The notes below the pieces were generated by a model. That model made no database searches, was not told the DNA's origin, and saw only the letters and a program-made list of their open reading frames with translations. Shown here piece by piece: positions 1-64,000 of a DNA stretch of 64,000 nucleotides. Origin of the DNA: an uncultured Actinomycetes bacterium (GTDB lineage: Bacteria > Actinomycetota > UBA4738 > JBBDTT01); NCBI GenBank assembly GCA_963742735.1, contig CAVUMN010000001.1, positions 32,001 to 96,000 of the forward strand. The letters are read 5' to 3'. Position numbers and translations under genes: made by a program. How positions within the stretch are numbered: position 1 is the first letter of the stretch; every line of letters starts with the position of its first letter.

Positions 1-152
1 CGCTGCAGGCGGCGTGCCGCGAGCGGCTCGCCGGCTACAAGGTCCCCCGGGGTCTGGTCGAGGTCGACGCGATCGTTCGCTCCCCAGCAGGCAAGGCCGA
101 CTACGCGTGGGCCAAGGCCCGCGCGATCGAGGACCTGGGGGTGAGCCCATGA
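1..152 (+). CDS. C-terminal end of an acyl-CoA synthetase, FadD19-like (partial)
   Basis: Frame from nt 3 reads LQAACRERLAGYKVPR...RSPAGKADYAWAK*, typical of the FadD19-type C-terminus. TGA 150-152 overlaps the next ATG (ATGA). Confidence 0.7.
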   Translation, partial: LQAACRERLAGYKVPRGLVEVDAIVRSPAGKADYAWAKARAIEDLGVSP

Positions 153-2356
153 AGCGACTGTCGGGGCTCGACGCGACGTTCCTGTACATGGAGACGCCGA
201 CCTCCCCCATGCACGTCATGGGCGTCCTGCTGCTCGACACGAAGACCGCGCCCGAGGGCTACTCGTTCGACAAGGTCCGGGAGATGCTCCTGTCTCGGAT
301 CCACCTGATGCCGGCGTTCCGGCGACGGCTGGTGCCGGTCCCACTCGGCCTGGCCCATCCCGTGTGGATCGAAGACGCGGAGTTCGACCTGGACAACCAC
401 CTGCACCGGATCGGGGTGCCACCGCCCGGCGACCTTCGGGCGCTGGAGGGCGTGGTGGGCGACATCGCCGGCCAGACCCTCGACCGCGGCAAGCCGCTGT
501 GGGACATGTGGGTGGTCGAGGGCCTGAGGGACGGCCGGGCCGCGGTCATCACGAAGATGCACCACTCGACCATCGACGGGACGTCCGGAGCGGACGTGAT
601 GGTCCACCTGTTGGACATCACCCCGGAGGTCTCGGTCCCCGAGCCGCCCGACGGGCCGTTCACCGGCGAGCGCCGCCCGTCCGACCTTCGGCTGCTGGGG
701 GGCGCGCTGGCCGCGCAGGCCGGGACACCCGTCCGCGCCGTGAAGGCCGTCGGCAAGCTGGCCGGCAACGCCGTGCGCACCGCCAGGGGCTACCTGCAGA
801 AGGAGATGCGGGAGGCGTCACCGCCGCCGTTCTCGGCGCCGCGGACGAAGTTCAGCGGCGCGCTGTCCTCGCACCGCGCCGTCGCGTTCGGCGGCGCCTC
901 GCTGGACGACCTCAAGGAGATCAAGGCCGCCTTCGACGGCAAGGTCAACGACGTGGTCCTGGCCATCGCCACGCATGCCATGCGCGGCTACCTCGAGTGG
1001 GCCGGCGAGCTTCCCGACCGCCCGCTGGTGGCGAGCTGTCCGATCTCGGTGCGCAAGGAGGCCGCCGAGGGCGAGCCCGCGAACGACTCGGCCAACCAGG
1101 TCTCCAACATGCTCGTCCCCCTCCCGGTGCAGATGAAGGACCCGGTGAAGCGGCTGAAGACGATCATCGAGAGCACCAAGCGGTCGAAGGAGCTCGCGAA
1201 CGCCATCGGGGCCGAGACGCTCATGGACTGGGCGGAGTTCCTGGCGCCACGTCTGTTCACCACGGGGATGCGCCTGTACTCGGCCACCCGAATGGGCAAC
1301 CTCCATCCGCCCGCCCTGAACCTCATCGTCTCGAACGTGCCCGGCCCGCCCATTCCCCTGTACTCGGCCGGGGCCCGGATCGTCGCGATCTACCCGATGG
1401 GACCGCTCCTCCCCGGCGCCGGCATCAACGTCACCGTCCTGTCGAACATGGGAAACGTCGACTTCGGCGTGATCGCCGACCGCGAGACGGTGCCGGAGAT
1501 CTGGCGCATCGCGGACGGGCTGAAGGAGGGCGTCGACGTCCTGCTCGCGGCCGCGCGCGCGCCGAAGCGGAAGCCGGCGGCCAGGGCGAAGCCGAGGGCC
1601 CGCGAAGCCCGGCGGCGGAAGAGGGCGCGCGGCCGGCGCGTGAGCGCGACACCCGCCGGCGTCGTGGTCGAGGGCCGGACCCTCCAGTTCCCCATCGAGG
1701 TCCGCGACGCGTCCTCGTGGGGGGCGGTCTTCTCGGTCCCCGCCGAGGCCGCCCAGCGTCTGGTCGAGCCCTCCGGCCTGCGGGTGGTGCACACGGGTCC
1801 CGGCCGGACGGCGGTCACCCTCGTCTTCGCGGACTACCGCGACGGCGACCTGGACGCCTATCACGAGTTCGGCGTGAGCTTCCTGGTCCATCCGCACGGC
1901 GGCGCGTCCAGGCTCGACCTTCTCCGCAACCGCGCGGGCGTGTACATCCACCGCCTCCCGGTGAACGAGACGTTCACGATGCACGCCGGGCGGACGATCT
2001 GGGGCTACCCGAAGACCCTGGCCGACATCGACATCCGCGCCGACGGCGCCACGACCACCTGCGAGCTGGCGACCGACGGAGCGATGCAGGTCCGGCTGGC
2101 CGTGGCGTCGCGGGGCCGGGTGCCGATGCCCCGCCAGAGCCCGCCCACCTACACGTTCCTCGACGGCGTCCTTCGCCGGACCGAATGGGAGGTCGCCACG
2201 CGCGCGTACGCGGGACGGCGGGGCTCAGTCGAGCTCGGGACGGGGGAGATCGCCGACGAGCTCCGTGGGCTCGGGCTGCCCCGCAAGCCGCTGCTGGTCC
2301 TGAGCCAGCCCGAGTTCCGGGTGCGGTTCGGGCCGTCGGAGGTCGTCAGGGCCTGA
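149..2356 (+). CDS. Wax ester/triacylglycerol synthase (WS/DGAT) reading in frame into an acetoacetate-decarboxylase-like domain
   Basis: MKRLSGLDATFLYME start, HHSTIDG catalytic motif, SNVPGP motif. From GTG 1640 an ADC-fold sequence follows (DYRDGDLDAYHE, GRTIWGYPK). Possibly two genes joined by an indel. Confidence 0.8.
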   Translation: MKRLSGLDATFLYMETPTSPMHVMGVLLLDTKTAPEGYSFDKVREMLLSRIHLMPAFRRRLVPVPLGLAHPVWIEDAEFDLDNHLHRIGVPPPGDLRALEGVVGDIAGQTLDRGKPLWDMWVVEGLRDGRAAVITKMHHSTIDGTSGADVMVHLLDITPEVSVPEPPDGPFTGERRPSDLRLLGGALAAQAGTPVRAVKAVGKLAGNAVRTARGYLQKEMREASPPPFSAPRTKFSGALSSHRAVAFGGASLDDLKEIKAAFDGKVNDVVLAIATHAMRGYLEWAGELPDRPLVASCPISVRKEAAEGEPANDSANQVSNMLVPLPVQMKDPVKRLKTIIESTKRSKELANAIGAETLMDWAEFLAPRLFTTGMRLYSATRMGNLHPPALNLIVSNVPGPPIPLYSAGARIVAIYPMGPLLPGAGINVTVLSNMGNVDFGVIADRETVPEIWRIADGLKEGVDVLLAAARAPKRKPAARAKPRAREARRRKRARGRRVSATPAGVVVEGRTLQFPIEVRDASSWGAVFSVPAEAAQRLVEPSGLRVVHTGPGRTAVTLVFADYRDGDLDAYHEFGVSFLVHPHGGASRLDLLRNRAGVYIHRLPVNETFTMHAGRTIWGYPKTLADIDIRADGATTTCELATDGAMQVRLAVASRGRVPMPRQSPPTYTFLDGVLRRTEWEVATRAYAGRRGSVELGTGEIADELRGLGLPRKPLLVLSQPEFRVRFGPSEVVRA

Positions 2357-3407
2357 CAGGCGGGACAGGGTCGCCTCGGCCTCGGCCACGATCCGCGCGA
2401 CGAGCTCCCCCACCGACGGGAGGTCCTCGATCATCCCCACCACCTGGCCGCTGGCCATCACGCCGAGGTCGGTCCGTCCCTCGACCATGGCCGCACGCAG
2501 GAGCATCGGGGTGTTCGCCGCCATGATCACCTGGCCCCACGTGAGGTCCTGGGTCTTCCGCATGGCCCGGCCCTCGCGAAGCATCTGCCGCAGCGGGATC
2601 CCCGAGAGCTTGCGGAACGCGAACGCGTTGCGGATCGCTCGGAGGAACCCACCGGCGCCGCTCTCCCGCTCCAGCCGCTCGATGAGCTGCGTGAGCAGCA
2701 CCCGGTGGGGCACGCCGTCCACCCTACGGGTGACCACCGTGTCGGTCACGCCCCGGTCCAGGTAGTAGGTCTTCACCGCCTCGGGGACGGGGCTCTCCCG
2801 GGTCAGCAGGAAGCGAGTTCCCATCGCCACGCCGCTCGCGCCGTAGGCGAGCGCCGCGACCAGGCCGCGGCCGTCGAAGAAGCCGCCGGCGGCGATGACC
2901 GGCACGTCCACGGCGTCGACCACCTGCGGCAGCAGCAGGGTGGTGGCGACGGGGCCGGTGTGGCCGCCCGCCCTCGCCGCCCTGGACCAGGACCGCGTCG
3001 ACGCCCATCGCCGCGACCTTCTCGGCGTGCCGCCGGGCGCCGATCGAGGGGATCACCAGGACCCCGCCCCCGCGGAGGCGGTCGATCACGTCCTGCCGGG
3101 GCGCCATGGCGAACGACGCCACCCGGACACCCCGTTCGATCATCAGGTCCGCCCGGCCGGCGATGTCGGGCTGGTCGGCCCGCAGGTTCACCCCGAACGG
3201 GCGGTCGGTGCGGGCGCGCACCTGATCGATCGCCTCCCGGAGCTCGTCGAGGCTCATCGTCGCCGCGCCGAGGATGCCGAACCCGCCCGCGGCGCTGGTG
3301 GCCGCGGTCAGCGAGGGGCCGGCCACCCACCCCATCCCGGTCTGGACGATGGGGTGTTCCACCCCGAGCAGCTGGCACAGCGGCGTGCGCAGCGCGGGAT
3401 GGCTCAC
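2225..3407 (-). CDS. ipdC: Nitronate-monooxygenase-family flavoprotein, IpdC-like (frameshift ~2965)
   Basis: N-half PIVQTGMGWV...QGGEGG and C-half VPVIAAGGFFDGRGLVAALAYGA lie in different frames. Directly downstream of ipdB with a GTGA overlap. 3' end uncertain. Confidence 0.75.
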
Positions 3408-4153
3408 GCGGGCACCTCGGCGTCGCGGAGGCCGTCCGGGTCCAGGACCTGCCGGATCAGCCGGAGCTCCTTCCGGTCGGGCCCGCGCGTCTCCGGCACG
3501 TCGCCGGGGATCTCCAGCTCGAAGCCGGTCGCCGCGACGACGTCCTCGACGGTGACGCCGGGGTGGACCGACGCCAGCCGCATCAGGCCCGACCGCGGGT
3601 CGAAGTCCATGACGGCCAGGTTCGAGACCACGCGGCGGATCTCGTGGAAGCCGTACAGCGGCGGCTCGGCGCGGTCGTTGCCGATGCCCGAGACGAAGTC
3701 GACGTGCTCGACGAACACGCGGGGCCCGTGGTTGGGGACCCAGTAGCTCGTCGTGTGGTTCGCGGTGTTCCCGGGCGCGCCGCGCGATCCGAGCAGCTGG
3801 ACCTTCGGGTGCGCCCAGTCGCCGATGCAGGAGATGTTCTGGTTGCCGAAGCGGTCGATCTGGGTGGCCCCCATGATCACGTGCCGGCGACCCGCCCACA
3901 CCAGGTCGAACACCGACCGGAACGGCAGCCACGACTCGACGACCTTGTCGTCGTCCTTCGCGCCGATGGGCAGGTCGTTGGCGACCAGGTAGGCCTCGCC
4001 GTCGCTCACCAGCAGGTCGGGCTCGAACGTGGCCCGGGCCAGCCGGGCGCCGAGCATCGAGACCGTGCCCATGGCGCTGGCCAGGATCTCGCCGTCGCCG
4101 CGGAACGCCTCGGCGCAGGCGACCACGCAGACCTCGGCCCGGGTCGGGCTCAT
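3404..4153 (-). CDS. ipdB: CoA-transferase-like beta subunit, C/D-ring hydrolase IpdB
   Basis: TRAEVCVVACAEAFRGDGE, ESWLPFRSVFD, QIDRFGNQNIS, GSRGAPGNTANH. Follows ipdA. Confidence 0.9.
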   Translation of the reverse strand: MSPTRAEVCVVACAEAFRGDGEILASAMGTVSMLGARLARATFEPDLLVSDGEAYLVANDLPIGAKDDDKVVESWLPFRSVFDLVWAGRRHVIMGATQIDRFGNQNISCIGDWAHPKVQLLGSRGAPGNTANHTTSYWVPNHGPRVFVEHVDFVSGIGNDRAEPPLYGFHEIRRVVSNLAVMDFDPRSGLMRLASVHPGVTVEDVVAATGFELEIPGDVPETRGPDRKELRLIRQVLDPDGLRDAEVPA

Positions 4154-4995
4154 CCGGCCTCCACCTCCCTGCGGTAGTCGTCCTCGGTCCCGTCCAGGTA
4201 CCGGGCCCGGAACGCCGACCACGCCTCGGGGTCGCGGGCCGACTCCGCGTACGTCGCCTGGAAGGCCTCGTCGCGCCCGTAGTCCGGCACGCACGAGGTG
4301 AAGTGGGCCCCGTTCGGCGTCTCCACCACGGCGTCGGTCATCGCCCGGTTCACGCGCAGGGTCTGCACCGGGCCCTCCTTGGCGAAGTCGGCGGTGTCGA
4401 CGACGCGCTCGCACGACACGAACCGTCGCTCCGCGGCCATCAGGAACAGGTCGTCGAAGTAGGGGTCGGGGCCGAGGATCTGGCCGTTGCCGCCGGCGTC
4501 GGCCCGATGGACGTGGACGAAGGCGGCGTCCAGGCGAAGCGGCGGGACGGCGACGACCTCCTCCTCGGAGTACGGCGAGCCGACCATCTTCAGGTCGGGG
4601 TTGACCTTCAGGATGTCGGAGCCGAGCCCGGCCCGGGTGGGCATGAACGGCAGCCGGTGCGCCGCCGCCAGCAGCGCCAGGTAGAACATCCCCTCGTCGA
4701 GCTCGCGGGCCTGGATCTCCCCCCGCTCCCGCGCGGCCCGAAAGTGCGGCTCGAGCGGGATCGAGTCCAGCGAGACGAACCCGAACACGACCTTGCGCAC
4801 CTTCCCGGCCGCGCACAACAGGCCCACGTCGGGACCTCCGTAGGACGCCACCGTCAGGTCCTTCACCGGCGAGCGCAGGATCTCGCGGACCAGGGACATC
4901 GGCTTGCGCCGCGACCCCCATCCGCCGACGCCGATCGCCATGCCGTCGCGAAGCTCCGACACGACCTCGGCGGCCGTCGCCCGCTTGTCGGCCAC
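4150..4995 (-). CDS. ipdA: CoA-transferase-like alpha subunit IpdA
   Basis: GVGGWGSRRKPM, YGGPDVGLL, FVSLDSIPLEPHF, GPDPYFDDLF. Confidence 0.9.
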   Translation of the reverse strand: MADKRATAAEVVSELRDGMAIGVGGWGSRRKPMSLVREILRSPVKDLTVASYGGPDVGLLCAAGKVRKVVFGFVSLDSIPLEPHFRAARERGEIQARELDEGMFYLALLAAAHRLPFMPTRAGLGSDILKVNPDLKMVGSPYSEEEVVAVPPLRLDAAFVHVHRADAGGNGQILGPDPYFDDLFLMAAERRFVSCERVVDTADFAKEGPVQTLRVNRAMTDAVVETPNGAHFTSCVPDYGRDEAFQATYAESARDPEAWSAFRARYLDGTEDDYRREVEAG

Positions 4996-5001
4996 GCCCG
5001 G

Positions 5002-5760
5002 CTAGTCCCCGAAGGAGGGGTCTCGCTTCTCCACGAACGCGCGCCGGGCCTCTTCGGGCACGTCGGTGAGGCTCAGCTCGAAGGTGAACCCCTGCTCGTA
5101 GCGGTAGCTCCGGCGGACGTCGACGGGGTCGATCCCGTTCAGCGCCTCCTTGGCGGCACGAAGCAGGCGCGGGTGATACGCGGCCAGCGCCTCGGCGACC
5201 GCCCGCGCCTCGGTGAGGAGGTCGTCCCGGCCAACGACCTTCGCGACCGAGCCCCACGAGTGGAGCTGGGTGGCCGTTGCCGTTGCCCCCGTGTAGAACA
5301 TGTAGCGAACCTCGTGTGCTGGAACCAGCCGCGCCAGATGGGTGGCAGCCCCGAGCGCACCCCGCGCCAGCTCCGGGAGACCAAACGTTGCATCCTCTGC
5401 CGCGATGACGATGTCGGCGTTGCCGGCCAGCCCGATCCCGCCGCCCAGGCAGAAGCCGTGGACCGCCGCGATCACCGGGACCTCGCACTCGTAGACCGCC
5501 GCGAACGCGGCGGCACAGCCCCGGTTGACCGCGATGATCTCCTCGTTCGACGGGTCGGCATCGAGGGCCTTGATGTCCACGCCGGCGCAGAACCCGCGCC
5601 CTTCGGCGCGCAGGATCACCACGTGCACGTCGGGATCGGCGCCCGCCGCGCGAAGCACGTCGGCCAGCTCGAGCCAGCCCTTCGAGGAGAGCGCGTTGAC
5701 CGGCGGGACGTCGATGACGACGTCGGCGATGTGCTCGGAGGTGTTGGAGGAGATGCCCAT
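5002..5760 (-). CDS. echA20: Enoyl-CoA hydratase EchA20
   Basis: PPVNAL, FCAGVDIK, GFCLGGGIGL, GALGAATHLARLVP, SYRYEQGFTFEL. Upstream of ipdAB. Confidence 0.88.
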   Translation of the reverse strand: MGISSNTSEHIADVVIDVPPVNALSSKGWLELADVLRAAGADPDVHVVILRAEGRGFCAGVDIKALDADPSNEEIIAVNRGCAAAFAAVYECEVPVIAAVHGFCLGGGIGLAGNADIVIAAEDATFGLPELARGALGAATHLARLVPAHEVRYMFYTGATATATQLHSWGSVAKVVGRDDLLTEARAVAEALAAYHPRLLRAAKEALNGIDPVDVRRSYRYEQGFTFELSLTDVPEEARRAFVEKRDPSFGD

Positions 5761-5769
5761 CGTCAGTTC

Positions 5770-5784
5770 CTGACGGTGCGTCAG
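5770..5784. promoter_or_regulatory. Palindromic operator CTGACG-GTG-CGTCAG (site 1 of 4)
   Basis: In the 78-bp divergent echA20/SDR intergenic region. Recurs at 14216, 26060 and 31384. Confidence 0.85.
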
Positions 5785-5838
5785 ATTCCTGCCGGAACAG
5801 TACACCGTGCCGGAGGGCCGGGCTGTTAGCCTTCGCGG

Positions 5839-6618
5839 ATGCTGCTCAAGGATCGCGTGGCCATCGTCTCGGGTATCGGCCCCGGCTTGGGCAAGGAGAT
5901 CGCGCTGGCCCTGGCCCGGGAGGGCGCCGACGTCGCCCTGGGCGCGCGTACCGAGGACCGCCTGCGGGAAGTGGCCGGCGAGGTCGAGGCCCTCGGCCGG
6001 CGAACGATCTGGGCGCCCACCGACGTGACGGACCCGGCGCAGCGGCAGGCCCTGGTGGACGCCACCGTCGACGCGTTCGGCCGCGTGGACGTCCTGGTGA
6101 ACAACGCGTTCGTCCAGCCGCCCTTCAAGCGGATCGAGTACGAGACCGAGGACATGTTCCGCCGGGCGTTCGAGGTCAACGTCCTGGGCGGGCTGGGGAT
6201 GGCCCGGGCCGTCATCCCGGCGATGCAGGCCCAGGGCGGCGGGTCGATCGTGTTCATCAACACAATGTCGATCCGGACCTCGGAGATCAAGACCGGCGCG
6301 TACGCGGCGTCGAAGAGCGCGCTGTTCGGCGCGGCGCGGGTCCTGGCCCGCGAGCACGGCCGCGACGGGATCCGGGTGAACAGCGTGATGCCCGGCTACG
6401 TCATGGGCCCGAACCTCGAGTGGTACTTCAACCACCTGGCAGAGAAGGAGGGCGTCACGCCCCAGGACGTCTACGACCGGGTCGCCGAGCAGACCGCGCT
6501 CCGCCACCTGCCCACCTCGGCCGAGGTGGCCGACGCCGTGGTGTTCTTCGCCAGCGACCTGTCGAGGGTGATCACCGGCCAGTCGCTCGACGTGAACGGA
6601 GGCCACTGGTTCGACTGA
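5839..6618 (+). CDS. SDR oxidoreductase (Rv3530c-like subfamily)
   Basis: SGIGPGLG Rossmann variant, NNAF, YAASK. TAGCCT -10 box 6 nt before ATG. Confidence 0.85.
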   Translation: MLLKDRVAIVSGIGPGLGKEIALALAREGADVALGARTEDRLREVAGEVEALGRRTIWAPTDVTDPAQRQALVDATVDAFGRVDVLVNNAFVQPPFKRIEYETEDMFRRAFEVNVLGGLGMARAVIPAMQAQGGGSIVFINTMSIRTSEIKTGAYAASKSALFGAARVLAREHGRDGIRVNSVMPGYVMGPNLEWYFNHLAEKEGVTPQDVYDRVAEQTALRHLPTSAEVADAVVFFASDLSRVITGQSLDVNGGHWFD

Positions 6619-6661
6619 ACCGCCGATCGCGGTCCGAGTGGCTGCCAATACACTCTCCGCC

Positions 6662-9600
6662 ATGCAGGCGTGTCCGAACTGCGGGGAGCAGAACCCGGAT
6701 CGCGCGAAGTTCTGCCTCGAGTGCGGGACGACGTTCGCCGACGCCGCGACCGGACCCCGGCGCGAGGTCCGCAAGACCGTCACCGTCCTGTTCTCCGACC
6801 TGGCCGGGTCGACCGCCCTCGGCGAGCGCCTGGACCCTGAGTCCCTCCGGCGGGTCATGGACCGCTACTTCGAGCGGATGTCGGCCGTGGTGGAATCCCA
6901 CGGCGGCGTCGTGGAGAAGTTCATCGGCGACGCGGTCATGGCCGTCTTCGGGATCCCGGTCCTCCACGAGGACGACGCCCTGCGCGCCGTGCGCGCGGCC
7001 GCCGGGATGCGTGCGGCGCTCGTCGCCCTGAACGAGGAGCTCGCGACCGACTTCGAAGTCGGCATCGAGGTGCGGACCGGAGTGAACACCGGCGAGGTGG
7101 TCACCGGCCAGGGCGGCGACCAAAGGCTGGTCACCGGCGACGCGGTGAACGTTGCCGCCCGGCTGGAACAGGCCGCCGCCGCCGGCGACATCCTGGTCGG
7201 CGAGTCCACCTATCGCCTCGTCCGCGACGCCGTCGTCGCCGAGCCCGTCGAACCTCTCACCCTGAAGGGCAAGGCCGACCCCGTTCCCGCGTACCGGATC
7301 GTCGAGGTGGAGGCCGGTGCGGAGGGGCTGTCCCGGCGGCTCGACTCGCCCATGGTCGGTCGGGACCACGAGCGGTCCCTGCTGGCCCAGGCGTTTGACC
7401 GTGCCGTCGAGGAGCGAACGTCTCATCTGTTCACGGTCCTCGGATCGGCCGGGGTGGGGAAGTCGCGCCTGGTGGCCGATTTCCTGGACCAAGTCGAGGC
7501 CCGAGCCCAGGTCATCCGGGGACGGTGCCTGCCGTACGGCGAGGGCATCACGTTCTGGCCGATCCGCGAGGTGGTCTCCCGCGCGGCCGGTATCGCCGAG
7601 GAGGACCCTCCCGACCGCGCCATCGCCCTGCTCCGAGAGCTGTTGTCGGAGGAACCCGAATCGATCGCGAACGACGTGGCGGCGCTGCTGGGGTTCGCGC
7701 CGGGGGTCGTCGCCCCCGAGGAGGGCTCCCGCGCCGTGCGCCGCCTGTTCGAGACCCTCGCGCGGCGCCGGCCGCTGGTCGTGTTGTTCGACGACATCCA
7801 CTGGGCGGAGACGGCGTTCCTCGACCTGGTGGAGCACGTGGCCGACCTCTCACGCGACGCCCCGATCCTGCTCCTGTGCGTGGCGCGGCCGGAGCTGTTG
7901 GAGCTCCGGCCCGGGTGGGGTGGGGGGAAGCTGAACGCGACCTCGATCCTGCTGCAGCCGCTGTCCCCCACGGAGTGCCGGACCCTGATGGAGAACCTCC
8001 TGGGCGGCTCCGGCCTGGACGCCGCGACTGCCCAGCGGATCGTCGAGGCGGCCGAGGGCAACGCCCTGTTCGTCGAGCAGATGCTCGCCGCGCTCGTCGA
8101 CGACGGCGTTCTCGAGCGCCGGAACGGCGGCTGGGCCATGCGGGAGGGCGTCGAGTCGGTCCCGGTGCCCGAGTCCATCCAGGCGCTCCTGGCGGCTCGG
8201 CTCGATCGTCTCGGTGAGGCCGAGCGCTCGGTGGTCGAGCGAGCCTCCATCGTCGGCCGAGTCTTCTACCGCTCCGCCGTGGCCGAGCTCTCACCCGAAC
8301 GTCTCCGCCCGAGCGTGGGCGCCGACCTGGTGACGCTGGTCCGGAAGGACCTCATCCGGCCCCAGGGCGCGGAGTTCGCCGACGAGGAGACGTACCGGTT
8401 CCTCCACATGCTGATCCGGGATGCAGCGTACGAGTCGCTGCCGAAGGAGGTCCGCGCAGATCTGCACGAGCGGTTCGCGCGGTGGCTCGAGTCGGTGGCG
8501 GGCTCCCGGGAACGGGAGTTCGAGGAGATCGTCGCGTACCACCTGGAGCAGGCCTGCCTGTACCGGCGGGAGATCGGCGCCTCCGATGCGGCCCTCGAGG
8601 AGCTGGCGCGCGCCACGGCCGGGCGCCTGTTCGCAGTGGCGGAACAGGCCCGCGATCGTGGAGATCCCTCGGCGGCGATCAACCTCTTCGGCCGCGCCCT
8701 CGCGCTGCTTCCCTCGGGCGAGGATCCTCCTCCCCGCTCCCTGCTCGTGTACGGCGAGGTGCTGGAAACTGCCGGCCACCCCCAGCGCGCAGAGGAGGTA
8801 CTCCTTCAGGCCGAAGGGGCGGCCGGGCGGGCAAAGGATGAACCGCTGGGCGCCCTGGCCCACGCCCTGGCGCGAGTGACGACGCTGTCCCTCGACCCGA
8901 CGGTGCCGTTCGCGGAGGTCCTGATCGACCTGACACGGGCGGTCGAGCTCCTCCGCTCCGGAGGTACGGGGGGTCAGCTGGCTCAGGCCCTCCATCTGGT
9001 GGGGCTCCTCGAGTTCTGGCTGGGCCGGTCGGAGGTGTCGCGGACGAGGAACCTGGAGGCACTCGCGCTGGCCCAGGCCGCAGGCGACGAGCGCGAGGTC
9101 GCGCGATCGCGCGAGGCGCTGTGCCTGGGCATGGTGTTCGGCGCCACCCCGGCCTCGACGTGCATCCTGGAGGCCCGTGAGGCCGTCGAGGCGTCGGCCG
9201 GCCGCGTCAGCGAGGCCCAGGCACACGGTGCGCTCGCGATGGGGCTGGCGATGAGCGGAGCGATCGACGAGGGCCGCGCGCATCTGGACCGGAGCCGAAC
9301 CCTGCTCGCGGAATTCGGTCAGCGGATGCACCTGTCGGCCGGACACACCGTGGGCGAGTTCGCGTTGATCGTCGGCCATCCGACCCTGGTCCTTGAGGTG
9401 CTCGAACCGGGACTCAGGGACCTGGAATCCGTCCGCGAGACCGGGTTCGCCTCGACCACGGCGGCGCACCTCGCGCGCGCGTACGTCGACGTCGGGCGCC
9501 TGGAGGAAGCGGAAGCAACGGCCCGGAAGAGCGCCGCCTGGGCCGCCGAGGACGACGCCCACCCCCAGTGCTCCTGGCGCGCGGCGCTCGCCCGCGTGCA

Positions 9601-9853
9601 CGCCCGCCGCGGGGAGCACGAGCAGGCGGCGCGCCTCGCCGCCGAGGCCGTCGCGCTCGCGGAGAACATCGACTACCGGAACACCCGCGCGATGGTGTTC
9701 CTGGCCGCCGCGGAGGTCGCGGAGCTGCGCGGGGACCGTGAGGAGGCCGCCGGCTGGGTTCGCCGGGCCATCGAGGAGTACGAGCTCCGCGAGAACCAGG
9801 TCTCCGCCGCCAGGGCCAGGGAGCGGCTGGCGGGGCTCGAGCGGTCGGCTTAG
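6662..9853 (+). CDS. Class III adenylate/guanylate cyclase with zinc ribbon, AAA/STAND ATPase and TPR-like C-terminus
   Basis: CPNC..CLEC, LFSDLAGST, EKFIGDAVMAVF, GDAVNVAARLE, Walker A GSAGVGKS, LFDDIHWA, helical repeats. Confidence 0.9.
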   Translation: MQACPNCGEQNPDRAKFCLECGTTFADAATGPRREVRKTVTVLFSDLAGSTALGERLDPESLRRVMDRYFERMSAVVESHGGVVEKFIGDAVMAVFGIPVLHEDDALRAVRAAAGMRAALVALNEELATDFEVGIEVRTGVNTGEVVTGQGGDQRLVTGDAVNVAARLEQAAAAGDILVGESTYRLVRDAVVAEPVEPLTLKGKADPVPAYRIVEVEAGAEGLSRRLDSPMVGRDHERSLLAQAFDRAVEERTSHLFTVLGSAGVGKSRLVADFLDQVEARAQVIRGRCLPYGEGITFWPIREVVSRAAGIAEEDPPDRAIALLRELLSEEPESIANDVAALLGFAPGVVAPEEGSRAVRRLFETLARRRPLVVLFDDIHWAETAFLDLVEHVADLSRDAPILLLCVARPELLELRPGWGGGKLNATSILLQPLSPTECRTLMENLLGGSGLDAATAQRIVEAAEGNALFVEQMLAALVDDGVLERRNGGWAMREGVESVPVPESIQALLAARLDRLGEAERSVVERASIVGRVFYRSAVAELSPERLRPSVGADLVTLVRKDLIRPQGAEFADEETYRFLHMLIRDAAYESLPKEVRADLHERFARWLESVAGSREREFEEIVAYHLEQACLYRREIGASDAALEELARATAGRLFAVAEQARDRGDPSAAINLFGRALALLPSGEDPPPRSLLVYGEVLETAGHPQRAEEVLLQAEGAAGRAKDEPLGALAHALARVTTLSLDPTVPFAEVLIDLTRAVELLRSGGTGGQLAQALHLVGLLEFWLGRSEVSRTRNLEALALAQAAGDEREVARSREALCLGMVFGATPASTCILEAREAVEASAGRVSEAQAHGALAMGLAMSGAIDEGRAHLDRSRTLLAEFGQRMHLSAGHTVGEFALIVGHPTLVLEVLEPGLRDLESVRETGFASTTAAHLARAYVDVGRLEEAEATARKSAAWAAEDDAHPQCSWRAALARVHARRGEHEQAARLAAEAVALAENIDYRNTRAMVFLAAAEVAELRGDREEAAGWVRRAIEEYELRENQVSAARARERLAGLERSA

Positions 9854-10977
9854 CTCGCGCCGCTGTCGACGCTCACGAAGGGCGTGTCGGAGTCCAGCTC
9901 CGAGCGGGCGATGACCTCCTCCAGATAGCGCGGGTCGAAGAACGTGATCTCGAGCTGCTTGGCGCGGCGGAAGTAGAGCTGCATGTCGATGTCCCGGGTG
10001 AAGCCGATGCCGCCGAACACCTGCTGACCGACCTTGGTGGAGCGGCGGAACACGTCGCACGCGTAGAGCTTGGCCATCGCGGCCAGCGGGCCCATGGGCA
10101 GCCCCGACGCGCGCCGCCAGGCCGCCTCGTAGACGAGCACCCGGCCGCCCTCGAACTCGGTGGCGATGTCGGCGAGCGGGTGGGCGATCCCCTGGAAGGA
10201 CCCGATCGGCCGGTCGAACTGGATGCGCTCCTTCGCATATTCCACGGACATCTCGTGGGCCCGCTCGGCGCCGCCGATGGCGTACGCGGCGATGGCGATG
10301 AGGCCGTCGGCCATCGCCTCCTCCAGGATGATCCGGCCGTCGCCCGGGAGGCGGTCCCCGGGCGCATCGGCCAGGTCGAGCTGGTAGTCGGCCTCCGAGC
10401 CCATGGAGGGCGTCTGGGTCAGCGTCACGCCGTCCGCGCGCGGATCCAGCAGGTACGCGGCCATGACCTCGCCCTCGCGGGCCAGGACGATGATCGCGTC
10501 GGCGGAGCTGGCGTACGGCACCATGATCTTGGTGCCGGTGAGTGTTCCGCCTCGGGCCTCCAGCCGGACTCCCTCGGGGCCGGAGCTGGACTCGGGCTCG
10601 TGCCAGGCGACGGTGACGATCGCCTCCCCCGCCGCGATCCTCGGCAGCCACTCGGTCTTCTGCGCGTCAGTCCCCCCGGCCGCGATCAGCCCGGCCGCGA
10701 TGACGGCGCTGACGAGGTGGGGCGAGGGCGCGATCGCCCGGCCGAGCTCCTCGTAGACGACGGCGAGCTCCAGCGGGCCGAGCCCGGCGCCCCCGTGCTC
10801 CTCCCCGACGACCAGGCCGACCAGCCCGGTCTTCGCCAGCTCGTCCCAGAGCTCGGTGCGATAGCCCCTGGGGTCGTCCTCCAGCGCGCGAACGATGTCG
10901 ACGGTCGAATGCTTCGCGCACAGCTCGCGCACGGTCTGACGGAGGAGCTCCTGCTCTTCGGTGAAGTCGAGGTCCAC
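9850..10977 (-). CDS. Acyl-CoA dehydrogenase (short, beta-type subunit)
   Basis: DLDFTEEQELLRQ, QFDRPIGSFQ, GGIGFT. AGAAGGAG RBS before GTG. Confidence 0.88.
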   Translation of the reverse strand: MDLDFTEEQELLRQTVRELCAKHSTVDIVRALEDDPRGYRTELWDELAKTGLVGLVVGEEHGGAGLGPLELAVVYEELGRAIAPSPHLVSAVIAAGLIAAGGTDAQKTEWLPRIAAGEAIVTVAWHEPESSSGPEGVRLEARGGTLTGTKIMVPYASSADAIIVLAREGEVMAAYLLDPRADGVTLTQTPSMGSEADYQLDLADAPGDRLPGDGRIILEEAMADGLIAIAAYAIGGAERAHEMSVEYAKERIQFDRPIGSFQGIAHPLADIATEFEGGRVLVYEAAWRRASGLPMGPLAAMAKLYACDVFRRSTKVGQQVFGGIGFTRDIDMQLYFRRAKQLEITFFDPRYLEEVIARSELDSDTPFVSVDSGAS

Positions 10978-10988
10978 GTCGTCTCCTT

Positions 10989-11462
10989 CTAGGGTTGCCA
11001 GTCGTCGCCCGAGCGCGCCCAGGGGCTGGGGCCGTCGCCGGCGAGGATCGCGATGCGCGCCCAGCACTCGACGGCCGTCTCGCCGTTCGCGCTGACGGCG
11101 AGATCCACCTCGGCCCAGGTGCAGCCGGTCTGGTCTGTCTCGACCTTGCTCACGGTGCCGTTGAAGGTCATGCGGTCGCCGGCACAGATCGACCGACGCA
11201 TCCGGAACCGCAGCCGGCCGAGCCGTCCGATGGGCCCGGTCCAGTCGGTGAGGTAGCGCTCGAACCAGCCGGCGAGGTTCGGGGTGTTCAGGAAGATGTC
11301 CTTGGTCCCGACCTTCTCGCGGGCCCAGGCGTGGTCGTGGTGCTGGGGCTGCCAGTCCCGGCTCGCCGACGCGCCCATGATCACGACCCGCGGGGTGACG
11401 TCGACCGTCAGCTCTGGGAGCTTCTCCCCCACCCGCGCGTCCGGCCCGATCGTGTTGATCAC
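10989..11462 (-). CDS. MaoC-type (ChsH1-like) enoyl-CoA hydratase subunit
   Basis: ASRDWQPQHHD hydratase motif, DIFLNT, RYLTDWTGP. GTGA overlap. Confidence 0.8.
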   Translation of the reverse strand: MINTIGPDARVGEKLPELTVDVTPRVVIMGASASRDWQPQHHDHAWAREKVGTKDIFLNTPNLAGWFERYLTDWTGPIGRLGRLRFRMRRSICAGDRMTFNGTVSKVETDQTGCTWAEVDLAVSANGETAVECWARIAILAGDGPSPWARSGDDWQP

Positions 11463-11971
11463 GAGGAGGCCTCCCCGCGGACATAGCTGAACATCTCGTA
11501 GGTCTCCACGCCGACGATCTCGTCGTTCTGGTTGCGATAGGTGACGTCGATCGTCCAGTTGCGGCCCCTGCCGACGCGGCTCTCGCGGAACTCGCCGATC
11601 TCGCGGACGGACTCCGTGGTCCGAACGCGGTCGCCGGGCCGGACCGGTGCGTAAAACGCGATCTCGTTGCGATACACGATGCCGTCGGGGAGGCCGAACG
11701 CCTCCTTCATGCGGAAGTGGAGCTCCAGCGGGCGGACAGCCTCTGCGGCGTCCGGCTTCCACACCAGCGGCCGCATCCAGACCGACAGCATCGACGGCGG
11801 AGCCACCGGTCCACCCGAGAGGTGCTGGGCCTGCTGGGGGTCCCAATACAGCGGGTTCGCGTTCTCCGTGGCCTCCAGCCAGTGCAGGATCGCGCCGGGC
11901 TCGCAGGCGATGTCCCCCAGCGGGTTCTCCAGCTCGACGCCGGTCCACTTCGCGACCAGGTCGTCGGTCAC
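11459..11971 (-). CDS. MaoC/hotdog dehydratase partner subunit (similar to ChsH2 N-domain)
   Basis: ILHWLEATENANPLYWD, VAPPSML, PVRPGDRV. Confidence 0.8.
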   Translation of the reverse strand: MTDDLVAKWTGVELENPLGDIACEPGAILHWLEATENANPLYWDPQQAQHLSGGPVAPPSMLSVWMRPLVWKPDAAEAVRPLELHFRMKEAFGLPDGIVYRNEIAFYAPVRPGDRVRTTESVREIGEFRESRVGRGRNWTIDVTYRNQNDEIVGVETYEMFSYVRGEASS

Positions 11972-13011
11972 GGGCGATCCCCTCGTGCGAGGACCTCGCC
12001 GACCTGACGGAAGTGGCCGTGGTCGGGGTGTTCGGCCTCGACGATCGCGCCGCGGGCGACGAACTGCGGATCGTCGCCGACCTCGCCGATCGAACGCACC
12101 GGCGCGACGCACGTGTCGAGCGGGGCGAGCACGTCCACCCACGCGTCGCGGTCCCGGATCGCGAACGCCTCCGCCAGCCGCGTACGGAGCTCGTCCTGGC
12201 GCGCGTCGTCGTACTGCGCGTCCGCGAGCTCCTCGAACCCGAGGGCCCGGCACAGGTTCGCGAAGAACTTGCCCTCGATCGCGCCCACCGAGATCCACCG
12301 GCCGTCCGCGCACCGATACACGTCGTAACAGGCGTACTTCCCGGTGAGCAGGCTCGTCCCCGGGCCGGTCTCGACCCCGGTCGCGAGGTGCTCGTCGACG
12401 AACAAGGCCATCAGGTGCAGCACGCCCTCGGCGGTGGAGACGTCCAGGTACGCGCCCTCGCCGGCGGCCTCCCGCCGGAACAGCGCGGCCGCGATCGACA
12501 GCGCCGCGTGCAGGCCGCCCCCCGCGCCGTCGGCCAGCGTGGCGCCGGGGATCGCGGGGCCCCCGTCCTCGCGGCGTCCCTGGGTCCCCAGGAACCCCCC
12601 GACGGCCAGGTAGTTGAGGTCGTGTCCGGCCCACGCCGCGTACGGGCCGTCCTGCCCGTATCCCGTGATGGCGGCGTAGACGATGCGCGGGTTGGTCTCG
12701 CGGCACGCCTCGTAGCCGATCCCGAGGCGGTCGGCGACGCCGGGCCGGTAGGACTCGACCACGACGTCGGCCTCACCCACGAGCCGGTGGAACTCCGTCT
12801 TCCCCTCCTCCGACTTCAGGTCGAGGTCGACGGTTCGGGTTCCCCGGCCCGCGCCGTAGGCATAGAAGGGCGGCTCGATGCGGCCGGCGCCCTTCGGGGG
12901 CAGCACCTTGACGATCGAGGCGCCCAGGTCCCGGAGCGCCGCCGTGCATCGCGCGCCCGGCCCGACCGCGGAGAGGTCCAGGACGGTCACGCCGTCGAGC
13001 GGTCCCGGCAT
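11968..13011 (-). CDS. CaiB/BaiF family III CoA-transferase, alpha-methylacyl-CoA racemase-like
   Basis: LDGVTVLDLS, ESYRPGVADRLG, GYGQDGPY, GHDLNY (racemase-type motif). Confidence 0.82.
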   Translation of the reverse strand: MPGPLDGVTVLDLSAVGPGARCTAALRDLGASIVKVLPPKGAGRIEPPFYAYGAGRGTRTVDLDLKSEEGKTEFHRLVGEADVVVESYRPGVADRLGIGYEACRETNPRIVYAAITGYGQDGPYAAWAGHDLNYLAVGGFLGTQGRREDGGPAIPGATLADGAGGGLHAALSIAAALFRREAAGEGAYLDVSTAEGVLHLMALFVDEHLATGVETGPGTSLLTGKYACYDVYRCADGRWISVGAIEGKFFANLCRALGFEELADAQYDDARQDELRTRLAEAFAIRDRDAWVDVLAPLDTCVAPVRSIGEVGDDPQFVARGAIVEAEHPDHGHFRQVGEVLARGDRP

Positions 13012-13018
13012 CGGCCCG

Positions 13019-14201
13019 TCAGCTCTGGACGGGGAGGCCCAGGCCGCGCCGGGCGATGATGTTGCGCTGCACCTCGGACGTCCCCGCGCCGACGGTGTCG
13101 ATCACGCTGTAGCGGTAGATGTGCTCGAAGCGGCCGTCGACGGGCGCGTGCGGCGCTCCGCGGCGAAGGGCTCCCTGCGCGCCGGTGATCGTCAGGAACT
13201 CGTCGGCGACGCGCTGGCCGATCGTGGTCGTCCACAGCTTGAACATCGCCGACTCCAGGTTGGGGACCTCGCCGGCGGCGGCCTTCGTGATCACCCGCAT
13301 GCAGTGCATCCGGGCCACCTCCACCTGCGTGGCCAGCCAGGCGGTGGTCCGGCGCACGTGCGGATCGTCCTTCAGCGCCGTGCCGTCCCGCTGCGCGGTC
13401 CGCACGTAGTCGCGGTACGCCTCGTACTTCTTCACGTAGGCCGCGATCGTGAACAGCGTGAAGCGCTCGAAGTCCAGGGCCTCGGAGACGTAGTAGAAGC
13501 CCTTGTCCACCTCGCCAACGACGTAGTCGTCGGGGATGAACACGTTCTCCAGGAACACCTCGTTCGTGATCTCGTTGTCGCCGATCGTGTCCATGGCCTG
13601 GACGGTGATCCCCTCGGCGCTTCATCGGGACCAGGAAGAGCGTGATGCCCTTGTGTTTGGGGGCGTCGGGGTCGGTGCGGGCGGCCAGCCAGTACCAGTC
13701 GGCGAAGTGGGCCGACGTGGTGAACCGCTTCTGCCCGGTCAGGCTCCAGCCGCCCTCGACCTTCGTCGCTCGGCATTTCAATGCGGCCAGGTCGGAGCCG
13801 GCGTCCGGTTCGGAGTACCCGATGGCGAACTCGACCTCGGCGTTGAGGATCTTGGTCAGGAACTCCTGCTTCAGCCGCTCGTTGCCGTGGCGGATGATCG
13901 TCTTGCCGACGATGCCCACGCCCTTGCCGATCAGCGGCGCGCCGACCGCGGCGAGCTCCTCGTTCAGCAGGTACTCATAGACGCCGGGCTGCTCGTGGCC
14001 GCCGTACTCCTTCGGCCAGGACATACCGATGTAGCCGCGCTCGGCCATCTTCTTCATGAACCCGCGCCGCTCGGGGGTGTCGACGAGCTGGGCCATGCCC
14101 TCGCGGGTGGGATCCATGACCTCGGGCGAGTACGTCTCGCGAAGGAACTCGCGGACCTCTTTCTGGAAGCGCTTCTCGTCCTCGGTCCAGTCGAAGTTCA
14201 C
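13019..14201 (-). CDS. Acyl-CoA dehydrogenase (FadE26/29-like alpha subunit), frameshift ~13615
   Basis: FAIGYSEPDAGSDLAAL, WLAARTDPDAPKHKGIT in one frame. TNEVF...LDFERF...GAGTSEVQRNII in another. Confidence 0.85.
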
Positions 14202-14213
14202 ACCGCCAAGAAT

Positions 14214-14232
14214 ATCTGACGGACCGTCAGAT
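14214..14232. promoter_or_regulatory. Palindromic operator ATCTGACG-GAC-CGTCAGAT (site 2)
   Basis: Abuts a minus-strand TATTCT -10 box (14209-14214) lying 7 nt before the GTG of the ACAD operon. Confidence 0.85.
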
Positions 14233-14307
14233 TTCAGGCGACCGGGTTGCCTCGAAGGAGCCTCGAGGGAGTCTGATAGGCGCGTCACCGCCGGAGGGGA
14301 GCCGGAC

Positions 14308-14628
14308 ATGCCCAAGTACCTGTTCAAGGGTCGGTACTCCGTGGAGGGCGCGCGGGGGCTGCAGGCTGAGGGAGGTACCGCCCGGAGAGAGGCCGTTCGG
14401 GCCGTCGTCGAGGGCGCCGGGGGCACGCTCGAGGCCTACTACTTCGCCTTCGGGGACGTCGACGTGTACGCGATCGCCGACCTTCCCGACAACGCCGCGG
14501 CCACCGCCGTCAGCCTGACGATCGGAACCAGCGGGGCGGCCGGCGTCGAGACCGTCGCGCTCCTCGCGCCCGAAGAGGTCGACGCGGCCGTGAAGATCCA
14601 CCCCAACTACCGCCCGCCCGGCGACTGA
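14308..14628 (+). CDS. GYD-domain protein
   Basis: MPKYLFKGRYSVEGARGL...YYFAFGDVDVYAI pattern. GGAGGGGAG RBS. Confidence 0.8.
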   Translation: MPKYLFKGRYSVEGARGLQAEGGTARREAVRAVVEGAGGTLEAYYFAFGDVDVYAIADLPDNAAATAVSLTIGTSGAAGVETVALLAPEEVDAAVKIHPNYRPPGD

Positions 14629-15302
14629 CCCCGGCATGCACCAGCGCTCCCACGCCGGCCATCACCGCCGACGCGGCGGCCTGTTTCGTTCACTGATGGC
14701 GCGGCTGCGCTGGACCGGACGGCGCCGGCGCAACGGGCGGATGTGGGGCCGGGTCAGCGGGAAGTGGCGGTAGCCGCCGCGGTAGGAAGACGCCGACCGG
14801 AGTCGAAACGCCGCTTCGCGCCCGGATACGGCAGACCGCCTGGACTCGATCGTTCACCGCATGGTGAGGGCGACTACGCGGAGGTTAGCTGCAGCTGGCC
14901 TTGTGTCGTATACGACGGATCCCGCAGCTAGAGCTCGGTCGCTGGATCGAGGACGATGAGGTTGCCGGGACGACATCCTCACTGATATGAGCTTGCCGAT
15001 CGCCGGCGGGACTGCTCGCCCTCGGCGCGACGCGGCCACGCGAGTCGGCAACCCGGGCGTGGTCAGGGTAGACCGTGGACCATCTGGACCGAGCGGAAGA
15101 CGCCGGCCGCAGCGACTTGACGCATGGTCGGCAGAGCGGAGTAGGATGACGGTACCGGACGTCCACCGTGGAGGTCGAGAACGCGCATCCGTACATGTGA
15201 TCCCAGCTAGGCCCAGGGGCGCGTCCTCGCCGGCGAGCTCGATCCGGGACGAGGCGCCTCGAGGCACCTCGACGCCGCGAGGGCCGGAATCGGTGCGCGC
15301 GG

Positions 15303-15896
15303 CTAGTCGGAGGTGGCGGTGAGGCTGCTCGCGCGCCACCGGCAGAACTGAACCACCTCTCCCGCCAGGGTCTGGAGCTGGAACGCCACCTTGTCGTCGA
15401 CGCACACGCCGGTCTCGTCGAACGTCGGGAGGGTCGAGTTGATGGCCGCGCCGAGGGGTGTGACCCAGCCGCGAAGCGCGTGCACGATCGCGCGCATGGC
15501 CTCGATCGTCGTCACGATCCCCTGCCAGCCCGCGCCGGTGGCGATGATCCCGACCGCCCTGCCGGACAGATACGGGTTGGGGTCCTCGCGCATGTCCTCG
15601 GTGTAGTCGAGGGCGTTCTTCACCATGCCGCTCACGCTGCCGTGGTAGCCGGGTGAGGCGACGATGAGGCCGTCGGCGCGGCGGAGCTCCTCGACGAGCT
15701 GGACCGCCTCGGGCGCGCGCTCGGGGCGCTCCGGGGCGTAGTGCGGAAGCCGTTCCAGGAAGTTGCCGTCGAACCGAGCGGTGGTGGCGCCGTCCTGCTC
15801 GGCGGCCTCGAGGGCGAAGCGCAGGGCCTTCTCGGTGGAGGAGTTGTCGCGGGTGGTTCCGCCGATGCCGACGATGTGCGGGGCCCGCTCGTTCAT
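15303..15896 (-). CDS. NADPH-dependent FMN reductase
   Basis: GIGGTTRDNSST, ASPGYHGSVSGMVKNALDY. Confidence 0.88.
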   Translation of the reverse strand: MNERAPHIVGIGGTTRDNSSTEKALRFALEAAEQDGATTARFDGNFLERLPHYAPERPERAPEAVQLVEELRRADGLIVASPGYHGSVSGMVKNALDYTEDMREDPNPYLSGRAVGIIATGAGWQGIVTTIEAMRAIVHALRGWVTPLGAAINSTLPTFDETGVCVDDKVAFQLQTLAGEVVQFCRWRASSLTATSD

Positions 15897-15898
15897 GG

Positions 15899-17131
15899 CT
15901 ACGCCATCTCGAAGAGCTCGAGCTCCAGGAACAGCCGGTGGTCGAGCTTGTCGCGCTTCGCCTGCAGGTAGCGCAGGTTCTCGGGGGTCGGCTCGGTCTG
16001 CAGCGGCACGCACTCGCTGACGATCACGCCGAGCTCCTCGAGCCCGCGGCACTTGGCCGGGTTGTTGGTGAGCAGCCGAACCGACTGGATCTCGAGGTCG
16101 CGCACGATCTGCGCGGCCGCCTCGTAGGTGCGGATGTCGGCCGGCAGCCCCAGCGCCAGGTTCGCGTCGACCGTGTCGAGGCCCTCGTCCTGGAGCTCGT
16201 AGGCGCGCAGCTTGTCGAGGATGCCGATCCCCCGTCCCTCGTGGCCCTTCACGTACACGATGACGCCCCGGCCGATCGCCGCGATCTCGCGCATGGCCTC
16301 GTGGAGCTGGGCGCGGCAGTCGCAGCGCAGGCTGCCGAAGACGTCGCCGGTCAGGCACTCCGAGTGGATCCGGGTGAGCACGTCCTCCCCGCCCTCCGCC
16401 GGTCCGAACACCAGGGCGATGTGCTCCCGGTTGTCGGTGCCCGACCGATAGCCGAGGCCGCGGAACTCGCCGAAGGGCGTGGGGATGCGCGCCTCGGCGA
16501 TGCGTTCGATCAGGACCTCGCTGCGCTGCCGGTACGCGATGAGGTCGGCGATCGTGACCAACAGGAGGCCGTGGGTCTTCGCCACCTCGACCAGATCCGG
16601 CAGGCGGGCCATGGAACCGTCGGCGTTCATGACCTCGCAGATCACCCCGGCCGGCTCGAACCCTGCCAGGCGGGCCAGGTCCGTCGCGGCCTCGGTGTGG
16701 CCGGCGCGCTCCAGCACGCCCCCCGGCCGCGCCGCGAGGGGGAAGACGTGGCCCGGCGTGCGGAACTCGTCGCCCCGGGCGTCGGGGGAGACCGCCCGGG
16801 CGATGCACCGCGCGCGGTCGTGCGCGGAGATGCCGGTGTTCACGGGGGTGTGGAGGTCGATGGAGACGGTGAAGGCCGTCCCCTTCGGGTCCCGGCTTCC
16901 GGCGACCATGGGTCGCAGGCCGAGGTCGGCGGCGCGGCGACCGGTGATCGGAAGGCACACCAGTCCCCGGCCGTGGGTGACCATGAAGTTGATGGCGTCG
17001 GGGGTGACCATCTCCGCGGCCATCACGAAGTCGCCCTCGTTCTCACGGTCCGGGTCGTCCACGACGATGACGATCTCGCCGCGGCGGATGGCGTCGATGG
17101 CATCCTGGATGCGGGCGAATGGGTGGGTCAC
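15899..17131 (-). CDS. ribBA: Bifunctional DHBP synthase / GTP cyclohydrolase II
   Basis: DDPDRENEGD, GHTEA, RIHSECLTGDVFGSLRCDC, EGRGIG, LLTNNPAK. Confidence 0.93.
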   Translation of the reverse strand: MTHPFARIQDAIDAIRRGEIVIVVDDPDRENEGDFVMAAEMVTPDAINFMVTHGRGLVCLPITGRRAADLGLRPMVAGSRDPKGTAFTVSIDLHTPVNTGISAHDRARCIARAVSPDARGDEFRTPGHVFPLAARPGGVLERAGHTEAATDLARLAGFEPAGVICEVMNADGSMARLPDLVEVAKTHGLLLVTIADLIAYRQRSEVLIERIAEARIPTPFGEFRGLGYRSGTDNREHIALVFGPAEGGEDVLTRIHSECLTGDVFGSLRCDCRAQLHEAMREIAAIGRGVIVYVKGHEGRGIGILDKLRAYELQDEGLDTVDANLALGLPADIRTYEAAAQIVRDLEIQSVRLLTNNPAKCRGLEELGVIVSECVPLQTEPTPENLRYLQAKRDKLDHRLFLELELFEMA

Positions 17132-17156
17132 GCGGCGCTCCCCCCGTCTCACGTGG

Positions 17157-17194
17157 TGTTCGCTATAGCGAACAGCCAATCACAATGACAAACG
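17157..17194. promoter_or_regulatory. Tandem operator with perfect 18-bp palindrome TGTTCGCTATAGCGAACA (putative IclR site)
   Basis: 29/36 identical to 23675-23710. Lies directly downstream of a minus-strand TTGACG-18-TACCCT promoter and overlaps the -35 of a plus-strand ATGACA-17-TATGAT promoter. Confidence 0.8.
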
Positions 17195-17243
17195 AAGGGT
17201 ACGTCGGTATGATGCGCTCCGTCAAGCCCCGAGGAGAGCCTCG

Positions 17244-18044
17244 ATGGACGTCCTGAAGGTGTTCGATCTGACCGGCCGCGCCGCCGTCGTCACGGGCGGC
17301 GGGAGCGGCATCGGGCGCGCCACGGCGCAGGTCCTGGCCGGCGCCGGTGCCGGCGTGGTGGTCGGCGACATCGTCGAGACCGGTGCCAAGGAGACGGTCC
17401 GCATGATCGAGGAGGCCGGCGGCAAGGCGGTCCCCCACCTGGTCGACGTGACGGAGCGGTCCCAGGTCGAGGAGCTCGTCGACCGGGCCGTGCAGGAGTA
17501 CGGGCGGCTCGACGCCATGGCGAACGTTGCCGGCGTGGCCGCCGACGGCTCGATCATGGACACCACCGAGGAGTTCCTGGACCGATCGTTCGCCATCAAC
17601 CTCAAGGGCGTGCTCTTCGGCTGCCAGGCCGCGGTCCGGGTCATGCAGGGACAGGAGACGGGCGGCTCGATCGTCAACGTCTCTTCCACCGCCATCGACG
17701 CCCCCGCGAGGAACTACGGCGTCTACGCCATGGCCAAGGCCGCGGTCGCGCAGCTGACGAAGACGCTGGCCCTGGAGGTCGGCAGGAACAACATCCGCGT
17801 GAACACGATCGCCCCGGGCATGACCATCACCCCGTTCACCAGCCGGCACCTGAACGAGCCGGACGGCTCGATGAACCAGGAGAAGTACGACGCGTTCGTC
17901 GAGCAGATGAAGAAGCTCTCGCCGCTGAAGCGCGTGGGCGAGCCCGAGGACCAGGCCTACCTCATCCTGTACCTGGTCAGCGACGCCGCGAAGTTCTCGA
18001 CGGGCACGATCTGGCGCGCCAACGGCGGCCAGGCCATGCTCTAG
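17244..18044 (+). CDS. SDR oxidoreductase
   Basis: TGGGSGIG, NVAG, YAMAK. Confidence 0.9.
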   Translation: MDVLKVFDLTGRAAVVTGGGSGIGRATAQVLAGAGAGVVVGDIVETGAKETVRMIEEAGGKAVPHLVDVTERSQVEELVDRAVQEYGRLDAMANVAGVAADGSIMDTTEEFLDRSFAINLKGVLFGCQAAVRVMQGQETGGSIVNVSSTAIDAPARNYGVYAMAKAAVAQLTKTLALEVGRNNIRVNTIAPGMTITPFTSRHLNEPDGSMNQEKYDAFVEQMKKLSPLKRVGEPEDQAYLILYLVSDAAKFSTGTIWRANGGQAML

Positions 18045-18115
18045 AGTCGTCCCGGATAGGTTGCGACAGGAAGGTTCACTTCCGAGGCAATCGAGCGCGA
18101 GCCTCCGGGTTTGCC

Positions 18116-18145
18116 AAGAGGCAGGGGCCACGGCTCCTGCCTCTT
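18116..18145. terminator. Intrinsic terminator-like hairpin
   Basis: AAGAGGCAGGGGCC / GGCTCCTGCCTCTT inverted repeat downstream of the SDR. Confidence 0.7.
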
Positions 18146-18176
18146 TCCGTTGGCCGGGGGGGTACCGTCGGCAGTC

Positions 18177-18917
18177 ATGAAGCGCGCCCTGCGGGTCTCG
18201 GCGGTGGTGCTCGGGCTGTCGGTCCTGGTCCTGGGCGCGGAGGTGCTCCTGGCCGTGAACCGGCGATACCAGCCCACGTCGCCCGCGCTGGACCTCGACG
18301 CCGCGTTCGGTCCGGCCGGTGGCGAGCCGCTGAGGTTCGTGGTGCTCGGCGACTCGACCGGCGCGGGCGTCGGCGCGGGCGACGCGAGCCACGCGTTCCC
18401 CACCCTGCTGGCGGAGCGCCTGGCGGCCGGGGGGCGCCGGGTCGAGCTGCGCGTGTTCGCCGTCTCGGGCGCTCGGGTCCGCGACGTGCGGATCCACCAG
18501 GTCCCGCGGGCGGTCGACGCGCGCCCCGACCTGGTCTTCGTCGCGATCGGGGGCAACGACGCGACGCATCTCACGGGCCTGAAGGGACTCCGTGAGGACA
18601 TGGGGGCCGCCCTGGACGCCCTCGTCGCGACCGGCGCGACCGTGGTCGTGTCCGGCCCCGGCGCGATGAACACGCCGAACTTCCTGCCGCCGCTGCGGCA
18701 GCTGATCGGCTGGCGGGGGCGGAGCGTGGAGGCCGCGATCGAGCGCGCCGCCGAGGAACGGGGTCTGGCGACCGTCCAGCTCCGGGAGCGCACCGGAGAG
18801 CTGTTCACGGGCGACCCCGAGACCTTCTTCAGCGACGACTTCCACCCGGGTCCCGCCGGCTACGCCGCCTGGGCGGAAGCCATCGGGCCCGTGCTCGAGC
18901 GCGCCCTGAAGACCTAG
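18177..18917 (+). CDS. SGNH/GDSL hydrolase with N-terminal membrane anchor
   Basis: LGDSTG, GGND, DDFHP blocks. Hydrophobic N-terminus. Confidence 0.88.
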   Translation: MKRALRVSAVVLGLSVLVLGAEVLLAVNRRYQPTSPALDLDAAFGPAGGEPLRFVVLGDSTGAGVGAGDASHAFPTLLAERLAAGGRRVELRVFAVSGARVRDVRIHQVPRAVDARPDLVFVAIGGNDATHLTGLKGLREDMGAALDALVATGATVVVSGPGAMNTPNFLPPLRQLIGWRGRSVEAAIERAAEERGLATVQLRERTGELFTGDPETFFSDDFHPGPAGYAAWAEAIGPVLERALKT

Positions 18918-18968
18918 AGCCTCCGCGGTCGGTTCGCCCGGGCCCTCGGGGGGAACAATGCCCCCGCG

Positions 18969-19835
18969 ATGCGATGGAAGCGCGGGCGCGGGCGTTCGAT
19001 GATCGAGGACCGCCGGGGTCAGGGCGGCGGCTTCCCCGGGCTCGGCCGTTCCGGAGGCGGGCTCGGGATCCCGCTCCCCCGCGGCAAGGGCGGCATCGGC
19101 GGGATCGTGATCCTGCTGATCGTCCTGTTCGTGCTCTATCGCAGCGGGGCCTTCGGCGGGGGCGGGCCGGCCAGCGGGCTGCAGGGCGCGCCCGATCCGA
19201 ACGACTCGCTGGCGGACTTCGTCGGCTTCGTCGTGGAGGACGTCCAGACCGAATGGCAGCGGCTCTTCCCGGAGGACGGCCGGACCTATCAGGTGACGAA
19301 GCTCGTCCTGTTCGAGCAGGGCACGGAGACGGGGTGTGGCTTCGCCTCGTCCGACGTCGGGCCGTTCTACTGCCCGGCCGACCGGAAGGTGTACATCGAC
19401 CTCGGGTTCTTCCAGGAGCTCAACCAGCGCTTCGACGCGCCGGGCGACTTCGCCCAGGCGTACGTGATCGCCCACGAGTTCGGCCACCACGTCCAGACGC
19501 TGTTCGGCACCGAGCCGCGGGTCCGCGAGGAGCAGCAGCGCCGTCCCAACGAGGCCAACGAGCTGTCGGTTCGGATGGAGCTCCAGGCCGACTGCTACTC
19601 GGGCGTGTGGGCGCACAGCGCGTACGAGGAGAACCTGCTCGAGACGGGCGACCTCCAGGAGGGCCTCGACGCCGCCGCGGCCGTCGGCGACGACCGGATC
19701 CAGCGCTCGGCGGGCCAGCGGGTCGACCGCGAGTCCTGGACCCACGGCTCCAGCGAGCAGCGGATGCAGTGGTTCACCGAGGGCTACGAGTCCGGTGACC
19801 CCGGCGCCTGCGACACCTTCAGCGCCAGCATCTAA
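18969..19835 (+). CDS. Neutral zinc metallopeptidase (YpfJ-like)
   Basis: IEDRRG, GPFYCPAD, AHEFGHHVQ, ELQADC, THGSSEQR. Confidence 0.92.
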   Translation: MRWKRGRGRSMIEDRRGQGGGFPGLGRSGGGLGIPLPRGKGGIGGIVILLIVLFVLYRSGAFGGGGPASGLQGAPDPNDSLADFVGFVVEDVQTEWQRLFPEDGRTYQVTKLVLFEQGTETGCGFASSDVGPFYCPADRKVYIDLGFFQELNQRFDAPGDFAQAYVIAHEFGHHVQTLFGTEPRVREEQQRRPNEANELSVRMELQADCYSGVWAHSAYEENLLETGDLQEGLDAAAAVGDDRIQRSAGQRVDRESWTHGSSEQRMQWFTEGYESGDPGACDTFSASI

Positions 19836-19841
19836 CCGGTC

Positions 19842-20711
19842 CTAGGCCGGCGGCTTTCCGTGGATGGCCTTCGTGACCCGCTCGCTCGCAGTCAGCAGGC
19901 GCTCGGCGTGGCGTTCGACGGTCTTGCCATCCACCGGGCCCTGGAAGCCGATGAGGAACAGGCCGAGCGCGACCGCGCCCTCGGGACCGAAGGCCGGAGC
20001 GCCGATGTGGCTGAGCCGGTAGGTCGCCTTCGGGTCGACGTCGATCAGGGCGTAATCCTCCTTGCGCAGGCCCTTGATCCCCTCCTCCACCGTGGGGCCG
20101 TTGTCGTCCTCGCGGCGGAGCGCCCGCAGGAGCAGTTGCGCGTCGCCCTCGAGGCCGACCGAGTAGCCGCGATCCCGAACCGCCGCCACCGCGCGCGCGA
20201 ACCGGTCGGCCGCCTCCTTCCCGATGGGTCCGAGGCGCTTCAGCCACGTCTCGATCTCCTTCGGGGGCCGCCACGCCACGAACACCGCGCCGATCGGGGG
20301 CAGCAGTGGGAGGCGCTGTCCGGGCAGGACGGTGATCTCGAACGGCCTCGGCGCGCCGGTTCGGGCGAGGATCACGATCTCGTCGCCGATCGCCGCGCTG
20401 GCCACGCCGTCGAGCCCCAGGTCTTCGCTCAGGGCGTTGAGCTCGGGGATCGCGGCGTCCACCGCGGGCTGGGACTGTCGCGCCGCCGATCCGAGGGCCA
20501 CCAGCGCGGGACCGAGCCCGAACGTCTTGGCCTCAGGATCGCGCGCCAGGTATCCGGCGTCGCTCAGCGCCCACAGGATCGCGTGCAGCGTGGCCTTGTT
20601 GAGCTTCGTGTCGCGGGCGATCTCGGAGAGCGAGAACCGGTCCCCGGGCCGCGACGCGAGCAGGTTCAGCACCGCGATCGAACGCTCGATGGCCGGCGCG
20701 CGCCTGGGCAT
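19842..20711 (-). CDS. IclR-family transcriptional regulator
   Basis: APAIERSIAVL...LSEIARDTKLNKATLHAIL HTH, FGLGPAL, C-terminal VRDRGYS and IGAPAF. Confidence 0.88.
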   Translation of the reverse strand: MPRRAPAIERSIAVLNLLASRPGDRFSLSEIARDTKLNKATLHAILWALSDAGYLARDPEAKTFGLGPALVALGSAARQSQPAVDAAIPELNALSEDLGLDGVASAAIGDEIVILARTGAPRPFEITVLPGQRLPLLPPIGAVFVAWRPPKEIETWLKRLGPIGKEAADRFARAVAAVRDRGYSVGLEGDAQLLLRALRREDDNGPTVEEGIKGLRKEDYALIDVDPKATYRLSHIGAPAFGPEGAVALGLFLIGFQGPVDGKTVERHAERLLTASERVTKAIHGKPPA

Positions 20712-20713
20712 CG

Positions 20714-21688
20714 CTAGGCCTCCGCCTTCACGCCGGCCAACGCGGCGACGCGCGGCCCCGCCGCGGCGGCGATCGCACGGTGGCCGTCGTCGTCGGGGTG
20801 CAGCCCATCGTGCAGCTGCGCCTCGGTGATCAGCCCCGCGCCGCCCAGGAGCTCGAGGTGGGCGTCCCCCGCCTCGATCCGGGCCTGGACGACGTTCTCG
20901 ATCGCGGCGCGCAGGCCCCGGAGCGTGGCGCCCAGGCGGTTCGGCGTCTCCTCGGCGTCGGGACGCAGGACCGGGCTCACCACCAGGATCGGCGCCTCCG
21001 GGTGTCCCTGGCGGACGATCTCCAGGAAGGCGACCGTACCCTCGAGCACCATCCCCACGCTGTGGGGCGTGCGCGTCCAGCAGTTCGTCCCGTGGCAGAT
21101 GGTGACCACGTCCGCGTCGAGCTCCGCGACGTGCTCTGCCGAGACGATCTCTCCGCGGGCCGATCCGTTGTAGCCCATGTTGACGGCGTCCAGACGGTGC
21201 TCACGACTGACTCGGCTGACCCAGCCCAGCGCCGGCTCGGACGCGCTCCAGCCCGCGGCGATGCTGTCCCCGTAGACCACCCAGCGCGGCCCGGTCGGCG
21301 CCGGCTCGAGCGATCCGCCGATCCCCTCCACGCTCGTGATCTCCGGACGAAGCACCTCCGGCAGGTACACGACGTCACCCATGGGCACGCGGACGACGCC
21401 CTCGCCCACCATCGCCTCAGCCTCCCCCAGCTTCTCCACGCCCCTCCAGGACGAGAACGCCGGCGTAACGGGTCGCGAGTGCGGGTCCGGTTTCCCGTTC
21501 GCGTTCCGGTAGGCGATCTCCACCTGGGACGCGTCGCCCTGGAGCTCGAGGCGAACGCCGACCGGCGCCTGGGCCTGGTACCAGGTGTCGACGGGCAGGC
21601 GCATGAAATCGTCCGGCTTCGCGCGCGGGTACGGCACCTTCGCGGCGCCGGGCCACGCGATGCCGCGGAGGAAGGGTCCGGGATCCAC
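20714..21688 (-). CDS. SGNH/GDSL hydrolase
   Basis: YGDSI, GYNG, GTNC, DGLHP. Confidence 0.85.
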   Translation of the reverse strand: MDPGPFLRGIAWPGAAKVPYPRAKPDDFMRLPVDTWYQAQAPVGVRLELQGDASQVEIAYRNANGKPDPHSRPVTPAFSSWRGVEKLGEAEAMVGEGVVRVPMGDVVYLPEVLRPEITSVEGIGGSLEPAPTGPRWVVYGDSIAAGWSASEPALGWVSRVSREHRLDAVNMGYNGSARGEIVSAEHVAELDADVVTICHGTNCWTRTPHSVGMVLEGTVAFLEIVRQGHPEAPILVVSPVLRPDAEETPNRLGATLRGLRAAIENVVQARIEAGDAHLELLGGAGLITEAQLHDGLHPDDDGHRAIAAAAGPRVAALAGVKAEA

Positions 21689-21698
21689 GTTCAGCCGC

Positions 21699-22496
21699 TC
21701 ACGGGGACAGGGGGAAGGGGAACTTCGCCGTGGCGCCCCCGTCCACCACGAGCGTCTGCCCGGTCACGTGCGAGGCCAGGTCGGAAATCAGGAACAGGAT
21801 CGCGGCGGCGATCTCCGAGGTCTCCGCCACGCGCCCGAGCGGAACCTGCTTCGACTGGACCTCCCGGCCACGTTCGCCGATCAGCTCCTGCACCCGGGGC
21901 GTCCACACCACGCCCGGGGCCACGGCATTGACGCGGATGTTGCTCGGCCCGAGCTCGACGCCGAGCGAACGGACCCACGAGATCAGCGCGGCCTTCGCCG
22001 CGCCGTAGAACGCATGGCGCGGCGCGGCGGTGATCCCGCTGATCGACGCCACGAACACCATCGCGCCCCCGCCGTCCTCGGCCATGGCCCGCCCCGCGGC
22101 CTGGGAGAACAGCACCGCGTGACGAAGGACCATCCCGTAGGTCCAGTCCCAGTCGTCGTCGCTGGTGTCGAGCGAGTCGACGTAGCGGGCCATCCCGACG
22201 ATGTCCACGAGCGCGTCGATCCGTTCGAGCTGCGAGCGCGCCTCGGCCACCGCCCGCTCGACGTCCTCCCGCTCCCGCGCGTCGCCGCTCCACCCGATCC
22301 CCCCGATCTCCTCGGCGATCTCCTTGGCCAGGTTCTCGTCGACGTCGATGCAGAACACCTTCGCGCCGACCGAGGCCAGCGCGTGCGCGGTCTGCCGCCC
22401 GATCCCGTTGCCGGCGCCGACGACCACGACGCCTCGCCCGTCCAGGCGCAGCAGGTCGGGGTACGAGGGGACGGGGCTGTCGTCGACGCTCGTCAT
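21699..22496 (-). CDS. SDR oxidoreductase
   Basis: GAGNGIG, YGAAK, NAVAPG. Confidence 0.9.
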   Translation of the reverse strand: MTSVDDSPVPSYPDLLRLDGRGVVVVGAGNGIGRQTAHALASVGAKVFCIDVDENLAKEIAEEIGGIGWSGDAREREDVERAVAEARSQLERIDALVDIVGMARYVDSLDTSDDDWDWTYGMVLRHAVLFSQAAGRAMAEDGGGAMVFVASISGITAAPRHAFYGAAKAALISWVRSLGVELGPSNIRVNAVAPGVVWTPRVQELIGERGREVQSKQVPLGRVAETSEIAAAILFLISDLASHVTGQTLVVDGGATAKFPFPLSP

Positions 22497-22517
22497 CGAG
22501 GCGCCCTCCCGGGCTGT

Positions 22518-23659
22518 CTACTTGGCGGTGACGGTCGCGGTGGTCTCGACGTCGCGCTTGTCGAGTTCGGGGATCACGTGCTTCCCGAGCAGCTCGAGCG
22601 TGCGCATGATCGATTCGTGGGACAGCGAGCCGAACTGCACGTAGCAGATCAGCTGCTCCACCCCGAGGCTCTCGTACCGAAGGATCTTCTCCATGCACTG
22701 ATCGGGGTCGCCCACGATGATCATGTCGGCCTGGTGGAAGACCTGGACGTCGAGATCGCCGGACGCGTGCTTGCGCAGGAGCGGGAAGATCTGGTCCTTC
22801 TCCTCCTGCGACAGGTGGGGGAACTCCCACTCGAGGGTGAACTCGGCGAGGTTCTTGTACCACCACCACACGGACTCCCAGATGCCGTTCTCCTCGCACT
22901 GGGCCAGCGAGTCGGCGCAGTGGACCAGCGTGTACGCGGCCACCCGGTTGTTGTGCACGCGGGTGATCGGCTTGGCGGTCTCCTGCGCGGCCGCGGTAGT
23001 CGCGTGATGTGCTGGGCCATCTTCTCGAGCGGCTGCATGATCGCGAAGGACAGCAGGCCCAGGCCGAGCGAGCCGGCGACGGCGCTCGAGCCCTGCGAGG
23101 TCGCGGCCATCCACGCCGGCGGATGCGGGTCCTGCACCGGCTTGGGCGTGACCATGCGCCGCGGGAAGTCGAACGTCGGCGAGTGGTACTCGAAGTACTC
23201 CGACTCCCACATGCCGCAGATGATCTCCAGGGCCTCCTGCCACTGCTCGCGGCTCTTCTCGCGGTCGACGCCGAACGCGATCTGCTCCATGGGGGTCGAG
23301 CGGCCGGTGCCCCACTCGACGCGGCCGCCGGACAGGATGTCGACGGTGGCGACCTTCTCCGCGACGCGCGCGGGGTGGATGAACTGGAACGGCAGCAGCG
23401 TCACGCCGAAGCCCAGGCGGATCTGCTCGGTGACCTGGCTGAGCGCGCCGAGGACGACCTCGCTCGCCGGCGAGTGCGAGCGGCCCTCGCGGAAGTGGTG
23501 CTCCACGGACCAGACGGTCTTGAACCCCATCTGGTCGGCCAGGCGGATCTGCTCGAAGGCCTCCTTGTAGGCCTTCTGCTCCGCCTCGCGCTGCCCGTAC
23601 GGGTGGGGCTTGCCCCACGGCTTCGGCACGTCGATCTCGTAGAGGACGTCCAGCTTCAT
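22518..23659 (-). CDS. Luciferase-like (LLM) flavin-dependent oxidoreductase, frameshift ~23005
   Basis: WSVEHHF, RVAEKVATVDILSGGRVEWGTGR, PKPVQDPHPP. C-terminal IVGDPDQC...LLGKHVIPEL lies in another frame. Confidence 0.85.
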
Positions 23660-23674
23660 CCGTCCGCCTCCTCT

Positions 23675-23710
23675 TTCGCTATCGCAAACGACCGGTCACA
23701 ATGGCAAACG
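23675..23710. promoter_or_regulatory. Second copy of the tandem (putative IclR) operator
   Basis: TTCGCTATCGCAAACGACCGGTCACAATGGCAAACG, directly downstream of a minus-strand TTGACA(23737-42)-18-GATACT(23713-18) promoter. Confidence 0.8.
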
Positions 23711-23757
23711 CCAGTATCCCCAGGGGGCCCCGGGCCTGTCAAGGCGGATCCCGGTGC

Positions 23758-24420
23758 CTAGAGGCTCGGAGCCGGACGGCCGGTGACCCCCGAGAAGAGG
23801 ATCGTGGTTACGCTGCGGCGCATGTCGTCGGTCTTGATCCCCCAGAACTCGAAGCCGTAGCGATGGGCGGCGACGTGGACGAGCAAGGACACGAGCGCGG
23901 CGGCCTGGGCCATCGGCTCGGGGCCGCGGCGGGTCCGGCGCTGGGCGCTCTCGATGGCCCGGCGGAGGCTCTCCGTGACCTCGTTGAGCAGGTGGGTGCG
24001 CACGTTCTGGAACCGCATGTCGCCCTCCGCGGTGGAGAGGTCCACCACGCGCAGCACGGCGCGGTGCCGCTCCCACAGGTCCAGGATCGCGTCGACCAGG
24101 TCCTCCGACGCGCTGTATCCGTTGCGGCCCCGCCAGTCGGCGTCGTCGATGATCGCGGTGAGCTTCGGCGCCTCGTCGGCCAGCGCGCGAGCCAGGACCA
24201 GGACGGCCGCCTCCACGTCCTCGAAGTACTGGTAGAAGGTCGCCGGCGAGGTCCCCGCGCACTCCGCGATGTCGACGACCGACAGGTCCCGGTAGGACGT
24301 CTTCTCCAGGAGCTCGGCGGTGCAGGCCAGGAGGCGCTCACGCGTTGCCCGGCCCCGCTTTCCGGGCACCCGCCCGTCGACGGCGGGGAGGTCCTCGGGG
24401 ACGGGGCGCAGGTCGGCCAT
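23758..24420 (-). CDS. TetR-family transcriptional regulator
   Basis: RGRATRERLL...SVVDIAECAGTSPATFYQYF HTH. Confidence 0.9.
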   Translation of the reverse strand: MADLRPVPEDLPAVDGRVPGKRGRATRERLLACTAELLEKTSYRDLSVVDIAECAGTSPATFYQYFEDVEAAVLVLARALADEAPKLTAIIDDADWRGRNGYSASEDLVDAILDLWERHRAVLRVVDLSTAEGDMRFQNVRTHLLNEVTESLRRAIESAQRRTRRGPEPMAQAAALVSLLVHVAAHRYGFEFWGIKTDDMRRSVTTILFSGVTGRPAPSL

Positions 24421-25052
24421 CAGATCTCCTCCAACCACTCGCGGATCACGTCGTCGGTGGTCACCACCGTTGCCAGCAGCGACAGCGTGTTGTCGATGAT
24501 CGTCTCGGCGTACTCCTCGGGGACACCCGCCACGGCGTCGCGTGGCAGTACGAACTCGTAGCCGAGGTTCACGGCGTCCATGACGAAGTTCGTGATCCCC
24601 ACGTTCACCGAGACGCCCGCCCCGATGATCGTCCTCACCCCGAGGTTGCGCAGGACCGCGTCGAGGTCGGTCCCCGCCATCGGCCCGATGCCGTGGTACC
24701 GCGACAGCACGATGTCCGTGGGCTGGAGGGCGACCTCGTCCACGAGCTGCACGGCCTCGCTGTCGGGGGTGAGGGCCACCTCGGAGTTGACGGCCGCGGT
24801 GAACAGCCGCGCGTTCGTGTTCGAGCCGGCCCCGTCGAGCCGCCGCATGGCCACGCAGTGGATGACGGCGGCGCCGGCCACCCGGGCCGCGCGAGCCAGG
24901 CGGCCGCAGTTCTCGAGCATCCCCTGCTGCGCGATCTTCGCCAGCTCCGGGAAGACCGCCGGCTCCCCCACCACGCCCTTCTGGATCTCCTGTGTGACGA
25001 GCGCCGTGTGCACCGGAAGGATCAGCCCGCGCAGGTCGTCGTGCCCGCTCAC
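24420..25052 (-). CDS. Isochorismatase/cysteine-hydrolase-fold protein (atypical active site)
   Basis: TALVTQEIQKG, GTDLDAVLRNLGVRTII, DAVNLGY, DAVAG. Confidence 0.82.
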   Translation of the reverse strand: MSGHDDLRGLILPVHTALVTQEIQKGVVGEPAVFPELAKIAQQGMLENCGRLARAARVAGAAVIHCVAMRRLDGAGSNTNARLFTAAVNSEVALTPDSEAVQLVDEVALQPTDIVLSRYHGIGPMAGTDLDAVLRNLGVRTIIGAGVSVNVGITNFVMDAVNLGYEFVLPRDAVAGVPEEYAETIIDNTLSLLATVVTTDDVIREWLEEI

Positions 25053-26041
25053 GGTTTCACCTTCGGCAGCACGGTCTCCTGGAACAGCCGCAGCCCCTCC
25101 CAGCCCCACTCGGGCGGCATTCCGGAGATCAGCGGGTTCAGGACCACGTTGCCCATCGGGCCGAGCGACTCGATGAACGCCACGGCGTCGTCGGGGGTCA
25201 GCACCTTGAACAGGCCCTCCTCGCGGAGCTCGGCCGGCGACTGCGCGTACGACGAGACCTGCGAGCGGACGTCAGGCGACTGCAGGGCGCGGTAGGACTC
25301 CACCTCGTACCAGAAGTACGGCTCGAACCGCGCCCAGTCGCGTTCGGGGTCCTCGGAGACGTACAGGTACCCGACCTCCTGGGGCAGGATCACCAGCCCG
25401 CCTCCCCAGCCGTCCGCGGCGCACGCCTCCTTGTAGACCCGCTCCAGCTCCGGATCCGCGATGGCGGGGAGGAATCCCACCCGAAGCCGGGCCGCGCGCT
25501 TCGCCGCCGCGGCGCTGGATCCGCCCATGAGGATCATCGGCTCGGGCGAGCTCACCGGCCGTGGCGTGACCTTCACGGTGCGTCCCCGGTACTCGAACGG
25601 CTCGCCGGTCCACGCCTGCCGGCAGACCGAGATCGCCGCTTCCACGAGCTTGCCGCGGCCTTTGGGCTCGACGCCCTGCATCGCCAGCTCGAACTCGACG
25701 TAGCCGGCGCCGGCGATGAGCCACAGCCGGCCGGGTCCGGCGGTGATGTCCACCACCGCGATCTGCTCCGCAACGCGGACGGGGTCGTGGAACGGGAACA
25801 CCAGCGCCGCGATCATGATCCGAACCGTCTCGGTCACCGCGCCGACCGCGGCGGCGAAGGTCAGGGGGGATGGCAGCCAGCCGTCGTCCATCCCGTGGTG
25901 CTCCGTGAGCGTGATGATGTCGGCGACGCGGTGCTCGTCCGCCCACGCGGCCTGCTCCAGGCAGGCTCGGTAGAGGTCGGCGTGCGAGGCCTCGGCGAAC
26001 GGCGCGGTGCGCAGGTCGTAGCGGATCGCGATGAACGGCAT
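25049..26041 (-). CDS. LLM-class flavin-dependent oxidoreductase
   Basis: TEHHGMDDGWLPSP, HDPVRVAEQIAVVD, MGGSSAAAAKRAAR. Confidence 0.88.
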   Translation of the reverse strand: MPFIAIRYDLRTAPFAEASHADLYRACLEQAAWADEHRVADIITLTEHHGMDDGWLPSPLTFAAAVGAVTETVRIMIAALVFPFHDPVRVAEQIAVVDITAGPGRLWLIAGAGYVEFELAMQGVEPKGRGKLVEAAISVCRQAWTGEPFEYRGRTVKVTPRPVSSPEPMILMGGSSAAAAKRAARLRVGFLPAIADPELERVYKEACAADGWGGGLVILPQEVGYLYVSEDPERDWARFEPYFWYEVESYRALQSPDVRSQVSSYAQSPAELREEGLFKVLTPDDAVAFIESLGPMGNVVLNPLISGMPPEWGWEGLRLFQETVLPKVKP

Positions 26042-26059
26042 CCCGGACTCCAGTGAAAC

Positions 26060-26074
26060 CTGACGGTGCGTCAG
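26060..26074. promoter_or_regulatory. Palindromic operator CTGACG-GTG-CGTCAG (site 3)
   Basis: Sits in the 34-bp gap upstream of LLM-hydrolase-TetR. CCTGACGGTGCGTCAGAT is identical to site 1. Confidence 0.85.
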
Positions 26075-26075
26075 A

Positions 26076-27002
26076 TCATTTCACGGCCACGGGGTGGACG
26101 GGACTGCCGAGCCCCCGCACGAACGGCAGCGGCGAGGCGTCGAGCAGGAACCCGTACTGCCAGTCGGCCGCGCAGTCCGCGGCCAGCGCCTCGAGGTCGA
26201 AGTTCTGGCCCTGGGTCAGCCCCATCTCGATGAGGTCCAGGATGTGCAGCGGAAGCACCAACGAGCGGTCCTCGAGGGGCCACACCTCGAACGCAACGGT
26301 GTCGGTGGCCACCGCGGAGACGTCGCGGTCGTGGAACCAGGCGGCGCAGGCCATGCCTGGCCCCGGCGAGTCCCCGGTCGAGTACTCCTTGATCCGTCCC
26401 TCGTGCACGAGCTGCATGTGGCCCGTCCGGATCAGGATCGCGTCGCCCGGCTCGACGGGGACGCCTCCGATCCGCTCGGCCGCGTCGAGGTCCTCCGGGG
26501 TGATCGGATAGCCGGGGGCGAGCCGGGGCAGCTCCTTGGCCCGGGCGACGTCCAGCAGGATCCCCCGGGTGATCAGCGTGCCGGCCTTGTCGATCCCGCA
26601 GCGCGCGGCCCCCGCCTCGGTGATCGAGTCGGCCGGGTGGCCGTTGTACAGCCGCCCTCCCTGTGAGACGTGGGCCAGCGCGTCCCAGTGCGTGGCGCAC
26701 TGCAACGGCATCGAGACCTCGTCGTCGCTGAAGCGGACGCCGTCGGGGTTGCGTCCAAGGGGCTGGTTCACCGAGAGCATCGTGCGCACGGGGTTCTTGC
26801 GACCGATCTGGGTGGGGGCGATCCCGTCCTCGGTCAGCGGGACGGTCAGGGAGATCCGACGGCCCGTGCTCACCGCGGCCACGCCGCGGCGGACGACCTC
26901 GTCGGTGATCAGGTTCAGGGTGCCGGTCTCGTCCTCGGCCCCCCAGCGCCCCCAGTTGCTGACACGGCCGGCCAGGTCCAGGAAGGCCTCGGGGAACGTC
27001 AC
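26076..27002 (-). CDS. Cyclase-family (kynurenine formamidase-like) metal hydrolase
   Basis: SNWGRWG..GTLNLIT, THWDALAH, GDAILIRTG, GSPVHPVAVK. Confidence 0.88.
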   Translation of the reverse strand: MTFPEAFLDLAGRVSNWGRWGAEDETGTLNLITDEVVRRGVAAVSTGRRISLTVPLTEDGIAPTQIGRKNPVRTMLSVNQPLGRNPDGVRFSDDEVSMPLQCATHWDALAHVSQGGRLYNGHPADSITEAGAARCGIDKAGTLITRGILLDVARAKELPRLAPGYPITPEDLDAAERIGGVPVEPGDAILIRTGHMQLVHEGRIKEYSTGDSPGPGMACAAWFHDRDVSAVATDTVAFEVWPLEDRSLVLPLHILDLIEMGLTQGQNFDLEALAADCAADWQYGFLLDASPLPFVRGLGSPVHPVAVK

Positions 27003-28438
27003 CCAGCCGCGGCCTTCTTGCGGGGGCGTGAGCGGACGGTCACGGGCGGGTCGAGCAGCTCGGCCAGGGCGTCGGGGATGAACCCGGCCAGGTCCCACAG
27101 CCCGGGGACCGTCTCGCGGCACGCGATGAGCCCCCAGAACAGCGTGTTCATGAACGACACGACGGTGATGTTCAGGCCCACTCCGTCGAACACCGGGCCC
27201 AGCGGGTACAGCCCGGTCAGCCGCGCGCCGGCGAAGTACAGCGGGATGGGTGGCCCGGGGACGTTCGAGATGATCAGGTTGACGGCCACGGGGTGCCGCT
27301 CGGCGAGGCGCAGGCCGGTGTAGACGCGCGCGGCGAGCGAGAAGGTGGTCGGCGCCGCGAACTCCATCCAGTTCTGCAGGAGGTCCGCGCCGATCGCGTG
27401 GTGCTCCTCCTTGGCGCCCCTGTTCGCCTCGTGGATGGCCCTGAGCCGCTTGATGGGGTCGTCGACGTCCGTGTACAGCGAGGAGAACAGGGCCGAGACG
27501 CGGTTGCTCCCCTTCCCCTCCTCGTCGTCGTCCCCGCGGACGGAGACGGGCACCGCGGCGATGAGGGGCTTGTCCGGGATCTCGTCGTAGCGCGCCAGAT
27601 GCCGCCGGAGGGCGCCGGCGCAGATGGCCTGGATCACGTCGTTGACCGTGGTCCCCTCGCGGTTCTTGATCGCCTTGACGTCGTCCAGCGAGATCTGGAT
27701 CAGGGCGATCTCGCGGTGCGGCGTGATCGGCGAGTTGTAGATCGTGCGCGGCGCCGTGAGGGGCGCGGCCATGCCCGGGCCCTCGTGCTCGCGCCGGGTC
27801 CGCGCGAACCGCCGGACGGCCGCGAACGTCTGCGGGACGACCTTCACGAACTGCCACGGGCGCGTGGCCCGGTCCACCAGCGCCCGCGCCGCCAGCTCGA
27901 CGTCCGAGGGGACCCGGTCGGCCCGCCACGGCTTCGCCGGGTCGGGTTCGGCCGTGGGCGCGGACTCCAGGTCGAAGAAGTGCACCATCATGTTCGCGCC
28001 GGAGACGCCGTCGATCGTGGAATGGTGCATCTTCGCGATGACCGCAACCCGGCCGTGGGCGAGCCCCTCGACCACGACGAGCTCCCACAGCGGGCGGCTG
28101 CGGTCGAGCGGCCGGCCGGCGATGTCGTCGGCCAGCTCGGCGAGCTCGCGATCCGACCCGGGCGGCGGAGCCCCCACCCGGCGCACGTGGTTGTCCAGGT
28201 CGAAGTCGGGGTCCTCCACCCATACCGGATGACTGAGGTTGAAGGGGACCTTGGCCAGACGCCGGCGAAGCGGAGCGGCCAGATGCAGCCGGCTGCGGAT
28301 CATCTCCTTGACCCGGTCGAAGGAATAGCCGCCCGGCATCGTGGACGGGTCGAACTCGATGATCGCCAGCACGTGCATGTGCTGGTTTGGACGTTCGAAG
28401 TACAGGAACGTCGCGTCCAGTCCGCTCAGTCGCTCCAC
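26999..28438 (-). CDS. Wax ester/triacylglycerol synthase (WS/DGAT)
   Basis: RLSGLDATFLY, HHSTIDG, SNVPGP. Confidence 0.9.
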   Translation of the reverse strand: MERLSGLDATFLYFERPNQHMHVLAIIEFDPSTMPGGYSFDRVKEMIRSRLHLAAPLRRRLAKVPFNLSHPVWVEDPDFDLDNHVRRVGAPPPGSDRELAELADDIAGRPLDRSRPLWELVVVEGLAHGRVAVIAKMHHSTIDGVSGANMMVHFFDLESAPTAEPDPAKPWRADRVPSDVELAARALVDRATRPWQFVKVVPQTFAAVRRFARTRREHEGPGMAAPLTAPRTIYNSPITPHREIALIQISLDDVKAIKNREGTTVNDVIQAICAGALRRHLARYDEIPDKPLIAAVPVSVRGDDDEEGKGSNRVSALFSSLYTDVDDPIKRLRAIHEANRGAKEEHHAIGADLLQNWMEFAAPTTFSLAARVYTGLRLAERHPVAVNLIISNVPGPPIPLYFAGARLTGLYPLGPVFDGVGLNITVVSFMNTLFWGLIACRETVPGLWDLAGFIPDALAELLDPPVTVRSRPRKKAAAG

Positions 28439-28490
28439 GGGCCTCTCCAGCGTTTGTCGGAAGCTCGACCGTACCCGCAAACTGGAGGGC

Positions 28491-29798
28491 GTGTCACACG
28501 CGTTCCTCGTCGAGAGCATCGTCGCGCTGGTCCTCACGGCCAACGCGCTGCGACCCATCCCCGCAACGCCCATTTCGCCGGTCCTGTTCTTCCTGTCCTG
28601 GCTGACCTCCGAGCTCGCGGTTCAGTCGCTGGTCGTCCAGGCGGCGCTCACCGTCGTGTTCGTCACGAACGGCGCGCTCGATCGGCGCGGCGGGCGGATC
28701 GCGCTGGGGTTGTCCCTCGCCGTCCTCGCCGGGCTGGGCATCCTCATCTGGGAGGCCATGCGCGCGCGGGCGGTGACCGAACGCGCCCTCCGCGAGGGCC
28801 TCGGCGAGGACTATCTGTCGAAGATCCCCCCCGACCGTTCGCAGAACTACGACCTTCGGGTCCCGTGGCGCCAGCTGATCATGCCGTTCCGCCAGGTCCA
28901 TCCCGACGTCGAGCGCATCGCGAACCTGTCCTACGGGCCGTACGGGAAGCGGAACCTCCTCGACGTGTTCGTCCACAAGGACCGGCCGAAGGGTTCGCCC
29001 ATCCTCATCCAGATCCACGGCAGCGGATGGACCGTCTCGAAGAAGGAGCACCAGGGCAAGCCGATCATGCTTCACCTCGCCTCGCGCGGATGGGTGTGCG
29101 TCGCGCCCAACTATCGGCTGTCGCCCAAGGCGACGTGGCCCGATCACCTGGTGGACGTGAAGCGGGTGGTGGCCTGGGTCCGCGACCACGCGCACGAGTT
29201 CGGCGGCGACCCCGACTTCATCGCCGTGACCGGTGGCTCGGCCGGCGGTCATCTCGCCGCGATGCTCGCCCTGACCCCGGGACAGCCCGAGTACCAGCCC
29301 GGCTTCGAGGACGCCGACACCCACATCGACGCCTGTGTGCCGATCTACCCGCCGACCGACCTCGCCCACCGGACCCGGCCCTCGACCTGGGGTCAGATGC
29401 GGTTCCTCCTGGAGCCCATCGTCATGAAGGCCCGGTACAAGGACGACCCGGACCGGTTCCGCAACGCCTCGCCGCTCTACCTGGTGAAGGAGGACGCCCC
29501 GCCGTTCTTCGTCATCCACGGCAAGCACGACCTGTTGGTGCCGGTGTGGACCGCCCGAGCCTTCGTCGAGAAGCTTCGTGAGGCCTCGCTGCGGCCGGTC
29601 GTGTACGCCGAGCTCGCGGGAACCCAGCACGCCTTCGACGTGTTCCCCTCCATCCGAACGGCCCACATGGTCCGGGCCGTCGAACGGTTCCTGGACTACC
29701 TCCTCGCGACGCGGGGCGAACCCGTTCCCGGCCACGGCGCCGACATCCCCGAGCGGCGGGCCGGCGCCGAGTCCCCTAGCGGCGCTCGTCCGGCCTGA
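28491..29798 (+). CDS. Membrane-anchored HSL-family esterase (LipM/LipO-like)
   Basis: N-terminal TM segments, HGSGW, GGSAGG, HGKHD, QHAFD. Confidence 0.87.
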   Translation: MSHAFLVESIVALVLTANALRPIPATPISPVLFFLSWLTSELAVQSLVVQAALTVVFVTNGALDRRGGRIALGLSLAVLAGLGILIWEAMRARAVTERALREGLGEDYLSKIPPDRSQNYDLRVPWRQLIMPFRQVHPDVERIANLSYGPYGKRNLLDVFVHKDRPKGSPILIQIHGSGWTVSKKEHQGKPIMLHLASRGWVCVAPNYRLSPKATWPDHLVDVKRVVAWVRDHAHEFGGDPDFIAVTGGSAGGHLAAMLALTPGQPEYQPGFEDADTHIDACVPIYPPTDLAHRTRPSTWGQMRFLLEPIVMKARYKDDPDRFRNASPLYLVKEDAPPFFVIHGKHDLLVPVWTARAFVEKLREASLRPVVYAELAGTQHAFDVFPSIRTAHMVRAVERFLDYLLATRGEPVPGHGADIPERRAGAESPSGARPA

Positions 29799-31365
29799 CG
29801 CTGAACCCGAGCGCCTCCAGGTCCCACGTTTCCTCGGTCACGCCGCGGTCGCGTAGCAGGTGCTTCATCACCCGCAGGGTGGCCGTCTTCGGGAGCTCGG
29901 GCAGGACTTCCACGTAGCGCGGGATCGCGAAGTAGGGCAGCGTGGCCTTGAAGTACTCGAACACTTCGTCCGGCCGGAACTCGGCGCCGGGCTCCAGCAC
30001 CAGGCAGGCCTTGATGTCGTCCTCGGTGAGGGCCGAGGGCACCGCGTGGACGGCCGCCTCGGCGACCCTGGGGTGGGCCACGATCGCCCGTTCGAGCTCC
30101 ACGGAGGAGACGTTCTCGCCGCGGCGGCGCAGGGCGTCCTTCTTGCGGTCCACGAACGTGAGGACGCCGTCCCCGGACATCCGGCCGAGGTCGCCGGTGT
30201 GGTGCCACAGGTTGCGCCACGCCTCGAGGGTGGCCTCGGGCTTGCCCCAGTACCCCAGATAGACGGCGTTCGGGATGCGGGGGCGAACGACGATCTCGCC
30301 CGGCTCCCCCGCTGGGACCTCGCCGTCCTCCTCGTCGACGACGCGCACGTCCAGGTACGGCGCCGGCCGGCCGACGCTCGCCGGGTCGACGCCCTCGGAG
30401 AGCGCGCTGTATGCGATCGCGCCGGTCTCGGTCTGGCCGTACAGCTGGGACAGCACCCGGGCGCCGAACCGCTCCTCGAACCGCCGTTGGTCGTCGACCG
30501 CGAACGGGATCATCAGCGCGACCCGGAGCCGGCCGGCGCGGTCCAGGTCCGAGGGCTCCGTCGCCAGCAGGGCCATGCCCATCATTCCCACGCCCAGGAA
30601 GACGCTTGCGCCGGTCTCCGCGAACCGCTCGCGAAGGCCTCCGACCGAGAAGACCGGGTCGACGATCGCCTGCAGCCCGTAGACCAGCGTGCCCATCATC
30701 GTGCCCTGCGCCCACGCGTGGAACAGCGGCAGGCAGGTCAGCACGACGTCGTCGTCGCGGTACTCGACCATCCGCGAGCTGACGGTCGAGCCGGTGAGGT
30801 ACCAGCCGTGCGGGAGCATGCAACCCTTGGGCATCCCCGTGGTTCCGGACGTGTAGAGGATGGACAGGAGGGTCTCCGGCGACAGGTCCGCCTCCGGGAG
30901 CTTCGCGTCGGCCGAGGCGAGCTCCGCGAAGGGGGTGTTCTCGATCCCCTCGACCGAGCCGTCGTCGAGGGTGACCGCCCGGACCAGGTCCGGAAGCTCG
31001 GCCATCAGCGGGGCCACGGCCCCCACCCCGGCCGCGTCGGTGACCAGGGTCGAGGCCTGCGAGTCGCGGAGCTGGTAGCGGAGGAACTCACCCTTCAGGA
31101 ACACGTTCAGGGGGACGAAGACCGCCCCGAGCTTGGCGCACGCGAAGAACAGCTCGGCCATCTCGATGCGGTTCCCGGAGATCACGGCCACCCGGTCGCC
31201 CGGCCGCACGCCGAGGGCGGCCAGACCGGCGGCGGCGGACCCCGACCGCGCGTCCGTCTCTTCGAAGGTGCGCCGGTCCTCGCCGGACCATAGATATGGG
31301 GCATCCCCGAGCGCGGCGGCCTGCGAGCGCAGGGCCTCGCCCACGGTCCGCCAGGCTGGCTCCAT
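29776..31365 (-). CDS. Acyl-CoA synthetase (CaiC-like)
   Basis: YTSGTTGMPKG, YGQTE, HTGDLG, RRRGENVSS, LPKTAT. Confidence 0.9.
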   Translation of the reverse strand: MEPAWRTVGEALRSQAAALGDAPYLWSGEDRRTFEETDARSGSAAAGLAALGVRPGDRVAVISGNRIEMAELFFACAKLGAVFVPLNVFLKGEFLRYQLRDSQASTLVTDAAGVGAVAPLMAELPDLVRAVTLDDGSVEGIENTPFAELASADAKLPEADLSPETLLSILYTSGTTGMPKGCMLPHGWYLTGSTVSSRMVEYRDDDVVLTCLPLFHAWAQGTMMGTLVYGLQAIVDPVFSVGGLRERFAETGASVFLGVGMMGMALLATEPSDLDRAGRLRVALMIPFAVDDQRRFEERFGARVLSQLYGQTETGAIAYSALSEGVDPASVGRPAPYLDVRVVDEEDGEVPAGEPGEIVVRPRIPNAVYLGYWGKPEATLEAWRNLWHHTGDLGRMSGDGVLTFVDRKKDALRRRGENVSSVELERAIVAHPRVAEAAVHAVPSALTEDDIKACLVLEPGAEFRPDEVFEYFKATLPYFAIPRYVEVLPELPKTATLRVMKHLLRDRGVTEETWDLEALGFSVRPDERR

Positions 31366-31381
31366 GGGTCCGTACGATACG

Positions 31382-31400
31382 ATCTGACGCACCGTCAGAT
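31382..31400. promoter_or_regulatory. Palindromic operator ATCTGACG-CAC-CGTCAGAT (site 4)
   Basis: Centre of a 53-bp divergent intergenic region. The reverse complement equals the core of sites 1 and 3. Confidence 0.87.
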
Positions 31401-31418
31401 ATTCACCTCGGGAGTCCT

Positions 31419-33521
31419 GTGACCCAGCGCGTCGACGTTTCGGGTAGACCGCTCGCGCTGCGAGAGCTCGACCTCGAGCGCCTCCTGCACCCGAAGGTGA
31501 TCGCGGTGATCGGCGCGTCGGACTCGCCCGGCAGCCAGAGCGCCCTGAACTACCGGTTGCTCACCGGCTGGTCCCAGTCCCAGGGCCGCCGGGTCGTCCC
31601 GGTCAACCCCAACCGGGCGTCCGTGGCCGGCGAGCGCTGCTACGCCTCCCTGGCGGAGGTCCCCGACGACGTCGACGTTGCGGTGTGCCTGACCCAGGAC
31701 GCCGCCGGCGCCCTGCGGTCCGCGATCGAGGCCGGCGTGCCCTACGCCGTGATCTTCACCGCCGGGTTCGCCGAGACCGGCCCGGAGGGAGCCGCGCGGC
31801 AGGCCGAGCTCGAGTCGCTCATCGCCGGAGGTGACGTTCGCGTCCTGGGGCCGAACACGCCGCTGAACTCGTTCCAGCCGTTCCGAGAGGACCTGTCGGG
31901 GAGGCGGATCGCCCTCATCACCCAGTCGGGGCACCAGGGGCGGCCGATCTACCAGGGACAGGACCTCGGGATCCCCATGGAGGGATGGGCTCCCACCGGC
32001 AACGAGTCGGACCTGGAGACGGCCGACTTCATCCGCCACTTCGCCGACCGGCCCACGGTCGGGGCCATCGCCGGCTACATCGAGGGCTTCAAGGACGGGC
32101 GGACGACGATGCTGGCGCTGGACCAAGCGGCCCGAGCCGGCGTGCCGGTGGTGCTGGTCAAGGTCGGGCGGAGCGCCCTGGGGCGGTCGTGGGCGCAGTC
32201 GCACTCGGGCCACCTGGCCGGCTCGGACGCGGTTACCGACGGAGTGTTCCGCCAGTTCGGCGTGACGCGGGTGGACGGGCTGGACGAGCTCCTGGACGTC
32301 TCGGCGATGCTCGCCCGGTGCGGTCCGCCCGCGACCGACGGGGTGGCGATCTACTCGATCTCGGGAGGGACCAGCGCGCACATGGCGGACTGGGCGTCCT
32401 CCATGGGGCTGCGACTGCCGGAGCTCACCGCGTCCACGCAGGCCCGCCTGCGCGAGTGGATCCCCGACTTCCTGCGGATCTCCAACCCCGTGGACTCCGG
32501 GGGCATCGCCACCGGCGACGAGCGGGGACGGAAGATCCTCGACGCGATCCTGGAGGACCCGAACGTCGGCGCCCTGATCGTCCCGGTTGCCGGGTCGTTC
32601 TCGCCGATCAGCGACACCCTGGCCCGCGACCTGGTCGACGCGGCCGCGAACACGTCCAAGCCAGTCTGCGTGATCTGGGGGTCCCCCGCCGCCGACGAGG
32701 CGGGATACCGGGAGGTGCTGCTGGCCTCCGAGCTCCCCGTGTTCCGTTCGGCCCGGAACTGCCTGACCGCGGTGAAGGCGTGGCTCGGCCACCACGAATT
32801 CCGGGCGCGGTATCGCTCGCCGTTCGATCACGTGCCGGCCCGTCCCCTGCCGGCGGCCCGCGTCGCGCGGGGGCTGCTCTCCCCCGGCCGGGCGCTGTCG
32901 GAGGCCCGTTCGAAGGAGCTCCTGGCCGCGTACGGGATCCCCGTCACCCGCGACGTGCTCGTGACGAGCGCCTCGGAGGCGGCCCGCGCCGCCGAGTCCA
33001 TCGGGTTCCCGGTGGTCCTGAAGGCCTCCGGCGAGACGCTGCTGCACAAGAGCGACCGAGGCCTGGTCCGCCTGGGGCTCGGGTCGGCGACGGAGGTGCG
33101 CGCGGCCTTCGCCGAGCTCACCTCGGAGGCCCCGGAGGCCGACGGGGTGCTGGTCTCCGAGATGATCATCAGCGGCGTGGAGACCATCGCCGGCGTGGTT
33201 CGCGACGAGCGGTTCGGGCCGGCGGTGATGTTCGGGCTCGGCGGGGTCGCGGTGGAGGTCTTTCGCGACGTGACGTTCCGGGTGCCGCCGTTCGGCCGCG
33301 ACGAGGCCCGCCGGATGATCGAGGAGCTCAGGGCGTTCCCCCTCCTGGCGGGCGTCCGAGGCGGTCCGAGGGCGAGCCTGCGCGCGCTCGTGGACGTGCT
33401 GATGCGCCTGCAGCGGCTGGCCATGGACCTGGCCGGCGCGGTGGAGGAGCTCGACATCAACCCGCTCATCGCGCTCCCCGGCCGGGCCGTGGCCGCCGAC
33501 GCCCTGGTGGTGGCCCGATGA
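31419..33521 (+). CDS. ADP-forming acyl-CoA synthetase (acetate-CoA ligase family)
   Basis: IAVIGASD, LGPNT, TQSG, GNESDL, SHSGHLAG (phospho-His), ATP-grasp HKSDRG, ELDINPL. Confidence 0.9.
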   Translation: MTQRVDVSGRPLALRELDLERLLHPKVIAVIGASDSPGSQSALNYRLLTGWSQSQGRRVVPVNPNRASVAGERCYASLAEVPDDVDVAVCLTQDAAGALRSAIEAGVPYAVIFTAGFAETGPEGAARQAELESLIAGGDVRVLGPNTPLNSFQPFREDLSGRRIALITQSGHQGRPIYQGQDLGIPMEGWAPTGNESDLETADFIRHFADRPTVGAIAGYIEGFKDGRTTMLALDQAARAGVPVVLVKVGRSALGRSWAQSHSGHLAGSDAVTDGVFRQFGVTRVDGLDELLDVSAMLARCGPPATDGVAIYSISGGTSAHMADWASSMGLRLPELTASTQARLREWIPDFLRISNPVDSGGIATGDERGRKILDAILEDPNVGALIVPVAGSFSPISDTLARDLVDAAANTSKPVCVIWGSPAADEAGYREVLLASELPVFRSARNCLTAVKAWLGHHEFRARYRSPFDHVPARPLPAARVARGLLSPGRALSEARSKELLAAYGIPVTRDVLVTSASEAARAAESIGFPVVLKASGETLLHKSDRGLVRLGLGSATEVRAAFAELTSEAPEADGVLVSEMIISGVETIAGVVRDERFGPAVMFGLGGVAVEVFRDVTFRVPPFGRDEARRMIEELRAFPLLAGVRGGPRASLRALVDVLMRLQRLAMDLAGAVEELDINPLIALPGRAVAADALVVAR

Positions 33522-34399
33522 GCGAGCCCACCGGCCTCCCCGCGCCGCCGCCCGAGGGAACCTCGGCGCTCGTCCCCGGCACGTTCGACGGCCGGGTCGT
33601 GGCCGTGACCGGCGGCGGCACCGGGCTGGGGAAGGCCATCGGGGTCGAGTTCGCGCGGCTCGGCGCCTCGGTCGCGATCCTCTCGCGGAGCCCGGAGCAC
33701 CTGGAGGCGGGGATCGACGCCGTCGAGGCGGCGGGCGGCCGGGCGATCGGCGCGGAGTGCGACATCCGCGACCCCGGGGTGGTGGGGGCGGCGTTCGACG
33801 CCGTGGAATCGGAACTGGGGCTTCCCGACGTCCTGGTCAACAACGCGGCAGGCAACTTCCCGGTTCCGGCCGAGGACCTGAGCCCGAACGGATGGCGGGC
33901 CGTGCTGGGCATCGTCCTGGACGGGACCTTCTTCATGTCGCGGGAGTTCGGCCGGCGCCACATCGCCGCGGGGACGCCGGGCTCGATCCTCAACATCGGC
34001 GCCTCCTACGCCTGGACCGGCGGACCCGGGTTCGCGCACTCCGCCGCGGCGAAGGCCGCCGTGAAGAACCTGACCGAGACGCTCGCGGTCGAGTGGGCCC
34101 CGTACGGCATCCGGGTCAACGGCCTCGTTCCGGGCCTGTTCCCCCACGAGGACGAGGTCGAGCAGATCCGGGCGGTGCCGGGCCGGGGACAGAACGAGAA
34201 CGCCAAGGTTCCGGCCCTGCGGGTCGGCGAGGTCCGGGAGCTCGGTTGGGCGGCGACGTTCCTCGCGTCGCCGTTCGCCGCCTACATCACCGGCGCCACG
34301 CTCACCGTCGACGGCGCCAACTGGCAGCGGCGCAACCTGATGCAGCCGCCGTTCCGCCCGATCCGGGACCAGTTGGGCAAGGAACCCTTCACCCCGTGA
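33518..34399 (+). CDS. SDR, 2,4-dienoyl-CoA reductase-like
   Basis: TGGGTGLG, NNAAGNF, HSAAAKA, LAVEWA. Confidence 0.85.
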   Translation: MSEPTGLPAPPPEGTSALVPGTFDGRVVAVTGGGTGLGKAIGVEFARLGASVAILSRSPEHLEAGIDAVEAAGGRAIGAECDIRDPGVVGAAFDAVESELGLPDVLVNNAAGNFPVPAEDLSPNGWRAVLGIVLDGTFFMSREFGRRHIAAGTPGSILNIGASYAWTGGPGFAHSAAAKAAVKNLTETLAVEWAPYGIRVNGLVPGLFPHEDEVEQIRAVPGRGQNENAKVPALRVGEVRELGWAATFLASPFAAYITGATLTVDGANWQRRNLMQPPFRPIRDQLGKEPFTP

Positions 34400-36117
34400 G
34401 CGAATCAAGAGGCATACGCCGCGCCCTGATCGTCCTCGCGCTGCTCGCCGCCCTCGTCGGCGGCCTGGTCATGCCCGCCTCGGCGCAGACCTATCCCATC
34501 GACAGCTTCCTCTCGATGTTCGACGGGCCCGTGGCGGACGCCACGGATCCACGCACGCGCAACTTCAACTTCGAGGAGGGGGTCCTCGGCGCGATCCGGC
34601 GGATCCTCATGCGCTACCCCGCCCACTACGGAAATCCCGAGCTCGACCCGGCCCACGAGGCGCAGGTCGCGTTCGACTCGGCCCTGCACATGCGGCCGCA
34701 GCTTCCCTACGACCATGCCGGAGACGTGGGGCTCGCCGCGTACACGCCGGACTGGGACCACGACGGCGCCTTCGGAGACGGGGGCGGGACCGACCCCACC
34801 TCCGGCTCGGGCGATTTCGACGCCGACACCGACGAGGTCCTGGACACCGCGTACTTCCTGATGCCGTGTCTGTCCGCACAGGAGCCGTACCCGGTTCACT
34901 ACCGCTACACGAACGGAACGTGCGACGTGGGGAACGAGCAGACGCTCCCGTACGTGGCGGGGGTCGCCCAGGAGGTGCGGTTCGTCAACGCGCGTGGGCT
35001 GGTGCTCGAGGGCACGCTGTGGCTCCCGCCCCGGGCCTTCGTCGGACTCGGATGTCCCGTGCCGGGCACGAAGGCATACGCGGTCCCGGGAACGTGGGCG
35101 GGATGCGTCTCGCGATCGAACCTCACCCGCGACCGGCTGCCCGGGATCGTGTGGGCCGCGGGGCTGGCCTCCCGGCAGGAGCACTACTTCTGGATCGCGC
35201 AGCGCCTTGCCTGGGCCGGCTACGTGGTGCTGACCTACGACCCGGCCGGCCAGGGCGAGTCCGAGGGGTCCACCCTCGACCTCCTCAACCCGGTCGAGTT
35301 CGCGGCCCCCCAGACGTGCCGGTACCCCGGCTCGTGCCAGGATCTGGAGGACGCCGTCCGATGGTTCATGCGGATCCCGGTGACCCCCGTCGACGTGGCG
35401 ACGCCTCGGCTCGAGGCCCGAGTGGATCCTCGGAACGGCCCGCCCAACCCGGTCGCCTTCCTGGTCGATCGCCGCCGGGTCGGCATCGGGGGCCACTCGA
35501 TGGGCGGCGCAACGGTCCATTCCTACCTGCGGAGCCTGGCGGCCGGCGCCGGCGTCGACGGCCGCCCCGTGCCCAAGGTGGCCGCCGCGGTGTCCCTGTC
35601 CTACTCGGCCCCCGTCACCGCCGTCGTTCCGCTGCAGCTGCAGACGTCGGACTACGACGGCGTGCCGTTCGGCTTCACCGTCCTGCAGGCGAACGCCCAG
35701 GCGATGGGCGAGGGGCTCGGCTACCAGCGCCACAAGGAGGGATACGACGCGATCCGGGCCGGGCCGGGGCGAAGACCCGTCTCGCTCATCGTCCTGGAGG
35801 GCGGGACGCACACCGACTTCATCAACCAGCCGTTCATCTACAAGACCCCGTGGGCCCATTTCGTGGCCGGTCACTACGCCCAGGCCTGGTTCGACTGCCA
35901 CGTGCTGGGTTCGAGGGCGGCCTGTGTCACCGGGACCCGGCCGATCCCACACCTGTCGCGATCGTTCGCGTCCGAGCAGGACCCCGACGGGCCGGGACCA
36001 CGGCCGAGCCGCTGCATCGCCGTGCCCGATCAGTGGTCGCTGGCGCAGGACCCGCAGTCGCTGGTGACCGCGGCGACCGGCGCCGCCCCGTACGACTGCG
36101 CGACCGGGCGCGGTTAG
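34396..36117 (+). CDS. Secreted alpha/beta hydrolase
   Basis: Signal peptide ending PASA|Q, GYVVLTYDPAGQGES, GHSMGG, GGTHTDF. Confidence 0.8.
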   Translation: MSESRGIRRALIVLALLAALVGGLVMPASAQTYPIDSFLSMFDGPVADATDPRTRNFNFEEGVLGAIRRILMRYPAHYGNPELDPAHEAQVAFDSALHMRPQLPYDHAGDVGLAAYTPDWDHDGAFGDGGGTDPTSGSGDFDADTDEVLDTAYFLMPCLSAQEPYPVHYRYTNGTCDVGNEQTLPYVAGVAQEVRFVNARGLVLEGTLWLPPRAFVGLGCPVPGTKAYAVPGTWAGCVSRSNLTRDRLPGIVWAAGLASRQEHYFWIAQRLAWAGYVVLTYDPAGQGESEGSTLDLLNPVEFAAPQTCRYPGSCQDLEDAVRWFMRIPVTPVDVATPRLEARVDPRNGPPNPVAFLVDRRRVGIGGHSMGGATVHSYLRSLAAGAGVDGRPVPKVAAAVSLSYSAPVTAVVPLQLQTSDYDGVPFGFTVLQANAQAMGEGLGYQRHKEGYDAIRAGPGRRPVSLIVLEGGTHTDFINQPFIYKTPWAHFVAGHYAQAWFDCHVLGSRAACVTGTRPIPHLSRSFASEQDPDGPGPRPSRCIAVPDQWSLAQDPQSLVTAATGAAPYDCATGRG

Positions 36118-36893
36118 CGGCCGCGGAACTTGGGCTCGCGGCCCTCGGCGCGAGCGGCCTTGAGCTCCGCGTAGTCCTCGCTCGCAAAGATCGCCGTCTG
36201 AGCGAGCTTCTCCTCGTGCATCGAGCGCTCAACCGGCGGGACGGCGATCGCCCGGAGGACCTGGCGGTTGAACTTCACCGCCAGCGGCGAGCGCGAGGCG
36301 ATGTCGTGGGCCAGCTCGAGCGCCGCGTCGTCCAGCTCCTCCGCCGGGACCACCCTCGAGACGACCCCATGGGTCAGCGCCTCCTGGGCGGTCAGCACGC
36401 GGCCGGTGAGCGCCAGGTCGGCGGCCAGGCCGTGGCCGGCGATCTGGAACAGCCGCGCGGTCCCACCGGAGTCGGGGATCACGCCGTGGGTGATCTCGGG
36501 CAGGGTCATCCGGGCGTCCTCGGCGGCGAGGCGCAGGTCGCACAGGAGCGCGCGCTCGAAGGAACCGCCGATCACCCAGCCCTTCAGGGCCACGACGATC
36601 GGCACCGGCATGTCCCACAGGATCCGGGTCCGGCGATGGCCGGCCTCGATGTACTCGAGGTCGCTCTCCCCCTTCGTTCGGATGCCGAGCTCCTTGGTGT
36701 CGCGGCCACTGGAGAACGACTTCCCCTCGCCCCGCCAGATCACCGCGCGTACGTCCTCGCGGGCAGCCAGGGCGTCCATGGCGTCGAAGAACGCCCCGTC
36801 CATCTCGTCGGTGAAGGCGTTGTGGCGGTCCGGGCGGTTCAGGCTGACGATGGCGACGGGGCCGTCGTGGGTGACGCGGACGGTGTCGCTCAC
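36114..36893 (-). CDS. Enoyl-CoA hydratase/isomerase
   Basis: LNRPDRHNA, FSSGRD, GGSFE, LPEITHG. Confidence 0.88.
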   Translation of the reverse strand: MSDTVRVTHDGPVAIVSLNRPDRHNAFTDEMDGAFFDAMDALAAREDVRAVIWRGEGKSFSSGRDTKELGIRTKGESDLEYIEAGHRRTRILWDMPVPIVVALKGWVIGGSFERALLCDLRLAAEDARMTLPEITHGVIPDSGGTARLFQIAGHGLAADLALTGRVLTAQEALTHGVVSRVVPAEELDDAALELAHDIASRSPLAVKFNRQVLRAIAVPPVERSMHEEKLAQTAIFASEDYAELKAARAEGREPKFRGR

Positions 36894-38428
36894 GAGTAGG
36901 CCATCCGAAGGTCCTGCTTCAGGACCTTGCCGGCCGGGTTCCTCGGAAGCGCGTCCACGATCTCCAGGCGCTCCGGCCACTTCCGCTTCGTGACCGTCTG
37001 CTCGTCCAGGAACGTCTGCATCTCCTCGAACGTGAGTGGGTCGCCCGGGTCCTTCAGTGCCACGACCGCGCAGGCGATCTCCCCCGCCTCCGGGTCCGGG
37101 AGGCCGACCACCGCGGCATCGGCCACCTTCGGGTGCCGGAACAGGGCGTCCTCGAGCTCCTTCGCCGAGATGTTCTCGCCCTTGCGGATGATGATGTCCT
37201 TCAGACGCCCGGTGATCGTCACGTTGCCGTCGGCGTCGAGCCTGCCCAGGTCGCCGGTGCGGAACCAGCCCTCCTCGTCGAACGCCTCGGCGTCCAGGCC
37301 GGAGTCCACGTACCCCCGCAACATCTGCGGACCCTTCGCGCGGATCTCCCCCTCCTCGCCGATGCCGGCGACCTTGCCCTCCAGGGTGACCGCCCGGAGC
37401 TCGACGCCCGGGGTGGCCCGGCCCTCGGTGTTGGCCAGGACTTCATCGGAGTCGGTGACGCCGGCCATGGAGATGATCGGCGCTTCGGTCAGCCCGTAGC
37501 CGCTGACGATGCCGGCGCCCCCGAGGTGCTCCTTCAGGTCGTAGTGGAGCTGCGGCGGCTTCGGCGCACCGCCCCCCGGGTACGCGCGGACGCTGGGGAA
37601 CAGCTTCGTCGACGGGTCCGCCTGCTGCATCTTCAGGTAGGCCAGGTGGAAGAACGTGCCGGAGCCGGCGAGGGTGACGTCCTGCTCGGCCAGGTAGCGG
37701 GTGGTCTTCTCCGGATCGAACGCCTCGTCGATCACGTTGACCACGCCGGTCATCAGGCTCGCGAACAGCCAGATGATCCCGCCGATGTGGGTGAACGGGA
37801 ACACCAGCGCGCTCCGGTCGGCGTCGGTCAGGGCGAGGCGCTCGGACATCGCGCGCGCGGCGGCGGCGATGGTGTGGTCGGTGTGCTGCGCGCCCTTCGG
37901 CTCGGCGGTGGTGCCCGACGTGTAGAAGTACCAGCGAACGGGCGCGTCCTCCGGGGTCGTCGGCGGCGGAGGGGGCGGAAGCGTCGACGGGTCGCCCTCG
38001 GGCAGGACTCGATCGGCGACGAGGACCTCGACGCCGCCGGCCGTCTCGGCGATCCCGCGGACCATGGCCTCGTAGTCGAACCCCCGCCACTGCGAGGGCG
38101 TCAGGAAGAGCTTCGAGCGCGCCTGCGGGAGGATGAACCCGACCTCGCGTTCCCGGTACAGCGGCAGGATCGGGTTCTGGACCGCCTGCAGGCGGGCCAG
38201 CGCGCCGACCAGGACCATCGATTCGATCCACGTGGGCAGCTGCCACGACACCACGTCGCCCTCGCCGACCCCGTGCTCGGCAGCCAGGCCGGCGGCGGCG
38301 CGCTCCGCCCGCTCCTTCAATTGGCCGAACGTCAGCGACTCGCCGCGCTCGTCCACGGCGGTCGTCGCGTCGGGCGTCGACGCCGCACGCGCCTCGATCA
38401 GTTCCCAGATCCCGCCGGTCTCGGTCAT
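36890..38428 (-). CDS. Acyl-CoA synthetase (AMP-binding)
   Basis: YTSGTTAEPKG, GYGLTE, FRTGDLG, LPRNPAGK. Confidence 0.9.
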   Translation of the reverse strand: MTETGGIWELIEARAASTPDATTAVDERGESLTFGQLKERAERAAAGLAAEHGVGEGDVVSWQLPTWIESMVLVGALARLQAVQNPILPLYREREVGFILPQARSKLFLTPSQWRGFDYEAMVRGIAETAGGVEVLVADRVLPEGDPSTLPPPPPPTTPEDAPVRWYFYTSGTTAEPKGAQHTDHTIAAAARAMSERLALTDADRSALVFPFTHIGGIIWLFASLMTGVVNVIDEAFDPEKTTRYLAEQDVTLAGSGTFFHLAYLKMQQADPSTKLFPSVRAYPGGGAPKPPQLHYDLKEHLGGAGIVSGYGLTEAPIISMAGVTDSDEVLANTEGRATPGVELRAVTLEGKVAGIGEEGEIRAKGPQMLRGYVDSGLDAEAFDEEGWFRTGDLGRLDADGNVTITGRLKDIIIRKGENISAKELEDALFRHPKVADAAVVGLPDPEAGEIACAVVALKDPGDPLTFEEMQTFLDEQTVTKRKWPERLEIVDALPRNPAGKVLKQDLRMAYS

Positions 38429-38451
38429 CGGTACCTCGCTTTCTATCGGAA

Positions 38452-38895
38452 TCAGCCGCCCAGGGCCCAGGCCGGGAGGACCTGGCCGGCCTCGTCCGTT
38501 CGCCACACGAGGCGCACGGGCGCGCCGAAGTCGACGCCGTCATCGTCGTGCACGCGCTCCCCCGCGTCGTCGACGAGCTGCCCGACCATGCGCACCATCG
38601 GGGCGCCGTCGAGCGCGACCAGCACGAGCACGAAGGGCACCGCGTCCTGCCACACGGGGAGCACCGGCGGATGGATCACGGTCCACGAGGCGACCGTCCC
38701 GGCGCCGCTCAGCTCGGTCCACTCGGGGTCGGGCTCGTGACAGCGAGGACAGATCGGTCGCGGCTGCCAGATCCAGCCGCCGCACGACGCGCATCGCTGG
38801 ACCAGCAGACGGCGTTCGGCCACCCCGTCCCAGAACGTCTGGGTGTCCGGGTCGGGGACGGGCTTCGGCGGCAGCGCGAGGGGCTCGGCGTTCAT
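38452..38895 (-). CDS. DUF35 Zn-ribbon/OB-fold protein
   Basis: FWDG..LLVQRCASC..PRPICPRC, GTVASWT. Confidence 0.88.
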   Translation of the reverse strand: MNAEPLALPPKPVPDPDTQTFWDGVAERRLLVQRCASCGGWIWQPRPICPRCHEPDPEWTELSGAGTVASWTVIHPPVLPVWQDAVPFVLVLVALDGAPMVRMVGQLVDDAGERVHDDDGVDFGAPVRLVWRTDEAGQVLPAWALGG

Positions 38896-40035
38896 GACGG
38901 TTCCCTGGAGAACACGATGGCTCCGGTGGGCACCACGTTGCCGCTGGTGACCAGGACGTGGCCGGCGTCGGGGGCCTGCGACGTCGAGATCCCGCGCACC
39001 TGGCGCACGCCCTCGACCAGCAGGTTGAACCCGTGGGTGTAGGCCTCGGACAGACCGCCGCCGCTCGTGTTGTACGGGGGCGCCTCGCCGGACGCGAGGT
39101 AGGCCGCGCCCTCGCCCTCCGCGCAGAACTCGAACTCCTGGAAGGCGACGGGGAGCTGAGGGGTGAACGCGTCGTAGAACTGGGCGACGCCGATGTCCTC
39201 CGGCGCCAGGCCGGTGTTCGCCCACAGGTCGGGGGCGACGAACGCGTTGGGGGTCACGCCGAGCTCGGGGCCGTAGTAGTTCGTCATCGCGTAGACCTCG
39301 GGCCCGCTGCCCATGGCGTACCCGGTCACGTAGGCCGGCGTGACCTCCAGGTCCGCCGCCCGCTCGGCGCTGGTGAGGACCATGGCCAGGGCGCCGTCGG
39401 TCTCCAGGCAGTTGTCGAACAGGCACAGCGGCTCGGCGATCATCCGCGACGCCAGGTAGTCCTCCATGGTCAGCGGCCGGCCGTACATCATGGCCATGGG
39501 GTTCTTCAGGGCGTGCTCGCGGATGGCGATGGCCACCCGGCCGAGGTCCTCCCGCGTCCACCCCCATCGATGCATCCACAGGCGCGCGATCATCGCGAAG
39601 CCGTCGGCCGGCCGGACGATCCCGTGGGGCCGCTCGAACTGATCCTGTCCCTCGGCGAGCACCTGCGCGGCCCACGGCCGGCCGCCGGAGGAGCGGTTGC
39701 GCGAGCGGAACGCCACGACGACCTCGGCCAGCCCCAGCTCGATGGCCATGGCGGCGAGCTGAATCGGTGGGCGCCCCCGCCCCCCCGCCGTAGTCGATCT
39801 CGCCGAAGAACCGCAGGTTCTGGATGCCCAGGAGACGGGCCATCTCCATCTCGGTGGTGGGCTGCCACACATAGCGAGTCATCCCGTCGACCTCGGCCAC
39901 CGTGAGGCCGGCGTCCTCGAGGGCGCCGAGGATGGCCAGCGCCCCGGAGCGGCGTTCGGTCATGCCGAGGTCCTTCGAGTAGGGCAGGGCGTGGATGCCC
40001 ACCACCGCGGCCTGGCGACCGCGCTGCCGATTCAC
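38892..40035 (-). CDS. Thiolase-like (SCP-x/Ltp) protein, frameshift ~39765
   Basis: N-part AAVVGIHALPYSKD..IDYGGGAG. C-part CLETDGA, YDAFTP, NTSGGGLSEAYTHG. Confidence 0.83.
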
Positions 40036-40997
40036 AGGGCCGCCGCCACGGACTCGATCTGGCGTGTCGCGCCGCCGAAGTGGGTGCGCAGGACGGCGGC
40101 CCGCTTCAGGTACAGGTGGACCTTGCCCTCCCACGTGAACCCCATCCCGCCGTGCACCTGGATGCAGTCCTTGCCGTTGAGATAGGCCGCCTCGGCGCCC
40201 AGCAGGAGCGCGGACGCGACGGCGCGTTCGGCCTCGCCGGCATCCGGGTCGTCCAGGGCGCACCCGGCGGCGTAGGCGGCGGCGCGGGCGATCTCGGCCC
40301 GCACCAGCATGTCCGCGCACAGGTGCTTCACGGCCTGGAACGAGCCGATCGGCCGGTCGAACTGATGCCGCTCCTTCGCGTAGTCCACGGTGGCGTCGGT
40401 CGCGGCCGAGGCGAGCCCGACGCACAGGGCCGCGGTCAGGACTCCGCCCTCCAGCCGCCACCGTTCGGCGTCCGCTGCGGTGCCGAGCCGGTCCCCGTTC
40501 GGCAGCGCGGCGACCCGATGGAGGGGTGTGAGGGGATCGAGGGGGTCGGAGATGGGTTCCGCGCCGAGTCCGCTCGGGGGAACCGACCACACCCCATCAC
40601 CGTCGAGGACGACGAGCGTGTCGAGCGCCTCGAGGCTCTCGATGGCTGCCGGGCCGGTTGCCGGCCGCTCCACCAGGCCGACGATCGCGGTTCCGTCCGC
40701 GGCGCCGTCCACGAGCCCGGCCGCCAGGTGCGTTCCGACGAGCGGGCCGGGGACGTTCGCCCTGCCGAGCTCCTCGAACACCAGGACGGCCTGCGTGGGG
40801 CCGAGGCCGACCCCGCCGCGGTCCTCGGGAAGACGCAGGCCGAAGACGCCGGCGGTCCCCAGCGCACCCCAGTTGTCACGGTCCACGCCGCCCGGCGCGG
40901 TCGCCGCGCGCGGGTGGTCCGGGGCCGACTCGCTCCGGCAGAGCTCGCGGATCCCGGCCTGCAGCGCGCGATCGTCGTCGTCGAGGTCGAAGTTCAT
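40032..40997 (-). CDS. Acyl-CoA dehydrogenase (short, beta-type)
   Basis: QFDRPIGSFQAVKHLCADM, VHGGMGFTWE. Confidence 0.88.
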   Translation of the reverse strand: MNFDLDDDDRALQAGIRELCRSESAPDHPRAATAPGGVDRDNWGALGTAGVFGLRLPEDRGGVGLGPTQAVLVFEELGRANVPGPLVGTHLAAGLVDGAADGTAIVGLVERPATGPAAIESLEALDTLVVLDGDGVWSVPPSGLGAEPISDPLDPLTPLHRVAALPNGDRLGTAADAERWRLEGGVLTAALCVGLASAATDATVDYAKERHQFDRPIGSFQAVKHLCADMLVRAEIARAAAYAAGCALDDPDAGEAERAVASALLLGAEAAYLNGKDCIQVHGGMGFTWEGKVHLYLKRAAVLRTHFGGATRQIESVAAAL

Positions 40998-42166
40998 CTC
41001 GCGGCGGGCTCCTTGGGGAGGCCGAGGATGCGCTCGCCGATGATGTTCTTCTGGATCTGCGTGGTCCCGGCAGCGATCGTCATGGAGATCGCGTAGATCC
41101 ACCCCCGGACGTGGTCGCGGCCGGCGTCGTCCAGGGAGAGCCCCTCGCGCCCGAGGATCGAGAGTCCGAGGTCCCCCAGGCGGTGCCGCGTCTGGGTGTA
41201 GTGCAGCTTGAACACCGAGCCCCCGAGGCCCGGGACGCCCGAGCCCCGCTCGGCCTGGGTCACGTTGCGCAGGGTGAGCGCCCACAGCGCGTCCAGGTCG
41301 GCGCCGAGGTGTCCGAGCTCGCGACGGACGCCGCCGTCGTCCCACGCGCCGGTCTCCTTCGCCAGGCGGGCGAGCGAGGCGTGGAGCTCGCGGGTCCGCA
41401 GCAGGTCGCCGACGAACGCCGTCCCCCGCTCGAACGAGAACGTGACCATCGCCACCCGCCAGCCGTCGTTCTCCTCGCCGACGCGGTTCTCGACGGGGAC
41501 CCGGACGTCGGTCAGGAACACCTCGCTGAACTCCGAGGACCCGGCGATCGTCCTGAGGGGACGCACCTCGATGCCCGGGGTGTCCATCGGCAGGATCAGC
41601 CAGGTGATCCCCTTGTGCTTCGGGGCGGCGGGGTCGGTACGCACCAGCAGCTCACAGAAGTCGGCCACCTGTCCGAACGACGTCCAGATCTTCTGGCCAT
41701 TGACGACGTAGTCGTCGCCGTCGCGGACCGCCCTGGTGCTGAGCGACGCCAGGTCCGAGCCCGCGCCGGGCTCGGAGAACCCCTGGCACCACGCCTCGTC
41801 GCCCCGCAGGATCGGGGGGAGGTACCGGGCCCGCTGCTCGGGGGTTGCCTCGGCGGCGATCGTCGGCCCCGCGTGCAGCAGGCCGACGAAGTTCACGCCG
41901 ACGTAGGGCGCCCCGGCCCGCTCGGCCTCCTCCAGGAAGATGAGGTGCTCCCCCGGCGTGGCCCCGCGCCCGCCGGCCTCCTCGGGCCAGTCGAGCCCCG
42001 CGTACCCCGCCTCGAACAGCCGCCGCTGCCACCCGGTGTCGAACTCTCGACGTCCGGCCCAGTCCTCCGCTTCGGGCCGCGGCGGAAGCGCGGCAACCGC
42101 CGGCTCCAGCCACGCCCGCGCCTCGGCGCGGAACGCCTGCTCGTGGGGAGAGGTCCGGAGGTCCAC
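40994..42166 (-). CDS. Acyl-CoA dehydrogenase (alpha-type)
   Basis: WCQGFSEPGAGSDLA, NGQKIWTS, AAGTTQIQKNII. Confidence 0.9.
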   Translation of the reverse strand: MDLRTSPHEQAFRAEARAWLEPAVAALPPRPEAEDWAGRREFDTGWQRRLFEAGYAGLDWPEEAGGRGATPGEHLIFLEEAERAGAPYVGVNFVGLLHAGPTIAAEATPEQRARYLPPILRGDEAWCQGFSEPGAGSDLASLSTRAVRDGDDYVVNGQKIWTSFGQVADFCELLVRTDPAAPKHKGITWLILPMDTPGIEVRPLRTIAGSSEFSEVFLTDVRVPVENRVGEENDGWRVAMVTFSFERGTAFVGDLLRTRELHASLARLAKETGAWDDGGVRRELGHLGADLDALWALTLRNVTQAERGSGVPGLGGSVFKLHYTQTRHRLGDLGLSILGREGLSLDDAGRDHVRGWIYAISMTIAAGTTQIQKNIIGERILGLPKEPAAR

Positions 42167-42169
42167 GGG

Positions 42170-42955
42170 TCAGCGAAGCTGGTCCGTGTAGGTGTCGGTT
42201 CCGGGCAGGGTCGGGATGAAGGGCGAGGCCCAGAGCACGCGGCCCCGGCCGGTCGCCTCCACCGCGTCGCCGAGGACGGCGAACGCGTCCCAGCCCTCCT
42301 TCGGGTCGGCCTCCAGGAACGAGAGCAGCAGGAAGCGCCGCGCGTCGTCCGGGAGCCGCGGCACGTCGGCGGGCGCCCCGTCCGGGATCGGGACCGGGGT
42401 GAACGCGAGGGTCATCGCCGCCGAGCCGGTCGTCGCGGCGGGGACGATGCCCGTCTGCAGCTCCTCGAGCAGCGCGTCGCGGCCGGCCTCGTCGTTCGAC
42501 TCCCCGATCACCGCGGCCACGCCCGCGTAGGGGTGGTCCAGGGCGAGCTCGGGCGGGACGCCGTCGTCGTCGCGGAAGGTGCCCCACCGATAGCGGTACA
42601 TCTTCGTGTGGATGTGGTCGCGCTCCGCGAACATGCGGTCCGCCTTGTGGAGGGCGTGGACCTGCTTCGCGGCCCACGTGCCCCACTCGTCCTGAAGGCC
42701 GCGCTCGATCCAGTACAGGGCCAGGTAGGAGCCGGTGAGCTTGTCCGGCGTCACCGGGGAGTCCTCCGGGAACCGCAGATCCTTGTACGGGCGGGTGGCC
42801 ACGAAGCGGCGGCCGGCCAGGATGCCCGGGCCGATCAGGCACCCCGAGTAGAAGTGGTCGCGCTCGTACCACCGGTTGTAGGCGACCTCGTGGCCGGCGT
42901 GGGGCTCGACCACGGTGAACAGGATCGAGCCGAGCCGGATCGGAGCGTGGTTCAC
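42170..42955 (-). CDS. Hypothetical protein (EthD/dimeric alpha-beta barrel-like)
   Basis: Coupled within the operon, GC-rich codon usage, YNRWYERDH motif. Fold is an inference. Confidence 0.65.
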   Translation of the reverse strand: MNHAPIRLGSILFTVVEPHAGHEVAYNRWYERDHFYSGCLIGPGILAGRRFVATRPYKDLRFPEDSPVTPDKLTGSYLALYWIERGLQDEWGTWAAKQVHALHKADRMFAERDHIHTKMYRYRWGTFRDDDGVPPELALDHPYAGVAAVIGESNDEAGRDALLEELQTGIVPAATTGSAAMTLAFTPVPIPDGAPADVPRLPDDARRFLLLSFLEADPKEGWDAFAVLGDAVEATGRGRVLWASPFIPTLPGTDTYTDQLR

Positions 42956-42971
42956 GACGGGGTCCGCATCG

Positions 42972-43208
42972 TCAGTCGATCATGGTGAAGGACGGCCGCG
43001 ACGTGGACTCCTCCTCCCACAGCAGCACCGAGCGCACCGCCTTGCCGTTGATGAGCAGGTCCGCGGTGCCTCCCCGGTCCAGCTGGACCTCGATGCCCAC
43101 CGCGGTGCCCTCGTTCATGGCCCCGGACACCACCGCGCGCAGCGCGTCGAGATCGGCGTCCGGCGGGAGCGGCCACCGCTCCTCACCCAGCCGCAGGTAC
43201 TTGGCCAT
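42972..43208 (-). CDS. Small hypothetical protein (78 aa)
   Basis: Strong GAGAGGAG RBS. Fills the gap between fadD3-like and the next gene. Confidence 0.65.
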   Translation of the reverse strand: MAKYLRLGEERWPLPPDADLDALRAVVSGAMNEGTAVGIEVQLDRGGTADLLINGKAVRSVLLWEEESTSRPSFTMID

Positions 43209-43220
43209 GTGTCTCTCCTC

Positions 43221-44806
43221 TCACCCCAGGGACGCGGCACGTTCGCGTAGCTCGTACTTCAGCACCTTTCCGCTCGCGTTGAGTGGCAGGGCCTCCACGA
43301 CCTCGATCCGCCGGGGCACCTTGTAGTTGGCGATCCGCTCGCTCAGCCACGCCAGCACGCCCGGGGGATCGATGGTCTTGCCGGCGCGCAGGACGACGAA
43401 GGCGACCCCAACCTCGCCCAGCCGCTCGTCCGGCATCCCCACCACCGCGGCCTGGGCGATGGACGGATGGGTCAGCAGCTCGTTCTCGATCTCCGCCGGG
43501 TACGCGTTGAAGCCGCCGACGATGAACATGTCCTTCACGCGGTCGGTGATCCGGAGGTAGCCGTCCTCGTCCATGACCCCGACGTCGCCGGTGTGCAGCC
43601 ATCCGTCGCACGATGGTCTCGGCGGTCGCCTCCGGGTCCTCGAAGTAGCCCTTCATAACGTTGTAGCCGCGGATCACGATCTCGCCCGGCTGTCCGCGCT
43701 CGGCCTCCTCGCCCTCGGCGTCCACCACCCGCACCTCGGTGTCAGGGATGGCGCGGCCGGACGTGTTGGCGATGGTCTCCGGGTCGTCGCCCGGCCGGCA
43801 CATCGTCGCGGTGCCCGTCGACTCGGTCAGGCCGTACGCGGTGAGGATCGTCTCGAACGTCAGCTCGTCGCGCATCCGGTGGATGAGCTCCACGGGGACC
43901 ACCGCCGCACCGGTGACCGCGAGCCGGAGCGAGGACAGGTTGCGTCCGGCTCGCGACGGCTCCTCGAGGATCGACTGGTACAGCGTCGGCGGCCCGGGCA
44001 GGACGCTCACCCGCTCCTCGTCGATCCGCTCGAGCACCGAGCCGGCGTCGAACACCGCATGGGGGAGCGGTCGTGGCCCCCCGCATGATCGCGGACAGGA
44101 AGCCGGCCTTGTAGCCGAACGTGTGGAAGAACGGGTTGACGACCAGGTACCGGTCGCCCTCGTCGCAGACCGACCACCCGCGACCACACCTCGAAGACCC
44201 GCAGCGTCTGGCCGTGGGTGCACATCACGCCCTTGGGCCGTCCCGTCGTTCCCGACGTGAAGATGATGTCGGAGAGGTCCTCCGCCTTGACGGCGCCGGC
44301 GCGCTGCTCGGCGGCTGATCCCGTGCGCCCTCGAGGCCGTCGCCCAGGAACGCCTCCCAGCCGAGCGCCGCCCTCCCCCTTCAGCAGGACGACCGTCTCC
44401 AGGGCCGGCAGGTCGGCCGCGTCGCCGAGCATCGCCGGGAAGTCGAGGTCCAGGAATCCGCGGACGGTGAACAGCATCCGGGCGCGGCTTCGTCCCAGCA
44501 CGTACGCCGCCTCGCGCCCCTTGAACCGGGTGTTGATCGGCACCAGGACGCCGCCGGCGCCCACCGCGCCGAGCGCGGCGGCGATCCACTCGACGCAGTT
44601 CGGCGCCCAGATCGCCACCCGGTCCCCCGGCTCGATCCCGGCGGCGACCACCGCGGCCGCGCCCGGTCCACGAGCCCCCCGAGGCCGGCGAAGGACATCC
44701 GGACGTCGCCGTCGACGACGGCCTCCTCGTCGGCGAAGCGCTCGACCGAGGATCGGACCAGCCCGGGGATCGAGCCCCACTCCAGGTCGCCCCGCGGCTC
44801 GGTCAC
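43221..44806 (-). pseudogene. fadD3: FadD3-family acyl-CoA ligase with multiple frameshifts (likely sequence errors)
   Basis: [67 protein letters not shown] are spread over three frames. Confidence 0.75.
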
Positions 44807-44810
44807 GCGA

Positions 44811-45657
44811 TCACCCGCGGAACGGCTCGACGATCTCGGCGAACCGGTCGAGGGTCGGGAGCACCTCGGCCTCCGTCCCGTGGTCGACGCCGAGGACGAC
44901 GTCCTCGATCCCCAGGCTCGCGAAGTACTCGAGCTTCCCGGGCTCGGGGATCGACCCGATCGGCATGATCTCGAGCGAGTCCGGGTCGCGGCCGTTCTCC
45001 TCGAAGCGTTGCCGGAGCTCGGGCATCGCCTTGGCCATTCCGCGACCGCCGATCGGCATCCACCCGTTCGCGTACTCGGCCACCGCGGCGAAGAGCTTGG
45101 GTCCGCCGGACCCGCCCATGAACACCGGCGGCCACGGCTTCTGGACCGGCTTCGGCCAGGCGTTGGAGGGCTCGAACCGGACGTGCTCGCCCTGGAAGCT
45201 CGCCGCCTCGTCCTCCCACAGGCGCTGCATGGCCAGGACGCGCTCGCGAGTGACCGCCCGGCGTTCGGCGTACGCCACGCCGTGATGCTCGAGCTCGTCC
45301 CGGTTCCAGCCGAAGCCCACGCCGAAGATGAAGCGCCCGCCCGAGAGCAGGTCGAGGGTGGCGATCTCCTTGGCCGTCACGATGGGGTCGCGCTGCGCGA
45401 CCAGGCAGACCGCGGTGCCCACCCGGAGTCGCTCCGTCACCGCGGCCGCGGCCGTGAGGGCCACGAACGGGTCCAGACACCGGTAGTACTGCTCGGGCAG
45501 CGGCTCGCCCATGGGGGGCGGGGTCTTCCGGCTGAGGGGGATGTGGGTGTGCTCGGGGATGAACAGCAGCTCGAAGCCTCGAGCCTCCGCCTCGCGCGCC
45601 GACCACGTCGGGCCGGATCGAGCGGTCCGTCAGGAAGATCTGCACGCCGAATCGCAT
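44811..45657 (-). CDS. LLM-class, probably F420-dependent oxidoreductase (Rv2161c-like), frameshift ~45600
   Basis: MRFGVQIFLTD, PEHTHIP, DPFVAL, GVGFGWN, PKPVQKP. Confidence 0.83.
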
Positions 45658-45659
45658 GG

Positions 45660-46862
45660 TCAGGTGCTCCTCGCGGCCAGGGCCTCCCGGAACGGGAGGG
45701 TACGGTCGGGTTGCTCGTCGCGCGGCAGGCCGAGGACCCGCTCGCCGATGAGGTTGCGCTGGATCTGATCGGTTCCCCCGCCCAGGTGGAACGCCAGGCT
45801 CCCCAGGAACGTGTGCTGCAGCCCGGCCTCGTCGTCGACGGTCCCCTCGGGGCCCAGGAGATGCACCGCCAGCTCGGCCGAGTCCGACACCAGCCCGGCG
45901 AGGACGAGCTTCATGACCGAGCCTTCCGCGTCGGGGATCTGGCCCTTTCCCAGCTTCGAGACGACCCGGGCGTTCAGGAGCTCCAGGATGCGCCCGCTCG
46001 TGTAGACGCGGGCGAGGGCGTCGCGGTCGACGCGACGGAGCCCCGCCGGGGCGGTTCGCGCCGTCGCCGTCAGCCGCTCGAAGGGGATCGCGAAGCCGGC
46101 GGTGGCGGCGCCGAGCGAGACGCGCTCGTTCATGAGCGTGGTCACCGCGACCTTCCACCCGTCGCCGGGCTCCCCGAGCCGGTTCGCGTCGGGCACCCGG
46201 ACCCCGTTCAGGAACACCTCGTTGAAGTGCGACCCGCCGTCCATCTGGCGGAGCGGGCGGACTTCGATGCCCTCTGCGTGCATATTCACGATCAGATAGA
46301 CGAGCCCCTTGTGCTTCGGCAGGTCGAAGTCGTGGCGGGCGATGAGGATCCCCCAGTCGGCCTCGTGCGCCGCCGAGGACCACACCTTCTGGCCGGTCAC
46401 CACCCAGTCGTCGCCGTCGAGCTCGGCGCGGGTGGTCAGGTTGGCCAGGTCCGATCCCGCGCCCGGCTCGGAGAACAGCTGGCACCACAGCTCCTCGCCG
46501 GCCAGGAGCGGCGGAAGGAACCGGGCCTGCTGCTCCTCGCTTCCGTGGGCCACGATCGTCGGGCCGGCCATGCCGAACCCGGGGATGTCGAACGGGACGT
46601 TCGCGCCGACCCGCGCCTTCTCCTCGGCCCAGATCGTCCCCTCCACGAACCCCAGGCCCCGCCCGCCGAACTGGGGGGGCCACGACGGCGCGGCCCACCC
46701 GTCCGCGTGCAGGACACGGTGCCAGGACCGGGCGACCTCGGTCGGGTACGGCGGCTCGCCCGCGACGCCCTCCGCCGCCTTCCACGCCGGGAAGCGCTCC
46801 TCGAGCCACGCACGGGCCTCGGCGCGGAACTCGGCCTGGGCGGGGGAGTCCTTGAAGTCCAT
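45660..46862 (-). CDS. Acyl-CoA dehydrogenase (alpha-type)
   Basis: WCQLFSEPGAGSDLA, LMNER, GGTDQIQRN. Confidence 0.9.
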   Translation of the reverse strand: MDFKDSPAQAEFRAEARAWLEERFPAWKAAEGVAGEPPYPTEVARSWHRVLHADGWAAPSWPPQFGGRGLGFVEGTIWAEEKARVGANVPFDIPGFGMAGPTIVAHGSEEQQARFLPPLLAGEELWCQLFSEPGAGSDLANLTTRAELDGDDWVVTGQKVWSSAAHEADWGILIARHDFDLPKHKGLVYLIVNMHAEGIEVRPLRQMDGGSHFNEVFLNGVRVPDANRLGEPGDGWKVAVTTLMNERVSLGAATAGFAIPFERLTATARTAPAGLRRVDRDALARVYTSGRILELLNARVVSKLGKGQIPDAEGSVMKLVLAGLVSDSAELAVHLLGPEGTVDDEAGLQHTFLGSLAFHLGGGTDQIQRNLIGERVLGLPRDEQPDRTLPFREALAARST

Positions 46863-48022
46863 CAGCCCCGCCCCAGGATCAGCCCGCTGGTGGGGACGCC
46901 GACGCCGGCGGTGACCAGGACGTGCTCGGCGCCGTCGATCTGGTTCGTGGCGGTCCCCCGGACCTGCCGGACGCCCTCGGCGACGCCGTTCATCCCGTGG
47001 ATGTACGCCTCGCCCAGCTGTCCCCCGTTCGGGTTGAGCGGCAGTCCGCCGCCCGGGCCGATCCCCGTCTCGCGGACGAAGTCCGCGGCCTCGCCGGGCC
47101 CGCAGAACCCGAACTCCTCGAGCTGGATGAGCACGAAGGGAGTGAACGGGTCGTAGATGATCGCGGTCTGCACGTCCGCGGGCTTCAGGCCGGATTGTTC
47201 CCAGAGCTGGCGGGCCACGACCGCCGCCTCGGGAAGGCCGGTGATCGAGGGCCGGGAGTAGCTGGTCATCTCCTCCTGGTCCGCGCCGGAGCCCTGGGCG
47301 ACGGCCTCGATCACCGCCGGGGGCTGGGTCAAGTCGCGGGCCCGCTCAAGGCTGGTGACCACCACCGCGACGGCGCCGTCGGACTCCTGGCAGCAGTCGA
47401 GCAGTCGGAGCGGCTCGACGATCCATCGCGAGGACTGGTGATCCTCGAGGGTGATCGGGCGCTCGTGGAAGAACGCCGCCGGGTTCGTCGCCGCGAACGC
47501 CCGGCACGCGACGGCCACGTTGCCGAGGTCCTCGGTGGTGGCGCCGTGCTCGTGCAGGTACCGCTGGGCGAACATGGCCACCCACCCGGCGGGCGTCGAA
47601 AGCCCGAACGGCAGGTACCAGCCGTAGTGGATCGTGGACGAGGTCGGCTTGCCGGCGATGCTCGTCCCGAACCGGCGCCACGAGCGGCCGTTCAGGGCGC
47701 GGTAGCAGACGACGGTGGTGGCCGCGCCGGTGGCCACGGCCATGGCGGCCTGGTGGACCACGCCGCACGCCGCGCCCCCGCCGTACCCGATCCGGGAGAA
47801 GAACGTGAGGTCGCCCATGCCCAGGGCGCGGGCGATCTCGATCTCCTCGTTGGCGTCCATGGTGAACGTGACCATTCCGTCGACGTCCGAGGGCAGGATG
47901 CCCGCGTCGGCCAGGGCGGCGCCGACGGCCTCGACGGCCAGCCGGAGCTCGGTCCGCCCCGAGTCCTTCGAGAACTCGGTGGAGCCGATCCCCGCGATCG
48001 CGGTCGCTCCCGAAACGCTCAC
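46862..48022 (-). CDS. ltp2: Ltp2-like steroid side-chain aldolase
   Basis: GIGSTEFSKDSGRTEL, GYGGGAAC, DCCQESDG, GGQLGEAYIHGMNG. Follows chsH1. Confidence 0.85.
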   Translation of the reverse strand: MSVSGATAIAGIGSTEFSKDSGRTELRLAVEAVGAALADAGILPSDVDGMVTFTMDANEEIEIARALGMGDLTFFSRIGYGGGAACGVVHQAAMAVATGAATTVVCYRALNGRSWRRFGTSIAGKPTSSTIHYGWYLPFGLSTPAGWVAMFAQRYLHEHGATTEDLGNVAVACRAFAATNPAAFFHERPITLEDHQSSRWIVEPLRLLDCCQESDGAVAVVVTSLERARDLTQPPAVIEAVAQGSGADQEEMTSYSRPSITGLPEAAVVARQLWEQSGLKPADVQTAIIYDPFTPFVLIQLEEFGFCGPGEAADFVRETGIGPGGGLPLNPNGGQLGEAYIHGMNGVAEGVRQVRGTATNQIDGAEHVLVTAGVGVPTSGLILGRG

Positions 48023-48444
48023 GCCGGCAGCTCCACGTCCACCGTCCCGGTCACGTGATCGCCGAGGGCATTGGCACCGCGGATCTCCACGGTCACGCGG
48101 CCGCTCGCCGGGTCGGCCTCCGCGACGCGGCCGGTGAACCGCATGGTGTCTCCCGGGTAGCTCGGCACACCCAAGCGGATCGCCACCCGCCGCACGATCG
48201 CCTCCGGCCCGGCCCAGTCGGTCACGTACCGTCCGACCAGACCGTTCGTCGTCAGGATGTTCATGAACACGTCCCGGGCGCCGTGGCCCCGCGCGGCGTC
48301 GCGGTCGTGGTGCACGTCCTGGAAGTCCCGGCTGACGATCGCCCCCCCGATGACCAGCGCCGGGGTCACGTCCACGTCGACCGGCGGGAGGTCCTCGCCG
48401 GCGGCGACCGCCGTACGTGACCGGGTGGATGGAAGGCCCGTCAT
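48019..48444 (-). CDS. chsH1: MaoC hydratase subunit ChsH1-like
   Basis: SRDFQDVHHD, FMNILTT, RYVTDWAGP, LGDHVTG. Confidence 0.85.
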   Translation of the reverse strand: MTGLPSTRSRTAVAAGEDLPPVDVDVTPALVIGGAIVSRDFQDVHHDRDAARGHGARDVFMNILTTNGLVGRYVTDWAGPEAIVRRVAIRLGVPSYPGDTMRFTGRVAEADPASGRVTVEIRGANALGDHVTGTVDVELPA

Positions 48445-49535
48445 CGTCCTTCCCCCGCCGCCAGGAGCTCGCCCAGGCGGGCCAGGTGTCGCGTGCCGGA
48501 CCCGAGCCGCAGCTCGAGGTCCTTAGCCCACAGGGTGTACCGATGCAGCGGGTACTCGACGTCGACGCCGATGCCGCCGTGCAGGTGCTGCGCGGTGGCC
48601 GCGACCCGCTGGCCGCCCTCGGCCGCCCAGGCCTTGGCGACGGCGACCTCCTCGCCGGCGGGCAGCCCCTCGTCGAGCTTCCAGGCCGCCTGCCACATCG
48701 TCCACCGCATGATCTCGATGTCGACGTAGGCGTCGGCCAGCCGCTGCTGCACGGCCTGGAACGCCCCGAGTGGCTTCCCGAACTGCTCGCGGCCGGACAC
48801 GTACTCGGCGGTCATCCGCAGGGCTCGCTCTGAGACGCCGACCTGGACGGCGCAGGTGGCCACGACCGCCCTCGGCATCAGCCAGTCGAGCAACCCCGGC
48901 GTGCCGTCCTCGCCGACCGGCTCCCCGTTCACCGCCTCGAGGACCACCCGGAACCGCGGCTCGCGGCTGGTGCCCGTCTGGGTCTCGAGCGTCGCGAACC
49001 CGGCGTTCACCAGGAACGCTTTCGGGCCGTCCGGGGAGGTGGCGGGCACCAGCACGGCGGCCGCGCGCGTGACCGCGGGCACGGCGTCGACGACCCCCGT
49101 CAGGCTCCAGCCGTCCGCCGACTGCGCGGCGTGGACCGTGGGGCCCCCGCCGTCCGGGTTCAGGGCGGCGGTCAGGACGACGTCGCCGGCCGGGACGCCG
49201 CGAAGCAGCAGGTCGCGCTGCCCCTCGGTGCCGAACTCCGCGATGGGCATCGCCCCAAGAACGAGGGTGGGAAGCAGGGGGACCGGCGCCACCGTGCGGC
49301 CCTGTTCCTCGAGGAGCAGGCATGCCTCGGCCATGCCGCCGCCGTTGCCGCCGAGCTCCGGCGGCACGCCGACGCCGAGCAGCCCGGCGCGGGCCAGCTC
49401 GGCCCACAGGCTCGCGTCGTGGTGGTCGGGGCCGCCCTCGACCTCCTTCAGCCGGTCGGGTGTGACCAGGTCAGTGAGGATCTGCCTGGCCAGATCGCGC
49501 AGCGCCCGCTGGTCCTCGTTCGGCGCTAGGTCCAT
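48441..49535 (-). CDS. Acyl-CoA dehydrogenase, FadE27/FadE28-like beta subunit
   Basis: REQFGKPLGAFQAV, HLHGGIGVDVEYPLHRY. Confidence 0.85.
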   Translation of the reverse strand: MDLAPNEDQRALRDLARQILTDLVTPDRLKEVEGGPDHHDASLWAELARAGLLGVGVPPELGGNGGGMAEACLLLEEQGRTVAPVPLLPTLVLGAMPIAEFGTEGQRDLLLRGVPAGDVVLTAALNPDGGGPTVHAAQSADGWSLTGVVDAVPAVTRAAAVLVPATSPDGPKAFLVNAGFATLETQTGTSREPRFRVVLEAVNGEPVGEDGTPGLLDWLMPRAVVATCAVQVGVSERALRMTAEYVSGREQFGKPLGAFQAVQQRLADAYVDIEIMRWTMWQAAWKLDEGLPAGEEVAVAKAWAAEGGQRVAATAQHLHGGIGVDVEYPLHRYTLWAKDLELRLGSGTRHLARLGELLAAGEGR

Positions 49536-50497
49536 CAGGCGACCACCTCGAACACCGGGAGGGTGAGGTCGTCGTCGACGGCCTCGAACGCGACCCGGAC
49601 CGGGAGGCCGATCTCGACCGACGCGGGGTCGACCTCGATCAGGTTGGACACCACCCGCACGCCCTCCTCGAGCTCGACCAGGGCCACGACGAAGGGCGGC
49701 GTGAACCCGGGGACCGGGGGGTGGTGGTGGACGACGTAGCTGTAGATCGTCCCCCGGCCCGAGGCCACGATCGTGTCCCACTCGAGCGACCCGCACGCGC
49801 CGCAGGCGGGCCGGGGTGGATGGCGGAGGACGCCGCACGCGGCGCAGCGCTGGATCCGAAGCTCCCCCGCCCTGGCGCCCTCCCAGAAGAACGCGGTGTC
49901 GTCGTTCATCGCCGGGTGGGGCCGCCGGCCGGTGTCCGGGGCGTCTCCCGCGACGAGGGAGGTGCGTTCCTTCGCCCGGTACATCAGCAGGCGGAAGCGC
50001 TGCGTCCCCACGACCTCACCGGCCACGTCGGTGTACTCGCACCGGCAGGTCACGAAGAACCCGTCGCCGATGGCGGTGTGCTTCTCGTCGGAGACCGTCT
50101 CGACGAAGGTCGTCGCGGTGACGCGATCGCCGGGGCGGAGGTAGCGCGCGTACTCCTGCTCGCAGTCGGTGGCGATGATCGAGGGATACCCGGCGTCGGC
50201 CAGCAGGCGGATCAGCGCCTGCGGTGGAGAGCCCGGACCGCCCTTCGTGCGCAGGCCGCGCATCGGCCAGACCTGGAGCATCGTCGGCGGCGCCACCAGA
50301 CCGCCGTGCGCCGACGTCGCCGCGGCCTCGGCGTCGGTGTAGACCGGGTTGTGGTCCTCCAGGACCTCGCACCAGTGGCGGATCATCGCGGCGTTCACCT
50401 CGTCGGGCGCGACGAGCGGATCGGCCGCCTGCTGCCCCTCGAAGGCGCGGAGCCGGGTCAGGAGGTCCTGCTCCGTGGCCGCGGCCGTGTCCGTCAC
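49535..50497 (-). CDS. chsH2: ChsH2-like MaoC-N plus DUF35 hydratase subunit
   Basis: VNAAMIRHWCE..NPVY, APPTMLQVW, QRCAAC..PACGAC, YSYVVHHHP. Confidence 0.87.
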   Translation of the reverse strand: MTDTAAATEQDLLTRLRAFEGQQAADPLVAPDEVNAAMIRHWCEVLEDHNPVYTDAEAAATSAHGGLVAPPTMLQVWPMRGLRTKGGPGSPPQALIRLLADAGYPSIIATDCEQEYARYLRPGDRVTATTFVETVSDEKHTAIGDGFFVTCRCEYTDVAGEVVGTQRFRLLMYRAKERTSLVAGDAPDTGRRPHPAMNDDTAFFWEGARAGELRIQRCAACGVLRHPPRPACGACGSLEWDTIVASGRGTIYSYVVHHHPPVPGFTPPFVVALVELEEGVRVVSNLIEVDPASVEIGLPVRVAFEAVDDDLTLPVFEVVA

Positions 50498-51675
50498 GCC
50501 CGGCTCCTCGGGAGCCCCAGGCCGGTGGTGGCGATGATGTCGCGCATGACCTCGTTGACCCCGCCGCCGAACGTCAGCACGTACGCGGCCCGGTAGTGGT
50601 GTTCCAGACGGCCGTCGAACAGCGCGCCGAGGGACCCCTCGCGGAGGCTGCCGGCGGCGCCGGTGACCTCCATGAGTGCCCGGTACACCTCGGGGAACGT
50701 CTCGGTCCCGTACACCTTGGCCGCCGACGCATCGGCCGGGCTGAGCTCGCCCTGGGCCAGGCCCCAGGCCATCCGCCAGTTCAGGAGCTTCACGCCCTCC
50801 AGGCGCATCCGCGCCCGGGCCAGGGCCAGCTGCACCCACGGCACGTCGATGACCCGCCCGCCGCTCTCCGCGGGCGTCTCACGGGCCCAGGCGAGGGTTC
50901 GCTCGAACACGTCCTCGGCCTTGCCCGGCGACGCCAGGGCCACCCGCTCGTGGTTCAGCTGGTGGGTGATCAGCCGCCAGCCCTCGTTGAGGCCGCCCAC
51001 CACGGCGTCGTCGGCCACCCGGACGTCCTCGAAGTACGTGGCGTTCGTCAGGCCGTCGTCGATCGTGTGGATCGGCGTCCACTTGAAGCCCGGCGAGGCG
51101 GTGTCGACGATGAAGATCGTGATGCCACGGTGCTTCGGCGCGTCCGCGTCGGTGCGCGCGGCGAGCCAGACGAAGTCCGCGTCGTGGGCGCCGGTGGTGA
51201 ACACCTTCTGGCCGTTGATGACCCAGCCGTCGCCGTCACGCACCGCGCGCGTCGTGAGCGACGCCAGGTCGGTCCCGGCCCCCGGCTCGGTGTACCCGAT
51301 CGCGAAGTGGCATTCGCCCCGCAGGATGGCGGGCAGGAAGCGGTCCTTCTGCGCCTCGCTTCCGAAGTCCATGAGGGTTGGGCCGACGGTGTTCAGGGTT
51401 ACGACCGGCATGGGCGCGCCGGCCCGGCGGGCCTCGTCGAAGAAGATGTACTGCTCGATCGGACCGCGACCCTGTCCGCCGTACTCCACCGGCCAGCCGA
51501 TGCCCAGCCACCCGTCGGCCCCCATCTGCCGGACCAGCCGCCGGAACTCCTCGCCGAAGTGCTCGCCGATGTTGGGGCCGAGGTCGCGGCGGACCTCCGG
51601 GGGGATGAGCCGCTCGAAGTACGCCCGGAGCTCCTGCTTGAGGGCCTCCTGCTCGGCGGTGTACGCGAGGCGCAT
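50494..51675 (-). CDS. Acyl-CoA dehydrogenase, FadE26/FadE29-like alpha subunit
   Basis: GWLGIGWPVEYGG, FAIGYTEPGAGTDLASL, QLNHERV, TFGGGVNEV. Confidence 0.88.
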   Translation of the reverse strand: MRLAYTAEQEALKQELRAYFERLIPPEVRRDLGPNIGEHFGEEFRRLVRQMGADGWLGIGWPVEYGGQGRGPIEQYIFFDEARRAGAPMPVVTLNTVGPTLMDFGSEAQKDRFLPAILRGECHFAIGYTEPGAGTDLASLTTRAVRDGDGWVINGQKVFTTGAHDADFVWLAARTDADAPKHRGITIFIVDTASPGFKWTPIHTIDDGLTNATYFEDVRVADDAVVGGLNEGWRLITHQLNHERVALASPGKAEDVFERTLAWARETPAESGGRVIDVPWVQLALARARMRLEGVKLLNWRMAWGLAQGELSPADASAAKVYGTETFPEVYRALMEVTGAAGSLREGSLGALFDGRLEHHYRAAYVLTFGGGVNEVMRDIIATTGLGLPRSRA

Positions 51676-52460
51676 CAGCCGGCGGGGTGCGCCTTGATCC
51701 CCGGCCAGCGGATGTAGGCCCCGACCCCTCCGTCGATCACGAACTCCGAGCCCGTGCAGTAGCCGCTCTCGTCCGACGCCAGGAACAGGCACAGGTTCGA
51801 GACGTCCTCGGCCGTGGCCAGACGCCCCACCGGCACGGCCGGAGACAGGAACTTGGCCATCGCCACCGCGTCGACGCCCGGGATGCTGGCGGTCATGTCC
51901 GTTGCAACCGCGCCCGGGTGGACCGAGTTGACCCGGATGCCGTGCTGGCCGAGCTCGACGGCGGCGACCTTCGTCATTCCCCGGACCGCGAACTTGCTGG
52001 CGGTGTACGCGACCAGGAACGGACCGCCGAACATCCCCTCGATCGAGGAGATGTTCACGATCGATCCGCCCCCCGCCCGCTTCATCGGCTCGATCGCGCT
52101 GCGCATCCCGAGGAACACCCCGACCTGGTTGACCTGGATGACCTTCAGGTAGTCGTCCAGCGTCGTGTCGGCGAGCGCGCTGAACCGCAGGATCCCGGCG
52201 TTGTTGACCAGGACGTCGAGCTTGCCGAACTGCGTCTCGACGGCCTCGACCGCGGCCGCCCAGTCGTCCTCGCTGGTCACGTCCAGATGAAGGTAGGCGG
52301 CGGCGTCGCCGAGCTCGTCGGCCAGCGCCTTGCCCGCCTCGTCGGTCACGTCGGCGATCGCCACGCGAGCGCCCTCCGCCACGAACCGGCGAGACTCCGC
52401 CGTCCCCTGGCCCCCGGCGCCGCCGGTGATCAGCGCCACCTTGCCGTCGAGGCGTCCCAT
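51675..52460 (-). CDS. SDR, 3-alpha/20-beta hydroxysteroid dehydrogenase-like
   Basis: LDGKVALITGGAGGQG, YTASKFAVRGMTK, VNSVHPG. Confidence 0.85.
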   Translation of the reverse strand: MGRLDGKVALITGGAGGQGTAESRRFVAEGARVAIADVTDEAGKALADELGDAAAYLHLDVTSEDDWAAAVEAVETQFGKLDVLVNNAGILRFSALADTTLDDYLKVIQVNQVGVFLGMRSAIEPMKRAGGGSIVNISSIEGMFGGPFLVAYTASKFAVRGMTKVAAVELGQHGIRVNSVHPGAVATDMTASIPGVDAVAMAKFLSPAVPVGRLATAEDVSNLCLFLASDESGYCTGSEFVIDGGVGAYIRWPGIKAHPAG

Positions 52461-53590
52461 CAGATCCCCAAGCGATCGGCGAGGAGCGAGCGCTGGTACG
52501 TCGGGTCGCCGAACAGCAGCTCGCTCGTCTTCGCGCGGCGGAAGTAGAGGTGGGCGTCGTGTTCCCAGGTGAACCCGATGCCGCCGTGGACCTGGATGTT
52601 GCCCCGGGCGACGGCGAACGCGGCCTCGGTGCAGTACGCCTTGGCCATCGGCGCGGCCAGCTTCAGCTCCTGGGGATCCTCGGCCGCGGCCCACATGCCG
52701 TAGTACGCGGCGGTCTTCGACGACTCGACCTGCAGCAGCATGTCGGCGCAGAGGTGCTTCACGGCCTGGAACGAGCCGATGGGCCGCCCGAACTGGACCC
52801 GGTCCTTCGCGTACTGGACCGCCGTGTCCAGGCAGGTCTGGGCGGATCCGGTGGCCTCCGCGGCCAGGAACACCGCGGCGTGGTCCAGGACGCGCTCGAT
52901 CGCCGGCCACGCCGAACCGGCCTCGCCGAGCGGCGTGGCGATCGCTCCCGAGAGCGACACCTTCGCCTGCTTTCGCGTCCGGTCGATCGTGTTCAGCCGG
53001 GTCCGGGTCACGCCCTCGGCGTCGCCGTCGAGCACGAACAGCCCGAGGCCATCGGCGCCGCTCGTTCCCGGCCCACGCGCCGCGACGACCAGCTGGTGCG
53101 CGGTGTGGCCGTCGATGACGTAGGACTTCTCGCCGTCCAGCCGATGACGGTCACCGTCGGGGGTGGCGACGGCCTCTACGCCCTCGGCCCCCCACCGGCC
53201 GTTCGACTCGGCGTACGCGAACGCGGCCCGGGTCTCTCCGGAAGCGATCGAGGGCAATAGCTCGGCCTTCTGCTCCTCGGTACCGGTCTCCAGGATCGCG
53301 GTCGTCGCCAGGCAGGCGGAGGAGAGGAACGGCGCGCACAGCAGGACGCGGCCCATCTCCTCCAGGACGATCCCGAGCTCGACCTGGGTGAACCCCTGGC
53401 CGCCGTACGCCTCGGGGACGTGGATGCCCGGGAGCGCCAGGTCCTGGGACAGCTGCTTCCAGACGGCCTCGTCGAACCCCTCGTCGGTCTCCATCAGCCG
53501 ACGCACCTCCGCGGACGGGGACCGCTCCTCGAGGAACTTGCGGATGGTCCTGCGCAGCTCGTCCTGCTCGTCGCTGAAGGTGAAGTTCAC
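52460..53590 (-). CDS. Acyl-CoA dehydrogenase (beta-type)
   Basis: QFGRPIGSFQAVKH, VHGGIGFTWEHDAHLYFRR. Confidence 0.9.
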   Translation of the reverse strand: MNFTFSDEQDELRRTIRKFLEERSPSAEVRRLMETDEGFDEAVWKQLSQDLALPGIHVPEAYGGQGFTQVELGIVLEEMGRVLLCAPFLSSACLATTAILETGTEEQKAELLPSIASGETRAAFAYAESNGRWGAEGVEAVATPDGDRHRLDGEKSYVIDGHTAHQLVVAARGPGTSGADGLGLFVLDGDAEGVTRTRLNTIDRTRKQAKVSLSGAIATPLGEAGSAWPAIERVLDHAAVFLAAEATGSAQTCLDTAVQYAKDRVQFGRPIGSFQAVKHLCADMLLQVESSKTAAYYGMWAAAEDPQELKLAAPMAKAYCTEAAFAVARGNIQVHGGIGFTWEHDAHLYFRRAKTSELLFGDPTYQRSLLADRLGI

Positions 53591-54744
53591 GGCCGCTCGC
53601 TTCCCACGATCCACATCGAGAAGAACTGCGAGCCCCCACCGTACGCGTGGCCCATGGCGACCTTCACGCCGTCGACCTGGTGCTCGCCGGCCAGGCCCCG
53701 GACCTGCAGGGCGGCCTCGGCGAAACGGATCATGCCCGACGCGCCGATCGGGTTCGAGGACAGCACCCCGCCCGACATGTCGACGGGCAGGTCGCCGTCG
53801 AGGGCGGTCACGCCGTCGTCCACGAGCTTCCACCCCTCGCCCTCCTCGGCGAACCCGAGGTTCTCCAACCACATGGGCTCGTACCAGGAGAACGGCACGT
53901 ACATCTCCACGGCGTCGATGTCGTTTCGAGGGTCGGTGATCCCGGCCTGGCGGTAGAGGTCGGCGGCGCAGTCGACGCCCGCCTGCGGGTTGACCTCGTC
54001 GCGCCCGGCCAGGGCGATCGGCTCGCTGCGCATCGCGGTGGCCCGCACCCATGCGGGCGGGTTGGGGGCGGCCCTGGCCGCGTCCTCGCTGGCCATCACC
54101 ATGGCGCACGCCCCATCCGAGGACGGACAGGTGTCCAGGTACCGCAGCGGGTCCCACAGCATCGGCGAGGCCAGCACGGTCTCCATGCTGATGTCCGGCA
54201 GCTGCAGGTGCGCGTAGGGGTTCTTGAGGGCGTTGAGGCGGTCCTTGACCGCGACCTTGTTGCCGATGTGGTCGGGCGCGTTGGTGCGCCGGATGTACTC
54301 GCGGATATGGGGCGAGAAGTAGCCGCCCGCGCCGGCCACCACCGGTGGGTTGAAGGGGATCTTGGGGGCGAGCGCCCACATCGTGTCGCTCTCGGACTGC
54401 TTCTCGAACGCCACCGTGAGGACCCGGTCGTGGATGCCTCCCTGGACCAGGCTCGCCGCGACCAGGGCCGTGGACCCGCCGACGCTTCCCGCGGTGTGGA
54501 CCCGGATCATGGGCTTGCCCACCGCGCCCAGGGCGTCGGCCAGGAACAGCTCCGGCATCATCACGCCCTCGAAGATGTCGGGGGCCTTGCCCAGGACCAC
54601 CGCGTCGATGTCGGCGAACGTCAGGCCGGCGTCCTCGAGCGCCCGGAGGGCGGCCTCGCGGACGAGGCCGGGCATGGACAGGTCGTCGCGGGCGGCCGAG
54701 TACTTCGTCTGGCCGACGCCGATGACCGCCGTGGGGTTGCCCAT
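53587..54744 (-). CDS. ltp3: Thiolase-domain aldolase Ltp3
   Basis: GKAPDIFEGVMMPE, VHTAGSVGGST, YVPFSWYEPMWLE, GHAYGGGSQFF. Confidence 0.9.
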   Translation of the reverse strand: MGNPTAVIGVGQTKYSAARDDLSMPGLVREAALRALEDAGLTFADIDAVVLGKAPDIFEGVMMPELFLADALGAVGKPMIRVHTAGSVGGSTALVAASLVQGGIHDRVLTVAFEKQSESDTMWALAPKIPFNPPVVAGAGGYFSPHIREYIRRTNAPDHIGNKVAVKDRLNALKNPYAHLQLPDISMETVLASPMLWDPLRYLDTCPSSDGACAMVMASEDAARAAPNPPAWVRATAMRSEPIALAGRDEVNPQAGVDCAADLYRQAGITDPRNDIDAVEMYVPFSWYEPMWLENLGFAEEGEGWKLVDDGVTALDGDLPVDMSGGVLSSNPIGASGMIRFAEAALQVRGLAGEHQVDGVKVAMGHAYGGGSQFFSMWIVGSERP

Positions 54745-55802
54745 CAGGCCACCTCCGTCTCCAGGACCGCCACCAGGTTCTGCTGCAGGCAGGGCCCGCT
54801 CGTGGCATGGGCGATGGCGCGCGTTGCGCCGTTCTCTGACAAGCGCGTGGCCGCCTCGCCGAATCGGATCAACCCGGCGGTCATGATCGGGTTCGCCGAG
54901 AGCGCACCCCCGCTCGGGTTGAATTCGACGCCCTCGGCCAAGCCGAGGGCGTCGGCAAGGATCAGCTCTTGGTGGCTGAACGGCGCGTAGATCTCCACGA
55001 CGTCCACTCCGCCCGAGAGGGCGCCCGCCCGCTCCGCGGCCGTTCGCGTGGAGGGCGACGTCGTGAGGTCTCTCGCCCCCAGCGAGTGGGGTTCGATCCG
55101 ATGATCGATACCCCGGATCCAAACCGGTCGCTCGCTGACCTTGCGCGCCAGGTCGCCCGCGGCCAGGACGATGGCCGCGGCGCCGTCCGAGATCGGGGGG
55201 AGGTCGTGCCTGCGAAGCGGGGAGGCCACGTAGGGCTCGGCGAGCAGCGCGTCGGCGTCGAACTCGCCGGAGACCTGCGCGTTCGGGTTGTCCATCGCCG
55301 CCCGGCGGTTGCGCACGGCGACGTCGGCCAGGTCGCGCTCGGTGGCCTTCCCCGAGTCGAGCAGCGCCCGCGCCTGCAGCGCCGCGAGGCTCACCGCGTC
55401 CGGCCACAGCGGTCCGAGGGTGTACGGGTCGAGCTGCAGGGTCAGGACCTCGCCCAGGTCGCCCATCGAGGTGCGCCCGAACGCGTAGACGAGCGCGGAG
55501 TCCACATCGCCGTGCTGCAGCCGGACCCAGGCCTCGTACAGCGCCCACGCGCCGTCCATCTCCACGTGGGACTCCTGGATCGGCGGCCACGCCCCGATCG
55601 CGTCCAGCCCCGACACGAACGAGAACGGGATCCCCGCGACGAAGTCGCTGCTCCCGGAGACCGTGACCCCGATCTCCCCGCGGGGGATGCCGGACCGCTC
55701 CAGGGCCTCGGTGACGACCGGCGCGATCATCTCCGGCTCGTTGCGATCGTCCCGGCGGACCGAGGGCGTCTGCGCGAAGGCGACGATCGCGACGTCACGC
55801 AT
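54744..55802 (-). CDS. ltp4: Thiolase-domain protein Ltp4
   Basis: ESHVEMDGAWALYEAW, LQLDPY, AHATSGPCLQQNLV. Confidence 0.9.
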   Translation of the reverse strand: MRDVAIVAFAQTPSVRRDDRNEPEMIAPVVTEALERSGIPRGEIGVTVSGSSDFVAGIPFSFVSGLDAIGAWPPIQESHVEMDGAWALYEAWVRLQHGDVDSALVYAFGRTSMGDLGEVLTLQLDPYTLGPLWPDAVSLAALQARALLDSGKATERDLADVAVRNRRAAMDNPNAQVSGEFDADALLAEPYVASPLRRHDLPPISDGAAAIVLAAGDLARKVSERPVWIRGIDHRIEPHSLGARDLTTSPSTRTAAERAGALSGGVDVVEIYAPFSHQELILADALGLAEGVEFNPSGGALSANPIMTAGLIRFGEAATRLSENGATRAIAHATSGPCLQQNLVAVLETEVA

Positions 55803-56292
55803 CGGCGCGCCCCTGGAGGTGCCGGGTCGGGACGTCGTCCTCGCCGGAGGGACGGAAGTAGCGGATGTTCTCCAGGCCGGGCTTGTCCTCGCTCGCCTCG
55901 GCCCACACGGGCTCGACGCGCATGCCCATGCGGACCTCCTCGGGCGGGACCTCCTGGATCAGGTGGAAGAGCTCCGAGTCGGCGCCGTCGAGCAGGACCG
56001 AGGCGCACACGTACGGGCACTCCACGGCCTGGCCGGCGAACGGGAGGTTCACGATGCAGAACGTGGTCACGGTCCCGGTCCCGGGGACCTCGACCTCCTC
56101 CTCGGTGCGGGCGCCGTCGCGAGGGCAGTACCCGCGGGGCGGCACGTAGACCTTCGAGCACTCGGGACACTTCTCGCCGACGAGCCGATGGTGGTCCGTG
56201 ACCTCTCGGAAGAACCGTGAACCGGCCTCCCCCGGGGTGTAGCGGTACTCCAGGCGGATCGGCGCCGTGAACCCCTTGACGATCTCGGTCAC
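55795..56292 (-). CDS. DUF35 protein (resembles the C-terminal half of Rv3521)
   Basis: KCPECSKVYVPPRGYCP, GTVTTFCIVNLPF, VRMGMRVEPVW. Confidence 0.82.
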   Translation of the reverse strand: MTEIVKGFTAPIRLEYRYTPGEAGSRFFREVTDHHRLVGEKCPECSKVYVPPRGYCPRDGARTEEEVEVPGTGTVTTFCIVNLPFAGQAVECPYVCASVLLDGADSELFHLIQEVPPEEVRMGMRVEPVWAEASEDKPGLENIRYFRPSGEDDVPTRHLQGRADA

Positions 56293-56735
56293 GACGGCTC
56301 CACCTCGAATGCCTCGATGTCGAGGATGTGGCCCTTGGGGGACTCCGCCCACCGGGGCCGAACGCGCAGGCCGGTGCGCATGGCCGACTCCTCGCCGGCG
56401 TCCACCACGTGGAGCATCGCGGTGTCGGCGCCGTCCAGCTTGATGAGGGCCCACGCGAACGGGCGGTCGAGCGGCTGCTTGGGACGCGGCTCGCGCATCC
56501 ACGACCAGGCGGTGACCTCGCCGCCGGGGCCGACCTCGACAAACTCCTCGGTCACCGCCTCGCCGGTCTCGGGGTCGTACTCGGCCGCCGGAACCAGCAC
56601 CCGGCCGCGGGCCGTACGGACCCCTTCGATCCGGCGCTCCTTGAGGGCGCCGAGGAACCGCCCGATCACCGGGCCGACGCTGCGCTTGTAGGGGAACTCC
56701 AGGACGTGCTGGGCCGACAGGATCTCGGTGGCCAT
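56289..56735 (-). CDS. DUF35-like protein (resembles the N-terminal half of Rv3521)
   Basis: YKRSVGPVIGRF, VLVPAAEYDP, PLDRPFAWALIKLDGADT. Confidence 0.82.
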   Translation of the reverse strand: MATEILSAQHVLEFPYKRSVGPVIGRFLGALKERRIEGVRTARGRVLVPAAEYDPETGEAVTEEFVEVGPGGEVTAWSWMREPRPKQPLDRPFAWALIKLDGADTAMLHVVDAGEESAMRTGLRVRPRWAESPKGHILDIEAFEVEPS

Positions 56736-56737
56736 GC

Positions 56738-58288
56738 TCAGATCGCCCGCTCTCGTCCGGCCCAGAACGGGTCGCGCAGCCGCCGCTTGTAGAGCTTCCC
56801 GTTCGGGTCCCTGGGCATCTCGTCGATGAAATCGATCGACCGGGGGAGCTTGTACTTGGCGAGCCGGCCTGAGAGGTACTCGAGGATCTCCCGTTCGAGC
56901 TCGGGGCTGCCCTCGACGCCGTCCACCGGCTCGATGACCCCCTTGACCTCCTCGCCCAGGTCCTCGTGCGGGATCCCGAACACCGCCGCGTCGGCGACCT
57001 TCGGGTGGAGCATCAGCTCGTTCTCGATCTCGGCGGGGTAGATGTTCACGCCGCCGGCGATGATCATGTCGGCCTTGCGGTCGTTGAGAAAGAGGAAGGC
57101 GTCCTCGTCCAGGTAGCCGATGTCGCCGACCGTGAAGAACCCGTCCTCGCTCCACGTCTTCGAGGTCTTGTCGGGGTCCTTGTTGTACTCGAAGCGAAGG
57201 TCCCCCATCTTCATCCAGATGGTTCCGGACTCGCCCGGCGGGAGCTCGTTCCCGTCGTCGTCCAGCACCTTCACCTGGCTGATCGGCCACGCGGTGCCCA
57301 CCGTCCCCGGCTTCTTCAGCCACTGCTCGGGGGTGACGAGCGTGCCGCCGCCCTCCGACGCCGCGTAGTACTCGTCGATCACCGGGCCCCACCAGTCGAG
57401 CATCCGCTGCTTCGTCTCGACCGGGCACGGCGCCGCGCTGTGGATCATGTGTCGGAGCGAGGAGACGTCGGCCTTCGCCCGTTCCTCCTCCGGGAGCGCG
57501 AGCAGACGGTGGAACATGGTCGGGACCATGTGGCTGGTGGTCACCCGGTACCGCTCGATGAGTCGAAGGGTCTCCTCGGGCGTCCAGCGGTCCATCAGGA
57601 CCGCGGTGTGTCCGAGGTGCATGGACTGGATCGTGAAGTTCACGACCGCCGTGTGATACAGCGGCGCGACCGTGAGGTGCACGTTGTCGTCGCGCTGGTT
57701 GATCCCGAACAGCGCCAGGAACGAGCCGTACATGGCGCCGTTGGTGTCGGGATCGACGACCGGCAGCGGCCGGCGGACGCCCTTCGGCTGTCCGGTCGTC
57801 CCGGCCGTGTAGGTCATGATCGCGCCCGAGGCGCGGTCCTCCGGCGCCGAATCGGGCTGTCCCGCCTTCAGGTCCTCGTACGGCCGGAAGCCCTCGATGG
57901 AGCCCACCGCGAAGCGCGCGTTCTGGGGGAAGCCGGCCTCCGCCACGGCCTTGCGGCACTCGTCCGCGAGCCGCTCGTGGCCGATGAACGCCTTGGCCTC
58001 GCTGTCGGTGATGATGTAGGCGATCTCCGGCGCGACCAGGTGGTAGTTGATCGGCACGACGTACCAACCCGCCTGGAGCGCGGCCAGGTAGATCTCCACG
58101 ATCGGCGCGCCGTTGGGAAGGATCGCCGCGACCGTGTCGCCGGCGGTCAGCCCGAGCCCCCGAAGCCCGTGCACCAGTCGGTTCGAGGCCGCCGCGAGCT
58201 CTCCAGCGGTGTGCTGGGTGCCGTCGGGCTCGACCAGCGCGAGGTGGTCCGGTTCCTCCGCGGCGTTCTGCCAGAAGCCCATCCCCAT
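56738..58288 (-). CDS. Acyl-CoA synthetase
   Basis: YTAGTTGQPKG, APLYHTA, EYYAASEG, GGVNIYPAEIE, PRDPNGKL. Confidence 0.9.
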   Translation of the reverse strand: MGMGFWQNAAEEPDHLALVEPDGTQHTAGELAAASNRLVHGLRGLGLTAGDTVAAILPNGAPIVEIYLAALQAGWYVVPINYHLVAPEIAYIITDSEAKAFIGHERLADECRKAVAEAGFPQNARFAVGSIEGFRPYEDLKAGQPDSAPEDRASGAIMTYTAGTTGQPKGVRRPLPVVDPDTNGAMYGSFLALFGINQRDDNVHLTVAPLYHTAVVNFTIQSMHLGHTAVLMDRWTPEETLRLIERYRVTTSHMVPTMFHRLLALPEEERAKADVSSLRHMIHSAAPCPVETKQRMLDWWGPVIDEYYAASEGGGTLVTPEQWLKKPGTVGTAWPISQVKVLDDDGNELPPGESGTIWMKMGDLRFEYNKDPDKTSKTWSEDGFFTVGDIGYLDEDAFLFLNDRKADMIIAGGVNIYPAEIENELMLHPKVADAAVFGIPHEDLGEEVKGVIEPVDGVEGSPELEREILEYLSGRLAKYKLPRSIDFIDEMPRDPNGKLYKRRLRDPFWAGRERAI

Positions 58289-58296
58289 GCGAGAAG

Positions 58297-58310
58297 TAGA
58301 ACACGTTCTC
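58297..58310. promoter_or_regulatory. KstR-type operator TAGAACACGTTCTC
   Basis: Matches the known TnnAACnnGTTnnA consensus except the last base. Upstream of the long operon. Confidence 0.85.
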
Positions 58311-58332
58311 ATTCCGGCTCGCAACACGAGAC

Positions 58333-58346
58333 GAGAACGTGTTCTA
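58333..58346. promoter_or_regulatory. KstR-type operator GAGAACGTGTTCTA
   Basis: Exact reverse complement of 58297-58310. Upstream of the divergent ADH. Confidence 0.85.
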
Positions 58347-58376
58347 ATTTCGGCCTACACGTCCTGGAGGTGGGGT

Positions 58377-59459
58377 ATGCGTGGCGCCGTCCTGATGGGT
58401 CTCGACCAGCCCTTGGAGGTCCGTGACGACCTCGAGGTGATCGGTCCCGGACCCGGCCAGGTCCACGTGAAGATCGCCGCGAGCGGCGTCTGCCACTCCG
58501 ACCTTTCGTTGCAGAACGGGACGCTCCCCCACCCCATGCCGGTGGTCCCCGGCCACGAGGCGGCCGGCGTCGTGCTCGGCGTCGGCGACGGCGTCACCCA
58601 CGTCAAGGAGGGCGACCACGTCATCATCGCGTTCTGGCCGCCGTGCTGGAACTGCCGGGCGTGCATCGGCGGCCAGCCGCACCTGTGCGAGACCTATACC
58701 GAGCAGGCCATCGGCGTGCCCCGGATGAAGACCCCCGACACGCCGCTGTTCTCCTACGCGGGCGTGGGCTCGTTCGCGGAGGAGGTCATGGTCCTCGGCG
58801 AGGCCGCGGTGCCGATCCCCAACGACGTTCCGCTCGACATCGCCGCGCTGATCGGGTGCGGCGTGATGACCGGCGTCGGCGCCGCCATCAACACCGCCAA
58901 GGTCCAGCCCGGCTCGTCCGTGGTCGTGTTCGGCTGCGGCGGGGTCGGGATCAGCGTGATCCAGGGCGCCCGCATCGCGGGAGCCACCGAGATCGTGGCC
59001 GTGGACGTGGTCGAGTCGAAGCTCGACGAGGCGAAGAAGTTCGGCGCCACCCACGCGGTCACCACGGGCGGCCTCGGCGCCGTGAACATGGAGCTGACCG
59101 GCGGCCGCGGGTTCGACTACGGCTTCGAGGTCGTCGGCAGGCCGGAGACGATCCGCAGCGCCTGGGACGCCACGCGACGCGGCGGCACGACGGTCGTGGT
59201 CGGCGCGGGCCGCATGGACGCCATGGTCCCGTTCAGCGCCTTCGAGCTCTTCTACCAGGAGCGGACACTCAAGGGCTGCTGGTACGGAAGCGCGAACGTG
59301 CGCCTCGACTTCCCCAGGCTCCTGGGGTTCTGGCGCGCGGGCACCCTCGACCTCGAGGGCATGATCTCCCGTCGGATCGACCTCTCGGAGATCAACGAGG
59401 CGTTCGCCGCCCTGGAGCGCGGCGAGTTCGTCCGCCAGGTCATCGACTTCTCCGCGTAG
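58377..59459 (+). CDS. Zn-dependent alcohol dehydrogenase
   Basis: GVCHSD, GHEAAG, CWNCRAC..C, GCGGVG. Confidence 0.92.
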   Translation: MRGAVLMGLDQPLEVRDDLEVIGPGPGQVHVKIAASGVCHSDLSLQNGTLPHPMPVVPGHEAAGVVLGVGDGVTHVKEGDHVIIAFWPPCWNCRACIGGQPHLCETYTEQAIGVPRMKTPDTPLFSYAGVGSFAEEVMVLGEAAVPIPNDVPLDIAALIGCGVMTGVGAAINTAKVQPGSSVVVFGCGGVGISVIQGARIAGATEIVAVDVVESKLDEAKKFGATHAVTTGGLGAVNMELTGGRGFDYGFEVVGRPETIRSAWDATRRGGTTVVVGAGRMDAMVPFSAFELFYQERTLKGCWYGSANVRLDFPRLLGFWRAGTLDLEGMISRRIDLSEINEAFAALERGEFVRQVIDFSA

Positions 59460-59493
59460 GTACCGGGCGGGAAGCCGTCGTAGCCTTTCGGCT

Positions 59494-61248
59494 GTGAGAC
59501 GCAGGCTCGCGGTTCTGGCCACCCTGGCCCTGTTGAGCGCGGTCCTGCCCGGGCTCGGCGCCCCGCCCGCGTCCGCCCAGCAGGTGCAGCCGTGCGACCT
59601 TGGGGGATCGTCCGAGTTCTCGACCGTGTCCCCCCGTCCGCGCCACGACCTCCTCCCGCAGGAGGTCGTGTCGATCCCCAGCGCGCAGGACGGCGCCGAC
59701 ATCCAGATCGGCGTGTTCCGTCCCAGGGTTCCGGCGGGCACCCGCGTCCCCGTCATCGTGCGTGCCTCGCCCTACTTCCACCCGATGCAGGAGCTCGACC
59801 TGCGGGTCTGCGAGCCGTTCCTCATCGAGAACTACGTGCCCCAGGGGTACGCCGTGGGTCTTGTCGCGCTGCGGGGCACCGCGGACAGCGGCGGCTGCTT
59901 CGACTTCTTCGGGTCCCTCGAACGGCAGGACCTCGCCCAGGCGGTCAGCTGGCTGGGCAGCCGGCCGTGGAGCAACGGCCGCGTGGGCATGGTCGGCAAG
60001 TCCTCGGACGGCGGCTCGCAGTGGGAGGTCGCCTCGATCGGCAGCCCGTACCTGAAGACGATCGTCCCCGTCTCGGGCGTGGTCGACGTGTTCGACCTCC
60101 AGTACGGCGGGGCGAACGTCGACGTCCGTGGCGGGATCCTTGCCGGTGTGTACTTCGCCCAGAGCCTGGGATACGCGCAGGGTCGCTCGCCGCAGCACAC
60201 CGCCGGAGTGGCCGCGTGCCCGGAGTACGCGACGGCCGTGGCGGCGAGCCTGTACAGCTCGGTGACCGGCGACGAGGACCTGTTCGGGTACTGGGCGGAC
60301 CGCCGCTACTCGGACGACATCCTCGAGCGCTATCGGGGAAGCGTGTTCTTCATCCACGGGCTGCAGGACTGGAACGTGAACCCGGGCACGCAGTTCCCCT
60401 TCATCCTCGACCTGAAGCGCCGGGGTGTGCCGGTGAAGACCCTGCTCGGCCAGTGGGGACACGCGTTTCCGGACGAAGCCACCCCGCCGAGCCTGCGGCG
60501 GGACTTCGCGGACATCCTGTTGCGATGGTTCGACCGGTGGCTGAAGGGCCGCAAGGTCGACACCGGTCCGGCCGCCCAGGTCGAGGACTCGGACGGCTTG
60601 TGGCGGAACGAGCGGTCCTGGCCGCCGGCCGGGCGCACCACCCGGCTGTGGCTGACGCCGGACGGCGCCCTGGCCGCGGCGCCCGGGGGTGCGGGATCGG
60701 CCATGGTCGCGCCGAGCCCGCTCCACGTCTCCGACCCGCTCGGGAACATGGGCGCGGGCGTCGGCCTGCCGCCCCTGCCGGCCGAGCTCCAGGCGGTCTG
60801 CCAGGCCCCGGTCTGCGCGGCGTTCCGGACCGAGCCCATGGCCGGCGCCTATCGCATCGCGGGGCTCCCCCGCCTTCGAGTGCCGGTCACACCGGCCGGA
60901 CCGCTGGGGAACCTGGCGGCGTTTCTCCTCGCCGAGGGGCCGGACGGGCTCCGCCGCCTCGGCTGGGGCCAGGTCGACCTGCGGTTCCCGCGCGGGCGGG
61001 GCGCGTCGCAGACGGTGACGCCCGGAACCACCGTCGAGATCGACGCGCCGCTTCAGCCTCTCGACGCCGTGCTGCACCCCGGCGAGCGCCTGGTCCTGAT
61101 GGTCACGATGGCCAACAGCGGGAACCGGCTGCCCGGGCTCGGACTGCCCGCGACCCTGGAGCTTGGCGCTGAGAGCAGCCTGACGATCGTGCGGGTGACG
61201 CCCAGGCCGTCGCAGTTCTTCGAGCCACCCGCGGAGCCGGAGGCGTAG
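59494..61248 (+). CDS. Secreted CocE/NonD (S15) hydrolase
   Basis: Signal peptide, SPY, RGTADSGG, WSNGRVGMVGKSSDG, HGLQDWNV, GQWGH. Confidence 0.85.
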   Translation: MRRRLAVLATLALLSAVLPGLGAPPASAQQVQPCDLGGSSEFSTVSPRPRHDLLPQEVVSIPSAQDGADIQIGVFRPRVPAGTRVPVIVRASPYFHPMQELDLRVCEPFLIENYVPQGYAVGLVALRGTADSGGCFDFFGSLERQDLAQAVSWLGSRPWSNGRVGMVGKSSDGGSQWEVASIGSPYLKTIVPVSGVVDVFDLQYGGANVDVRGGILAGVYFAQSLGYAQGRSPQHTAGVAACPEYATAVAASLYSSVTGDEDLFGYWADRRYSDDILERYRGSVFFIHGLQDWNVNPGTQFPFILDLKRRGVPVKTLLGQWGHAFPDEATPPSLRRDFADILLRWFDRWLKGRKVDTGPAAQVEDSDGLWRNERSWPPAGRTTRLWLTPDGALAAAPGGAGSAMVAPSPLHVSDPLGNMGAGVGLPPLPAELQAVCQAPVCAAFRTEPMAGAYRIAGLPRLRVPVTPAGPLGNLAAFLLAEGPDGLRRLGWGQVDLRFPRGRGASQTVTPGTTVEIDAPLQPLDAVLHPGERLVLMVTMANSGNRLPGLGLPATLELGAESSLTIVRVTPRPSQFFEPPAEPEA

Positions 61249-61256
61249 CCCGGGCG

Positions 61257-62474
61257 TTACTTCGTGAGCCGGACCGGCAGGTGCTTGGTCCCGTTGATGA
61301 AGGTCGAGCGGAGGTGGGCCTCGTCGCCGACCTGCTCGATGTCGGGGACCAGCCTCAGGAGCTCCTCGAACATGATGCGGATCTCGAGCCGGGCCAGGTT
61401 CGCGCCCAGGCAGAAGTGGGGGCCGCCCGTCCCGAAGCCGAAGTGCTCGTTCGGGCTCCGCGTGATGTCGAACTGGTGGGGGTCGGGGAACTCGGCGGGG
61501 TCGCGGTTGGCGGCGACGTACCAGAGCGTGACGCCGTCACCTTGCTTGAGGGTCTTGCCGCCCATCTCGACGTCCTGGTTCACCCATCGGCGGAAGTGCA
61601 TGACCGGCGTGATGTAGCGGAGCATCTCCTCGACCCCGGTGTGCAGGAGCTCCGGCCGCTCGAGGAGCATCTGCCACTGGCCGGGGTTCTTGAACAGCTG
61701 AAGGAGCCCGCCGGAGACCAGGTTCCGCGTGGTCTCGTTCCCGGCCACCGCGAGCAGGAGCAGGAACGTGTCGATCTCCATGTTCGACAGCGGCTCCCCG
61801 GTGTCGCCGACCTCGGTCTCCATGAGGACCGTGATCAGGTCGTCCCGCCGCTCGGCCCGGTGCTGCTCGGCCAGCCACTCCCAGTACATGTACATCTGGA
61901 TCGCGGCCTGCTCGCCCTTCTCGGCGGTGTTGCCGAACTCGGGGTCGTCGAAGCCGATCATCGTGTTGCTCCAGTCGAGCACGCGCCCGCGGTCCTCCTC
62001 GGGCACGCCGACCATCTCCATGATCACCTGGAGCGGGAAGTCGGAGGCGATCTCGGTGACGAAGTCGACCTCGCCGTGTGGCTTGGCCTTCTCGATGAGG
62101 TCGGCGGCGATCCCGCGGATGTGGTCCTCGAGGACCCCCACGCGGCGGGGCGTGAACCCCTTGTTGACGAGCTGCCGGAGCCGCGTGTGTTTCGGCGGGT
62201 CCATGTTGATCATCATCAGCTCGACGCCGCTGCCCGGCCGCATCATCTCGGGACGGACCGGAAGCGCCCCACTGTGCGCGGACGAGAACGTCTCCCAGTC
62301 ACGGCCGGCGCGCGCGACGTCCTCGTAGCGGATCAGCGACCAGAAGCCGATGCCGTCGGCCTCGGGGTGATACGCCACCGGGTCGTTCTGGCGGAGCCAG
62401 TCGAAGCCGTCATGGGGGACCCCGCCCATGAAGTTGTCGGGGTCGTAGACGTCCAGCCGCTGCGCAGTCGTCAC
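61257..62474 (-). CDS. cyp125: Cytochrome P450, CYP125-like steroid C26 monooxygenase
   Basis: MDPPKHTRLR, KGFTPR, AVAGNETTRN, FGTGGPHFCLG. KstR box upstream. Confidence 0.78.
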   Translation of the reverse strand: MTTAQRLDVYDPDNFMGGVPHDGFDWLRQNDPVAYHPEADGIGFWSLIRYEDVARAGRDWETFSSAHSGALPVRPEMMRPGSGVELMMINMDPPKHTRLRQLVNKGFTPRRVGVLEDHIRGIAADLIEKAKPHGEVDFVTEIASDFPLQVIMEMVGVPEEDRGRVLDWSNTMIGFDDPEFGNTAEKGEQAAIQMYMYWEWLAEQHRAERRDDLITVLMETEVGDTGEPLSNMEIDTFLLLLAVAGNETTRNLVSGGLLQLFKNPGQWQMLLERPELLHTGVEEMLRYITPVMHFRRWVNQDVEMGGKTLKQGDGVTLWYVAANRDPAEFPDPHQFDITRSPNEHFGFGTGGPHFCLGANLARLEIRIMFEELLRLVPDIEQVGDEAHLRSTFINGTKHLPVRLTK

Positions 62475-62483
62475 GACCGAAAG

Positions 62484-62497
62484 TAGAACACGTTCTC
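62484..62497. promoter_or_regulatory. KstR-type operator upstream of the P450
   Basis: AAGTAGAACACGTTCTCA (62481-62498) is identical to 58294-58311. Confidence 0.87.
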
Positions 62498-62537
62498 ACT
62501 TTGCGCGCAAGGCCGGAGGACCTCCCCGGAGCACGAA

Positions 62538-62573
62538 GAGAGCCCCCTCGCTCCGGAGAACGAGGGGGCTCTC
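62538..62573 (-). terminator. Intrinsic terminator-like hairpin
   Basis: GAGAGCCCCCTCG / CGAGGGGGCTCTC perfect 13-bp stem downstream of the SBP gene. Confidence 0.75.
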
Positions 62574-62599
62574 CCCGGGTGACTGAGCGCTCGGCCGGG

Positions 62600-63928
62600 T
62601 CAGCCTGCCGAGGAGCAGGCCTCCGTGAACTCGAACGCCTCGGCCGTCGGCCCCACGAAGAAGGGCTCGAGGACCGAGGACCCGAGCGGTGCGTCCGGGT
62701 CGGGCTGTCCGATGATCGCTTCCCGAACGACGGCCTCGTTCGGGTCGCCCCCGAACTGGACCTCGGGAAGCGCGCCCTCGTAGTCGACGGTCAGGCCGTC
62801 GGCCGCCGCGAGCAGCCCCGCACGGGTCAGGTCGTTGTTCGCGTGCGCCGCCTCGAGCAGCGACTTCATCGGGTACGACCAGATCCAGCCGAACGTGTAG
62901 CCGTCGTTCGCCGGCAGCTTGTTGCCGGCGGCCTCGACCATGGCGTCATGCGCCGCGGTGTCCGAGGCCCACGGTCCCCACGGCGACACGAAGTGATACA
63001 GCGCCTGGATCGCGGGCGCCGCCTCGCTCTGCAGCAGGGCCGGGTTGAAGGTCGGCACCGAGCCCACGAACTGACCCGTGAACCCCTGCGCCGCCGACTT
63101 GCCGACGATCTCGGCCATCTCGCCCGGTCCGGTGGCGATCACCACGATGTCCGGGCTCGCCCCGAGGATCGCGCCCACGGCCGCGTCCTGGTTGCCCGCC
63201 ACCGCGTTCGGCGCCGTCTCAACGATGTGCGTGTCGGGGTTGAACTCCACCTCGTTGGCCTCGGCCCATTCCCGAACGCCGGCCGCGGAGTCGCCGCCGT
63301 AGTCGCCCGGGTAGCCGACGGCCATGACCGTGGTGGGATCGCCGAACTCACCGGCGGCCCAGTCGAGGCCGTTCTGCGACTCGAGGCAGTAGTTGTAGCC
63401 GCTCTCCAGGATGTTGTCCTCGAACGCCCATCCCGACCACCAGGAGGCCGGCGAGGCGATGACCTCGTCCTCCTTGTAGAGGTCGAGCGCCGCGAGCGTC
63501 GTCGGCGTCCCGAGGGACTGCGCGAGGGCCAGGATCTCGGGTTCGATCTCCCGGTACTTCGCGACGTGCTCCTCGGGGTCGTACTTGTTGTCGCGGGTGT
63601 TGGTCTCGATGTCGACGTCGAACTCCCCGCCGATGCCGCCGTTGGCGTTCACCCGCACCCAGAACGCCTTCTGGCCGTCCGTGATCGGCACCGCGAGCGG
63701 CGCGAACGGGCCCTCGGTCAGGTCGGAAAGGACCCCGAGGTAGATGCAGCCACGGTCTGCGTTCTCGCTGCCCGGGCAGGGCTCGGCCGTGACGCCCACG
63801 CCGGTCTTCAGCTCACCGCCGTTGCCTCCGTTGCCGTCGTCACCCGTGCCCGACGAACAGGCCCCGGCGACCAACATGAGCAGCCCGAGGCCCACCACCA
63901 AGTAGCGCCAGCCCAGCAGCCTTCGCAT
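62600..63928 (-). CDS. ABC transporter substrate-binding lipoprotein (LivK/branched-chain type)
   Basis: Lipobox AGAC, IYLGVLSDLTEGPFA, NANGGIGG, SLGTPTT, GDYGGD. Confidence 0.85.
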   Translation of the reverse strand: MRRLLGWRYLVVGLGLLMLVAGACSSGTGDDGNGGNGGELKTGVGVTAEPCPGSENADRGCIYLGVLSDLTEGPFAPLAVPITDGQKAFWVRVNANGGIGGEFDVDIETNTRDNKYDPEEHVAKYREIEPEILALAQSLGTPTTLAALDLYKEDEVIASPASWWSGWAFEDNILESGYNYCLESQNGLDWAAGEFGDPTTVMAVGYPGDYGGDSAAGVREWAEANEVEFNPDTHIVETAPNAVAGNQDAAVGAILGASPDIVVIATGPGEMAEIVGKSAAQGFTGQFVGSVPTFNPALLQSEAAPAIQALYHFVSPWGPWASDTAAHDAMVEAAGNKLPANDGYTFGWIWSYPMKSLLEAAHANNDLTRAGLLAAADGLTVDYEGALPEVQFGGDPNEAVVREAIIGQPDPDAPLGSSVLEPFFVGPTAEAFEFTEACSSAG

Positions 63929-64000
63929 GCCCCCTCCTTCGTCCGGCTCCCGCTTCCCGGCAAGGTGATACCACGCCGCGCCCGCCGAAGCGACCCGAGC

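Follow-up and report, generated by a model that had tools for sequence, protein, structure and literature searches.

In Mycobacterium and Rhodococcus, the KstR2 (Rv3557c) regulon is governed by a TetR repressor that acts on the palindromic box AnCAAGnnCTTGnT and has HIP-CoA as its effector, as described in two studies (PMC3068626, PMC5380842). Other TetR proteins have chromosome-positioning roles, namely SlmA/SBS in E. coli and RefZ/RBM in Bacillus, as described in PMC6657595. For SCO4421, a TetR protein of S. coelicolor, PMC3878966 reports sporulation-linked expression, no mutant phenotype and an existing deletion strain.

The window, by which we mean the whole 64-kb stretch of DNA analyzed here, comes from an uncultured Actinomycetes bacterium and holds four exact intergenic copies of the palindrome CTGACG-N3-CGTCAG (Table 1), just as the initial annotation had claimed, versus 0.02 expected, and none of 100 shuffles reached four. 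The 5770 and 26060 sites are identical in sequence and the 31384 site is the reverse complement of both, in agreement with the identical core previously assigned to three copies. Across the source genome (G000, 88.9% complete), the exact motif occurs 23 times versus 0.23 expected, which together with the count in the window rules out a chance origin; it is the most over-represented spaced palindrome of the genome, other spacings giving 0-2 copies, and the enrichment is restricted to perfect copies. The extended consensus covers about 21 bp, GATCTGACGG-W-CCGTCAGATC, with a single central A/T, and 62 of 80 metagenomic 21-mer matches occupy promoter positions, the genes concerned being mostly acyl-CoA genes. 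The proposal that the motif is an operator-like site is supported in that the copies are kept upstream of orthologous genes. Genome-wide there is no intergenic enrichment in the source genus, as 11 of the 23 exact copies lie within ORFs. Beyond the steroid cluster there are 18 of the exact copies, most of them away from promoters.

Table 1. Predicted operators and genes of the steroid/acyl-CoA cluster in the window (positions within the 64-kb stretch).
Feature	Position	Strand	Remarks
Operator (predicted)	5770..5784	.	echA20-ipdABC ATG 9 nt away; divergent PRK07890 SDR 54 nt away
Operator (predicted)	14216..14230	.	abuts TANNNT -10-like hexamer; 14 nt before ACAD GTG at 14201
Operator (predicted)	26060..26074	.	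LLM - isochorismatase - tetR operon, autoregulatory position; LLM ATG 18 nt away
Operator (predicted)	31384..31398	.	divergent acyl-CoA ligase genes on either side, one AMP-forming (CaiC-like) and one ADP-forming, 18/20 nt
Degenerate 3-mismatch site	45619..45633	.	upstream of LLM and fadD3-like gene; low confidence
ipdC	2351..3350	-	two frames, probable assembly indel; 61% in two pieces
ipdB	3404..4153	-	PF01144; 53%
ipdA	4150..4995	-	E 1e-98 to 6con/6co6; 57%
echA20 (ring-C hydratase/hydrolase)	5002..5760	-	NF005925 388 bits, cut-off 260; 59% to mycobacterial-type EchA20
SDR (PRK07890)	5839..6618	+	Streptomyces orthologue also with operator upstream
CoA-transferase family III, two MaoC-like proteins, second acyl-CoA dehydrogenase	9850..13011	-	profile search
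Acyl-CoA dehydrogenase	13019..14201	-	frameshift near 13611-13615 in assembly; intact in G001
IclR gene in cluster	19842-20711		possible co-regulator
TetR family repressor, TetR_C_38 (PF19352), 220 aa	23758..24420	-	proposed reader of operator
Isochorismatase-family hydrolase	24420..25052	-	stop overlaps tetR start
Luciferase-like (LLM) oxidoreductase	25049..26041	-	first gene of tetR operon
AMP-forming acyl-CoA ligase	29776..31365	-	best PRK06155, below cut-off
ADP-forming acyl-CoA ligase, then SDR	31419..34399	+	profile search (ATP-grasp)
fadD3-like ligase	43230..44800	-	several frames; 43-58% to mycobacterial-type FadD3 in four pieces

Profile and sequence matches upheld the gene identities assigned at the four sites; within the 14216 operon, which runs ACAD, CoA-transferase III, two MaoC-like genes and ACAD and is apparently leaderless, the 157-aa protein is MaoC-like by position, with no Pfam match at 1e-5. 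The expected conservation upstream of orthologues was found as well. A 5770-type site lies about 10 nt before echA20 also in G001, G027 and others, the 14216 site is conserved in G001, G027, G045 and G333, and the 31384 site in G001 and G333, with G001 sharing the 26060 site and carrying a second one before isochorismatase. TANNNT is the -10 consensus; a sigma-70 scan of 5600-6000 gave no match, and -10 elements were therefore taken as TANNNT. Such a hexamer occurs within 25 nt of 5/6 cluster sites, 52/62 cluster sites of other genomes and 1/18 dispersed sites against a background of 4.3%, counts to which the AT flanks contribute in part by construction and whose rows are not independent. Of the HIP-catabolic genes that belong to a KstR2 regulon, namely echA20, ipdABC, ipdF, fadA6, fadD3 and fadE30-33, the source genome has a site at echA20-ipdABC, the fadE31/32-like genes and the fadA6 operon; the ipdF/fadE30-like operon has none, and fadD3 has only a 3-mismatch site.

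The palindrome is likely the operator of the TetR_C_38 repressor encoded in the window, whose own operon carries a site. This protein matches PF00440 and PF19352, with an N-terminal TetR HTH and an all-helical TetR fold, and its structure model (pLDDT 87) has TetRs as its best Foldseek matches. Of the genomes with TetR_C_38, 35 of 36 contain the motif, versus 2 of 11 of those without, kin among them not being independent. G294 has the TetR and no exact motif, G012 and G550 have a site and no detected TetR, and the two motif matches of G209 fall in an ABC-ATPase ORF and do not form a regulon. At five loci in other Actinomycetota families, an exact site stands directly before tetR or isochorismatase-tetR, and in Myxococcota/Deltaproteobacteria, it stands no more than 1.1 kb upstream of the TetR homologue at 3/6 loci, once 14 nt from the start. 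The recognition helix, (A/V)G(T/C)S(P/A)ATFYQYF, hardly varies among 13 TetR_C_38 members and is different in KstR2. As judged from these sequences, the TetR/operator pair spans several Actinomycetota classes, Streptomyces and Myxococcota and is not lineage-specific.

At echA20, the new motif and the KstR2 box are mutually exclusive. The initial annotation had seen no KstR2 box in 5761-5838, and none is there; the only match in the window at up to one mismatch, at 10520, falls within an ORF. Nor did the suggested search for kstR2 find an orthologue in the source genome with a query that proved to be a true KstR2 (E 8e-109 to 4w97): the best match has 32% identity (E 9.6e-19), versus 49-99% for true orthologues, and at 88.9% completeness the gene could be unassembled. 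A TetR_C_24 protein at position 1516646 of contig C4 was ruled out as a hidden KstR2, being nearer PaaR/AibR-like structures and 32% identical to KstR2. Among genomes without KstR2, 23 of 27 have the motif no more than 1 kb upstream of echA20; among the 19 genomes with it, to which KstR2 orthologues are confined, none does. Of the four KstR2-less genomes whose echA20 lacks a site in this 1-kb range, three have TetR_C_38. Since the EchA20s of KstR2 type group in a single clade (96/90) on the EchA20 tree, the 23/27 versus 0/19 split amounts to about one evolutionary event, and the tree, being unrooted, leaves the KstR2/TetR_C_38 switch without direction. The earlier proposal that a different repressor controls C/D-ring catabolism in this lineage thus holds in part: the mutual exclusivity and the search for KstR2 agree with it, the regulon is phylum-wide, not specific to the lineage, the site-free ipdF operon and the 3-mismatch fadD3 site narrow its reach, and binding and repression are what we infer.

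Two other accounts of the cluster sites deserve consideration. It is very improbable that the 5770 operator serves the divergent SDR and that echA20-ipdABC is an unrepressed neighbor; a Streptomyces orthologue of the SDR does carry a site where echA20 is not adjacent, but in the window the site is far nearer echA20, it remains near echA20 where the divergent gene differs (G314, G333), and in family-f16 genomes it lies one gene upstream of echA20 in 4/4. It is about as improbable that another protein, be it the cluster IclR, the TetR_C_24 protein on C4 or some other factor, reads the palindrome. The genomes with a site and no detected TetR would fit such a reader, and the dispersed class of sites could have a separate one; however, the G012 contig ends within the isochorismatase gene just downstream of its site, the TetR_C_24 protein is nearer 3him/3vpr/5k7f than KstR2 and is encoded on another contig, and the Myxococcota loci couple site and TetR in different gene contexts.

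Streptomyces presents a state in which both regulators coexist and the HIP-pathway genes are divided between them, the fadD3-/fadE30-like genes having the new operator and echA20-ipdABC, fadA6 and ipdF the KstR2 box. The homologue there is the afsK-linked, SCO4421-type TetR, assigned to SCO4421 by synteny and not by sequence comparison, with about 45% identity to the window TetR and the same recognition helix; SAV3818 is presumably the SCO4421 orthologue. In two Streptomyces genomes, the sites around this TetR (up to one mismatch) are intergenic in 15/15 and 11/11 cases.

What is new here are the 18 exact copies outside the cluster, 11 of them in ORFs, housekeeping genes included (Lon, RNase PH and others), which were made through amino-acid changes and are kept through rare codons. 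Selection for perfect copies within unrelated ORFs, and at the ends of genes, is seen in the source genus only. LTxRQ peptides use the exact motif codons in 11 of 21 cases versus 0.39 expected (p about 3e-14) and at other spacings in 0 of 27, and the rare CGT codon is retained at the site in 5/5 orthologue pairs versus 1/12 elsewhere. Other families encode different residues at the ORF site positions, and Lon and nucleoside phosphorylase show several amino-acid changes there; amino-acid constraint is ruled out as the cause of these copies because outgroup residues differ and rare codons are kept. The TetR_C_38 explanation leaves the 18 dispersed copies without an account. If the TetR binds the promoter sites, the same TetR must bind the dispersed perfect sites.

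What the dispersed copies might do can be read in two ways. They may, although this is doubtful, act as roadblocks ("stoperator"-like sites) or decoys, letting the same repressor adjust read-through or the amount of its free form and extend its regulon with no need of promoters. Four of the 18 overlap a TGA stop, two of these between convergent genes, two G001 sites lie equally far from the 3' end of either copy of a duplicated unit, and the palindrome can fold as a 9-bp RNA hairpin, although this is true of any palindrome; against this reading, 11 sites lie deep in ORFs whose functions have nothing in common, and several residue changes in Lon and nucleoside phosphorylase seem costly for a decoy. 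We regard it as unlikely that the TetR is being co-opted, as SlmA and RefZ were, for a positional or architectural role across the chromosome, with selection on the number of perfect sites and not on their position; this would be an independent recruitment to nucleoid organization or division control of a metabolic repressor still running its steroid/acyl-CoA regulon, and might tie the state of the chromosome to a CoA-thioester signal. The codon choice and retained CGT codons, the different residues in other families, the lack of a common function among host genes, the turnover of sites (3/5 ORF sites of the source genome with a G001 orthologue are shared) and the restriction of enrichment to perfect copies speak for it. 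Set against these are the lack of a clear ori/ter pattern (largest gap p 0.24, spacing p 0.11, five sites in 100 kb p 0.026, all on a reconstructed circle with inferred contig order and gaps), two sites near the inferred terminus, a TetR alignment with no obvious genus-specific extra domain, and EthR as the closest fold, with SlmA and RefZ absent among the listed structural matches. A model of the TetR dimer with the tail of FtsZ (residues 336-380) scored 0.00, a value that, with no folded controls beside it, speaks neither for nor against contact. A divergent parS or Noc site was ruled out, since one ParB adjoins two canonical parS-type sites at 411-414 kb of C4, called with the parS consensus, and a dif-like string at position 169248 of contig C1 is not canonical.

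Returning to the cluster, we consider it highly probable, on sequence grounds, that a TetR_C_38 operator regulon serves instead of KstR2 at echA20 in KstR2-less lineages. A TetR_C_38 dimer would bind sites that cover the -10 hexamer or the transcription start of CoA-thioester catabolic operons, its own included (autoregulation), and would be released by a pathway metabolite, for which we tentatively propose a CoA thioester, for instance HIP-CoA or one related to it. In KstR2-less uncultured Actinomycetota, the regulon would take in the C/D-ring genes echA20-ipdABC, to which the source genome adds the fadE31/32-like pair and the fadA6 operon. KstR2 would serve instead in Mycobacterium-like genomes, and both regulators in Streptomyces, with the pathway split.

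This suggests that not all Actinomycetota place steroid C/D-ring catabolism under KstR2 and that a second TetR appears to act in many uncultured lineages, with Streptomyces showing the split state. SCO4421, conserved, sporulation-induced and phenotype-less, gains a candidate operator and regulon, and a large uncharacterized set of CoA-catabolic genes stands out as a single unit. In the selected intragenic copies, protein sequence has been altered to create transcription-factor sites, which is rarely seen, and if the dispersed sites serve chromosome organization, they would show how SlmA/RefZ-like roles can start. A 2004 study is said to have dealt with dyad motifs in S. coelicolor. Our literature search found no paper with the motif or regulon (PMC3384326 gave no text match); RegPrecise-type databases, figures and supplements lay outside it, and a prior prediction is possible.

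Among known systems, EthR of Mycobacterium (PDB 1t56 and others) is the closest solved fold to the window TetR (TM about 0.72/0.81, 19-21% identity, E 2e-6), a remote homology only, with neither operator nor targets seen in common. SCO4421 resembles the Streptomyces TetR in standing beside an AfsK-like kinase and an AfsR-like regulator, and differs in being described with neither operator nor regulon in the accessible text of PMC3878966. Like SlmA and RefZ, the window repressor is a TetR protein with many palindromic sites away from promoters, here under selection; unlike theirs, its motif shows no clear ori/ter bias on the inferred contig order, and the same site is a predicted promoter operator in the cluster. 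The KstR2 regulon likewise has a TetR repressor with palindromic operators, which lie at echA20-ipdABC, at the fadE31/32-like and fadA6 genes, and at the operon of the regulator itself. However, KstR2 belongs to TetR_C_24 and the window repressor to TetR_C_38, their recognition helices differ, AnCAAGnnCTTGnT stands against CTGACG-N3-CGTCAG, and the predicted regulon of the window is much wider, extending to amidohydrolases, a cyclase, isochorismatase, LLMs and an ADP-forming ligase.

The four copies of the CTGACG-N3-CGTCAG palindrome claimed by the initial annotation were all confirmed as described, with 4 exact copies observed in the window against 0.02 expected, and none of 100 shuffled windows reached this number. 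All four are intergenic, with a start codon 9-20 nt away, and the gene names originally given hold. As was also claimed, the echA20 promoter lacks a box for KstR2, the usual TetR repressor of C/D-ring genes in Mycobacterium and Rhodococcus, whose consensus AnCAAGnnCTTGnT is located between Rv3549c and Rv3550 (PMC3068626); the single window match at ≤1 mismatch falls inside an ORF. Across the source genome, G000 (3.08 Mb, 88.9% complete), the motif is the most over-represented spaced palindrome, with 23 exact copies against 0.23 expected and 0-2 for palindromes with other spacings, and its consensus, which has a single A/T position at the centre, reaches about 21 bp. The G000 copies fall into two classes, six cluster sites within the steroid/acyl-CoA gene cluster and 18 dispersed exact copies elsewhere, and TANNNT lies within 25 nt of 5/6 cluster sites versus 1/18 dispersed copies (background 4.3%). 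The ACAD gene at 14201, ipdC and a fadD3-like gene are frameshifted; since ACAD is intact in the congeneric genome G001 and similar breaks occur throughout the G000 assembly, this suggests indel errors of assembly, and, a frameshifted thiolase-like gene also being intact in G001, all four frameshifts are probably of this kind.

Coordinates of motif sites, genes and other features (C1, G000 or G314 contig as stated; L007 and L106, comparison loci)
Feature	Location	Context
Cluster sites	window 5770, 14216, 26060, 31384	promoters
Cluster site	G000 C1:22810	promoter; between fadE31/32-like pair and operon ending in fadA6
Cluster site, 1 mismatch	G000 C1:30477	promoter; before PRK07798 ligase
TetR	window 23758-24420 (-)	PF19352
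Isochorismatase	window 24420-25052
IclR, GDSL hydrolase, SDR, LLM block	window 19842-23618	no operator copies
ribBA-like and FMN-reductase genes	window 15303-17131	in cluster
Frameshift, ACAD	window ~13613
Frameshift, ipdC	window ~2970-3007
Frameshift, fadD3-like	window 43230-44800
Frameshift, thiolase-like	window 38892-39872
KstR-like boxes (AGAAC-N2-GTTCT) and KstR-like TetR	window 58298, 58334, 62485; G000 C1:101689, 106592, 114766
AT-rich imperfect inverted repeat	G000 C1:169248	near ftsZ
Perfect sites, G001	L007:2962, 4539	tandem-duplicated gene unit
Exact site, G333	L106:4367	upstream of riboflavin-biosynthesis operon
TetR paralogues, G314	C1:847108, 1639544

Eleven of the dispersed copies lie in ORFs (one without a Pfam match), four over a TGA stop and three at other non-promoter positions, one of which may be in a frameshifted ORF. 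Every ORF copy encodes L-T-x-R-Q. Of the 21 peptides of this form, 11 are spelled with precisely the codons of the motif where 0.39 would be expected (p about 3e-14), and the other-spacing control gives 0/27. The rare CGT codon is retained at the site in 5/5 orthologue pairs, chosen for having the site in both members, versus 1/12 elsewhere in the same genes. G000 has DLTLRQI in Lon (DHALRTI/DDALRAV in other families), DLTVRQI in nucleoside phosphorylase (DLSPEDL/DLDPSEI) and NLTDRQV in RNase PH (TLRERGT/TLKDQGV). The copies within genes are read as selected. The dispersed sites turn over, 3/5 tested G000 ORF sites being common to G001; that genome, 61% complete, carries 17 exact copies, of which some 10 are not in the cluster. 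Beyond these two, the dispersed pattern was found in none of the other genomes examined; 14/15 examined sites in G429 are at promoters, and 10/10 examined exact sites in G333 are intergenic. No common function was found among the host genes. At L007 of G001, a small gene unit that G000 lacks is duplicated in tandem, and each of the two perfect sites lies equally far from the 3' end of its copy.

TetR proteins with sites away from promoters have precedents in SlmA and RefZ (PMC6657595), but the positional signature of these two was not found in G000, where the spread of dispersed copies is compatible with random on the order of contigs that split genes suggest (C4, C2, C1 reversed and C3 reversed, with oriC at around C4:415 kb). 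Along these contigs, the repeat near ftsZ is recombinase-site-like and not a canonical dif, the first 12.5 kb of C2 (C2:1-12600) have a foreign or chimeric look, the end of C4 resumes in a clpX fragment at about 12.6 kb, and the right end of C2 carries an inverted duplication.

The proposed reader of the motif is the SCO4421-type TetR encoded by the last gene of the operon beginning at the 26060 site. Within its order it was detected in 3/215 genomes, G000, G027 and G045, which carry 22, 2 and 4 tight-pattern sites, respectively; 200 of the 215 have none. In a set of 47 genomes selected for having echA20 or the cluster, the motif is present in 35/36 TetR-bearing (E < 1e-30) versus 2/11 TetR-less genomes. 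An exact site stands immediately 5' of tetR or isochorismatase-tetR at five loci from other families, and ≤1.1 kb upstream of the TetR homologue in 3/6 Myxococcota/Deltaproteobacteria loci. The recognition helix is near-invariant among 13 family members and differs from that of KstR2, and of 80 metagenomic matches to the 21-mer, 62 occupy promoter positions and 9 fall in ORFs, the remaining 9 being unclassed.

In many families isochorismatase and tetR form a tightly coupled gene pair, and the isochorismatase may produce or degrade the effector. Two TetR paralogues are present in the genus g99 genomes of family f32, among them G314. The IclR-containing block, conserved in G027, G045 and locus L029, is probably a separate regulon. 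Given the G333 riboflavin-operon site and the ribBA-like and FMN-reductase genes of the cluster, the regulon may also take in flavin supply.

All nine Streptomyces-family genomes of the 47 carry a TetR homologue, which in G480 adjoins AfsK- and AfsR-like genes in an arrangement matching SCO4421, a gene described in PMC3878966 as sporulation-induced, with a mutant lacking a phenotype there. Sites (≤1 mismatch) around the TetR are intergenic (15/15 in G480, 11/11 in G267) and precede orthologues of window genes. In G480 the new operator is found at FadD3-like (51%) and FadE30-like (56%) genes, and echA20-ipdABC, fadA6, ipdF and fadE31/32 are located with kstR2; Streptomyces have all of the latter genes, kstR2 included, and their fadD3- and fadE30-like genes sit apart from these, in the afsK-linked cluster. 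A 2-mismatch variant of the KstR2 box lies 21-31 nt upstream of Streptomyces echA20 (8/9), with the form AACAAA(C/T)(G/A)TTTGGT at the G480 locus L154 and other Streptomyces echA20 loci.

With a verified KstR2 as query, orthologues (49-99% identity) were found in 19/47 genomes; in the 88.9% complete G000 the best match reached 32% identity and no orthologue was found, nor was a tetR found adjoining ipdF or fadA6. At 46 echA20 loci (G045 left out), a search of the upstream 1 kb at ≤2 mismatches finds the new motif in 23/27 KstR2-less versus 0/19 KstR2-bearing genomes, and the KstR2 box (≤1 mismatch) in 10/19 KstR2-bearing versus 0/27 KstR2-less ones. KstR2-type EchA20s form one clade (support 96/90), and the split therefore reflects about one event, in either direction. 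In G314, sites precede fadD3, fadE31/32 and echA20-ipdABC within one region. Some observations do not fit a clean swap: G294 carries the TetR but no exact motif, echA20 lacks a nearby site in four KstR2-less genomes, and the ipdF operon of G000 has none. The proposal of a different repressor instead of KstR2 is partly supported, by the pattern at echA20 and by the lack of an orthologue in the G000 assembly.

A KstR-like TetR is present (NF033703 at 139 bits, where the cut-off is 280), and control of the KstR type seems to persist at side-chain genes beside the new regulon. No published account of the motif was found among the articles searched. We consider it likely that the motif is a genuine and conserved operator, read by a so far uncharacterised TetR, and that in genomes lacking KstR2 this repressor very probably governs C/D-ring genes. 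The effector of KstR2 is HIP-CoA (PMC5380842), and the ligand of the window TetR may be similar; a TetR/operator switch of this sort is a familiar kind of switch.
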